Shown: in pieces, positions 1 through 22,240 of the stretch | How positions within the stretch are numbered: the stretch's first letter is position 1 | Layout: every line of letters starts with the position of its first letter | Origin: Phycisphaerae bacterium | Lineage (GTDB): Bacteria > Planctomycetota > Phycisphaerae > SM23-33 | Direction of reading: 5' to 3' | Assembly (NCBI GenBank): GCA_021108335.1 | Contig: JAIORC010000021.1 | Span: forward strand, 1-22,240 | DNA length: 22,240 nt | Position numbers and translations under genes: made by a program | Notes under the pieces: model-generated | Database searches by the model: none | What the model saw: the letters and a program-made list of their open reading frames with translations, nothing else | Told to the model about the DNA's origin: nothing

Positions 1-1
1 A

Positions 2-1642
2 GTGCAGATCAAAATGCTCCGCGGCGGCAAGTGGCAGCTGTTGGGAACGCTGGAAGCCACCGGCGACAACAAGTGGAAAACTTTCACCTGCGATATTCCC
101 AATGTCTCGGTAAAAATGGAAAGATTCGAGCTGGTCGCCCATGTCCGCCAGGACAAGTCCACGCCAATCGACTCCATAACCATTACCCTGCCGATCCAGC
201 CAAAGCAGAAAACCGAGCCGGACCGGCTGCTTACACAGAAAGAGTACTGGAAAAAATCGCTGGTTACAGCCGCCGAGGCCTACTGGGGAATGCCCCTGGG
301 GCAAAACTGGTTCGTACAGAATCAATTCCTGGTGGGTAAGCATTTTCTACTGGAAGTGTATCACATAACGGGGGATAAGCGATACCTTGATTGTGTGCTG
401 GCTGCCCTGAACAAGTACACTTTCCGCTATCCTTATACCCAGGACGGCATACAGGGCGAGTGGAACGAAGCCATCCGCGGAGCCACGAAGCGAAGGGTGA
501 GAACACTCGGTTACGACCCCAATTACACCTTCACATCAGAGTCCGCCATTGCGCTTATCTACAATCTCCTGCCCGAGAAACTCGCAGCCGCTGAGCGAAA
601 AAAATTCAGGGAGATAATGGCTAAGCATTTCGACACGCTGCAATACCTGACCATGCCGCGGGAGAATAACTATTATCACCAAGCCGGCTTCGGGTGTCGA
701 GGCAACGCGAGAAAGTACAATTTCTGGCAAGTGCCTCTCAACAATGCCGGCACTAATTCCGATTTCCTGCTCGCACCGTTCGTTTTCGCGGAGTGCTCGC
801 CGGTCGCCAAAAAGTGGGCGGCGATAATCTGCGAAGATTTCAATACCCCCTCGCTGCCGTACGGCCAAGCGTGGGGACGGAGTAAAGACGGCGGCCCGGC
901 AGGTTACAGCCTCTCCTGGGCGCCACACGAGGCGCACCAGTTCATCGATTGTTACGAATTCTGGAAAGATTATTCTTCGGACTACGTGCTCGTAAACGAC
1001 CGCAAGGAAGGATATATCAAAAATCTATCCGAGACGAAAATCGTGGCTGTCAAGACGGGCGGCTATATCGTCAACCTTTCCTACGGCTCGGCGGTTCCAA
1101 GCGGCGGCGTGATTGCCGATGTGTACAGCCTGGCCCACAAGAGCCACCTGTTCAGCGGGCGCGCCGGCCAACTCTATGGCCTGAACTGCCTTATATACGA
1201 GCAGGACGGGAAGACGGCATCGAATAATTTCGACGTCAAGGCCAAGTGCAAGATACTGAGCGACAAAGCCCCCTATAAAATACAAATCTCCGGAACCTTG
1301 CGGCATAGAAATCAGAAAACCGTTCCGATCAACTACACAATAACCTATTGCTTCAAAGACGACGCCATCGAAGTAACGAATAAACTGAAAATCCTCAAGC
1401 CGCTGGAAGGCAAACTATACGTAGTCTGCACGCCCATACAGGCCGCCAAACCGCCGGTAATCTCCGACAAAAAAATAACTTATGATAGGACTGTGATTCA
1501 GAGCCACGCCGCTATATCCGCCGAACTGCAGGAAAAGGCCAAAACAGGCGGCTGGGGAACAGTGGACGTGATAAGAATGTTCGAACAATCCGCCACGGAC
1601 AAAACGTCGCTGACTCAAAAGTACGAAGTCCTATTAAAATAA
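2..1642 (+). CDS. Secreted protein of unknown family, 5'-truncated by the window edge. It is a tandem paralog of the next gene.
   Basis: Open frame runs from the window start to TAA at 1640-1642. The 546 aa align colinearly at ~90% identity with residues ~270-823 of the downstream ORF. DNA at 1-60 matches 2450-2510 almost base for base. The homology begins exactly at the window edge, so the gene extends upstream. Confidence 0.8.
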   Translation: MQIKMLRGGKWQLLGTLEATGDNKWKTFTCDIPNVSVKMERFELVAHVRQDKSTPIDSITITLPIQPKQKTEPDRLLTQKEYWKKSLVTAAEAYWGMPLGQNWFVQNQFLVGKHFLLEVYHITGDKRYLDCVLAALNKYTFRYPYTQDGIQGEWNEAIRGATKRRVRTLGYDPNYTFTSESAIALIYNLLPEKLAAAERKKFREIMAKHFDTLQYLTMPRENNYYHQAGFGCRGNARKYNFWQVPLNNAGTNSDFLLAPFVFAECSPVAKKWAAIICEDFNTPSLPYGQAWGRSKDGGPAGYSLSWAPHEAHQFIDCYEFWKDYSSDYVLVNDRKEGYIKNLSETKIVAVKTGGYIVNLSYGSAVPSGGVIADVYSLAHKSHLFSGRAGQLYGLNCLIYEQDGKTASNNFDVKAKCKILSDKAPYKIQISGTLRHRNQKTVPINYTITYCFKDDAIEVTNKLKILKPLEGKLYVVCTPIQAAKPPVISDKKITYDRTVIQSHAAISAELQEKAKTGGWGTVDVIRMFEQSATDKTSLTQKYEVLLK

Positions 1643-1646
1643 TCTG

Positions 1647-4118
1647 ATGATTAATCAAAATTTAGCAGGAACTCAAAAAATGACTAGCAAAGCACCCGCT
1701 ATGGGCAGCGTTTTTTTATCGAGTCTGATTCTGTTGGCGATTCCCTCCGTGTCCATGAGCGCCGGGCCGAAGGCCGACAAACCGGCTGCCTCAAATCGCA
1801 TCAATACCATTAAAACTTTTGATCTGATGATTCCGAGGGCATTGGCTGCCCAGCAAATGGATCCGAAGAAACCGGCTTACGGCTCCATGCCGATTAAAAG
1901 GGAAAGTCAGTTCTTCATCCACGAGGCGATATACGGCCTGGCGTGGAGATACAATCACGACCTGACGGCGGAGCTGGGATACAAGGATCCCTGGTACCGT
2001 AACCCCAAACTGCTGAAAAGCGCCATTGCCATGGGCGAATATATCATTTCCCGACAGAGACAGAGGGGCGGATGGGGGTGGACGAGGGGATACGTCGAAA
2101 ACGCGTTTATCGGGCGAACGCTGGCCAAGGCCTACGTGCAGCTCGAACCGTATCTCGATGATACCGTGAGAGATCGCAAATGGCCGACGCGGAAAAGCAA
2201 ATTCAGCGGAAATGTCGGCGACAATGACGATTTCAGGGGCAACTTGACTGGGCATATCTGGCTGGCGCCGCCAAGGAGGTGGTCGGCCATCGCCAAAGAC
2301 GGGAAGACCGATTACCGTACGCCTGCTGCCAAGTCAATGTCCTATTTTTATTACATGAACCGTGGCGGGAATAAATATGACAAGGACTCCGACGGGATAA
2401 TCGACGCGCCTTTCAAGTTGGCTATCCGATACAAAGACACGGGCGCGAAAGTGCAGATCAAAATGCTCCGCGGCGGCAAGTGGCAGCTGTTGGGAACGCT
2501 GGAATCCACCGGCGACAACAAGTGGAAAATTTTCACCTGCGATATTTCCAATATCCCGGTAAAAATGGAAAGATTCGATATGGCCGCCCATGTCCGCCAG
2601 GACAAGTCCACGCCAATCGATTCCATAACCATTACCCCGCCGATCCAGCCGAAGCCCAAAGCCGACCCGGACCGGCTGCTTACACAGAAAGAGTATTGGA
2701 AAAAATCGCTGGTAACAGCCGCCGAGGCTTATTGGGGAATGCCCCTGGGGCAGAACTGGTTCGTTCAGAATCAGTTCCTGGTGGCTAAGCATTTTCTATT
2801 GGAAATGTATCATATAACGGGGGAGAAGCGATACCTTGATTGCGTGCTGGCGGCCCTGAACAAGTATACTTTCCGCTATCCCTATACCCAGGACGGATTG
2901 CAGGGCGAGTGGAACAACTCCATCCACGGAGCCACGAAGCGAGGGGTGAAAAAAATCGGTTACGACCCCAATTACGCTTTTACTTCCGAGTCCGCCCTGG
3001 CGCTTATCTACAATCTCCTGCCCGAGAAACTTGCGGCGGCTGAGCGAAAGAAAATCAGGGAGATAATGGCTAAGCATTTCGACACGCTGCAATACCTGAC
3101 CATGCCGCGGGAGAATAACTATTATCACCAAGCCGGCTTCGGGTGTCGGGGCAACGCGAGAAAGTACAATTTCTGGCAAGTGCCTCTCAACAATGCCGGC
3201 ACACATTCCGATTTTCTGCTCGCGCCGTTCGTTTTCGCACAACACTCACCGGTCGCCAAAAAGTGGGCTGCGATAATCTGCGAGGATTTCAACACTCCCT
3301 CGCTGCCGTACGGCCAATCGTGGGGGCGGGGCAAAAACGGCGGCCCGACAGGTTACAGCCTCGCCTGGTCGGCACACGAGACGCACCAGTTCATCGATTG
3401 TTACGAGTTCTGGAAAAAATATTCTTCGGATTACGTGCTCGTAAACGACCGCAAGGAAGGATACCTCAAGAATCTATCCGAGACGAAGATCGTGGCTGTC
3501 AAGACGGGCGGCTATATCGTCAACCTTTCCTATGGCCCGGCAACTCCAAGCGGCGGCGTGATTGCCGACATGTACGACCTGGCCAAAAAGAGCCACCAGT
3601 TCAGCGGGCACTCTCGCAGGCTCCAAGGCCTGAACTGCATCGTATACGAGCAGGACGGAAAGACGGCAGCGAATAATTACGACATCGAGGCCAAGTGCAA
3701 GGTACGGAGCGACAAAGCCCCCTACAAAATACAAATCTCCGGAACCTTGCGGCATAGAAGAAGCCAGAAAACTGTTCCGATCAACTACACGACAACCTAT
3801 TGCTTCAAAGACGACGCCATCGAGATAACGAATAAACTGGAAATCATCAAGCCGGTAAAAGGCAAACTATACGTAATCTACACGCCCATACAGGCCGACA
3901 ACGCCCCGGTAACATCCTATAAAAAAATAATTTATGATTGGTGCATAATAAGACATGGAAAACACTCCGCCAAACGGCAAGAAGTCGGAAAGGCAAAGGC
4001 CGCAAAGGCCGGCTGGGGAAAAGTGGATGTGATAAAAATGTTCGAACAATCCGCCGCAGGCAAAACATCGCTGACTCAAAAGTACGAAATACGGAAGCTC
4101 GGAGCACGGGCAAAATAA
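1647..4118 (+). CDS. Secreted 823-aa protein with an N-terminal signal peptide, family unassigned. It may be a carbohydrate-active enzyme of alpha/alpha-toroid type, but this is speculative.
   Basis: ATG at 1647 lies 4 nt after the upstream stop. The N-terminus MTSKAPAMGSVFLSSLILLAIPSVSMSAGPK has a hydrophobic h-region followed by A-x-A-like cleavage context. It is one long uninterrupted ORF. It is rich in W/Y/aromatic motifs (GGWGWTRGY, WFVQNQF, NNYYHQAGFG) that recur in glycan-binding folds. I recognise no family signature with certainty. Confidence 0.8.
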   Translation: MINQNLAGTQKMTSKAPAMGSVFLSSLILLAIPSVSMSAGPKADKPAASNRINTIKTFDLMIPRALAAQQMDPKKPAYGSMPIKRESQFFIHEAIYGLAWRYNHDLTAELGYKDPWYRNPKLLKSAIAMGEYIISRQRQRGGWGWTRGYVENAFIGRTLAKAYVQLEPYLDDTVRDRKWPTRKSKFSGNVGDNDDFRGNLTGHIWLAPPRRWSAIAKDGKTDYRTPAAKSMSYFYYMNRGGNKYDKDSDGIIDAPFKLAIRYKDTGAKVQIKMLRGGKWQLLGTLESTGDNKWKIFTCDISNIPVKMERFDMAAHVRQDKSTPIDSITITPPIQPKPKADPDRLLTQKEYWKKSLVTAAEAYWGMPLGQNWFVQNQFLVAKHFLLEMYHITGEKRYLDCVLAALNKYTFRYPYTQDGLQGEWNNSIHGATKRGVKKIGYDPNYAFTSESALALIYNLLPEKLAAAERKKIREIMAKHFDTLQYLTMPRENNYYHQAGFGCRGNARKYNFWQVPLNNAGTHSDFLLAPFVFAQHSPVAKKWAAIICEDFNTPSLPYGQSWGRGKNGGPTGYSLAWSAHETHQFIDCYEFWKKYSSDYVLVNDRKEGYLKNLSETKIVAVKTGGYIVNLSYGPATPSGGVIADMYDLAKKSHQFSGHSRRLQGLNCIVYEQDGKTAANNYDIEAKCKVRSDKAPYKIQISGTLRHRRSQKTVPINYTTTYCFKDDAIEITNKLEIIKPVKGKLYVIYTPIQADNAPVTSYKKIIYDWCIIRHGKHSAKRQEVGKAKAAKAGWGKVDVIKMFEQSAAGKTSLTQKYEIRKLGARAK

Positions 4119-4218
4119 TTCGATACAAACAATTTCAGACAGTTTCTACAAATTGCCCTGGTACTCCGTCCCAGAGACAATAATGGGTGCCCCCCAGGGG
4201 GCGGTAAAAAAACGCGTC

Positions 4219-4254
4219 GGGTGCCGTGGCGGGAAGCGAAGCTTTCAGCCACGA
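4219..4254 (-). repeat. REP-like 36-nt core repeat, copy A1 in inverted orientation.
   Basis: It is the reverse complement of the consensus TCGTGGCTGAAAGCTTCGCTTCCCGCCACGGCACCC and identical to copy A2. Confidence 0.7.
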
Positions 4255-4292
4255 AAGAGAGACACACCATGGCAGATGGTATGTTTGGGTGG

Positions 4293-4320
4293 CATGGTCC
4301 CCTGGGGACCATGTGTTTTT
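4293..4320 (+). terminator. Candidate intrinsic terminator: 10-bp GC-rich stem followed by a T tract.
   Basis: catggtcccc-t-ggggaccatg is followed by tgttttt. It lies ~175 nt downstream of the stop of the 823-aa gene and inside the repeat element. Confidence 0.35.
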
Positions 4321-4544
4321 CGTCCCGCGAACCAGGTGCGAGGGTGGCACAGGTTTGCAACCTGTGCCGCGGTGGCCTGGGAAGGCCACCGCGCTAGGGT
4401 ACAAAGTGAGGCCATGAGGGATGGCGTAGAAATTGCGAATCGATCTTTCATGGCTACCCCGCAAAAAACGCGGGGTTTCCATGCCACCCGACATCGTGGG
4501 AAATTGTCGGGTGCCCCCCAAGGGGCTTTCTCGCAATAGTTACG

Positions 4545-4580
4545 TCGTGGCTGAAAGCTTCGCTTCCCGCCACGGCACCC
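4545..4580 (+). repeat. REP-like 36-nt core repeat, copy A2.
   Basis: tcgtggctgaaagcttcgcttcccgccacggcaccc. Its ends CGTGGC...GCCACG are themselves inverted, which is the palindromic character of REP elements. Confidence 0.7.
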
Positions 4581-4600
4581 ATTATTTTTTACGGGACAGA

Positions 4601-5875
4601 TTACCAGGAAGCCGCTACAAATTGCTCCAGCTCAGTTACCAGGCGGCTGGCGTGGTCGGCCAGAAGTTCCAGGCCTCCACGTTTGGGGCGGAAAGCGTTA
4701 TAGAAAAGAAATGCGGATTCGACCTCGTAGCCGCCCTCGTCATACGCCGAGGCTGTGGGCACATACCCGACTACGCCATTGGCCAAACCTACCGTGTAAA
4801 CTTTTTGCCACGTACTCGCGCGAACTATCTCCGTAAAAGTGGAAAAGATTTCCGCGTTGACACCCAGCAATACAACACCGCCAATCGCCAGGGCGAATAA
4901 TTCGATGTCTACATAATCGGCACCGTTGTTTTGCACGTACTCCGTCATCGACTCGCGCCAGGTCTCAACCGCGAGGCGATAATTTTCGCCCCAATCCGGA
5001 TCGTTGGCAAAGGAGAGGTATTGATCCGCATGGCTATTGATCTGTTCGACACTCCAGACATCCAGGGGCAGCGGAACGGTTTTTGTCAAGACTACCGGCG
5101 ACGCATTTTTTGCCGGCGCGCCTGTCGGTGCCTGTAGCAGTTTGTCTATAACGGACTCCGCCAATTGCCGGCTCCAATCCTTCATCTGCTCGAAATCGAC
5201 GCCGACTGTCGGCGGATTTATATTGCCGCACGCGCCGACGCACACCAGCGCCATCGGTTTACCGGGCAATTGTTCAGACAGAGCAATTGCGGCTTGCCCC
5301 GGGTAATCGGCGCTGGTCTGGTAGTCCTTCATGCAGACCGCGTGCATGGCATAATTAAGCACGACCGCTTTGAACGTATCATCAGTTCGCCGCCATCCAA
5401 TCGCCCCGACGCGCGGATCTGCATGGGCCGAAGCCCCCCGCCGAACTATTGCCAATTCATACAGGCCCTCGACGGTTACTGGCGTGCAGTTTTCGGTATT
5501 CGCCAGGGCATCGGCGGCAGCGGCTTGCATCCACTGTTTTAACTGCTCGACGTAGCCGGCATCGTATCGGCCACACCCGGTCAGGTGAACCACCACCGGG
5601 CCGGAGTGGGTATGCGTAGCCGAAACCATCACACGCGACGACGGCAAGCCCAGTTCCCGCTCGGCCCAGCGCCTGAAGTCATCGACGAAGCTCCGCTCGA
5701 AACCGAGCAAATCCGCGTGAAGCCACAATACGCGTTCGTCGCCTTCTTCCAGGTACAAAGCCCGGCAATACAACGGGTCGTGCACACCCGTCGAGGGGTG
5801 CGTGCGGTCGGCAAAGCCCGTTATGTCGCTGCCCGGCTTGGGTGTAATGTCTATCTGCGACGTTCCAACAATCAT
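4601..5875 (-). CDS. Hydrolase with a neutral/alkaline ceramidase N-terminal-like domain, 424 aa.
   Basis: ATG at 5875 overlaps the upstream TGA as ATGA. The N-terminal block MIVGTSQIDITPKPGSDITGFADR...HDPLYCRALYLEEGDERVLWLHADL resembles the start of the neutral ceramidase family (GxxxxDITP...G, hydroxy/acidic ladder). No signal peptide is visible. The functional call is made from memory of family motifs and has moderate confidence only. Confidence 0.6.
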   Translation of the reverse strand: MIVGTSQIDITPKPGSDITGFADRTHPSTGVHDPLYCRALYLEEGDERVLWLHADLLGFERSFVDDFRRWAERELGLPSSRVMVSATHTHSGPVVVHLTGCGRYDAGYVEQLKQWMQAAAADALANTENCTPVTVEGLYELAIVRRGASAHADPRVGAIGWRRTDDTFKAVVLNYAMHAVCMKDYQTSADYPGQAAIALSEQLPGKPMALVCVGACGNINPPTVGVDFEQMKDWSRQLAESVIDKLLQAPTGAPAKNASPVVLTKTVPLPLDVWSVEQINSHADQYLSFANDPDWGENYRLAVETWRESMTEYVQNNGADYVDIELFALAIGGVVLLGVNAEIFSTFTEIVRASTWQKVYTVGLANGVVGYVPTASAYDEGGYEVESAFLFYNAFRPKRGGLELLADHASRLVTELEQFVAASW

Positions 5876-7137
5876 GCAGTTGCTCCGACAGTTTTTTCCG
5901 CCGGTTCAGCCAGGCTGTCAAGGTTTGCGTGAACCTTTTCGAATGCGCGGATAATATCGTCCATATCCTTTTGCTCGCCAAGCAACAGACTTTGATACAT
6001 CCAGGCGCCCTGTTCGGTGCAAATCGTCTCGCAATTCGGGCAGTTCGTCCTGGTGTAGTCCAAATCTGGATGGTTATTTTTATATCCCGTGTAAGGGCCG
6101 AAGGCAAGATTTGTGAACACCGGTTGGCGGTACAGCGGCAGAACATAGCCCGCGCAGGCGGGAATGCCCTCCGCCTCGATTGCCGCAAGGAATACCTCAC
6201 GCGATACGCCAAGCTCCGCCGGGTTCAGGCGGAACAGGAACAGATGGCAGCCATGCCGGGTGCAATCGTCGCCGCGCTTTTGCAGGTAGATTCCGGACAG
6301 TTTCGACAGCCGCTCGACAAGATATTTCGCGTTCCGGTCGCGCCGCGCAGCCTGCTCGTCAAACCGGTCGAACTGGGCGTTGAGTATCGCGCCCTGGAAC
6401 TCGCCAAGACGATAATTCCCGCTGATAATGTGGTGCTCGTACCACTGGCCGTCTTCCGCGCGGCCACAATTGTGGATAGATCGGCATTCCCCGGCCAGGT
6501 CGTCGTCGCTGGTGATAACGATGCCGCCCTCGCCGCTGGTGAAGTTCTTGCTGGACTGGAACGAGAACGAACCCATGTGCCCGAGCGAGCCGACGCGCCG
6601 GCCTTTATATTCGGCCCCGTGTGCATGGGCGGAGTCCTCGATAACCGTAAGCCCGTGGCGATTGGCGATGTCCATGATCGCGTCCATGTCAGCCGGCAGC
6701 CCGCCGACGTGTACCGGAATTATCGCTTTGGTCCGATCCGTAATCGCCGCCTCGATGGCTTTGGGGTCGATGTTGAATGTCTCCAGGTCGATGTCGACAA
6801 ATACCGGCGTGGCGTTGGCTTCAACGACAGCCGTGGCGGTCGCGAGGAAAGTGTACGGCGGGACGATAACCTCATCGCCGGCTTCGATTCCCGCAGCCAG
6901 CAGCGCGATACGCAGCGAAACCGTGCCGTTTACCACGGCGATACCGTGGGCGGCGTGATGGTAATCCGCGAATCGCCGTTCAAACTTCGCCACTTCATCG
7001 CCACTCAGCCGGCCCCATTGGCCACTGTTCAAAACACGGGACAAGGCGGTTTGCTCTTCCTTACCGAAAATCGGCCAACTCGGAAAAGGTTCCGTCCGTA
7101 CAGGGGAACCGCCGTTAATTGCTAACTCTTCAGACAT
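5872..7137 (-). CDS. DegT/DnrJ/EryC1/StrS-family PLP-dependent aminotransferase, 421 aa.
   Basis: ATG at 7137 is preceded (minus sense) by aaggag 9 nt upstream. It carries the PLP-lysine block SFSFQSSKNFTSGEGG and a typical N-terminal NGG-P motif (AINGGSPVR). It has a 4-nt stop/start overlap with the downstream ceramidase-like gene, which points to an operon. Confidence 0.85.
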   Translation of the reverse strand: MSEELAINGGSPVRTEPFPSWPIFGKEEQTALSRVLNSGQWGRLSGDEVAKFERRFADYHHAAHGIAVVNGTVSLRIALLAAGIEAGDEVIVPPYTFLATATAVVEANATPVFVDIDLETFNIDPKAIEAAITDRTKAIIPVHVGGLPADMDAIMDIANRHGLTVIEDSAHAHGAEYKGRRVGSLGHMGSFSFQSSKNFTSGEGGIVITSDDDLAGECRSIHNCGRAEDGQWYEHHIISGNYRLGEFQGAILNAQFDRFDEQAARRDRNAKYLVERLSKLSGIYLQKRGDDCTRHGCHLFLFRLNPAELGVSREVFLAAIEAEGIPACAGYVLPLYRQPVFTNLAFGPYTGYKNNHPDLDYTRTNCPNCETICTEQGAWMYQSLLLGEQKDMDDIIRAFEKVHANLDSLAEPAEKTVGATA

Positions 7138-7401
7138 CTGCTACAGCTCCTTTACGCCTGGCTAAGTCCAGGTAACTTCTCGAATATATATATTGTCGCG
7201 AAAACGCTCACTTGTTGCATATGCGTTCCATTCTTATCATATCACAGTTTGTGGCCGTTCCAAGAATAAAATCAATTTGAGGCATTTTTTTATCATTACC
7301 GGCGATTCGCGCTGAAATAGCCGGAATTATGTGATAATAATCGCTTTGTCGGCCCGGTAAGGGCAACTGGGGTTCCTGATCGGAATATTTTCAAGCGGTA
7401 C
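7138..7401. promoter_or_regulatory. AT-rich divergent intergenic region. It probably holds the promoters of the aminotransferase operon and the ROK regulator. TTATCA-type motifs recur in it.
   Basis: About 40% GC against ~57% in the surrounding DNA. ttatcatatcaca at 7234-7246, tatcatta at 7291-7298 and the inverted copy tgtgataataatc at 7330-7342 occur in the same region. A run atatatatat sits at 7186-7195. Confidence 0.4.
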
Positions 7402-8634
7402 TTGTCAGGTGGGAAGATATCTGATAAAGTACCAGATATGGAACTTATGCAAAACCAACCCGGCAAATTGAATGAACAAACCCGCAAGCGTAACGTGAAT
7501 CGTTATGCGATACTTCGCATGCTTCATTTTGAGGAGACGTTACGCCGCGCGGAGCTGAGCCGTGAACTGAAAATCCGTAAGTCCAGCGTAACAAACATCA
7601 TAGCCGAATTGATCGACAACGGCGTGGTAGTCGCCAATAATCCGGATAAACTCCGCAGCAGCCTGAGCCTCAACACGGAAACGTACCACGTGCTCGTCGC
7701 GAGTATCTGCCCCAGCGAAATATTTTTCGCCCGCGTCCACCTCGACGGCTCCATCCAGAATATGCACGGCCTGGCCTTTGATCCGCATACCAGCCAGCCG
7801 GAGCAGATACTGGAAATGATCGCCGACGGTTTTCGGGAAGACATCCGGCGGGCCGACGGTATCGTAATGGGCCTGGGCGTAGCCGATCCGGGCATTGTTG
7901 ATCCGGAGGCGGGCGTCAGCCACTTTGCGGCGAACCTTCCGCACTGGAAAAACATCCCCGTCCGCCAGACGCTCGAATCGAAGCTCGGCAGGCCTGTGCA
8001 TGTCAACAGCGACATCCGCTGCCAGCTATGGGCCAACGCCTGGTTCAGCCGCTATATCAAGCGATATCGCAACATGCTGTACGTCGGCATTCTTGACGGG
8101 CTTGCCGCCGCGTCGATTATTCACGGCCAGATGGTCGTCGGCAACAGTTATTCGGCTGGCGAGTTCGGGCACATTTCCGCCGGTAACGAGATGCGGCCTT
8201 GTGCCTGCGGCAAGACGGACTGCCTGGAAACCTATTGCAGCGTCGGGGCGATTTTGGATGAGATCAAGCGTGTTCAGCCCGGCTTGGAGAAGATTTCTTC
8301 AATATCGGATGTTGCGAAAATCGCCCGCGAAGACCGCGTGGTTCGCAACGTTTTGGACAGAATCGTTCGCCGGCTTGCCGGTACGCTCAGCCCGATAGTC
8401 GCAGCCCTGGATCCCCAGGCGGTGATTATCGGCAGCGACGACATGGAGTTTTCCGCAATATTCGGGCAGTTTTTGCACAAGAATCTGCAAGCCGAGCTTG
8501 CGGGGCTGGATTCCGGCAACGTGGACATTCTCACCGGCGAGCCTGCCGACACCGCCACCATCAGGGGAATCGCCGGAATGGTAATCGAGCAATGCTTCCA
8601 TAACGGCGAACTGCAACTGCAATCCTGCGAATAG
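7402..8634 (+). CDS. ROK-family transcriptional regulator (NagC/Mlc/XylR type): N-terminal winged HTH fused to a ROK sugar-kinase-like domain.
   Basis: HTH block RYAILRMLHFEETLRRAELSRELKIRKSSVTNIIAELIDNGVV. The ROK zinc motif CACGKTDCLETYCS is present. The ORF finder start is TTG at 7402. The in-frame ATG codons at 7438 and 7447 are more likely true starts. Confidence 0.85.
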   Translation: MSGGKISDKVPDMELMQNQPGKLNEQTRKRNVNRYAILRMLHFEETLRRAELSRELKIRKSSVTNIIAELIDNGVVVANNPDKLRSSLSLNTETYHVLVASICPSEIFFARVHLDGSIQNMHGLAFDPHTSQPEQILEMIADGFREDIRRADGIVMGLGVADPGIVDPEAGVSHFAANLPHWKNIPVRQTLESKLGRPVHVNSDIRCQLWANAWFSRYIKRYRNMLYVGILDGLAAASIIHGQMVVGNSYSAGEFGHISAGNEMRPCACGKTDCLETYCSVGAILDEIKRVQPGLEKISSISDVAKIAREDRVVRNVLDRIVRRLAGTLSPIVAALDPQAVIIGSDDMEFSAIFGQFLHKNLQAELAGLDSGNVDILTGEPADTATIRGIAGMVIEQCFHNGELQLQSCE

Positions 8635-8700
8635 CCGCTGGGATACTACGAAACCATGCCGGGCGGCTCCTCCGCAAAATCGCTCTCGACGTAGCGACGG

Positions 8701-9969
8701 CTACTCCGGGGCTTTTATGGCGATGGCGGTTATGTCGTCTTTTTGTCCGCCGGGTGCGAAGTGTGTAACGGCTTGGCGGAGGTGGGAGATTATTTCCTGG
8801 GCTGATTGGCTGCGGTGCTTGCGGAGCATGGCGTTCATTCGTTCGATGCCGAACTCTTCACCGTCGGCGTTGGCGGCTTCGAATATGCCGTCCGTGGTTA
8901 TCACGGCGAAGTCGCCGGGGTCGAAGTCGAACGTGCATGTTTCCGTGAAGTCGGCGTCGGGCAATATGCCCAGCGGCACGGCTGTGGAGGAAACTTCGTC
9001 GAGCCTGTCTTCGCTTTGCTTATAGAACATCAGCGGGCCATGGCCGGCAGAGGCGTAGGTGAGCTTGCGGGCTTCGGGGTCCAGAATGCCCAGGAAGCAT
9101 GTAACGAAGCTGTCGTCGGGCAGGTCTTCGACCAGCAGGTGGTTAGCGGTTTCCATGATGTGGGATACCGAACGCGAATCGGCTGTGGACAGGTGTGCGC
9201 TGGCCCGGAGCATCGCGCGGGTCTCGGCGATTACCAAGGCAGGCCCAATGCCGTGGCCGGTCGCGTCGGCTACCACGAACGCCCAATGGCCGTTGGGCAG
9301 GGGGATAAAGTCGAACGTATCGCCACCGGTTTCGTCGGCAGGGTCGGAAAGCCCGGCGATGTCGAAGCCCTCGATTTCCGGCGGTTTTTCCGGCAGCAGG
9401 CCCCGCTGGATGTTCCGGGCAATCTCCATCGCCCGCTCCATTTCCTGCTTCTCCATGAAATGCTGAATAAGGTGCGCCCGCTGGATGACGACCCCAGCCT
9501 GCGCGCCGAGCGTTTCGGCGAGATTTATGTCGTAGTCCCGGAAGGCTCCGGACTTTTTGTTGAGCACCTGCAAAACGCCGACCAGCCCGCCGGAGTAATC
9601 CCGCAGGGGCACGGACATGATGTTCCGCGTACGAAAGCCGGTGTCCTTATCGACCTGCGGATTGAATCGCTCGTCGGCATAGGCGTCGGGCACGACGATA
9701 GTCTTACCGGTCTGGACGGTCTGCCCGCAGATGCCCTTATCGGCGGGCACGCGCAGGTCGTCCATGCCGGTGGCTATCCGGGCGACCAACTGGTTTTGCG
9801 ACTTGTCGTAGAGAAACAGCGTAGCCCGCTCGACCCGCAGCAGTTCGAGCGCGTGTTTGATAATCAGGCTCAGCAATTCGTCGAGATCGTCCGCGGCTAC
9901 CATCGCGCGGGAAATCGCCAGCAGGCTGGTGAGGTCTTTCATCGCGTTGTCATTGGCTTTGTCGGTCAT
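8701..9969 (-). CDS. GAF-domain-containing PP2C-type (SpoIIE/RsbU-like) serine phosphatase.
   Basis: The N-terminal GAF-like region (LDELLSLIIKHALELLRVERATLFLYD) is followed by the PP2C/SpoIIE signature GGDTFDFIPLPNGHWAFVVADATGHGIGPAL and the C-terminal TTDGIFEA block. The preferred start is ATG at 9969 with gagga 5 nt upstream. The longer TTG-initiated ORF to 10026 is less likely. Confidence 0.8.
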   Translation of the reverse strand: MTDKANDNAMKDLTSLLAISRAMVAADDLDELLSLIIKHALELLRVERATLFLYDKSQNQLVARIATGMDDLRVPADKGICGQTVQTGKTIVVPDAYADERFNPQVDKDTGFRTRNIMSVPLRDYSGGLVGVLQVLNKKSGAFRDYDINLAETLGAQAGVVIQRAHLIQHFMEKQEMERAMEIARNIQRGLLPEKPPEIEGFDIAGLSDPADETGGDTFDFIPLPNGHWAFVVADATGHGIGPALVIAETRAMLRASAHLSTADSRSVSHIMETANHLLVEDLPDDSFVTCFLGILDPEARKLTYASAGHGPLMFYKQSEDRLDEVSSTAVPLGILPDADFTETCTFDFDPGDFAVITTDGIFEAANADGEEFGIERMNAMLRKHRSQSAQEIISHLRQAVTHFAPGGQKDDITAIAIKAPE

Positions 9970-10125
9970 GGTGTCCTCGCCGTTGAGTATATTACGTTTG
10001 GCGTCGAGTTGCCAAGAAACATCCAATATTAAAGCATTAAAGTTTTGTGACTTTTTGAGACGATAAAGTTCATTGGTACGGATACCCTGGGGATCAATAT
10101 CGTGGTCTGAAGTAGTGGAGTAAGC

Positions 10126-10596
10126 ATGACCAAGCGAGAATTGATCGACGAAATAATGGAGTTAAATCATTCGGCGGATCCAGGGTTCCTGGCTCGGTTC
10201 GACGATATTGAACTGAATAACTATCTGGATCATCTATCTTTGTTGCAGGCTCCCCGGCTTGAGGGCGATCCGCACAGGTACGATAAATATTTCCAGGCCG
10301 AGCCGGCGGATTCGCCGTGTGCGGTAGCCGTGGCTGAGCTTCCGTGTCAAAGCGACGCGGCGATAGCGGCTGATCTGGCGACGTGGCGGGATGAAACTCC
10401 GGCAGTCCCGGCAACCCCACGCAGCCTCAGCGAAGAATGGCAGATGCGGGTGGATCGCTTCGCGGATCACCTCAAGACCCAGCCGGATGAAGTCCACACG
10501 CCGGAACTGGTACAGACCTCTGTCAAAGAATCCGCGACGTGTGTATCCAGCCGGCTGGACGAAGGCCGGGATGAAAGAGAAGGCTGGCTGTTCTAA
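10126..10596 (+). CDS. Hypothetical acidic protein of 156 aa, no family recognised.
   Basis: ATG at 10126 has ggag 7 nt upstream. It lies divergently to the phosphatase gene. Composition is acidic (D/E-rich) and there is no TM segment. Codon usage matches its neighbours. No motif support. Confidence 0.45.
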   Translation: MTKRELIDEIMELNHSADPGFLARFDDIELNNYLDHLSLLQAPRLEGDPHRYDKYFQAEPADSPCAVAVAELPCQSDAAIAADLATWRDETPAVPATPRSLSEEWQMRVDRFADHLKTQPDEVHTPELVQTSVKESATCVSSRLDEGRDEREGWLF

Positions 10597-10604
10597 GCAA
10601 CAGT

Positions 10605-10672
10605 ATCGTGGCTGTCGCTAACGCTCCCGCCACGGCACCCGCTGAGCGGTAGCAACAGCCACGATGTTTGCC
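10605..10672 (+). repeat. REP-like core copy B (10606-10640), embedded in a larger hairpin formed with a partial inverted copy, acagccacgatgtttg.
   Basis: tcgtggctgtcgctaacgctcccgccacggcaccc matches the consensus. atcgtggctgt at 10605-10615 pairs with acagccacgat at 10655-10665 as an 11-bp stem. It sits between the 156-aa ORF stop (10596) and the ankyrin gene stop (10759). Confidence 0.6.
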
Positions 10673-10758
10673 AAGCCGCCCGCCAACTACCGCGGATATG
10701 CCCCGCGCTGGCCATCGCCGTCATCGCCACCGCAGCCAACCGCCGGCTCTCAAAAATC

Positions 10759-13707
10759 TCAGTGCGTGGCCCCCGCCTTTTTGAGCAGCTTGACGATTTT
10801 CGGGCTGCCACCGCCATAACACGATTTTGCCGCCATTAACGCCGTTCTGCCACTTTTGGTCTTGGCATTTACATCGGCACCTTTGTCCAGCAGTAGTGTG
10901 ACTATTTTCATATTGCCATACCGCGATGCTGCCGCCATTAAGGCTGTACTGCCGTTTTTGTCTTTGGCGTTTACGTCGGCACCCTTGTTAAGCAACAACT
11001 TTACGGTTTTCGTATCTTTTTTCCGCGATGCCGCCACCATCAAAGCCGTTTTGCCCATTTCGGTTTTGGCGTTTACGTCGATACCCTTGCTCAGCAACAA
11101 ATTTACGACTTCTGTCTTGCCTCTCCGCGATGCCGTTATCAAGGCCGTGCCTTTTTTTGTTTTGGCGTTTATGTCGGCACCCTTGTCCAGCAACAGTTTG
11201 ACGATTTTCGTATTGCCTTTCGACGAAGCTGCCATCAAGACCGTGTAGCCACTTTTTGTTTTGGCGTTTACATCAGCACCCTTGTCAAGTAACAGTTTGA
11301 CGATTTTCGTATTGCCTTTTGACGAAGCTGCCATCAAGATCGTGTAGTCAGTTATTGTTTTGGCGTTTATGTCGGCACCCTTGTCAAGTAACAACTTTAC
11401 GACTCCCGTGTTGTTTTTCCACAATGCCACCATCAAGGGTGTATCGCCGTTTGTGTTTCCGACGTTTACGTCGGCACCCCTGTCCAATAACAACTTTACG
11501 GCTTCCATGTTGCTTTTCCGCGATGCCACCATCAAGGCCGTGTTGCCTTTTATGTCTCTGACGTTTACGTCGGCACCCCTGTCCAACAGCAGCTTGACGG
11601 TTTTTCTATGGTCACTCCGCAATGTCGTTATCAAGGCCGTGCCTTTTTGTGTTTTGGTGTTTACGTCGGCACCCTTGTCCAACAACAACTTTACGATTTT
11701 CGTATTGTTTTTCCGCGATGCCGCCATCAAGGCCGTGTAGCCACTTTTGGTTTTGGCATTCACATCTGCACCCTTGTCCAGCAACAATTTTATGATCTCC
11801 GTATTGCCCCTTCCCGATGCCGTTATCAAGGCCGTGCCCTTTTTCGTTGTGGCGTTTATATCGGCGCCTTTGTCCAGCAACAATTTTATGATTTCCGTAT
11901 TGCCCCTTCCCGATGCCGTTATCAAGGCCGTGCCCTTTTTCGTTGTGGCGTTTATATCGGCACCCTTGTCCAGCAACAATTTTATAATTTCCGTATGGTC
12001 CCCTTCCGATGCCATTATCAAGGCCGTGCCCTTTTTTGTTTTGGCGTTTATGTCGGCACCCTTGTTAAGCAACAACTTTACGACTTCCGTATGGCCTCCC
12101 TCCGCAGCCGCCATCAAGGCCATATTGCCGTTTTTGTCTTTGGCTTTTACATCGGCACCCTTGTCCAGCAGCAGTTTGACGGCCTTCGCATGGCCTCCCC
12201 CCGAAGCCTCTATTAAGGGCGTGGTGCCCCAATCAGTTTTGGCGTTTACATCGGCACCTTTGTCCAACAACAGTTTAACGATCTTCGTATGGCCTTTCAG
12301 CGAAGCCGCCATCAAGGCTGCACTTTTGGCTTTTACGTCGGCACCCTTGTCCAACAGCAGTTTGACGGTCTCTACATGGCCTCCCCCCGAAGCCGCCACC
12401 AAGGCTGTACCGCCCCAGCGAGTTTTGGCTTTTGTATCAACACCTTTGTCCAATAACAGCTTTGCGATTTTCGTATGGCCTCCCCTCGACGCATCCATCA
12501 AGGCCGTATAACCACCCTTGGTTTTAGCATTCACATCGGCGCCCTTGCTCAGCAACATTTTTACGAATTCCGTATTGCCTCCCTCCGAAGCTGCCATCAA
12601 AACCGTGTAGCCATTTTTGGTTTTGGCTTTTATATCGGCACCCTTGCCCAGCAGCAACTTTACGGTTTTAGTATTGCCTCTCAGTAATGCTGCCGCCATC
12701 AGGGCGGTGTAGCCCCCGCCATTTTTGGCGTTCACATCAGCGCCATTGTCCAGCAACAGCTTGACGATCTTCGTACGGCCACGTCGTGATGCCGACCACA
12801 AGGCCGTGTAGCCTTTTTTGTCTCTGGCGTTTACTTTGGCACCTTTGTCCAGCAACAACTTGACGATTTCCGCATTGCCTTTCCGCCATGCCACTATCAT
12901 CAAGGCCGTAGAGCCACTTTTGGTTTTGGTGTTCGCATCCGCGCCATTGTCCAGCAACAGTTTGGCGATCTTCGTACGGCCATCCTGCAATGCTTTTATC
13001 AAGACCATTTCTCCGCGTGGGTATCTGGTGTTCGCATCGGCCCCCTTGTCCAATAACAGTTTAACGATCCTTGTATGGCGTTCCCGCAATGCCTCCGTCA
13101 AGGCCCTACTTCCGAATGTTCCGAATGTGTCGGCGTTTACCTTGGCACCTTTGTCCAGCGACAGTTTGACGACTTCCGTATAGCCTCTCCTGGAAGCCCT
13201 CTCCAAAACTGTTTCGTGTCCGTATATGCTTTTGGCGTTTACGTCTGCACCCTTGTCCAGCAACAGTTTGACGATCTCCGTATTGCCTCGCCGTAATGCT
13301 ATCCACAAGATCGTCTCGTCACCTTTGCGTTTGGTATTTGCATCAGCACCTTTGTCCAGCAATAGCTTGACTGTCTTCGCATGGCCTTGCTGCACAGCTT
13401 CTATCAAGGCCGTACAGCCAGATTTGGATTTGGCTTTTGCGTCGGCACCCTTGTCCAGCAACAGCTTGACAATCTTCGCATGGCCTGTCTGCGACGCATT
13501 CATTAGGGCTGTTCTGCCATTTTCGTCTCTGGCGTTCACATCAAGCCCGGTTTGAAGGAGTTTCTTTACTTTTTCCGCATCTCGAGCCCAGATGGCCTGG
13601 CGAAGTTCTTTGGGGTCGGCTGGCTTGTTTATCCAAATGCCCACGCCGCATGCCAGAATCAGCCCCACGACGACGAGTTTGACGATGTTGCTTTTCATTC
13701 GATTCAT
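10759..13707 (-). CDS. Ankyrin-repeat protein of ~983 aa with about 28 ANK repeats and an N-terminal signal-anchor/TM helix.
   Basis: The ORF is continuous and has 33-residue repeats of the form G-TALM-AS--GH--IVKLLLDKGADVNAKTK-. The N-terminus MNRMKSNIVKLVVVGLILACGVGIW is hydrophobic. The likely start is ATG at 13707 with ggag 6 nt upstream. The longer ORF to 13794 lacks an SD. Confidence 0.85.
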   Translation of the reverse strand: MNRMKSNIVKLVVVGLILACGVGIWINKPADPKELRQAIWARDAEKVKKLLQTGLDVNARDENGRTALMNASQTGHAKIVKLLLDKGADAKAKSKSGCTALIEAVQQGHAKTVKLLLDKGADANTKRKGDETILWIALRRGNTEIVKLLLDKGADVNAKSIYGHETVLERASRRGYTEVVKLSLDKGAKVNADTFGTFGSRALTEALRERHTRIVKLLLDKGADANTRYPRGEMVLIKALQDGRTKIAKLLLDNGADANTKTKSGSTALMIVAWRKGNAEIVKLLLDKGAKVNARDKKGYTALWSASRRGRTKIVKLLLDNGADVNAKNGGGYTALMAAALLRGNTKTVKLLLGKGADIKAKTKNGYTVLMAASEGGNTEFVKMLLSKGADVNAKTKGGYTALMDASRGGHTKIAKLLLDKGVDTKAKTRWGGTALVAASGGGHVETVKLLLDKGADVKAKSAALMAASLKGHTKIVKLLLDKGADVNAKTDWGTTPLIEASGGGHAKAVKLLLDKGADVKAKDKNGNMALMAAAEGGHTEVVKLLLNKGADINAKTKKGTALIMASEGDHTEIIKLLLDKGADINATTKKGTALITASGRGNTEIIKLLLDKGADINATTKKGTALITASGRGNTEIIKLLLDKGADVNAKTKSGYTALMAASRKNNTKIVKLLLDKGADVNTKTQKGTALITTLRSDHRKTVKLLLDRGADVNVRDIKGNTALMVASRKSNMEAVKLLLDRGADVNVGNTNGDTPLMVALWKNNTGVVKLLLDKGADINAKTITDYTILMAASSKGNTKIVKLLLDKGADVNAKTKSGYTVLMAASSKGNTKIVKLLLDKGADINAKTKKGTALITASRRGKTEVVNLLLSKGIDVNAKTEMGKTALMVAASRKKDTKTVKLLLNKGADVNAKDKNGSTALMAAASRYGNMKIVTLLLDKGADVNAKTKSGRTALMAAKSCYGGGSPKIVKLLKKAGATH
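11786..12075. repeat. Three near-identical 96-bp tandem repeats inside the ankyrin CDS.
   Basis: 11786-11881 and 11882-11977 differ at ~3 positions. A third, more diverged unit follows. They encode KKGTALITASGRGNTEIIKLLLDKGADINATT twice verbatim (32-aa units). Confidence 0.75.
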
Positions 13708-13847
13708 AATCAACTCCGTAAAAATCGTGAACGTACCAAAGATGTAGGGCCGGTGATTCTGCCGAGGGCAGGCATGCCCTCGTGGTTCACCCATGCGCAG
13801 GCGGAAACACCCACCCCGTCACCGGAGAATTAACTGCTCTTGTAACA

Positions 13848-13882
13848 TCGTGGCAGAAAGCTTCGCTCCCGCCACGGCACCC
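13848..13882 (+). repeat. REP-like core copy C.
   Basis: tcgtggcagaaagcttcgctcccgccacggcaccc. It lies in the 280-bp spacer between the flotillin stop (14076) and the ankyrin start. Confidence 0.65.
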
Positions 13883-13904
13883 TGTCAAAGTAAATCGCGG
13901 GCCA

Positions 13905-14029
13905 ATTGCGCGGCGGCCAGGGATGGCCGCCGCGCGATATGCGTCTTATGCTGGGCCGGGTGCCATGCTTCTGCTTGCAGAAGCATGCTGTCTCGCATCC
14001 ATCATGGCGACCCCTGCGGTGTCGCCATG
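13905..14029. other. Cluster of three strong stem-loops in non-coding DNA.
   Basis: 13905-13938 has a 15-bp GC-rich stem gcgcggcggcca/tggccgccgcgc with loop ggga. 13964-13987 is catgcttctg-cttg-cagaagcatg. 14003-14029 is catggcgac-ccctgcggt-gtcgccatg followed by ccatgccacccaa. They could be terminator or attenuator structures for the upstream minus-strand flotillin operon, or part of the repeat element. Confidence 0.4.
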
Positions 14030-14075
14030 CCACCCAATTTGTTATTTTGCTTCGCCGGGCGGCATGCCTGGGAAA

Positions 14076-15611
14076 CTATTTTTCGCTGCCCTGATCTTTT
14101 TGGGGTTCCCCGGTTGTTTCGGCTTGTGCGTTTGCTTCCTTGGCGATTTTGCCGAGGAATTCCGGCAGTTCCAGGCCGACCTGTTTTGCCAGTTCGTGCA
14201 TCGGCGGCAAAGCGCCCATTAGACGCTGGCCGAGGTTCTTCATGCCGCCGCCCTCGCCGCCACCGTCCCAGATGAAGACCTTTTCGATCGGCAGATCCTG
14301 GATGGCCTGGGCCTGTATGGACGCGATCTGCTTGAGTTTTTCGACCACCAACAGCGAGGCTGCGCCTTTGGTGTCGCCGGTGGCGTCGATGAGGTGCTGA
14401 TAGCCCTTGGCCTTGCCGTCCAGGATGGCTTGCTCGCCCTGGCCTTCGGCGGTCATTCGGGCGATCTTTGCCTTGGCGTCGCCCTCCGCGATGAGGATTT
14501 TCTGCTCTTTCTCAGCGTCGGCGGCGATGATGACTTTGCCCTTCTCGGCTTCGGCGGGCACGATTACTTCGGCGTTGAGGCGAGCCGCTTCGCGTTGGGC
14601 GCGGGCTTCCTCTGCCTTCTTCTCAGCCATCTGCTCGGCGACGCGGACAGCGCCGGTGGCTTCCCGTGCGGCGGATTCCGACCGCTGGCGGGCGGTCTGC
14701 TCGGCGACTTCCTGGTTGGCGTTATAGGCAGCCTTTTTGGCGTTGGCGACGGTTTCGGCTTCGACGGCTTGGGCTTCCAGGCCGGCTACCTGTTGACGTT
14801 TGTCGCGTTCTGCGGTGGTTTCGCCGATGTCGGCAGTGGCGTTGGCGGCGGCGACTGCTACGCGGGTATCTCGCTGCCGCTCGGCGACGCCGGTTTTACC
14901 GGATTTTTCCTGCTCGGCGACGTCGATATTGGCTTGGTTGATCGCCTCCGCGGCGGCTTTTCGGCCCAGGGCGATGATGTACCCGGACTCGTCCTCGATG
15001 TCGCGAATGTTGACGTTGATGACCTGCAGGCCGATCTTTTCCAGTTCCAGGGAGACGGCTTCGTTGACCTTGCCCATGAACGCCTGGCGGTCGCGGTTGA
15101 TATCCTCGATTTTCATCGTGGCGATGACGGCACGCATTTGGCCGAGGATGATATCCTGTGCCTGTGCCTGTATCTGCACGCGGGAAAGCCCCAGCAGGCG
15201 GACGGCGGCGCTCTGCATGATGCCCGGCCGATTGGAGATGGCTGCGGTAACGGTCGTCGGTACGGTTACGCGGATGTTTTCCTGCGAGAGTGCGTTTGAC
15301 AGGTCAATCGGCACGACGAACGGTTCGAGGTCGAGATATTCGTACGCCTGAAACAGCGGCCATATGAACGCCGCCCCGCCGTGGACGCACTTGGCGGCAC
15401 CGCTGCCGGTCTTGCCGTAAATCACGAGAATTTTATTGGCTGGGCAGCGTTTGTACCGCTTGGCCAGGGTGATGAACAGAACGAGGATAATCACCCCGAT
15501 AATCAACGCCAGTATGAGTGCTACGGGCATTCCAGCCTCTGTTTGTGTTTCAGCGGCTCTGCGGCTGCCGGCTACCGCCAGCGGGAGGGATGACATAAGA
15601 GATTCGATCAT
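14076..15611 (-). CDS. floT: Flotillin-like SPFH/Band-7 protein (FloT/YqiK family), 511 aa.
   Basis: An N-terminal TM helix (PVALILALIIGVIILVLFITLA) is followed by an SPFH domain and a long A/E/Q-rich coiled-coil tail typical of flotillins. ATG at 15611 overlaps the NfeD stop as ATGA. aagga lies 9 nt upstream. Confidence 0.85.
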   Translation of the reverse strand: MIESLMSSLPLAVAGSRRAAETQTEAGMPVALILALIIGVIILVLFITLAKRYKRCPANKILVIYGKTGSGAAKCVHGGAAFIWPLFQAYEYLDLEPFVVPIDLSNALSQENIRVTVPTTVTAAISNRPGIMQSAAVRLLGLSRVQIQAQAQDIILGQMRAVIATMKIEDINRDRQAFMGKVNEAVSLELEKIGLQVINVNIRDIEDESGYIIALGRKAAAEAINQANIDVAEQEKSGKTGVAERQRDTRVAVAAANATADIGETTAERDKRQQVAGLEAQAVEAETVANAKKAAYNANQEVAEQTARQRSESAAREATGAVRVAEQMAEKKAEEARAQREAARLNAEVIVPAEAEKGKVIIAADAEKEQKILIAEGDAKAKIARMTAEGQGEQAILDGKAKGYQHLIDATGDTKGAASLLVVEKLKQIASIQAQAIQDLPIEKVFIWDGGGEGGGMKNLGQRLMGALPPMHELAKQVGLELPEFLGKIAKEANAQAETTGEPQKDQGSEK

Positions 15612-16288
15612 GATTGCGTTTCCTTTGCATTAGAGGTTTTTTGAAAATTTTCGGAAGATTCGGATTTTTCAATGGTTTTAACTTCTATGGTATTTGGGCT
15701 GAGCACTCGCGTAACGGTTATCGGCGTGCCTGCCGGGATTACCGCGTCCGTTGCGCCGCGGGCCTTGAAAACCTGCATCACGCCGCTGACGGTTACGCGT
15801 GCCTCGCCCATGCCGGCGGAGGGGATGTCGATATAGGCAGTGCCTTCGGTGCCCACGCAACTGGCAAGGCTCATGTTGCCGCTTTCGGTCATGCGGCGCA
15901 TCAGGTGGAAAATCATCGCTACGGCAATCATCGCCACCGCGCCCCAGGCGGTTGCCAGCGCGACGGCCCATTGTAATTCTTTGCCGCCTTGGAGGTACAT
16001 CGCCCCCGCCCAGGAAAACAGCGTGCAAAACGCCAGTATCGAGCGAACGCTCAGGAGTTTGAAGGCCGCCACCGAATCGAGGGCGTCGTGGTCGATATCG
16101 TGATCAAAATCGTGATCGATATCTCCGTGGGTGTCGTAGTCGTGCGCGTCGGCGTCGATTTCATCTTCGCCGCCGCCCAGGCCTATCAACGCGGCAATCA
16201 ACTGCCAGACAAAGAAAACGCTGAAAAATGCTGCCGCAACGTAAAACCCCTGATTGATACCGTTCAGGTTATGCCACCATTCCGCCAT
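15608..16288 (-). CDS. NfeD-family membrane protein (YuaF/YqiJ-like) and flotillin operon partner. It contains a His/Asp-rich low-complexity insert.
   Basis: Two N-terminal TM helices are followed by a C-terminal OB-fold-like beta segment (EARVTVSGVMQVFKARGATDAVIPAGTPITVTRV). The gene is translationally coupled to the flotillin gene. Its SD aaggaga lies 6 nt upstream of ATG at 16288. The segment DEIDADAHDYDTHGDIDHDFDHDIDHD is encoded at ~16075-16170. Confidence 0.8.
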   Translation of the reverse strand: MAEWWHNLNGINQGFYVAAAFFSVFFVWQLIAALIGLGGGEDEIDADAHDYDTHGDIDHDFDHDIDHDALDSVAAFKLLSVRSILAFCTLFSWAGAMYLQGGKELQWAVALATAWGAVAMIAVAMIFHLMRRMTESGNMSLASCVGTEGTAYIDIPSAGMGEARVTVSGVMQVFKARGATDAVIPAGTPITVTRVLSPNTIEVKTIEKSESSENFQKTSNAKETQS

Positions 16289-16618
16289 GTCATTCTCCTT
16301 TGTGTCGAATTACATCGGGACTCACTTGTCGGTACAATGTCCGACATTGACGGCTAGGATACTCCACGAGGCAGGCGTTGGCAAGAATCTCTCCGCGGCG
16401 AATGGGATTTTTTGCCCGATTCGGGCGTTTGGCGATATTAAGCGGGAACCGAAAAAAAACATTTTTTTCTTCTTGTTATTTTCTCTAATCGTGCAAATAA
16501 TTAAGAGTCAAGTTTGGGCGGCTGTTATGCCGATTACCGGATTTGTAATGGCGTACTTTTGGATGGCTTGGAGGGCCTCTGGGAAGAGGCAAAAAAGCTG
16601 TCGGAAGGAGGATAGGGA

Positions 16619-16801
16619 ATGCGAGGTTACAGGCCTAGTTATTTCCACGTGCGGAGCGAAGATGTTGTCGACGAGCGCATTCGTGCCAAGCAGGAGAATG
16701 TGCAGCGGTACACAGTTCGTGTCGAGCGGGGCGTACCCCTGTTCGATGTCGGAAGTCAGCAGCAGGGGCCATCGCCAGATAGTCCATTTGCAGGCCGCTG
16801 A
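16619..16801 (+). CDS. Candidate orphan small protein of 60 aa. Uncertain.
   Basis: There is a perfect SD aggagg 7 nt upstream of ATG at 16619, inside a 716-bp gap between divergent genes. I recognise no homology. Codon bias is only moderately gene-like. Confidence 0.2.
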   Translation: MRGYRPSYFHVRSEDVVDERIRAKQENVQRYTVRVERGVPLFDVGSQQQGPSPDSPFAGR

Positions 16802-16927
16802 TTTTCCGTTCGACTGTGTTTGCCGCGATTGGCGATGCCAGCGCTTCTGAATGCAAAAATGCAAGGTAGTTCCCTCCACAGGGGATAAATTGCCCGGCGT
16901 ACCGGCGATTGCGGCGGTTTTCTATAC

Positions 16928-16954
16928 TTATCATGCCGCGGCTTTGGGTATACT
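16928..16954 (+). promoter_or_regulatory. Possible sigma-70-like promoter for ispE.
   Basis: ttatca at 16928-16933 and tatact at 16949-16954 are separated by a 15-nt spacer. It lies ~50 nt upstream of the preferred ispE ATG at 17005. This is pattern-based only. Confidence 0.25.
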
Positions 16955-17004
16955 CTCTACACCGTCCGGGTAAACACTCGGCAAGTAAGGAAATTCCCAT
17001 CGTT

Positions 17005-17922
17005 ATGCCGGAAGATAACGCCGCCAATTCGATTTGCTGCACGTTACGTCCCGCTGTCGAGCGGGCGGATGACGGGCTGTTGCGGCTTTACGCTCCAGCC
17101 AAGATCAATCTGAACCTGCTGGTAGGCCCGCTGGGCGCCGACGGCTATCACCCGCTGGATTCGCTCGTAGCCAAAGTCTCGCTGTATGATTGTCTGGAAC
17201 TGCGCCTTCGGGACGACGGCAGGCTGGAGTTTTCCTGCGATGGATTCGATTGCGGGGCGGATTCGAAGAATCTCGCGATGCTGGCTGGGCAAATGCTAGC
17301 CGAGGGGCGGACTGTTCCGGGGGCGGACATTCTGCTGAAGAAGTACATTCCGCCGGGTGGCGGGCTTGGCGGCGGTTCGTCCGACGCAGCCACTGTCCTG
17401 GCTGGCCTGAATGACCTGTGGGAGCTGGGGCTGCCGGCGGACGAACTGTCACACTTGGCCGGGCGGCTGGGCAGCGACGTGCCGCTGTTTCTCGGCCCGG
17501 CGGTGGCGCGAATGACGGGTCGAGGCGAGCAATTGGCTCCGATTGACGTCTACCCTTTCCGGGCAGTGCTGATTCTGCCGGAAGTCGCTTGTGCAACCGC
17601 CGCGGTGTACAAAGCCTTCGACGCCGCCGGCTCGACCCGCATGCCGGAGCAACTGGACGTCCATCTGCTTACCAGCCCGCCGTCGCAATGGCGAGATATG
17701 CTGGTCAATCAACTTGAATCTCCGGCGATGGAATCTGCCGGCGAACTGGCTGAGTTGCGGGATGCGCTCGGAAAGGCATTGCCGTTGCCCGTCCACATGA
17801 GCGGCAGCGGCAGCACGCTGTTCGTCCTCTGCGACAACCAGGCCGAGGCGACGGACACGCTGGAGCGAATACCAAAGCCAATCCAAAGCTGCTGCCGCAT
17901 AGTGCGAATGAATTCATGGTAA
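17005..17922 (+). CDS. ispE: 4-(cytidine 5'-diphospho)-2-C-methyl-D-erythritol kinase (MEP pathway).
   Basis: The N-terminal PAKINLNLLVGPLGADGYHPL is the IspE motif. The GHMP-kinase ATP loop PPGGGLGGGSSDAATVLAGL is present. The start is moved to ATG at 17005 (MPEDNA...) because the reported 16909 start lies upstream of the putative promoter and adds a 32-aa extension with no counterpart in IspE. Confidence 0.85.
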   Translation: MPEDNAANSICCTLRPAVERADDGLLRLYAPAKINLNLLVGPLGADGYHPLDSLVAKVSLYDCLELRLRDDGRLEFSCDGFDCGADSKNLAMLAGQMLAEGRTVPGADILLKKYIPPGGGLGGGSSDAATVLAGLNDLWELGLPADELSHLAGRLGSDVPLFLGPAVARMTGRGEQLAPIDVYPFRAVLILPEVACATAAVYKAFDAAGSTRMPEQLDVHLLTSPPSQWRDMLVNQLESPAMESAGELAELRDALGKALPLPVHMSGSGSTLFVLCDNQAEATDTLERIPKPIQSCCRIVRMNSW

Positions 17923-17929
17923 TAAAGCC

Positions 17930-17970
17930 CGGTGCCGTAGTGGGAGCGCAGCGACAGCCACGATGTTTGA
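17930..17970 (-). repeat. REP-like core copy D in inverted orientation, with the adjoining CAGCCACGATGTTTG 15-mer shared with copy B.
   Basis: The reverse complement of 17930-17963 is tcgtggctgtcgctgcgctcccactacggcaccg, which matches copy B apart from ~4 substitutions and indels. It starts 8 nt after the ispE stop. The same spacer contains caaaccatgccacccaaac (18006-18024) and atgccacccagccatgatgtttg (18037-18059). Confidence 0.55.
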
Positions 17971-18224
17971 ACTTCGCGCGGGACGAACAACACATGGCTT
18001 GCAAGCAAACCATGCCACCCAAACTATTAAACTCCGCGCGGCGGTCTTCCCAGGCCGTCGCGTATCACCCACGACCGTAGGGTGGGTGCTCCCGCCCACG
18101 TTGGAACCGGGAAAAACACACGGCTCCCAGGGGATTATGCCACCCAGCCATGATGTTTGCTGGAGAAGAATTTCAAGGTAGGGCTTGACCGGAGCGGCTT
18201 AAATTGCTAAAAGGGTTCCTCCCA

Positions 18225-18298
<74 letters not shown>

Positions 18299-18303
18299 GT
18301 CGC

Positions 18304-18337
18304 AAAAAACGTTCCGGAAATCCCGGGACGTTTTTTA
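18304..18337. terminator. Bidirectional rho-independent terminator.
   Basis: Stem aacgttccgg / ccgggacgtt (10 bp including one G-U) has loop aaatc. It is flanked by aaaaaa on the 5' side and tttttt on the 3' side, so it can terminate the tRNA transcript and the convergent mannosidase transcript. Confidence 0.7.
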
Positions 18338-18464
18338 TGCGCATAAGCTTGGTTAACCAAAGGGGATACGAACCTCTCAGGCTTTGCTCAAGACAGGCCG
18401 AAGCCCGGTTACAGGATTTCCTGAACCGCCCTGAACGGTTTTCAAAATCGCCGCACGTGTGAAA

Positions 18465-21400
18465 TTACTGCAGGCGGAAGGTTTTGATCTCGAAGGGGGT
18501 GTAGCTGAAAGACAGTTTGCCGTTTTCAACTTCAGCCGGGGCTATGGTGTTTTCCAGCAAATCGCATTCGGCTGCCTTGGCTATGGGCGTGCGACAACTC
18601 AGCGAAGCCGTTCCGCGAGTTCCGTAAAGTTCCACGATACGAACAATCAGCCCTTGGCCGTCTTCGGCTTGCTTGACGGCTTCGATTTTAACTTGCGACG
18701 AGTCGAGCGACATCATCGATTCGCCAGCCAATTTGCCGCGACGGCCTGGTAGTACCCGCAACGGGGCGTTGAACTCGTAGGCACGCTCCACAACGCCACC
18801 TTCCCGCCAATCGCCGCAATGCGGCATAATCGCGTATCTGAAGACGTGCTGCCCCTCGTCGCACTGCGGATCGGGGCGAATCGGGCCTTTCAGCAGCGTC
18901 AGCCGCATGACGTTGCCGTGGATGTCATACCCGTATTTCGAGTCGTTAAGGAGGGCTACGCCGTAGTCGCCTTCGGACAGGTCGGCCCACTTATGGCCGC
19001 ACACTTCGAACTTTGCCTGATCCCAGGTGGTGTTCTCGTGAGTCGGCCTTTCGATAGAACCGTAGCTCAAATCGTAGCGGGCCTGCCTGGCGAGTATGCT
19101 CACCGGGAAGGCAACCTTCAGCAACCTGTGCCGCTCCTGCCAATCAACAAATGTCTCAAAATCTACGCGTTTAGCCCCCTGGAAAAGTCGCACTATCTGC
19201 TTCAGGCGGGAATTTGAAAATTCATACTCGAACAGCAACGCGACGGACAGCGGGCCATCTTCCAGAACTTCGACGGAATGCGGCTTGGGGAATTCCCAGC
19301 ATTTATCCTTATAGGATTGGACAATATCCCATGCGTTGTACACGCCGGGCATGTCTTCGAAAAGCTGGAAGGCGTTGGCAGTCTTGCCGGATTCAACGAC
19401 TTCCCGCCCGGTGGTTTTGTCGATGATACTGACGATCCTGCCGGCATCGTCGAAACTCACGCTCAGCAGATCATTTTCCAGCCTGTCGCGCGAAACCGCC
19501 ATTGACGAATTTTCGGTTGCTGCCTGCGGGGTTTTATTATCACCATAGCGGAATTCCGAATATCCCATTGCCGGCACGGCTTGGCAGCGGCAGGCCAGGT
19601 GCTTTTGGCCTTCGATGTCGGTGATAATTTGCGTCGGGCACACATTGCCCTGTGCGTCGATTATGCTGGCGTCTTCGCGGGTTTCGGCGTCGAGTAGAAC
19701 CATGTCCGACCGCGGCCAGGAGAAAGTGTTGATGACCGAAACCGCCGAGTCGTCGGCTGTCTCCAGGAGCGTATCGCCGGCAGCGGAGCATATTTCCTCC
19801 GTGGACGACACGACGTCTTCATAGTCAGCCACGGCGTCAACCGTAACCGCCCCGATATGCGAACCGGGGATAATGTCGTGGAATTGATTGAGGAGGATAT
19901 TTTTCCACGCCTGCTCCAGCGGCTCTGCCGGGTAATCGCCGCCGGCGAGACCCGCGAAAGAGGCTAATATCTCGGCGTCCCTGACAAGGAACTCGCATTG
20001 CCGGTTGTATTTCTTCAGGATGGCCTTGGAGGTGTATGTGCCCCTGTGCATCTCCAGATAAAGCTCGCCGTCCCACGTCTTAAGGGCTGCGGGATCGCGG
20101 AATGCTTTATGCAAATAGTCGCCCGCGGTCGTTATTCGCGTTTGCGGCAGGGACGGGAAATGTTTTACCCGCGAGGCGATTTCCAGCATATCTTCCGTCG
20201 CGCCGCTGCCGCCGTCGCCATAACCATAAATATGCATGGATTCCCCGCAGGTATCCTTCTCGACGAATCTGTCCCAATTGTCGTTCAACTGGTCAGGGGC
20301 CATCCAGCTGATAAAGTGGACCGGCGGAACACACGTGAATACTTCCGAGCCGTCGATTCCCCGCCAGATAAACGTGTTATGCGGAAATTCGTTCGTGTCA
20401 TTCCACGTTGACATCTTATTGGAAATAAAATACTTGATCCCGCTCTTGGCCAATATTTGGGGCAATATCCAACTGTTGCCGAAATTATCGGGGACCCAGC
20501 AGGTGTCGATATCGAGGCCGAACTCTTTGCTAAAGAATTTCTTGCCGATAAGGCACTGGCGAACCATGGATTCTCCCGACGGCACGTTGCCGTCCGGCTC
20601 GACATACATTCCGCCGACGATTTCCCAGCGGCCTTCCTTTATACGCTGTTTGACCTGCTCGTAAACTTCCGGGTAATGCTTTTTGAGCTTCTCGTACAGC
20701 CAGGACTGACTGTGCGAGTAGGTAAATTCCGGGAACTGATCCATCAGGTCGAGCTGAATAACGCACGTGCGTACGTTCTTGCGAATCGCGTGATGCTTCT
20801 GCCAGAAATAGGCTATGTCCAGATGCGAATGGGCTACCAGTGCAAGCCGGCCCAGCGAGCTGGAATCCTCATTGTACACTTTCGCCTGGAGATACTCGAT
20901 AGCCGCCCGCACGGTGCTTGCCAGAGCATTGCGATCCGTCTCATGACGATCAAAAATATTCAGGGCCTTATCCAAATGGTACTTCAGCGAATCGACGATG
21001 TTTTCGTCGGTGCTATCGCCGCTGAGTACCTGGTAAATCACGAGGCAGTCGTAGTAAAGCCGCTCGATTTCGGGGTCGATGCTTTCCAGCACCGGCGAAG
21101 GGAATTTCTGAATACACCCGCGTATCGCGCTGACTTCACTGCGCTCATCGTCAGGCCGCGATCGAACATACGATTCAAGCTCAATGTTAAATTCGTCGCC
21201 GCCGACTGAGGATTCGGACAGCATGATTCGCCCGCGGTTCGGGTCTAGGCCGCCGACCATCTTGCCATTGACGGATACCATACTCTCGGCGGTGCTCGTA
21301 AACTTGAGATACGTTCGTTGCCCGGCGAACTTGTCCGGCATTTTGAGCGAGGTTTTGAAAAAGGCGGTACCGTCCGGCCCGCCCCACAACTCGCCGGGCA

Positions 21401-21584
21401 GGATCGGCTTGTACGTCTCATCCGAAAATTCGTATTCCGCCGATGTTTTATACTCGGCTTCCCTGATCTGCCAGTTTTCGACAGGCTGTGAATTCAGTAC
21501 CATTTTCTGCTGAATGCTATTTATGCGTATCTGGAGCCACTTGACATCACTGACAGCCCGGCGTTCCACTTTTTTGTGCGCCAT
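18465..21584 (-). CDS. Glycoside hydrolase family 38 alpha-mannosidase, 1039 aa, cytoplasmic.
   Basis: The GH38 N-terminal catalytic signature LVAHSHLDIAYFWQ is present, followed by WEIVGGMYVEPDGNVPSGES. The length and domain order are typical of bacterial class-II alpha-mannosidases. No signal peptide is visible. ATG at 21584 has agga upstream. Confidence 0.9.
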   Translation of the reverse strand: MAHKKVERRAVSDVKWLQIRINSIQQKMVLNSQPVENWQIREAEYKTSAEYEFSDETYKPILPGELWGGPDGTAFFKTSLKMPDKFAGQRTYLKFTSTAESMVSVNGKMVGGLDPNRGRIMLSESSVGGDEFNIELESYVRSRPDDERSEVSAIRGCIQKFPSPVLESIDPEIERLYYDCLVIYQVLSGDSTDENIVDSLKYHLDKALNIFDRHETDRNALASTVRAAIEYLQAKVYNEDSSSLGRLALVAHSHLDIAYFWQKHHAIRKNVRTCVIQLDLMDQFPEFTYSHSQSWLYEKLKKHYPEVYEQVKQRIKEGRWEIVGGMYVEPDGNVPSGESMVRQCLIGKKFFSKEFGLDIDTCWVPDNFGNSWILPQILAKSGIKYFISNKMSTWNDTNEFPHNTFIWRGIDGSEVFTCVPPVHFISWMAPDQLNDNWDRFVEKDTCGESMHIYGYGDGGSGATEDMLEIASRVKHFPSLPQTRITTAGDYLHKAFRDPAALKTWDGELYLEMHRGTYTSKAILKKYNRQCEFLVRDAEILASFAGLAGGDYPAEPLEQAWKNILLNQFHDIIPGSHIGAVTVDAVADYEDVVSSTEEICSAAGDTLLETADDSAVSVINTFSWPRSDMVLLDAETREDASIIDAQGNVCPTQIITDIEGQKHLACRCQAVPAMGYSEFRYGDNKTPQAATENSSMAVSRDRLENDLLSVSFDDAGRIVSIIDKTTGREVVESGKTANAFQLFEDMPGVYNAWDIVQSYKDKCWEFPKPHSVEVLEDGPLSVALLFEYEFSNSRLKQIVRLFQGAKRVDFETFVDWQERHRLLKVAFPVSILARQARYDLSYGSIERPTHENTTWDQAKFEVCGHKWADLSEGDYGVALLNDSKYGYDIHGNVMRLTLLKGPIRPDPQCDEGQHVFRYAIMPHCGDWREGGVVERAYEFNAPLRVLPGRRGKLAGESMMSLDSSQVKIEAVKQAEDGQGLIVRIVELYGTRGTASLSCRTPIAKAAECDLLENTIAPAEVENGKLSFSYTPFEIKTFRLQ

Positions 21585-21623
21585 AATCGGAAAATTCCTT
21601 CTTTGAATCCAAGCGTTTCGGAG

Positions 21624-21932
21624 TTATGCCCAATAATAGGGCTTTTTGAGTTTCTGCACGACGGTGCATTGAATATCAAGCGAAGAGGCGATTTGCTTCT
21701 CCAGCCATGTTTTGATGCGTCCAACGGCTGGACAGCGGGAGCAGTCGGCCTCCATGCTCACAACCAATTGTTCGCCGTCATACTCGACAAAACGAATATC
21801 GCCGCCGTCGAACTGTATCCGTGGCCGTATGGTTTCCTCTACGAACTGCCGCAAGCGTTTCTCGCGAGACGAAACATCCGAAACATCCGAAACATCTTCT
21901 GACTGATTTTTTGACTGATGTATGGTTTTCAT
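21624..21932 (-). CDS. nfuA: Nfu/NifU C-terminal-domain Fe-S cluster carrier protein.
   Basis: IRPRIQFDGGDIRFVEYDGEQLVVSMEADCSRCPAVGRIKTWLEKQI matches the NifU-like domain (IRP..DGGD...C..CP). The preferred start is ATG at 21932. The ORF finder start at 21950 is TTG. The N-terminus holds a 3x tandem 9-bp repeat encoding SDVSDVSDV (21871-21897). Confidence 0.75.
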   Translation of the reverse strand: MKTIHQSKNQSEDVSDVSDVSSREKRLRQFVEETIRPRIQFDGGDIRFVEYDGEQLVVSMEADCSRCPAVGRIKTWLEKQIASSLDIQCTVVQKLKKPYYWA

Positions 21933-22240
21933 AGCCGGGGATTTAACCAACTCAGCCGGCTTTATGCAAGGGTTTTAGCGTAATTAGGGAGGGGGCACTT
22001 CAGGGTTGAGAAGTCGTATTCAGGCGGCGTCATGCAATTCGTCGGATTTTGCGTACATTCCCGATTCCTGCATCCTGTTGGGGCGACATATAAGTCAGCC
22101 GCTATACGCGCACAGTCGTGCAATTTTTATTTGATTCCAGTGCCGCGGTGAACAGGCGATGGCTAAGGGCGGTTTCAGCCGGCGAGACGCAGCCGGCGAA
22201 TTTGCCGGCGGGCTTGCCTTCCGTCATTTCATGCAGGAAA

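Follow-up and report, generated by a model that had tools for sequence, protein, structure and literature searches.

To our knowledge, work on REP-type repeats (repetitive extragenic palindromes) has been confined almost wholly to Proteobacteria. They are extragenic and palindromic, measure approximately 14–40 nt with a common consensus, and occur in tens to hundreds of dispersed copies (PMC12306157). The REP-RAYT system, or REPtron, has one copy of a Y1 (HUH) transposase gene with the same REPs on its flanks, and in the REPIN the replicating unit is two inverted REPs that, with a short spacer between them, form one long hairpin (Bertels & Rainey, 2011). The GTAG-tagged REP superfamily, which includes PVC bacteria, comprises extragenic stem-loops of 20–40 nt in which a conserved, unpaired tetranucleotide directly adjoins the stem (Di Nocera, De Gregorio & Rocco, 2013; PMC3733652). 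This tag degenerates to GTRG or to GTGG, which predominates in O. terrae GTAG-20; the stems measure 5–13 bp and the loops 2–20 nt, some loops being self-complementary inside. Several families may coexist in a genome as singletons, head–head or tail–tail dimers and clusters, and they lie preferentially between convergent or unidirectional genes (PMC3733652). In Planctomycetes and Acidobacteria, class 3 TnpA(Y1)-associated hairpins are REP-like, high in copy number and marked by a 5' CnGA foot (Quentin et al., 2018; PMC6006769). The papers searched contained no literature linking REP-type repeats to Phycisphaerae.

We analyzed a 22,240-nt stretch of DNA (the window) from an uncultured Phycisphaerae bacterium (Planctomycetota). 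A first-pass annotation had reported five copies of a 35–36-nt repeat, here termed alpha, and all five were found where it had placed them. Elements are read with their tag first, on the strand opposite to that used in the annotation, and the alpha plan is then GGGTGC-CGTGGC-loop-GCCACG-A. Copy A' (4219–4254; + tag-first, − in the annotation; 51.9 bits) is 36 nt long and 100% identical to copy A (4545–4580; − tag-first, + in the annotation, where it reads TCGTGGCTGAAAGCTTCGCTTCCCGCCACGGCACCC), which starts 20 nt past the stop codon of the gene at 4601–5875. Copy B (10606–10640), with the loop variant GGGAGCGTTAGCGACA, and copy C (13848–13882) are both − tag-first and + in the annotation. The diverged copy D (17930–17963; + tag-first, − in the annotation; 50.6 bits) carries the tag CGGTGC and a broken stem, and reads TCGTGGCTGTCGCTGCGCTCCCACTACGGCACCG on the annotation's strand, with about five differences. 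As had been claimed, copies lie on either strand, A' and D opposite to A, B and C.

A flank-inclusive alignment revealed an alpha core of 34–36 nt with 24 invariant columns; the flanks are unrelated, and likeness ends at the core edges. The degenerate 35-mer pattern had no match in 100 shuffles, which bears out the claim of a genuine repeat and excludes chance. All five copies fall outside ORFs with Pfam domains, in agreement with the extragenic placement proposed, and the ORFs overlapping the cluster at 4119–4600 are without a Pfam match. The copies occupy four intergenic spacers and four independent loci, A and A' being counted once, and none was found in the adjacent 9.3 kb. The inverted termini CGTGGC/GCCACG, described earlier for each copy, are present in A, A', B and C, whose DNA folds reach −6.6 to −10.4 kcal/mol with modest z scores (−1.3 to −3.0), the stem being only 6 bp and the loop 16–17 nt; they are lost in D, for which DNA folding gave a degraded stem and no stable hairpin. 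Inverted-repeat comparison also identified a tag-less half-copy of B (10644–10665, +), which pairs with 10605–10626 in a 22-bp hairpin (−22.5 kcal/mol, z −6.2). An Rfam covariance-model search, suggested earlier as a check for structured RNA, gave no family on the repeats at E<0.1, and only tRNA-Ala reached the gathering score. A CRISPR array or solitary CRISPR repeats, that is, regularly spaced direct repeats with unique spacers, were rejected: the alpha copies are separated by 3–6 kb, occupy different spacers and run in both orientations, and no cas-like domain was detected in the window using Pfam.

The family of four intergenic regions is real, but the 35-mer is one subfamily among GGGTGS-tagged hairpins in the same spacers. 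About 15 elements there share a common plan, 5'-GGGTG(G/C) followed by a stem that starts with C(A/G)TGG, then a top that varies and can often pair with itself, and CCA(Y)G. The largest stack in one spacer is a cluster of seven units at 4185–4580. A small tagged hairpin (4185–4203, +; GGGTGCCCCCCAGGGGGCG) lies there within a 34-nt stretch limited to the left arm of the A'/A duplication described below. It is accompanied by a terminator-like beta element (4287–4321, +; GGGTGG-CATGGTCCCC-T-GGGGACCATG-TGTTTTTC), a tagged hairpin (4342–4368, +; GGGTGG-CACAGGTT-TGC-AACCTGTG-CC) and an unstranded delta hairpin of a tag-less GC-rich family (4366–4394; GCGGTGGCC-TGGGAA-GGCCACCGC). Two further tagged hairpins, at 4445–4489 (−; GGGTGG-CATGG-...-CCATG) and 4509–4526 (+; small, GGGTGCCCCCCAAGGGGC), form a tag-inside dimer (CACCCGACA...TGTCGGGTG), and the A'/A pair is the one tag-outside dimer. 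Unstranded delta copies recur at 13907–13936 and 18035–18062. Tagged hairpins are also present at 13958–13989 (+; GGGTGC-CATGCTTCTG-CTTG-CAGAAGCATG) and 14001–14035 (−; GGGTGG-CATGGCGAC-ACCGCAGGG-GTCGCCATG), the latter with a near-identical copy in L082 at about position 81 (−; E 0.075). The gamma element (17977–18020, −; GGGTGG-CATGGTTTG-CTTG-CAAGCCATG-TGTTGTTCGTCCCGCG) has its tag, stem base and 3' flanks in common with beta, while the palindromic tops differ; a degraded beta copy is found at 18111–18145 (−; GGGTGGCATAATCCCCTGGGAGCCGTGTGTTTTTC). Counting all types, there are about 17 tagged hairpins in 31.5 kb, or about one unit per 2 kb.

The tag itself is strongly tied to intergenic DNA and to hairpins. 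Outside the ankyrin gene, 13 of 14 GGGTGSC sites are intergenic, compared with 14% of the window (p=6e-10), and a hairpin of at least 6 bp follows within 0–2 nt at 11 of the 14, against a background of 18% (p=1.4e-6). GGGTGG precedes CATGG or CACGG stems, and GGGTGC precedes CGTGG stems. Elements are located in two convergent and two unidirectional spacers and in none of the three divergent ones, and all adjoin a gene's 3' end; by our count, 13 are co-oriented and nine anti-oriented relative to the neighboring gene.

Elements on the same plan were observed in three of nine related Phycisphaerae contigs (two each in L084 and L091, one in L100), but not in L087, L092, L094, L099, L103 or L104. 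Such a patchy occurrence is consistent with gain and loss of the repeats. The L18–S5 spacer holds an element and at least 117 nt in L100, compared with 43–55 nt and no element in L103 and L099. Between relatives the stem shows a compensatory change, from CATGG/CCATG to CACGG/CCGTG. In L083, a second assembly of the same organism (~99.9% identical), the hairpin at 4445–4489 is replaced by a different short palindrome, which could reflect an assembly path through another copy of the repeat. The exact alpha pattern had only one match in all JGI metagenomes; this match, a sixth copy, comes from a different organism and from a locus that is not orthologous, and no protein on its contig exceeds 79% identity to any other database protein. 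No Y1 transposase gene (PF01797) was detected by Pfam in the ~190 kb of Phycisphaerae loci examined, nor in the window.

We consider it reasonably probable that these repeats are of the REP type, with alpha as one subfamily, and that they spread, by analogy with known systems, through a RAYT-like Y1 enzyme. The REP/BIME reading proposed in the first-pass annotation is partly supported, by the size of the units (34–36 nt, with a common consensus), the stem-loop in A, A', B and C, the extragenic position of five of five alpha copies, both orientations, mosaic clusters and the unpaired tag; its argument from inverted pairs did not hold. Nothing was found that contradicts the REP reading. Filled and empty sites also speak for it: the 34-nt tag-hairpin unit in only one arm of the A'/A duplication, the hairpin exchanged between the two assemblies, and the L18–S5 spacer with and without an element. 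Each unit consists of an unpaired 5' tag, GGGTG(G/C), that places GTGG or GTGC directly beside the stem; a stem base, short and conserved, of the form C(A/G)TGG...CCA(Y)G; and a variable top. Units are seen singly, as inverted dimers or stacked in mosaic spacers downstream of genes. By analogy, a RAYT-like Y1 (HUH) transposase, with its gene at another genomic location, would bind and cut the hairpin and tag as single-stranded DNA, and would probably have spread the units by copying them into new intergenic sites. A unit within a 3' untranslated region would be transcribed as an RNA hairpin, and the beta and gamma types, with their T-rich tails, probably also act as terminators or 3'-end stabilizers.

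In an unlikely alternative, the hairpins are mainly host RNA elements (intrinsic terminators or 3'-UTR stabilizers) that came to resemble one another by common selection or recombination, not transposition. Beta (4292–4314) and gamma (18015–17992) resemble terminators, in that GTTTTTC or GTTGTTC comes after a GC-rich stem, and the L084 and L091 elements terminate in TTTTC. The position of every element beside a gene's 3' end, the empty divergent spacers, and stems with G-T pairs and compensatory changes point the same way. However, orientation is unbiased (13 versus nine), as many as seven units are stacked in a spacer, and elements lie antisense upstream of tRNA-Ala (18020, 18145) and, in L100, inside a ribosomal-protein operon. 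The organism uses a canonical terminator at ~18300–18336, a terminator would have no use for the conserved unpaired tag, and the elements are patchy among relatives. Intrinsic terminators were also rejected as a class for the family: alpha has no T-tract and was not flagged as a terminator, and beta and gamma have a terminator's sequence, but gamma and the degraded beta face the wrong way.

A further reading, which we regard as improbable, takes the GGGTGS tag and C(A/G)TGG stem base as a fixed recognition 'socket' in which the palindromic top is exchanged. It is suggested by the like flanks and different tops of beta and gamma, by the hairpin swap between the two nearly identical assemblies, and by the 34-nt tag-hairpin unit, extra in the left arm of the A'/A duplication and absent from the other arm, which is inserted exactly at a tag. 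If true, it would imply active hairpin-replacing or tag-targeted insertion in Phycisphaerae, not ordinary REP copy-and-decay, and the enzyme responsible would be an undescribed HUH protein or one of another kind.

A' and A form a perfect 36-nt inverted repeat flanking 290 nt. The inverted repeat runs outward (4157–4191, unstranded, paired with 4574–4608 at 83% identity) over the stop codon of the gene at 4601–5875, and the duplication spans at least 64 nt; A and A' are one inverted segmental duplication, not independent insertions, which removes the inverted-pair argument for REP/BIME. Recombination alone can thus also copy such units. The same arrangement could suggest a MITE, a non-autonomous transposon of 362 nt (or ~450 nt) bounded by terminal inverted repeats of 36 nt, with the remaining alphas as solo ends, as the spacer folds into a single giant hairpin (−265.5 kcal/mol, z −14.8). 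We give this very little credence, and rejected the MITE class: the ends lack a target-site duplication (CGCGTC versus ATTATT), the inverted repeat continues into the gene's stop codon, no second full-length composite was found on plasmids or elsewhere searched, and the interior consists of independent repeat units also present at other loci.

IHF and gyrase bind E. coli BIMEs, and on this model the units could be bound by a protein, nucleoid-associated or regulatory, that recognizes GGGTGS with a hairpin or cruciform; a conserved tag and stem base beside a variable top suggest sequence-specific recognition of the conserved parts only, but no candidate protein was identified, promoter-only spacers lack elements, the distribution is patchy in close relatives, and such binding is compatible with a REP origin. 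We hold this explanation highly unlikely.

Read as REPs, the Phycisphaerae repeats look like a further example of an already known kind, of modest weight, and general understanding of REPs is unchanged. A dense GGGTGS-tagged family in Phycisphaerae widens the picture of tagged REPs within the PVC group. For annotators, the GGGTGS motif accounts for the long and hyper-structured spacers of these metagenome-assembled genomes, and the tag with its stem base offers a sequence handle to find the cognate Y1 transposase in complete genomes.

Among described systems, the class 3 TnpA(Y1) hairpins share the host phylum with our elements, but their CnGA foot was not seen on inspection beside the stems here. 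E. coli REP/BIME and Pseudomonas REPIN-RAYT (PMC2817692, PMC3116915) are likewise short palindromes in 3' UTRs or between genes, in mosaic clusters of alternating orientation; the Phycisphaerae elements differ in host phylum and in the lack of a transposase at the examined loci. The 22-bp hairpin of B and its half-copy is REPIN-like, but doublets separated by a short conserved spacer are not typical here: most alphas are singletons, among them C and D, and the A'/A spacer is 290 nt. The GTAG superfamily is closer, with unpaired tags beside the stem (GTGG among the published forms), self-complementary inner loop regions, several families in a genome, the same spacer preference, and dimers and clusters. 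The Phycisphaerae tag is, however, extended to GGGTG(G/C) and is not GTAG, alpha's GTGC is absent from the variants in PMC3733652, the stems and loops have new sequences, units with common flanks differ in their tops, and no RAYT was present at the examined loci. Nearest within that superfamily are PVC families, namely GTAG-17 to -20 of O. terrae and GTAG-20 to -22 of R. baltica, and the tag of Opitutus terrae, another PVC bacterium, is GTGG, like the GTGG of our elements. Back-translating the peptides in Additional file 3 of PMC3733652, we infer for O. terrae GTAG-19 the sequence GTGG-CACGGGC-GTCCC-GCCCGTG, on which four frames agree; its first 9 nt, GTGGCACGG, would then be shared with the L091/L100 element GGGTGG-CACGG....

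The first-pass annotation had placed five copies of a 35–36-nt palindromic repeat (alpha) in the window, and our re-reading of the sequence found all five where it had put them. Copies A (4545–4580) and A' (4219–4254) form a perfect 36-nt inverted repeat, B (10606–10640) and C (13848–13882) match the degenerate 35-mer exactly, and D (17930–17963; tag CGGTGC) has diverged from the family by about five differences, and its stem is broken. The claim that chance could not account for the repeat was upheld, as the degenerate pattern had 0 occurrences in 100 shuffles of the window. The extragenic placement was likewise confirmed: all five copies lie outside Pfam-supported ORFs, those around them being ceramidase-like and DegT; a 156-aa ORF and a 1011-aa ankyrin protein; flotillin (SPFH); and a GHMP kinase. 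On the opposite strand, alpha starts with GGGTGC-CGTGGC and ends with GCCACGA.

The independence of the copies stood only in part. When 40 nt were included on either side of the copies, the alignment showed similarity from TCGTGGC to GGCACC(C/G) and none outside, A'/A excepted; therefore, alpha is a bounded unit and not a set of duplicated segments. The A'/A inverted repeat extends outward (4157–4191 versus 4574–4608, 83%), where it reaches over the final codons and TAA stop of the gene at 4601–5875. Its left arm has 34 extra nucleotides, a tag–hairpin unit absent from the other arm. Because this repeat runs on into the gene end, A and A' represent one inverted segmental duplication rather than two separate copies, and the window thus contains four independent alpha loci.

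About ten further hairpins were found in the four alpha spacers, starting with GGGTGG-CATGG, GGGTGG-CACAGG, GGGTGC-CATGC, or GGGTGC-CCCC. In the shared plan, an unpaired GGGTG(G/C) tag adjoins a stem whose base, C(A/G)TGG...CCA(Y)G, is conserved; the top varies and is often itself a small palindrome. Thirteen of 14 GGGTGSC sites were intergenic, with intergenic DNA making up 14% of the window (p=6e-10), and at 11 of the 14 a hairpin of at least 6 bp began no more than two bases downstream, compared with an 18% background (p=1.4e-6); the remaining three have 5-bp stems. The ankyrin gene was left out of these statistics because each of its 99-nt coding repeats holds GGGTGCC, inflating raw motif counts. 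This gene (10759–13794, minus strand) encodes 1011 aa that are nearly all ankyrin repeats (24–25 Ank stretches by Pfam), and its DNA consists of 27 tandem 99-nt units of 60–92% identity. A protein built almost wholly of ankyrin repeats is unusual for a bacterium.

Modularity is especially clear in the tagged elements beta (4287–4321) and gamma (17977–18020), which have the tag, stem base, and 3' flank TGTT(T/G)TTCGTCCCGCG in common and have different tops (beta, TCCCCTGGGGA; gamma, TTTGCTTGCAAG). Among the tagged elements lie copies of a tag-less GC-rich hairpin family, delta, of the form GCGSYGGCC-N6-GGCCRSCGC (4366–4394, 13907–13936, and 18035–18062). At least eight units make up the mosaic convergent spacer at 4119–4600 (482 nt). 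Folded as a single strand, the whole spacer (4150–4615) forms one giant hairpin closed by a perfect 36-bp stem (−265.5 kcal/mol; shuffles averaged −177, giving z −14.8), which would yield a long double-stranded RNA if transcription entered from either side. Run against 145 kb, a covariance model of alpha revealed no additional alpha copies; weak matches were obtained to 14000–14037 of the window (E 0.075) and to two elements of a relative's contig, L084 (E ~1e-3).

The same organism is also represented in the ENA assembly ERZ26872896. Contig L082 continues the window 9.3 kb rightward, and two others correspond to window positions 2450–8622 (L083) and 8568–10762 (L102); the closest other organisms show ~80% protein identity. 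The far-end spacer of L082 holds three additional tagged hairpins. At L082 1–165, ~9.3 kb to the right of the window's end, head-to-tail units each consist of a hairpin followed by CCACCCAAYATTGRYAATTTATWCGCCATTCYTCA, in which the pairings CGCCAT...ATGGCG and ATGGCGAC...GTCGCCAT are mutually exclusive. Over 6 kb the window and L083 are ~99.9% identical. At 4434–4527, the window hairpin CATGG...CCATG (4445–4489) gives way in L083 to a short palindrome, CCCCCAAGGGA. The neighbouring unit differs at three positions, and in the repeat cluster as a whole the swap is accompanied by four substitutions. Either strains differ at this site or the assembly was routed through another copy in the genome; whichever the cause, units of this sort must exist at other genomic sites. 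A 13-nt stretch of the DegT aminotransferase gene (6241–6253) holds four more substitutions between the window and L083; apart from these and the repeat cluster, the two are identical over the 6 kb. Copy D and the element at 18111–18145 are decayed copies.

Some breaks in the assemblies were also observed. An independent short-read contig (Logan SRR15668623) ends within copy B, at window position 10634; this could be a repeat-induced graph branch, although the end is not strong evidence because the contig also begins inside a gene. The ENA assembly breaks at two tandem paralogous genes (2–1642 and 1647–4118, plus strand; 87–94% nucleotide identity, offset 2449 nt), which have no Pfam match and whose exact 823-aa product had no record in the contig index.

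A strict-pattern scan of JGI metagenomes matched a single contig, L091. Its alpha copy is identical to B at 33 of 35 positions, and it also carries a gamma-type element, GGGTGG-CACGGCTTG-CTTG-CAAGCCGTG-TGTTTTTCC, in which CATGG/CCATG has become CACGG/CCGTG, with both sides of the stem changed. The L091 locus is orthologous to none in the window; orthology of its alpha copy to copy C was considered and rejected, as its neighbouring gene encodes a 513-aa GT2 glycosyltransferase rather than the flotillin. L084, from the same organism as L085 (GCA_030635145.1), contains two elements of the form GGGTG(C/G)-CGTGGTTGC-loop-GCAACCACG-TTTTC. Another relative, L100 (ERZ23486238), has one gamma-type element in the spacer between the ribosomal L18 and S5 genes (L100 1–117), which is at least 117 nt long there, whereas it measures 43–55 nt without the element in two other relatives (L103 and L099). 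Six related contigs of 12–21 kb each, L103 and L099 among them, had no elements, and a 2.4-Mb contig of ERZ21862645 has no motif locally. The distribution is patchy and lineage-specific.

The pattern CGTGGCNGN{10,14}CCGCCACGGCACC, which proved too loose and too GC-rich, gave at least 81 matches in the genome collection; among the matches listed, all were single chance occurrences in high-GC genomes, mostly in coding sequence. Viral contigs gave four chance matches without hairpins to the general motif and none to alpha or beta/gamma, and blastn of the cluster at 4150–4610 against plasmids gave no match. A protein-database search with concatenated six-frame repeat translations, seeking spurious ORFs covering other copies, returned 1714 word-sharing candidates, none at E≤10, and was thus uninformative.

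Beta and gamma are terminator-like and may act as terminators when suitably oriented. However, the elements are not obligate terminators: alpha lacks a T-tract, and some elements lie antisense upstream of a tRNA or within a ribosomal-protein operon. A consistent orientation to transcription seemed promising in the five alpha copies but disappeared once all elements and relatives were included (13 co-oriented versus 9 anti-oriented with the adjoining gene). Moreover, the sequence AAAAAACGTTCCGGAAATCCCGGGACGTTTTTT (18300–18336), between tRNA-Ala and a GH38 mannosidase gene, is a canonical bidirectional intrinsic terminator, showing that the organism uses ordinary terminators. The first-pass annotation had also raised structured RNAs; Rfam searches (gathering threshold and E≤1) gave tRNA-Ala as the sole match, apart from RsmW matches to two of the three delta hairpins at chance level (E=0.77), which were taken as chance. 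A CRISPR was rejected, as array structure is absent and the window has no cas domain, and a MITE was rejected because the target site is not duplicated and the inverted repeat enters a gene.

The elements form an extragenic class of palindromic repeats, bounded and tagged, which comprises several subfamilies, shows signs of gain and loss, and is patchily distributed among relatives. Taken as a whole, they are probably REP-type repeats. In such a system, a RAYT-like Y1 transposase would mobilise the units as single-stranded hairpins, and some units may also serve, secondarily, as RNA hairpins at 3' ends. No PF01797 gene was present in ~190 kb of fetched Phycisphaerae sequence, although genes of this kind usually occur once per genome. 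Orphan REPs have a precedent in the CGTC REPs.

A Y1 transposase class concentrated in Planctomycetes has REP-like hairpins on its flanks, and these carry a CnGA foot (Quentin et al., PMC6006769). These class 3 hairpins differ from the present elements, beside whose stems no CnGA foot was seen. Most REPs have been sorted into super-families with an unpaired GTAG or CGTC tag beside the stem (Di Nocera et al., PMC3733652). [quoted passage not shown] They have 5–13-bp stems and 2–20-nt loops, some with self-complementary inner regions; several families occur per genome, forming dimers, clusters, and mosaic spacers, and convergent and unidirectional spacers are favoured (PMC3733652). From REP-encoded peptides (GTGVPPV, WHGRPAR, HGRDARAT/GRDARAT, TGGTPVP, and RAGRPCH; PMC3733652 Additional file 3) we rebuilt O. 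terrae GTAG-19 as GTGG-CACGGGC-GTCCC-GCCCGTG, which agrees with four reading frames; this sequence is our reconstruction rather than one stated by those authors, and its first nine bases would be those of the L091/L100 element. The PVC host, tag variant, stem and loop plan, co-existing families, clustering, and spacer preference of GTAG-tagged REPs are all matched in the Phycisphaerae elements, which would make these repeats a further member of a kind already known.

Follow-up and report, generated by a model that had tools for sequence, protein, structure and literature searches.

Among the repeats described in bacteria, the closest to the locus analysed here are the repetitive extragenic palindromes (REPs) of the GTAG superfamily, for which the tags GTAG, GYAG, GYRG, GTRG, GTMG and GTGG have been listed (PMC3733652) and which include GTAG-20, a GTGG-tagged family in the PVC bacterium Opitutus terrae (Di Nocera, De Gregorio & Rocco 2013, PMC3733652). 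In published GTAG REPs, head-to-head dimers predominate, DNA is found inserted between the partners, clusters are frequent and the termini of the repeats supply stop codons (PMC3733652). The spacing of REP dimers is usually 20-100 bp (PMC3733652), that of REPINs 71 or 110 bp (Bertels & Rainey 2011, PMC3116915), and the REP tag helps to select the cleavage site (PMC8266576).

The window, which is the entire 22,240-nt contig of a Phycisphaerae MAG, contains a repeat block in the 482-bp spacer separating two convergent genes. Two 36-nt arms that form a perfect inverted repeat (4219-4254 / 4545-4580) enclose a gap of 290 nt of hairpins, and a match of this kind occurred in none of 100 shuffles, in agreement with the original prediction, which had been made from the letters of the sequence and had read positions 4198-4600 as a MITE-like cassette or, alternatively, as a long structured RNA or a BIME/REP-type arrangement. 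The true feature is larger, spanning about 4146-4625, and its right end covers the stop codon (4601-4603) and the final two codons of a 424-aa gene. This block is probably a mosaic of REP-type units in which the two 36-nt cores form a head-to-head dimer, rather than a unitary MITE or an RNA gene, and the BIME/REP alternative is the best supported of the three readings originally offered. The features of the block, and the three further core copies in the window, are the following:

4146-4156, + strand: direct repeat copy 1, CTACAAATTGC, exact, abutting the left leader
4157-4184, + strand: left leader CCTGGTACTCCGTCCCAGAGACAATAAT, the outer inverted-repeat arm, identical at 22 of 28 positions to the reverse complement of 4581-4608
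4185-4218, + strand: 34-nt insertion, a tagged mini-hairpin (GGGT, then GCCCCC ca GGGGGC) followed by an A-run, bounded by repeated GGGTGCC
4219-4254, + strand: core copy A1, with tag GGGTGC, stem CGTGGC (4225-4230) / GCCACG (4248-4253) and an inner stem
4287-4320, + strand: tagged hairpin of the GGGTGG-CATGG family, then TGTTTTTCG, resembling an intrinsic terminator of the + strand gene
4342-4368, + strand: tagged hairpin, GGGT followed by GGCACAGGTT tgc AACCTGTGCC
4368-4393, no strand: untagged GC-rich hairpin CGCGGTGGCCT ggga AGGCCACCGCG
4411-4454, + strand: module with ATGGCGTAGAAATTGCGAAT, flanked by GCCATG and CATGGC
4449-4489, - strand: tagged hairpin of the GGGTGG-CATGG family, with a 35-nt body at 4449-4483
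4509-4526, + strand: tagged mini-hairpin, called hairpin X within repeat unit U
4527-4544, - strand: conserved spacer of unit U, reverse complement CGTAACTATTGCGAGAAA
4545-4580, - strand: core copy A2, the exact reverse complement of A1
4581-4608, - strand: right leader, the outer inverted-repeat arm, holding the stop codon 4601-4603
4615-4625, + strand: direct repeat copy 2, CTACAAATTGC, in the C-terminal tail (QFV) of the 424-aa gene
10606-10641, - strand: solo core copy C, whose 5' half also serves in a hairpin with 22-bp arms (10605-10665)
13848-13882, - strand: solo core copy B, with 94 % identity to A, then three hairpins (two tagged) up to 14035
17930-17964, + strand: degenerate core copy D, beginning 8 nt past the stop codon of the GHMP-kinase gene, with tagged hairpins to 18146

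Regarding the arms of the block, the cores are identical at 36 of 36 positions and the leaders at 22 of 28; at the leader's identity rate, the match of the cores has a probability of about 2e-4 by our own arithmetic. This difference is more in keeping with REP units that were homogenised separately than with the two ends of one old insertion. The left arm is split by the 34-nt insertion, without which the outer symmetry adjoins the cores. The outward symmetry that had been predicted is better drawn as 4157-4184 against 4581-4608; the pairing of cggtaaaaaa with ttttttacgg that had been proposed for it requires a 2-nt shift and lies partly inside the insertion. The interior hairpins listed earlier were all located (4293-4313, followed by a T tract; 4346-4368; 4368-4393; 4457-4462 / 4470-4475), as were the two copies of GGGTGCCCCCCARGGGGC (4185-4202 and 4509-4526). 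Across the block, the units follow the order + + + +. - + -, which does not alternate regularly.

Nearly all hairpins of these repeats carry an unpaired 5' tag, GGGT[AG][GC], which lies immediately 5' of eight of the 30 perfect non-coding hairpins, where about 0.6 % would be expected for each (P about 6e-12). A sample of 81.3 kb of the same organism, comprising the window and contigs NODE_18 and NODE_113 of ERZ26872896, holds 37 instances of tag plus hairpin, about 32 of them intergenic, and these fall into discrete sub-families. The most abundant is the core family with the tag GGGTGC (GTGC), other families having GGGTGG (GTGG) or GGGTAG (GTAG), and canonical GGGTAG-tagged hairpins are present in the same genome. 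The core is a two-tier hairpin of 36 nt, while the stems of the other units measure 5-13 bp.

Ten copies of the core are present in the 81.3 kb, a density which extrapolates to about one per 8 kb genome-wide from copies known in the 81 kb only. The pair A1/A2 is the sole inverted one; the other eight cores have no inverted core partner in the 81 kb, and two of them lie in direct orientation, 174 nt apart. A leader is attached to four of the ten cores, and outside the block it precedes the cores at L080 21078 and 11908, both of which are one-ended. A larger unit of about 120 nt, unit U, consists of the tagged hairpin X, a conserved spacer, core and leader and occurs in three copies, of which the right half of the block (4509-4608) is a complete one; the further copies are at L080 ~11797-11905 and ~20964-21085, and the 18-nt spacer has an identical counterpart at L080 11848 and a similar one at L080 21020. 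The complete block was found only once in the 81 kb. With ten cores in this sample, the cores behave as independent REP insertions, the observation which the original prediction had itself set against a MITE.

The interior hairpins of the block belong to other repeat families, whose members are found elsewhere in different orders and orientations. The interior modules resemble other loci independently of one another: one comparison gave 25 matches, compared with 4-15 for shuffled queries, and another gave four, with none expected. Relatives of the hairpin at 4287-4320 lie at 18020 (-) and 18146 (-) in the window, L080 14714 (-) and L081 2450 (+), those of the hairpin at 4368-4393 at 13908-13935 and 18036-18062 in the window, and those of the module at 4411-4454 at L002 44 and 104 (- strand), corresponding to L080 ~11320-11400. 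The modules are reshuffled among loci, and four other spacers (L080 11261-11907, 14236-14884 and 20902-21260; L081 13701-14030) are built as the same kind of mosaic but lack an inverted pair of cores. The 81 kb hold five multi-unit clusters. Head-to-head heterodimers are present at 4509/4580, 13958/14035 and L080 20972/21054, and conserved linkers, namely the spacer of unit U and the ATGGCGTAnAAATTG module, occur between units. Regarding orientation, tagged hairpins in convergent spacers are mostly sense to the nearer upstream gene, and divergent spacers hold some too. Tandem units of tag, hairpin and ATGGCGTATAAATTG (L002 1-160) were considered as a CRISPR-like array and rejected, the variable parts being palindromic and drawn from dispersed families.

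These repeats share with the GTAG REPs the 20-40-nt stem-loops with an unpaired 5' tag, the coexistence of several families, dimers with outward tags and clustering, as well as foreign DNA between dimer partners, a location of units near gene ends and stop codons supplied by termini. Regarding the tags, the GGGTGG and GGGTAG families fit the published ones, whereas the GTGC of the core is not among them. Further differences from the GTAG REPs are the 290-nt spacing of A1 and A2, far above the usual 20-100, the leader of about 28 nt outside the core tag, and the lack of an associated RAYT gene in the 81 kb. GTAG REPs occur in tens to hundreds of copies, and the ten cores and about 32 intergenic tagged hairpins of the 81 kb extrapolate to hundreds. 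The layout of unit U, two inverted REP units and a spacer in at least three occurrences, resembles that of REPINs; however, unit U is a heterodimer in which one partner varies, and the A1/A2 homodimer measures 326 nt from start to start. Doublets predominate in REPINs, while most of the sampled cores are not in doublets, with one inverted homodimer among ten cores. Enterobacterial BIMEs (PMC2817692, PMC3333891) are likewise extragenic REP mosaics with units in both orientations and short conserved motifs between them; the block differs in that its orientations do not alternate regularly and its spacing is irregular.

The core family is lineage-restricted. The strict core pattern had no matches in 185,579 GTDB species genomes or in IMG/VR, and its one match in the JGI metagenomes was a solo copy from the same organism. 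A looser core 19-mer gave 69 loci in GC-rich genomes, all matching by chance and all lacking the core's 3' half, and six-frame peptides of the core variants retrieved nothing from a protein database at E <= 10. The 424-aa protein shares only some 54 % identity with its closest homologues, which have short tails that are not conserved at the position of the block, and the contigs of homologues (L075-L077, 67-68 % GC) have neither synteny nor tagged hairpins. The 823-aa, SpoIIE-type and ankyrin proteins had no database entry, and cluster member P0122 turned out to be unrelated. Open reading frames in the block had no meaningful Pfam match, the one to Harakiri (E = 0.012) being spurious.

Comparison with a sister strain (L001, 99.9 % identical) revealed that the 35-nt hairpin body at 4449-4483 is replaced by 11 nt exactly behind the tag, and that the hairpin at 4509-4526 differs by three substitutions, two of which are compensatory (G4513A with C4526T). 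Differences between near-identical strains fall mostly in hairpin clusters. In the single case checked, contigs of two other assemblies end inside one cluster, and clusters supply the stop codon in at least two genes. The exact swap from 35 to 11 nt between two strains that are 99.9 % identical hints at a further, unlikely reading, in which the GGGTRS tags would stay in place as docking sites while the hairpin bodies behind them are exchanged.

In the proposed REP-type mosaic, each unit is a short hairpin behind an unpaired tag GGGT[AG][GC] that is used by several families. The 36-bp 'terminal inverted repeats' are two units of the core family, GGGTGC followed by CGTGGC-loop-GCCACG, each with a leader of about 28 nt, and with both tags pointing outward they form a head-to-head homodimer whose 290-nt gap holds units from other families. 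The right half of the block (4509-4608) is a copy of the recurring ~120-nt unit, a REPIN-like heterodimer. As is established for GTAG REPs, which typically flank a cognate RAYT gene, a RAYT-type HUH Y1 transposase that reads tag plus hairpin may disperse and maintain the units in the form of folded single-stranded DNA. None of the genes in the 81 kb searched encodes such a RAYT/Y1 transposase (Y1_Tnp domain), which counts against this putative mechanism of mobilisation as far as that sequence reaches. Once transcribed, the units could serve as putative 3'-UTR hairpins terminating or protecting both convergent mRNAs.

The main alternative retains the cassette as a MITE-like composite, in which a block of about 458 bp (4157-4614) moved as one piece with leader and core as terminal inverted repeats of about 62 nt; this is considered unlikely, as is its corollary that the element was inserted at the extreme 3' end of the 424-aa gene, duplicating the 11-bp target CTACAAATTGC and providing a new C-terminal tail and stop codon. 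Such movement would be cut-and-paste-like, with a predicted empty junction ...CAGTTTCTACAAATTGCTCCAGC... (artificial empty site ...CAGACAGTTTCTACAAATTGCTCCAGCTCAG...). No target-site duplication had been evident in the original prediction, yet the exact direct repeat CTACAAATTGC at 4146-4156 and 4615-4625 brackets the block, its two copies being the only ones within the window and loci L002 and L003; the chance of such a pair is roughly 1e-4 to 1e-3 by our own arithmetic, and because the repeat flanks the block, one-piece movement keeps a small share of the probability. To our knowledge, HUH-type transposition produces no target duplication, and the block is nonetheless bracketed in this way. 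Removal of 4157-4625 restores an intact open reading frame which ends in QFVETV and a stop codon, 17 nt from the stop of the convergent gene, and replacement of the tail (by AASW and a stop) would be tolerable because the tails of homologues are short and unconserved. Terminal inverted repeats are indeed present (36/36 plus 22/28), and like Correia- and NEMIS-type MITEs the block is a few hundred bp long, intergenic and RNA-foldable and has a candidate flanking direct repeat. In contrast to those elements, it is single-copy in the data searched, its interior consists of independently dispersed modules and its arms are mostly one-ended elsewhere: no second full block or two-ended version was found, and the eight other cores and two other leader-plus-core copies are all one-ended. 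The uneven conservation of the arms also argues against it, as does the direct repeat itself, since one copy abuts the left arm while the other lies 6 nt past the right arm, and since it is quasi-palindromic with a 9/11 relative inside the block (4426-4436). A transposase with such ends is neither known nor found in the available sequence. For the MITE originally proposed, the flanking repeat can still be counted in favour; the cores prove to be independent repeats elsewhere. A local inverted duplication by template switching of one leader-plus-core end, with an interior that diverged and cores kept identical by gene conversion, would account for a symmetry that runs inward past the cores and for a GGGTGGCATGG hairpin mirrored in both halves; it is very unlikely, as the mirrored parts of the interior are not the same family members and their bodies are unrelated, and sense-oriented tags give a mirror layout in another convergent spacer without a duplicated core.

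Two further explanations place the function of the block in RNA. A host-selected array of 3'-UTR hairpins, acting as terminators or RNA-decay barriers and spread solely through recombination or gene conversion, in the absence of a transposase of its own, would agree with the hairpin at 4292-4314, which is followed by GTTTTTCG and matches a consensus terminator on the same strand as the upstream gene, with the T-rich tails behind several family members, with the compensatory G.C to A.T change that keeps a stem between strains, and with the tags in the block spacer and L080 11261-11907, most of which are sense to the nearer upstream gene. However, the same units occur in divergent, promoter-side spacers (L080 14236-14884 and 17900-18146), terminator-like sites are not above shuffles (2 vs 1.0 +/- 1.0), and a conserved unpaired tag and near-identical dispersed copies characterise mobile REPs rather than terminators that evolved independently, which makes this explanation unlikely. 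A long structured non-coding RNA gene closed by the 36-bp terminal helix is barely credible. The fold predicted for it has very high stability (-267.7 kcal/mol, z = -12.9 vs shuffles) and includes one pair that is compensatory between strains, but the z-score is a trivial consequence of the inverted repeats, every substructure is a dispersed repeat also found outside the block, and no sigma-70-like promoter was found. In an Rfam 15 scan of the window only tRNA-Ala (18226-18298) passes; no family reaches its gathering score in 4050-4700, where the best match is a weak RsmW-like one (26.4 bits, E = 0.022, vs 52 bits required). The replacement of a whole 35-nt hairpin by 11 nt in a 99.9 %-identical strain likewise speaks against the RNA gene that had been offered as the second original reading. 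A CsrB/Rsm-like sponge was considered and rejected, as the seven GGA motifs counted by eye in about 450 nt are roughly what chance would give.

Tagged REP-type repeats appear to have been uncatalogued so far for Phycisphaerae, and the REP-type mosaic described here adds a dense, multi-family tagged set for this class of the Planctomycetota. The current view of REP biology remains unchanged by it unless the 11-bp flanking repeat is a true target duplication. Should there be a cognate Y1 transposase, the repertoire of known guide sequences would grow by the tags GGGTGC and GGGTGG, and if either one-piece movement or docking-site exchange is true, REP-type units of this lineage would be mobilised in a manner undescribed for RAYT/REP systems. 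Regarding the interpretation of such loci, a striking "perfect TIR cassette" can come simply from two REP-type units facing each other.

The block at about 4146-4625 is a mosaic of dispersed, tagged repeats able to form hairpins, and similar mosaics are present in at least five other long spacers of the genome. It occupies a 482-bp spacer between convergent genes on a contig that the window covers in its entirety (22,240 bp; uncultured Phycisphaerae MAG; NCBI proteins including MCD4823159.1, locus tags e.g. K8S55_01005). The genes and repeat copies concerned are as follows, L002, L003 and L080 being other loci of the same organism.

Genes and repeats of the cassette and their further copies (window positions unless a locus is named)
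Ends 4118, + strand: orphan 823-aa gene, one convergent neighbour
Stop codon 4601-4603, - strand: ceramidase-like 424-aa gene, the other convergent neighbour
4283-4329: GTTTGGGTGGCATGG-hairpin-CCATGTGTTTTTCGTCCCGCG; further copies at 17977-18024, 18111-18146 and L003 4176-4216
4374-4394: GC hairpin; further copy at 18036-18056
Cassette interior: ATGGCGTAGAAATTG module; further copy at L002 30-54
4509-4608, L080 ~11797-11905 and L080 ~20964-21085: three copies of unit U, differing in hairpin X
10606-10641: core copy C, lone
13848-13882: core copy B, lone, 94 % identical to A1/A2
About 17930-17964: core copy D, lone, degenerate

The 823-aa protein has no match in Pfam, NCBIfam or PDB; it is the product of one of two tandem paralogous genes (2-1642 and 1647-4118) sharing 87-94 % nucleotide identity over long stretches, and the sister-strain contig stops at 2450, the start of the high-identity repeated stretch in the second paralogue.

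Regarding the arms, the 36-nt cores A1 (4219-4254) and A2 (4545-4580) are exact reverse complements separated by 290 nt, as in the original prediction, while shuffles of the window gave no match at all, and the hairpins listed there and both GGGTGCCCCCCARGGGGC copies were all found. The symmetry claimed beyond the cores does extend outward (4157-4184 against 4581-4608, 22/28 identical), but only with a 34-nt left-arm insertion (4185-4218) set aside, the left arm being a leader-and-core end split by a mini-hairpin insertion. Target-site duplication had been described as not evident; an exact 11-bp direct repeat, CTACAAATTGC, in fact flanks the block (4146-4156 and 4615-4625), and the cassette stands as an observation with its boundaries corrected and this repeat added. 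The right arm overlaps the 3' end of the 424-aa gene, taking in its stop codon and the two codons before it.

The core is itself dispersed, with three further single copies in the window. A larger sample from this organism, 81.3 kb made up of the window and parts of NODE_18 and NODE_113 (contigs of assembly ERZ26872896), has ten in all: A1/A2 is the sole inverted pair, two lie 174 nt from each other in direct orientation (L080 11709 and 11883), and the others stand alone. The single JGI metagenome match for the core, L003, is assigned to the same MAG as the window. Alignment of all cores with their flanks, and then of the best four, defined the weak outer arms as a leader, ATYATTTTTTnnGGGAYGGAGTACsAG, found on 4/10 cores. 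Three loci have in common a unit of ~120 nt, U, consisting of a GGGTGC-tagged hairpin X, the spacer yTTTCtCGCAatAGTTACr, the core and the leader, and the cassette is one of the three, a complete U forming its right half. Two unrelated genes, the 424-aa gene and a POTRA/Omp85 bamA-like gene, have their stop codons inside the outer end of the leader (L080 11908-11910 for the second), so both reading frames appear to be terminated by the repeat. Two directly oriented cores, copies C and B, also flank a gene for a 1011-aa ankyrin protein with ~27 repeats (99-nt period; 10759-13794), whose flanks have no mutual homology apart from the cores. A hairpin with 22-bp arms (10605-10665, z = -6.2) takes in the 5' half of copy C, which can therefore take two mutually exclusive folds.

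Almost every unit opens with an unpaired tag, GGGT[AG][GC], directly 5' of the stem. Within the first 38 kb it precedes 8/30 perfect non-coding hairpins (~0.6 % expected per hairpin; P about 6e-12), and its density outside genes is 4.8x that inside. The 37 tag-plus-hairpin instances in 81 kb group in discrete sub-families: core CGTGGC...GCCACG; GGGTGG-CATGG, with three recurrent bodies; GGGTGC-CATGCTTCTGCttGCAGAAGCATG; GCCCCC mini-hairpins; GGGTGGGTGCttGCACCCA; and canonical GGGTAG-CCGGGTC. Compared by short-word BLAST with the rest of the sample, the block had 25 matches (shuffled queries, 4-15), and the order and orientation of the interior units vary between loci. At L080 14236-14884, the bamA-like gene and a CTP-synthase gene diverge from a 649-bp spacer filled by four tagged hairpins, on one strand only, and the repeats are therefore not limited to 3' flanks. 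A 34-nt perfect palindrome, GGGTGGCATGGCTTGCAAGCAAGCCATGCCACCC (L080 11541-11574), has the tag on both strands. Two contigs from other assemblies (ERZ26872896; Logan SRR15668623) end at window 13980 and 14009, within the repeat cluster 13958-14035, as would be expected if the repeats break up short-read assemblies. Directly after tRNA-Ala(GGC) (18226-18298), a symmetric hairpin between an A-run and a T-run (18300-18345; aaaaaacgttccggaaatcccgggacgtttttt) looks like a bidirectional terminator.

REPs are stem-loops of 20-40 bp with an unpaired GTAG tag at one end, a tag that decays to GTRG and similar, with GTGG in most GTAG-20 units of the PVC bacterium Opitutus terrae; they occur in Planctomycetes, several families can share a genome, and stop codons often come from their termini (Di Nocera et al., PMC3733652). 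They form head-to-head dimers (tags outside), tail-to-tail dimers and clusters, with dimer spacers usually of 20-100 bp into which DNA can be inserted (PMC3733652), while REPINs are inverted doublets typically spaced by 71 or 110 bp (PMC3116915). The same genome has two canonical GGGTAG-tagged GCCGGGTC hairpins (L003 3985-4008, the same copy as L081 ~2676, and L003 4128-4150), inverted and ~120 nt apart with a third hairpin between, a GTAG REP dimer of the textbook kind. On published criteria, the sequence of the cassette would make it a REP cluster, in which the two cores form a head-to-head homodimer, alike in its outward tags but with an unusually long, invaded spacer of 290 nt, and U would be a REPIN-like heterodimer. 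The BIME/REP-type alternative of the original prediction is thus supported, dispersed tagged repeat units making up the block.

The sister-strain assembly ERZ26872896 covers 14.5 kb of the window with nine substitutions in all, of which four, together with the sole length change, fall in the 482-bp spacer (3.3 % of the length; estimated P about 1e-4). The hairpin at 4449-4483 has a 35-nt body in the window and an 11-nt body in the sister strain, the swap being bounded precisely by the tag GGGTGG and AAAGATCG, and three substitutions separate the strains in hairpin X (4509-4526): A4521G, and the compensatory pair G4513A and C4526T (G.C to A.T). Because strain differences concentrate in its hairpins, the block behaves as exchangeable repeat units and not as a conserved RNA. 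Four substitutions, all synonymous, lie in a 13-nt stretch inside a DegT-family aminotransferase gene (6241-6253) and may be a recombination patch; over the remaining ~5.6 kb outside the spacer the MAG contig and the sister strain are identical.

The long structured RNA also proposed is not supported. The very low folding energy of the block (z = -12.9) is due to its inverted repeats, and no Rfam family reached threshold, a relaxed E-value search giving RsmW (26.4 bits, 52 required) and flg-Rhizobiales (19 bits) and nothing else. One terminator-like hairpin (4292-4314) and no promoter-like site were found in the block, and its ORFs have no family match. That the block is a MITE, inserted as one element, is improbable, although it has inverted terminal repeats and the exact 11-bp repeat on both flanks, and although without 4157-4625 the 424-aa gene would stay intact, ending QFVETV* 17 nt from its neighbour's stop, at a point where homologues carry short variable tails. 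The sample has neither a second block nor any other two-ended copy, the interior consists of dispersed modules, the arms are unevenly conserved (36/36 against 22/28), the right-hand direct repeat is offset by 6 nt, and a 9-of-11 relative of it occurs within the block. The direct repeat and the tag-anchored hairpin swap leave a small residual chance of something unusual in the block.

In REP systems, the tag is the guide sequence for RAYT (TnpA-REP), and a GTAG to GTGG change redirects cleavage (PMC8266576). The units of the REP-type cluster may likewise spread as folded single strands through a RAYT-type Y1 transposase reading tag and hairpin; no Y1 transposase was found in the 81 kb examined. 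As RNA, they could serve convergent genes as terminators or 3'-end protectors.

Follow-up and report, generated by a model that had tools for sequence, protein, structure and literature searches.

The two short motifs CATGCCACCC and CAGCCACGATGTTTG, which recur in intergenic spacers of the window (the whole 22,240-nt stretch of Phycisphaerae DNA analyzed here), are real and non-random, and they are probably the conserved extremities of one REP-type superfamily, making up a REP/REPIN (BIME-like) family. CATGCCACCC comprises the stem foot (CCATG) of a CATG-type hairpin unit and the tag (CCACCC) that follows this foot, unpaired, on the 3′ side. CAGCCACGATGTTTG, on the opposite strand, corresponds to the untagged end of the 35-nt core repeat and spans its 5′ arm together with the flank outside it. 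The initial annotation had seen in the motifs a second, separate set of reusable modules, but they are the ends of REP-like units and of the core. The units obey a common grammar, are restricted to non-coding DNA, form REPIN-like doublets with outward tags as well as BIME-like nested clusters, and occur widely in metagenomes. Furthermore, such units stand on both sides of one metagenomic RAYT gene, as in a REPtron, and we infer that a RAYT mobilizes the units in this Phycisphaerae genome. The element is of a known kind; it is ordinary and not new biology.

Copies and positions of the motifs

Four exact copies of CATGCCACCC are present in the window, where about 0.04 would be expected. They lie at 4287-4296 on the minus strand and at 4480-4489, 14026-14035 and 18011-18020 on the plus strand. 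Only the last had been placed correctly by the initial annotation; the other three (given as 4284-4293, 4481-4490 and 14021-14030) were off by 1-5 nt. When one mismatch was allowed, seven matches were obtained against 1.68 ± 1.32 in shuffles, and none of 100 shuffles reached seven. As had been reported, three copies (4287 minus, 14026 plus and 18011 plus) are extended to CCATGCCACCCAA; the copy at 4480 shows CCATGCCACCCGA instead. The near-copy ATGCCACCC exists, but it sits at 18137-18145 (with TATGCCACCC at 18136-18145) and not at 18037-18045, an error of 100 nt.

CAGCCACGATGTTTG has two exact copies at 10656-10670 and 17955-17969, the very positions first given, and a one-mismatch copy, CAGCCATGATGTTTG, at 18145-18159. 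Up to two mismatches, five matches were found against 0.10 expected. The two-mismatch matches at 1035 and 3484 are coding sequence of tandem paralogues and were placed outside the family. The third copy of the shorter unit GATGTTTG is genuine, but its position was likewise displaced by 100 nt (18152-18159, not 18052-18059); a fourth copy is found inside coding DNA (7592, minus strand). ATGTTTGGGTGGCATGG occupies 4281-4297, as annotated. On the gene map, all exact copies of CATGCCACCC and CAGCCACGATGTTTG are non-coding, which bears out the statement that none lies in coding sequence.

The motifs had also been described as confined to the spacers that carry the core. Within the window this is the case, in four spacers (4119-4600, 10597-10758, 13795-14075 and 17923-18225). 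However, the 9.3 kb that follow the window end include one more spacer with three CCACCC-tagged units, and the 35-nt core is not visible in its 165 readable nucleotides. It had been proposed to check whether the motif positions are fixed relative to the core. They are not; units lie at distances of 17 to 121 nt from the core. The co-occurrence of motifs and core arises because core-type and CATG-type units pair as inverted doublets of standard geometry; the window contains one such doublet, and another was found at a different place in the organism's DNA.

Architecture of the units

The CATG-type unit is a hairpin, CATGG-(variable stem-loop)-CCATG/CCACCC, where the slash separates stem and tag. 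The architecture of the 35-nt core, CGTGGC...GCCACG/GCACCC, matches that of the CATG-type unit, and the grammar common to both is CRTGG...CCAYG/SCACCC. The core is a sister unit of the CATG-type units. Read on the opposite strand, the units begin with 5′-GGGTGS, i.e., GTGG or GTGC abuts the stem. Each unit is about 20-35 nt long and imperfectly palindromic; the stem foot (CRTGG...CCAYG) is fixed and the upper stem and loop are variable. The pattern C[AG]TG.{5,32}CA[CT]G[GC]CACC caught both core-type and CATG-type units, ten in 31.6 kb, all non-coding and with 7-11 paired positions each. The inner stems (GTCCC, GCTTG, GCGACCCC, CTTCTG and GCTACCCCGC) are wholly different among copies and are still paired. 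The tagged strand of B1, B2, B4, B5 and B8 reads GG-GTGG/CATGG and fits GT[AG]G, whereas that of the core-type units and B7 reads GG-GTGC/C and is off this consensus at position 4.

Spacer 4119-4600: A nested cluster of units extends over 4185-4580, and the fold of the spacer (z = -11.3) supports hairpin formation by the units. The core-type unit c1 (4546-4580, plus strand) reads CGTGGCTGAAAGC-TTC-GCTTCCCGCCACG/GCACCC. Its exact inverted copy (36 nt, 100% complementary) is c2 (4219-4253, minus), seen on the plus strand as a GGGTGC tag and then CGTGGCGGGAAGC-GAA-GCTTTCAGCCACG. Between them, the CATG-type unit B1 with its flanks covers 4281-4329 (minus; unit proper, 4287-4313), includes ATGTTTGGGTGGCATGG and reads CGCGGGACGAAAAACA/CATGGTCCCCAGGGGACCATG/CCACCC/AAACAT on the minus strand. 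B8 (4342-4366, minus) has a perfect 8-bp stem abutting the tag, GGGTGG/CACAGGTTtgcAACCTGTG on the plus strand, and the CATG-type unit B4 (4449-4489, plus) is CATGGCTACCCCGC-aaaaaac-GCGGGGTTTCCATG/CCACCC. Two mini-palindromes on the minus strand are assigned with low confidence: m1 (4185-4201), in which the plus-strand tag GGGTGC abuts a short G+C palindrome, CCCCCAGGGGG, and m2 (4509-4526; GGGTGC then CCCCCAAGGGGC on the plus strand). The stems of m1, m2 and B3 (below) are too short or decayed for confident unit status.

Spacer 10597-10758: The core-type unit c4 (10607-10640, plus; CGTGGCTGTCGCTAACGCTCCCGCCACG/GCACCC) is accompanied by an incomplete inverted copy of the core, comprising the outside flank and 5′ arm, at 10644-10670 (minus strand CAAACAT/CGTGGCTGTTGCTACCGCTC). 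This partial copy contains CAGCCACGATGTTTG and is 91% complementary to 10605-10626 over 22 nt.

Spacer 13795-14075: The core-type unit c3 (13849-13882, plus) reads CGTGGCAGAAAGC-TTC-GCTCCCGCCACG/GCACCC. The inverted doublet at 13958-14035 consists of B7 (13958-13987, minus; GGGTGC/CATGCTTCTGcttgCAGAAGCATG on the plus strand) and B5 (14003-14035, plus; CATGGCGACCCCtgcGGTGTCGCCATG/CCACCC) with a 15-nt spacer. The tags point outward and are 72 nt apart, tag to tag, a geometry like that of the metagenomic doublets described below.

Spacer 17923-18225: The degenerate core c5 (17930-17969, minus; cGGTGC/CGTAGTGGGAGCGCAGCGACAGCCACG/ATGTTTG on the plus strand), which holds the 15-mer at 17955-17969, forms an inverted heterodoublet (17930-18024) with the CATG-type unit B2 (17977-18024, plus; ...AACA/CATGGCTTGcaagCAAACCATG/CCACCC/AAAC). 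The tags are again outward, with 85 nt from tag to tag (17930-18020). The decayed B3 (18119-18145, plus; CACGGCTCCCAGGGGATTATG/CCACCC) is overlapped by the one-mismatch copy of the 15-mer at 18145-18159 (minus strand CAAACAT/CATGGCTG), in which a CATGG foot replaces CGTGG; this stretch (18119-18159) matches 4281-4321 at 83%.

Apart from these units, a GGA-loop hairpin is repeated at 4368-4393, 13909-13934 and 18037-18062. The likeness to a BIME-type mosaic drawn in the initial annotation was right in kind, as regards clusters of palindromic units in both orientations together with other repeated hairpins.

Association of the tag with hairpins

Non-coding DNA (7.4 kb) contains 23 copies of SCACCC, and coding DNA (72.4 kb) contains 57. 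At 12 of the 23 non-coding sites, but at none of the 57 coding sites, the tag has a hairpin of at least 6 bp within 2 nt. Tags directly abutting a hairpin of at least 7 bp numbered 11 of 80, compared with 23 of 1131 for unrelated control loci totaling 483 kb. With permuted tags in the same organism, 0-3 tag-abutting hairpins were obtained, and the register-shifted SCCACC gave six.

Variation between strains and assemblies

A second strain aligns over 6.1 kb at 99.5% identity, and 32 of the 36 differing alignment columns fall in 4434-4526. At B4, the hairpin is swapped for CCCCCAAGGGA with identical tag and flanks. At m2, a compensatory G..C to A..T change is accompanied by a loop change. Thus, two near-identical strains differ almost only in REP-type hairpins, which the spread and turnover of doublets would explain.

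Contigs of the same organism from ENA and Logan end at 13980 and 14009, within the B7/B5 hairpins, and a Logan contig ends at window position 10634, inside c4. Since multi-copy repeats are expected to break independent assemblies in this manner, the breaks suggest that further copies are present in the genome. About 80 kb of the organism's readable DNA contains about 20 units in six spacers. No exact copy was detected in about 48 kb of its other contigs, only one degenerate doublet; given this, the family may be moderate in size or patchy. By tblastn and gene lists, no RAYT gene was found in the approximately 80 kb of the organism's DNA, window included.

Metagenomic units and the RAYT gene

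Metagenomes were scanned with CATGG-N7-27-CCATGCCACCCAA. Sixty of the 127 matches are hairpins, against 10% when the inner sequence was shuffled, and these 60 units contain 35 distinct inner arms. An inverted partner was present for 33 of 55 evaluable units, mostly at 68-97 nt from tag to tag. The tag and CATG foot are also conserved in a relative with 60% IspE identity.

On one metagenome contig, L198, the gene at 1468-2142 matches NF047646, "REP-associated tyrosine transposase", in NCBIfam with 95 bits (cut-off 80; E = 3.7e-27); its score for IS200 is 16 bits against 95 for REP_Tyr_transpos. It also matches Pfam Y1_Tnp above the cut-off and PDB 4ER8, TnpArep. Two GGGTGG/CATGG... units lie on one side of the gene and two ...CCATG/CCACCC units on the other, with the tags outward. 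Such a RAYT-flanked instance was found at only one of 120 metagenomic loci.

REPs and REPINs are palindromic sequences that behave as selfish DNA and depend on a dedicated transposase for their spread. The GT[AG]G-tagged REP superfamily and REPIN doublets, with RAYT/TnpA_REP, were reportedly treated by Nunvar (2010) and by Bertels and Rainey (2011). By such a mechanism, a RAYT-type HUH/Y1 nuclease would recognize, or would once have recognized, the units of this Phycisphaerae genome in the form of single-stranded DNA hairpins, with the tag and stem foot as its cues for cutting and rejoining. In this way, doublets would spread to intergenic sites and be turned over there. The protein-binding boxes considered in the initial annotation are compatible with this insofar as REP-associated transposases recognize a tag with its hairpin.

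A narrower proposal is that the GGGTGG tag, the fixed CATG foot and the free inner stem define a distinct, widespread lineage of REP/REPIN elements that may have a RAYT subclass of its own. We regard this as conceivable but doubtful. The transposase would then need nothing beyond the tag and the first 4-5 stem pairs for recognition, and the hairpin "cassettes" would be rapidly exchangeable. The hairpin replacement and the one-step compensatory change, between strains otherwise about 99.9% identical, fit such cassette exchange. If true, uncultured Phycisphaerae and other environmental bacteria would possess a REP system in active turnover.

Other explanations of the hairpins

Instead of being mobile DNA, the hairpins could be cis-acting RNA elements (3′-UTR stabilizers, weak intrinsic terminators or protein-binding RNA hairpins) selected at gene ends. 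Each of the five repeat-bearing spacers of the window and its extension includes the 3′ end of a gene, and units are absent from the four divergent spacers of this region. In addition, all five core copies of the window present GGGTGC and then the hairpin in the sense direction of the gene whose 3′ end adjoins the spacer. However, when all units were considered, the orientation relative to the nearest upstream gene (12 of 17) was not significant. The degenerate doublet, too, is placed between divergent protein-coding genes, in a spacer that also houses a tRNA-Leu gene, and is a possible exception to the 3′-end placement.

Spacer 4119-4600 is very strongly structured (fold z = -11.3), and the top terminator-like matches are B1 (4292-4314, plus) and B2 (18015-17992, minus), where the hairpin on the GGGTGG strand is followed by GTTTTTCG in B1 and by GTTGTTCG in B2. 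But the T-rich tail is confined to these two units; a T-run is absent from the core-type units, B4, B5 and B7. As only B1 and B2 passed the scan, intrinsic terminators were rejected as a class, and a genuine bidirectional terminator is already present at 18304-18336. A curated RNA family was also rejected, because no unit matched at the gathering score of Rfam 15: only tRNA-Ala passed, and no other family was found at E ≤ 1 besides chance-level RsmW matches (26.4 bits against 52, E = 0.77). The outward-tagged units around the RAYT gene of L198 likewise argue against an RNA element, and we consider this explanation unlikely. E. coli REPs serve both roles, and an RNA role is not exclusive of a REP origin. 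Under the REP reading as well, hairpins that have been inserted and are transcribed may serve as 3′-end stabilizers or weak terminators.

Binding of a nucleoid protein, gyrase or an IHF-like factor has been proposed for BIMEs, and the motifs might correspondingly be boxes for a host DNA-binding protein of this sort, kept for chromosome organization. An invariant tag and CATG foot with a free inner stem do resemble a protein-recognition signature, and this signature is maintained in the relative with 60% IspE identity and across many metagenomes. The one protein actually linked to the units is, however, a RAYT. Moreover, most spacers are without units, the 48 kb noted above is without an exact copy, and near-identical strains are polymorphic, all of which is unlike an essential architectural site. 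We therefore judge this explanation to be improbable.

Segmental duplication, or a larger MITE such as a block of about 450 bp with long terminal inverted repeats at 4157-4608, of which the motifs would be passive remnants, is hardly credible: spacer 4119-4600 is indeed bracketed by inverted repeats (36 nt, perfect; 35 nt, 83%) and longer stretches are common to different spacers, but the arms of 4157-4608 consist of REP-type units, which are found elsewhere on their own as well, its internal content is not shared between spacers as a block, neither a flanking target-site duplication nor a second copy in 80 kb of the organism's DNA was seen (the MITE identity was rejected on these grounds), and passive duplication leaves unexplained both the diverse paired stems with a constant tag and the recurrence in unrelated metagenomes.

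Based on these results, we favor the REP/REPIN reading, which accounts for the repeat-laden spacers of this uncultured Phycisphaerae MAG and for independent assemblies breaking at exactly these units. REPs are poorly catalogued in Phycisphaerae and other environmental genomes, for which GGGTGG/CATGG...CCATG/CCACCC in doublets of about 70-95 nt provides an annotation signature. The family is a further RAYT-linked REP family with very diverse stems and visible strain-level turnover, and it opens no new question.

Comparison with known systems

The subterminal hairpins of IS200/IS605 insertion sequences and of their small non-autonomous derivatives may offer an analogy, in that a hairpin with an adjacent guide or cleavage sequence is recognized by a Y1 HUH enzyme on single-stranded DNA. 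Unlike IS200/IS605, the present elements carry no internal transposase or tnpB and do not enclose a cargo between left and right ends, and the enzyme linked to them in L198 is of the RAYT type.

The likeness to E. coli BIMEs lies in the intergenic clusters of palindromic units in alternating orientation, with interleaved short motifs and mostly downstream of genes. There is no sequence relation to the Y/Z palindromic units or linker motifs, and a fixed linker grammar as in E. coli BIMEs was not seen in the unit clusters of the window.

The closest resemblance is to the GT[AG]G REPs and REPIN doublets mobilized by RAYT/TnpA_REP (Di Nocera 2013, PMC3733652; Quentin 2018, PMC6006769). REPs carry a 5′ GT[AG]G tag, which is GTGG in most GTAG-20 units of Opitutus terrae; O. 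terrae and Rhodopirellula baltica each harbor several REP families, and subfamilies differ by complementary stem changes (PMC3733652; PMC6006769). Our units differ from these in the longer conserved tag GGGTGG followed by a fixed CATG/CGTG stem foot, in the GTGC of the core-type subfamily, and in the unusual diversity of the inner stems seen in the metagenomic units. They agree with them in size and form (20-35 nt, imperfectly palindromic, with an unpaired 5′ tag directly next to the stem, GTGG as in O. terrae), in their extragenic location as inverted doublets and clusters, and in having subfamilies with complementary stem changes, several of which coexist per genome. Finally, the RAYT gene between inverted units in the metagenome locus L198 is arranged as in REPtrons.

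Short motifs are the two ends of one palindromic unit

The motifs CATGCCACCC and CAGCCACGATGTTTG occur in the window far more often than expected. Exact copies of CATGCCACCC were found at 4287-4296 (minus strand), 4480-4489, 14026-14035 and 18011-18020, and when one mismatch was allowed there were seven matches against 1.68 expected, a number reached in none of the shuffles. The 15-mer CAGCCACGATGTTTG (expected count 0.10) has exact copies at 10656-10670 and 17955-17969 and a copy with one mismatch at 18145-18159. Thus, the motifs are real and non-random, and the statement of the initial annotation that they lie outside coding sequence was confirmed, with no copy within a gene. As for its coordinates, those at 10656-10670 and 17955-17969 were correct, several others were displaced by 1-5 nt, and those at 18037-18045 and 18052-18059 were wrong by 100 nt.

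In every exact copy, CATGCCACCC comes after a hairpin whose stem starts with CATGG and ends with CCATG. These CATG-type units are CATGGTCCCCAGGGGACCATG-CCACCC (4287-4313, minus strand), CATGGCTACCCCGCaaaaaacGCGGGGTTTCCATG-CCACCC (4449-4489), CATGGCGACCCCtgcGGTGTCGCCATG-CCACCC (14003-14035) and CATGGCTTGcaagCAAACCATG-CCACCC (17993-18020). The 35-nt core is built alike, as CGTGGCTGAAAGC-TTC-GCTTCCCGCCACG followed by GCACCC. Read on the opposite strand, the 15-mer is CAAACAT-CGTGGCTG, which consists of the outside flank of the core and its 5′ arm. This end is present in the core unit at 17930-17969 and in a partial, inverted copy of the core at 10644-10670, and the one-mismatch copy possesses the same flank and arm with the foot CATGG. 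Therefore, the motifs are the two ends of one palindromic unit type, and the independent "second set" that had been assumed beside the core does not exist. The inner stems are wholly different among the copies, whereas complementarity is kept.

The regular expression C[AG]TG.{5,32}CA[CT]G[GC]CACC, run over 31.6 kb, detected ten units (five CATG-type in the window, one in the extension beyond it and four core copies), all ten in non-coding DNA.

Tagged hairpins are restricted to non-coding DNA

The organism of the window was found in ENA ERZ26872896 and Logan SRR15668623 through exact-protein matches. The DNA compared amounts to about 80 kb, consisting of the window, 9.3 kb past it (ERZ26872896 NODE_18) and parts of NODE_1731, NODE_60 and NODE_467. 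A search with IspE homologues revealed no close relatives, the next best being about 63% identical.

The ~80 kb divides into 7.4 kb of non-coding and 72.4 kb of coding DNA, with 23 and 57 copies of the tag SCACCC, respectively; GGCACCC codon repeats in the ORF at 10759-13794 inflate the coding count. Of the 23 non-coding tags, 12 have a stem of 6 bp or more no further than 2 nt away, as against none of the 57 coding ones. Hairpins of 7 bp or more directly abut 11 of the 80 tags, as compared with 23 of 1131 in 483 kb of unrelated control loci (at least 65 chance matches to a 19-base core pattern in high-G+C genomes). Composition-matched alternative tags gave 0-3 hairpin-abutting cases in the window's organism.

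The gene content of the window is that of an ordinary chromosome: a DegT aminotransferase, a ROK regulator, a GAF/SpoIIE phosphatase, a Band-7 protein, IspE, tRNA-Ala, a GH38 mannosidase and a protein of 27 repeats of 33 aa. The last is encoded by the 1011-aa ORF at 10759-13794 (minus strand), whose ~27 tandem 99-nt repeats are 60-92% identical to one another and ankyrin-like by period. Tandem paralogous genes at 2-1642 and 1647-4118 (plus strand), with a DNA identity of 87-94%, had only four homologues among 5.8 billion proteins searched; a Pfam Ulvan_lyase_C match is recorded for two of these, P0121 (marked weak) and P0123. The ENA contig NODE_3624 terminates within this paralogue repeat.

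Units form inverted doublets, mostly in spacers with a gene 3′ end

The repeat-bearing spacers of the window are located at 4119-4600, 10597-10758, 13795-14075 and 17923-18225. Units are present in both orientations, and two pairs are inverted doublets whose tags face outward. The doublet at 13958-14035 is arranged as GGGTGC-hairpin, a 15-nt spacer and hairpin-CCACCC (72 nt tag to tag), and the heterodoublet at 17930-18020, of a degenerate core and a CATG-type unit, measures 85 nt tag to tag. On NODE_60, the sole repeat-bearing spacer found, adjoining tRNA-Leu, again pairs a CATG/CACG-type and a core-type unit, at a distance of 84 nt. Because CATG-type and core-type units pair as doublets, the motifs share their spacers with the core, at distances from it that vary. 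The spacer at 4119-4600, with a fold z of -11.3, carries a nested cluster of the core-type units c2 and c1, the CATG-type or related units B1, B8 and B4, the mini-palindrome m2 and other hairpins, in the order c2, B1, B8, other hairpins, B4, m2 and c1.

In the window and its extension, a gene 3′ end borders all five repeat-bearing spacers, whereas none of the four divergent spacers carries repeats. The NODE_60 doublet, between divergent protein-coding genes, is a possible exception. Orientation following transcription was rejected, since the 12 of 17 units relative to the upstream gene are not significant.

About 9.2 kb past the window end in the same organism, the visible part of a spacer (L067 1-165) holds three tagged units in tandem in one orientation. 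A conserved linker of 33 nt, CCACCCAAyATTGryAATTTATwCGCCATTCyT, comes after each of the first two, whose hairpins differ (CTGCCTTCGGCAG and CATGGCGACCCCTACGGTGTCGCCATG).

A third repeated hairpin family, CGCGGYGGCC-WGGGAW-GGCCRCCGCG, is located at 4368-4393 (plus), 13909-13934 (plus) and 18037-18062 (minus), and a hairpin resembling it at 4409-4427 (AGGCCATgagggATGGCGT). Its loop contains GGA (CAGGGAUG at 13917-13924), and it has no GGGTG tag. Its match to Rfam RsmW (26.4 bits, E 0.77) is at chance level. This family may be a further filler motif of the BIME-like kind or, alternatively, a binding hairpin of the CsrA type.

Inner stems turn over between strains

A second strain, represented by ENA NODE_3624, is 99.5% identical to window 2450-8622 and provides the single allelic difference in the ~80 kb; 32 of the 36 differing alignment columns fall within 4434-4526. 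In this strain the 35-nt hairpin of B4 is swapped for CCCCCAAGGGA, with the tag and flanks identical. The adjacent mini-palindrome changes from GCCCCCCAAGGGGC in the window to ACCCCCCAGGGGGT, by a compensatory G..C to A..T replacement and a loop change. The other differences are only four substitutions (C>T, G>A, G>A and A>G) within 13 nt of the DegT aminotransferase gene (6241-6253), a cluster which looks like a small conversion tract. Independent assemblies stop within units at window 10634, 13980 and 14009, the kind of break that multi-copy repeats produce.

Units in relatives and metagenomes

A relative with an IspE 60% identical (ERZ21862645 ctg38507l) carries one unit with a CATG foot and the tag GCACCC, CATGCCTGCaaacaacGCAGGCATG-GCACCCAAAA. 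At 17230-17278 (minus strand) of this locus, the tag behind the CATG-foot hairpin is duplicated (GCACCCAAAAAATT-GCACCCAAAATTGG), with a T-run before and A-runs after, the reverse of a terminator layout. Another relative (JGI 3300024175) has hairpin-rich spacers alike in style, but their sequences differ from those of the window. Its two duplicated long spacers (4106-4727 and 12159-12592), one of which includes an N run, contain the short hairpins CCATGGCTTCAGCCATGG, CCACGGCTGAAGCCGTGG, AGCCCGTTTTAACGGGCT and GGGCGTTAAAACGCCC.

In metagenomes, the full-core pattern gave no matches, and the pattern CATGG-N7-27-CCATGCCACCCAA matched at least 120 loci. Among the matches listed, 60 of 127 formed hairpins of at least 8 pairs, as compared with 10% after shuffling of the inner sequence, and the 60 hairpin units possess 35 different inner arms. 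An inverted GGGTGS-tagged partner accompanies 33 of the 55 evaluable units listed, mostly 68-97 nt away, in the geometry seen in the window. The non-hairpin matches listed are chance matches, many in coding DNA. A 42-nt class was likewise dismissed as coding chance matches; its translated GLGGMGGAQP motif looks like what we take to be a conserved urocanase-like protein sequence.

Other common features were not supported. The ATG in CCATGCCACCC is not a start codon (MPPN/MPPK), since an ORF of 100 aa or more begins in only 6 of 60 hairpin units; no protein family is common to more than 4 of 54 loci; and the d(GCGAAGC) mini-hairpin loop appears in only 2 of 60 units.

One JGI contig (Ga0209163_1000410) possesses, at 3680-4830, a long composite tandem repeat region with three REPIN-like doublets about 500 nt apart and other repeats between them (for example, CCGTCATCCCGACCGGAGGGCCGAAGGCCCG...).

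A metagenomic transposase gene is flanked by units

On another JGI metagenome contig (L198), a gene at 1468-2142 (minus strand) matched NCBIfam NF047646 with 95 bits (cut-off 80, E 3.7e-27), Pfam Y1_Tnp with 24.9 bits (cut-off 23) and TnpArep of PDB 4ER8 with an E of 1.4e-6. The protein has the motifs EHVH, WQ and YIHANP. Judged from its sequence, this gene is a REP-associated tyrosine transposase (RAYT). Two units, GGGTGG-CATGGCCAAGCGAAGCGCCGCCATG (GTAGGGTGG-CATGG...), lie downstream of it and two others, CATGGCGGCGCT...GGCCATG-CCACCC, upstream, with the tags outward. The layout is that of a classical REPtron, complete at 1383-2210. Downstream of the gene, a canonical GTAG is directly 5′ of GGTGG. 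The unit stem-loop and the core of the window have GCTTCGCTT in common. Searches of the window and of the ~80 kb of its organism revealed no RAYT gene.

On the REPIN model, and by homology with E. coli TnpA_REP, the single-stranded hairpin together with its 5′ GTGG tag would be recognised by a RAYT, which would cut and rejoin there; this may spread and reshuffle doublets in the intergenic DNA of the Phycisphaerae genome.

Comparison with known systems

CRISPR, attC and tRNA-like readings find no support in the sequence, and a CsrA/Rsm-type sRNA was rejected because the RsmW matches are at chance level. B1 and B2 look terminator-like on the tagged strand, and such a secondary role is possible. 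A clean bidirectional intrinsic terminator, AAAAAACGTTCCGG-aaatc-CCGGGACGTTTTTT, is located at 18304-18336 between tRNA-Ala and the convergent GH38 gene; therefore, canonical terminators coexist with REP-type hairpins.

REPs are short extragenic palindromes with an unpaired 5′ GT[AG]G tag, organized as head-to-head or tail-to-tail dimers and clusters, and their subfamilies are distinguished by complementary stem residues (PMC3733652, PMC6006769). Several REP families occur side by side in Opitutus terrae and Rhodopirellula baltica, most GTAG-20 units of O. terrae have the tag GTGG, and Class-2 TnpA_REP genes are flanked by GT[AG]G-tagged REPs (PMC3733652, PMC6006769). The CATG-type units agree with the REP definition, with the tagged strand GG-GTGG-CATGG..., whereas the core-type tag GTGC differs from the consensus at one base. 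As for the BIME-type mosaics suggested by the initial annotation, no fixed linker grammar was seen, but the clusters are similar in kind. The hairpin units are probably a REP/REPIN (BIME-like) family.

What the first reader, a model, noticed from the sequence alone, without database searches (positions are those of the whole stretch)
10759..13707. Giant membrane-anchored ankyrin-repeat protein with freshly duplicated 96-bp repeat units
A protein of ~28 ANK repeats with an N-terminal signal-anchor is uncommon in bacteria. Within the gene, three 96-bp units at 11786-12075 are almost identical, two of them differing at ~3 of 96 nt. This implies very recent expansion by slipped-strand or unequal recombination, and repeat number may vary between strains or cells. 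The gene sits next to an NfeD-flotillin membrane-microdomain operon. It is also separated from that operon by the REP-like spacer. The reverse strand of the repeats has long stop-free frames because of the repeat composition. I treat those as artefacts.
Basis: seen in the sequence. Interest (0 to 1): 0.55.

Follow-up and report, generated by a model that had tools for sequence, protein, structure and literature searches.

The report
Membrane-anchored 28-repeat ankyrin protein, ordinary
This is a real but unremarkable gene from a Phycisphaerae (Planctomycetota) metagenome genome: a long stack of 28 ankyrin protein-binding repeats held by one membrane helix, which grew by copying its own units, and nothing shows that the unit number is changing today.

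Summary
Window 10759-13707 (minus strand) encodes a 982-aa protein. It has one N-terminal hydrophobic segment (aa 8-26) followed by 28 ankyrin repeats (Pfam Ank E 3.7e-221). Units 16 and 17 (11884-11979, 11788-11883) differ at 3 of 96 nt, against an array background of 69 +/- 6 %. The third unit (11980-12075) is only 85-89 % identical to them.

All three differences are synonymous third-position transitions (dS about 0.14, dN 0). The copy is therefore the youngest in the array, but it is not fresh. Older duplications of single units and of a multi-unit block are also visible.

I found no ortholog or variant allele. The best match among 5.8 billion proteins is 48-52 % identical. An independent assembly gives the identical gene. 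Repeat-number variation therefore remains untested.

Adjacency to NfeD-flotillin is not conserved: 0 of 39 related loci carry an ankyrin gene on that side.

Long ankyrin arrays with signal peptides or BlaR1-type membrane domains are common among Planctomycetota and other metagenomic bacterial hits.

The most likely reading is a membrane-tethered, periplasm-facing protein-binding scaffold. It is a new member of a known kind and of low interest.

The parts
10759..13707 (-). Coding sequence of the 982-aa ankyrin-repeat protein (stop codon 10759-10761)
   Evidence: ORF list, translation, Pfam Ank E 3.7e-221, PDB ankyrin-R/B 24-repeat domain 4rlv E 3.3e-122
13714..13717 (-). GGAG Shine-Dalgarno-like motif, 6 nt upstream of the ATG at 13707
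   Evidence: Read directly from the sequence
13630..13686 (-). Codons for aa 8-26, the only hydrophobic segment (signal anchor or Sec signal). The N-flank carries R3, K5 and K10
   Evidence: Kyte-Doolittle scan: the only windows above 1.6 start at aa 4-12. The lipobox-like ILAC(17-20) fails the PROSITE PS51257 pattern because of K10
10789..13563 (-). Array of 28 ankyrin units (29-36 aa each), followed by a short C-terminal cap (LLKKAGATH)
   Evidence: Consensus unit LLLDKGADVNAKTKxGxTALMxASxxGxTKIVK
11788..11883 (-). Unit 17 (32 aa), near-identical twin of unit 16
   Evidence: 93/96 nt identical to unit 16; the peptides are identical
11884..11979 (-). Unit 16 (32 aa)
   Evidence: Three differences from unit 17, at unit positions 15, 18 and 87, all third-codon-position transitions. 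The 68-nt perfect run at offset 96 lies at 11894-11961
11980..12075 (-). Unit 15 (32 aa), an older member of the same 32-aa subfamily
   Evidence: 85/96 and 82/96 nt identical to units 16 and 17. The period-96 similarity spans about 11746-12122
11197..11394 (-). Units 23 and 22, the second-youngest tandem pair (91 % nt identity)
   Evidence: dS 0.20, dN 0.07
11033..11824 (-). Older multi-unit block duplication: 11033-11332 versus 11525-11824, 79 % identity over 300 nt (units 18/23 at 84 %, 19/24 at 82 %)
   Evidence: the repeat finder family D4; offset-5 peak in unit identities
13708..14075 (.). 368-nt spacer between the flotillin and ankyrin genes. It holds hairpins at 13905-13938, 13964-13987 and 14003-14029 and a REP-like element at 13842-13882
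   Evidence: Other assemblies break here, at 13980-14034 and at 14009
10597..10758 (.). Downstream spacer with a 22-nt-arm hairpin at 10605-10665 and the 19-nt REP core at 10622-10640
   Evidence: The Logan contig ends at 10634 and the ENA contig at 10762
14076..16288 (-). nfeD (15608-16288) and flotillin (14076-15611) pair upstream on the same strand. This is context, not shown to be part of the same unit
   Evidence: Band_7 E 1e-26; NCBI names. The pair is conserved in 39 of 40 related loci without an ankyrin gene downstream

Best explanation
The gene encodes a single-pass, N-terminally anchored (or Sec-exported) protein. The rest of the protein is one uninterrupted stack of 28 ankyrin repeats ending in a normal C-terminal cap.

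Shown:
- It is an ankyrin array, of a size like the 24-repeat ankyrin membrane-binding domain or the NOMPC array.
- The framework positions (LLLDKGADVNAK, TAL, IVK) are almost invariant. The usual binding-surface positions vary between units.
- The array was built by repeated tandem duplication, both of single units (20/21, 22/23, 15->16->17) and of a block of several units (about 17-20 versus 22-25).
- The last event left units 16/17 with three synonymous differences.

Inferred:
- Three positive charges precede the helix and the net charge after it is +1. The positive-inside rule therefore puts the N-terminus in the cytoplasm and the repeat stack outside it, in the periplasm.
- The very hydrophobic helix would favour co-translational (SRP) export, which fast-folding ankyrin stacks need.
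- There the stack most likely serves as a long protein-binding scaffold or tether at the cytoplasmic membrane, like other signal-peptide-bearing or BlaR1-fused ankyrin arrays of Planctomycetota.
- Unequal recombination or replication slippage between units is the growth mechanism. It could still act on the 68-nt perfect repeat, but there is no sign that it is frequent.
For: Ankyrin identity.

Unit map, identities and substitution pattern. Consensus and variable positions.

Topology indicators: one hydrophobic segment only, with the charge distribution described.

The N-terminal half of the single-sequence AlphaFold model (aa 30-480) has pLDDT about 70-90 with alternating helix pairs.

Comparable bacterial proteins carry cleavable signal peptides or lipoprotein-like signals (P0020, P0049, P0098, P0084, P0027, P0062). 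Others carry a BlaR1-type M56 membrane domain followed by a TM helix, PD40 repeats and then the ankyrin array (P0010 from Phycisphaerae, P0070 from Planctomycetes).

The identical gene occurs in an independent assembly.

Multi-unit duplication is described for ankyrin arrays in the literature (PMC4304861, citing Bjorklund 2006).
Against: No signal-peptide or topology predictor was available. Cleavage by signal peptidase I (after G23) or lipidation at C20 cannot be excluded, nor can the opposite orientation.

Single-sequence AlphaFold gave low confidence for aa 490-800, which includes the 32-aa units. The continuity of the stack through the young units is therefore inferred from sequence only.

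No binding partner, expression data or ortholog exists to support any specific role.
Confidence: 0.68

Rival explanations
1. Hypervariable (VNTR-like) locus. The near-identical 96-nt units were made very recently by slippage or unequal crossing-over, and the repeat number differs between cells or strains, tuning the length of the protein.
For: Units 16/17 are 97 % identical with a 68-nt perfect direct repeat, enough for RecA-dependent or slippage events. Ankyrin genes of Wolbachia do vary in repeat number between strains: WD0766 has 8-14 repeats plus 2 TM domains (PMC3287509).
Against: The three differences are all synonymous (dS about 0.14), so the copies have coexisted long enough to diverge under selection. 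Only one pair exceeds 91 % and units are not homogenised. Two assemblies agree on the structure. No length variant appears in 5.8 billion proteins or in JGI metagenomes.
Confidence: 0.12
2. Concerted evolution. Units 16/17 (and 22/23) are old neighbours kept alike by gene conversion, not new copies.
For: Adjacent units are on average more alike (72.9 %) than distant ones (68-70 %). Conversion and duplication leave the same footprint.
Against: Units 15, 16, 17, 19 and 24 share a one-codon deletion in the beta-turn and cluster together. Block similarity at offset 5 fits copy events rather than local conversion. Period-96 identity ends sharply at about 11746 and about 12122.
Confidence: 0.15
3. 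Eukaryote-directed factor. The array is exposed on the cell surface or released, and binds proteins of a protist grazer or host, as ankyrin effectors of intracellular bacteria and sponge symbionts do.
For: The best full-length matches are eukaryotic ankyrin arrays (fungal NACHT-ANK at 48-51 % identity, vertebrate ankyrin-1). NCBIfam gives sub-threshold matches to Legionella Ank effectors.
Against: Those matches reflect consensus-like repeats only, and every NCBIfam score is far below its cut-off. There are no secretion-system genes in the window. An uncleaved anchor would keep the protein at the inner membrane. GC3 of 0.61 is at the low end of neighbouring genes (0.62-0.77), so there is no clear transfer signal.
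Confidence: 0.1
4. Functional partner of the NfeD-flotillin membrane-microdomain system: co-transcribed with it and recruited to flotillin platforms, a bacterial echo of ankyrin-based membrane skeletons.
For: Same strand, directly downstream, with no sigma-70-like promoter found in the spacer. One unrelated MAG (L019) has a small secreted ankyrin gene next to nfeD.
Against: 0 of 39 related nfeD-flotillin loci have an ankyrin gene downstream. One neighbour in 40 loci is about what chance gives. The 368-nt spacer is full of hairpins and REP-like elements. Flotillin is cytoplasmic-face, whereas the array is predicted to be outside.
Confidence: 0.06
5. The copy number of the near-identical units is an assembly artefact: collapse or mis-expansion in short-read assembly.
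For: Short-read assemblies of this community fragment around the gene. A 68-nt perfect repeat exceeds the apparent k of 55 of the ENA assembly.
Against: The two units are distinguishable every <=68 nt, well within read length. Two different assemblies give the same 3327 nt. The reading frame and repeat register are intact.
Confidence: 0.08

Closest known systems
Eukaryotic giant ankyrin arrays: the ankyrin-R/B 24-repeat membrane-binding domain (PDB 4rlv) and the NOMPC 29-repeat array (5vkq)
   Same: Uninterrupted stack of 24-29 canonical-length ankyrin repeats. Strongest solved-structure matches (E 3.3e-122 and 4.3e-84).
   Different: Those arrays are cytoplasmic and fused to spectrin-binding or channel domains. 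This protein has only an N-terminal helix and is predicted to face the periplasm. None of its 28 units keeps the His of the TPLH motif (Met 13, Ile 7). Sequence similarity is of the consensus kind, not orthology.
Bacterial exported or membrane-anchored ankyrin arrays from metagenomes (e.g. P0020, P0062, P0098, P0084; BlaR1-type M56 peptidase-ankyrin fusions P0010 from Phycisphaerae and P0070 from Planctomycetes)
   Same: N-terminal Sec-type signal or membrane domain followed by 13-26 TALM-type repeats and a C-terminal cap of the ...LLK.(A/H)GA.. type.
   Different: At most 52 % identical, and none is an ortholog. Many carry extra domains (serpin, M56 peptidase, PD40, beta-propeller). This protein has none, and with 28 units it sits at the upper end.
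Pseudomonas aeruginosa AnkB (from my own knowledge: Howell et al. 2000, J Bacteriol; paper not held)
   Same: Small precedent for an ankyrin protein tethered to the inner membrane by an N-terminal helix with the repeats in the periplasm.
   Different: AnkB has about 4 repeats and is co-transcribed with catalase katB. Here there are 28 repeats and no catalase context.
Wolbachia variable ankyrin genes (WD0766 and others; PMC3287509)
   Same: Bacterial ankyrin genes with TM domains whose arrays grow and shrink by unit duplication. Individual repeats are duplicated in some strains.
   Different: There the variation between strains is documented. Here no second allele is known, and the youngest units are already 3 % diverged.

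Membership tests
Ankyrin repeat superfamily (Pfam PF00023 / PF12796) | Sequence match to the ~33-residue Ank profile above the gathering score | tested here: met
   702 bits against a cut-off of 21.1, 23 stretches; Ank_2 690 bits
Ankyrin repeat superfamily (Pfam PF00023 / PF12796) | Tandem, contiguous units with a period of about 33 aa | tested here: met
   28 units of 29-36 aa; TRF period 99 nt x 27 copies
Ankyrin repeat superfamily (Pfam PF00023 / PF12796) | Stacked helix-turn-helix/beta-hairpin solenoid fold along the whole array | tested here: inconclusive
   Single-sequence AlphaFold: aa 30-480 have pLDDT about 70-90 with paired helices. aa 490-800 fall below 50, and the 305-aa middle segment alone has mean pLDDT 55
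Signal-anchored / exported periplasmic protein | N-terminal positively charged stretch followed by a hydrophobic helix, with no other TM segment | tested here: met
   R3, K5, K10, then 16 apolar residues; the only hydrophobic windows start at aa 4-12
Signal-anchored / exported periplasmic protein | Repeat domain actually located outside the cytoplasm | not testable with these tools
   Needs SignalP/DeepTMHMM and reporter fusions. Only the positive-inside argument and analogy to homologs with clear signal peptides are available
Bacterial lipoprotein (PROSITE PS51257 lipobox) | {DERK}(6)-[LIVMFWSTAG](2)-[LIVMFYSTAGCQ]-[AGS]-C with Cys at position 15-35 | tested here: not met
   ILAC at aa 17-20 fits the last four positions, but K10 falls inside the six uncharged positions
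Variable-number tandem-repeat / contingency locus | Units (near-)identical at the nucleotide level across the array | tested here: not met
   One pair at 97 %, one at 91 %, the rest at or below 89 %, mean 69 %
Variable-number tandem-repeat / contingency locus | Different unit numbers in different strains, cells or reads | tested here: inconclusive
   Only one other assembly carries the gene and it is identical. There are no other alleles in the protein or contig collections. Reads were not available
NfeD-flotillin operon accessory gene | Conserved adjacency to nfeD-flotillin in related genomes | tested here: not met
   nfeD is next to flotillin in 39 of 40 loci, and an ankyrin ORF lies downstream in none. 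One small ankyrin ORF lies upstream in L019
Legionella Dot/Icm Ank effectors / MzaA / PADLOC ankyrin defence candidates | Score above the curated family cut-off, or presence of the system's partner genes | tested here: not met
   Best NCBIfam scores are 364 against a cut-off of 600 (AnkH) and 361 against 800 (MzaA). PADLOC hits are repeat-only, and the neighbours have no PADLOC hits

The most novel reading that the evidence does not exclude
The array is a length-tunable periplasmic tether or spring. Unit number is adjusted by ongoing unequal recombination at the young 96-nt units. The protein works with the upstream NfeD-flotillin microdomain machinery, as a bacterial counterpart of ankyrin-based membrane skeletons in a phylum known for unusual envelope architecture.
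Probability: 0.04. Interest if true: 0.55.

Novelty: new member of a known kind. Interest (0 to 1): 0.2.

Why it matters
If only the supported reading is true, it adds one more example to a large and poorly studied class: exported or membrane-anchored ankyrin arrays in Planctomycetota and other environmental bacteria. It also gives a clean small illustration of how such arrays grow, by single-unit and block duplications of different ages. It would matter more only if repeat number proved to vary within populations, or if the protein were shown to organise the envelope together with flotillin. Neither is supported here.

Tried and rejected
- Orthologs for comparing repeat counts. The full-length and mid-array searches of 5.8 billion proteins gave nothing above 52 % identity. 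The JGI metagenome scan gave at most 46 %. The exact-sequence cluster look-up did not find the 982-aa protein.
- Synteny through the flotillin gene. 40 related loci had no ankyrin gene downstream.
- Structure. Two single-sequence AlphaFold jobs gave only partial confidence. I ran no fold search because sequence evidence was already decisive.
- Lipoprotein reading. It fails the PROSITE pattern by one residue.
- Defence-system or Legionella-effector membership. Matches are repeat-only and below the cut-offs.
- Horizontal transfer. GC 0.50 and GC3 0.61 are low but within the range of neighbouring genes.
- The REP-like element flanks the gene on both sides (10622-10640 and 13864-13882, 19/19 nt). 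The same element sits in other intergenic regions of the window, so it does not mark a cassette.
- No Rfam family in the spacers.
- A literature look-up of the sample and locus identifiers found nothing.
Full report
WHAT IS THERE

The window is one whole 22,240-nt contig of a Phycisphaerae (Planctomycetota) metagenome-assembled genome. Its flotillin, NfeD and 156-aa hypothetical proteins are NCBI entries MCD4823165/166/163, and the longest contig recorded for them is 22,240 nt.

On the minus strand an ORF runs 10759-13794. The ATG at 13707 has GGAG 6 nt upstream, whereas the ATG at 13794 has no such motif. It gives 982 aa.

Pfam places it firmly among ankyrin repeats: Ank E 3.7e-221 in 23 stretches and Ank_2 E 9.9e-213. 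The best solved relatives are the 24-repeat ankyrin-R/B domain (4rlv, E 3.3e-122), NOMPC and designed ankyrin proteins.

ANATOMY

The Kyte-Doolittle scan finds only one hydrophobic segment in the protein, aa 8-26, IVKLVVVGLILACGVGIWI. It is preceded by R3, K5 and K10. It is followed by NKPADPKELR, which has a net charge of +1.

A lipobox-like ILAC at 17-20 misses the PROSITE lipoprotein pattern because K10 lies within the six positions that must be uncharged. Cleavage after G23 is formally possible. I could not run a signal-peptide predictor.

After a short linker come 28 ankyrin units of 29-36 aa and a normal C-terminal cap. The consensus unit is LLLDKGADVNAKTKxGxTALMxASxxGxTKIVK. The framework is 80-100 % conserved. 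The x positions, which form the usual binding surface of ankyrin repeats, vary between units.

None of the 28 units has the His of the textbook TPLH motif; Met (13) or Ile (7) stands there instead.

Single-sequence AlphaFold gave helix pairs with pLDDT about 70-90 for aa 30-480. Confidence was low for aa 490-800, and also for the middle 305 aa folded alone. The fold of the middle part therefore rests on sequence only.

THE NEAR-IDENTICAL UNITS

All 351 pairwise unit comparisons average 68.9 % nucleotide identity, with sd 5.8. The closest pairs are:

| Units | Window coordinates | Nucleotide identity |
|---|---|---|
| 16 vs 17 | 11884-11979 vs 11788-11883 | 93/96 (96.9 %) |
| 22 vs 23 | 11296-11394 vs 11197-11295 | 91 % |
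| 15 vs 16 | 11980-12075 vs 11884-11979 | 85/96 (88.5 %) |
| 15 vs 17 | 11980-12075 vs 11788-11883 | 82/96 (85.4 %) |
| 20 vs 21 | 11494-11592 vs 11395-11493 | 83 % |

Units 16 and 17 encode the same 32 residues. A 300-nt block, 11033-11332 versus 11525-11824, is 79 % identical; within it units 18/23 are 84 % and 19/24 are 82 % identical.

Units 15, 16, 17, 19 and 24 share a one-codon deletion in the beta-turn and cluster together. Period-96 similarity runs from about 11746 to about 12122 and stops sharply there.

The array therefore records duplications of several ages, of single units and of a multi-unit block. This is the way ankyrin arrays are reported to grow (PMC4304861).

HOW RECENT?

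The three differences between units 16 and 17 lie at unit positions 15, 18 and 87. All are third-codon-position transitions and all are synonymous (Nei-Gojobori dS 0.139, dN 0). About a quarter of sites are synonymous (23.7 of 96), so three of three is unlikely without purifying selection. A naive estimate is about 0.015, and it is less extreme once transition bias is allowed for.

The copies have therefore coexisted long enough to collect substitutions that selection has filtered. The longest perfect direct repeat is 68 nt. That is enough for further unequal exchange, but it is far from the homogenised arrays of loci that change at high frequency. 'Youngest event in the array' is right; 'freshly duplicated' is too strong.

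DOES THE NUMBER VARY?

I could not get reads.

- The exact protein is encoded on a 3327-nt SPAdes contig of ENA analysis ERZ26872896. That contig equals window 10708-14034 without a single difference.
- That assembly is not a copy of the MAG contig, because its neighbouring contig carries one SNP relative to the window. The sample is probably the same community, however.
- No near-identical fragment or length variant appeared. The full-length search gave at best 48-51 % identity, to fungal NACHT-ankyrin proteins. The search with units 14-19 gave at best 52 %. The JGI metagenome scan gave at best 46 %.

CONTEXT

The upstream pair is nfeD (15608-16288) and flotillin (14076-15611) on the same strand. 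It is separated from the ankyrin gene by 368 nt containing at least three hairpins and a REP-like element, TCGTGGCAGAAAGCTTCGCTCCCGCCACGGCACCC at 13842-13882.

That element recurs at 4219-4254 and 4545-4580. Its 19-nt core also sits downstream of the ankyrin gene at 10622-10640. Because the element occurs in several intergenic regions, it does not mark the gene as a cassette.

Short-read assemblies break on both sides of the gene, at 10634 or 10708-10762 and at 13980-14034 or 14009.

Among 40 loci from other genomes that encode a related flotillin (61-79 % identity for all but two), nfeD is adjacent in 39 and no ankyrin gene lies downstream. One MAG (L019) has a small signal-peptide ankyrin ORF upstream of nfeD, which is about what chance gives. 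The adjacency to the flotillin operon therefore gives no functional information.

HOW UNUSUAL IS IT?

Ankyrin-containing proteins occur in about 57 % of bacterial species (PMC4304861).

In the full-length search, 3417 of the 8000 candidates scored had E <= 1e-50. The 120 best listed are 918-1717 aa long. At least 15 of them are BlaR1-type M56 peptidase-ankyrin fusions, largely from Planctomycetota/Phycisphaerae and unassigned metagenome contigs. A further 14 are TALM-type arrays with an N-terminal hydrophobic signal.

In P0010 (Phycisphaerae) the array follows a TM helix and PD40 repeats, which argues for an extracytoplasmic location.

A 28-unit array with nothing but an anchor is at the long end. 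It is not a new kind of protein.

MOST LIKELY MECHANISM

By the positive-inside rule, and by analogy with these relatives, the N-terminus stays in the cytoplasm and the repeat stack lies in the periplasm. It would be tethered to the cytoplasmic membrane, or released if cleaved. The very hydrophobic helix fits co-translational export. From my own knowledge of DARPin display work, fast-folding ankyrin stacks require that route.

There the protein would act as a long protein-binding scaffold or tether. This last step is inference; no partner is known.

Rivals are scored in the report sections: hypervariable locus, gene conversion, eukaryote-directed factor, flotillin partner, and assembly artefact.

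OTHER CHECKS

- The plus-strand ORFs inside the gene have no significant family match.
- Matches to Legionella Ank effectors, MzaA and PADLOC ankyrin models are repeat-only and below the cut-offs.
- No Rfam family lies in the spacers.
- GC3 of the gene (0.61) is the lowest in the window but close to neighbours at 0.62-0.66.

VERDICT

The gene is a new member of a known kind and of low interest, unless read-level data reveal repeat-number polymorphism.

Noticed in passing
window 2-1642 and 1647-4118 (+): Two adjacent paralogous genes, the first cut by the contig end. Stretches are 87-94 % identical at the nucleotide level (1-300 vs 2450-2749 at 94 %). Neither has a Pfam hit; NCBIfam, run on the second only, found nothing. 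This is a second, gene-scale recent tandem duplication in the window.
   Followed up: partly
window 4219-4254, 4545-4580, 13842-13882, 10622-10640; also 4283-4298, 14025-14044, 18009-18029: Dispersed REP-like hairpin element (TCGTGGCxGAAAGCTTCGCTxCCCGCCACGGCACCC) and a second short motif (ACCATGCCACCCAAAC) recur in several intergenic regions. No Rfam family matches.
   Followed up: partly
window 4157-4608: A ~450-nt intergenic block bounded by long inverted arms: 36 nt at 100 % complementarity plus 35 nt at 83 %. It is built from the REP-like element and is MITE- or BIME-like in layout.
   Followed up: no
window 10634, 10708-10762, 13980-14034, 14009: Two other assemblies of evidently the same community (ENA ERZ26872896, Logan SRR15668623) end their contigs on both sides of the ankyrin gene. 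This could reflect the dispersed repeats or population heterogeneity at the gene's borders.
   Followed up: partly
window 10789-13563 (-): None of the 28 ankyrin units carries the His of the canonical TPLH motif (Met 13, Ile 7; only 2 have Pro). The same TALM-type repeat dominates the signal-peptide-bearing bacterial hits.
   Followed up: partly
L019:8200-9027 (+): In an unrelated MAG (ELA067) a 276-aa signal-peptide protein with about 4 TALM-type ankyrin repeats sits just upstream of nfeD-flotillin. It is the only such case among 40 loci.
   Followed up: partly
hits P0004, P0007, P0010, P0070 and others: A recurrent architecture in Planctomycetota/Phycisphaerae metagenomes: a BlaR1-type M56 peptidase membrane domain fused to very long ankyrin arrays, sometimes with PD40 repeats. 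This suggests ankyrin stacks used as extracytoplasmic sensor domains.
   Followed up: no
window 18226-18298 (+): A tRNA gene (Rfam RF00005, 65.9 bits) lies in the intergenic region before the GH38 alpha-mannosidase gene.
   Followed up: no
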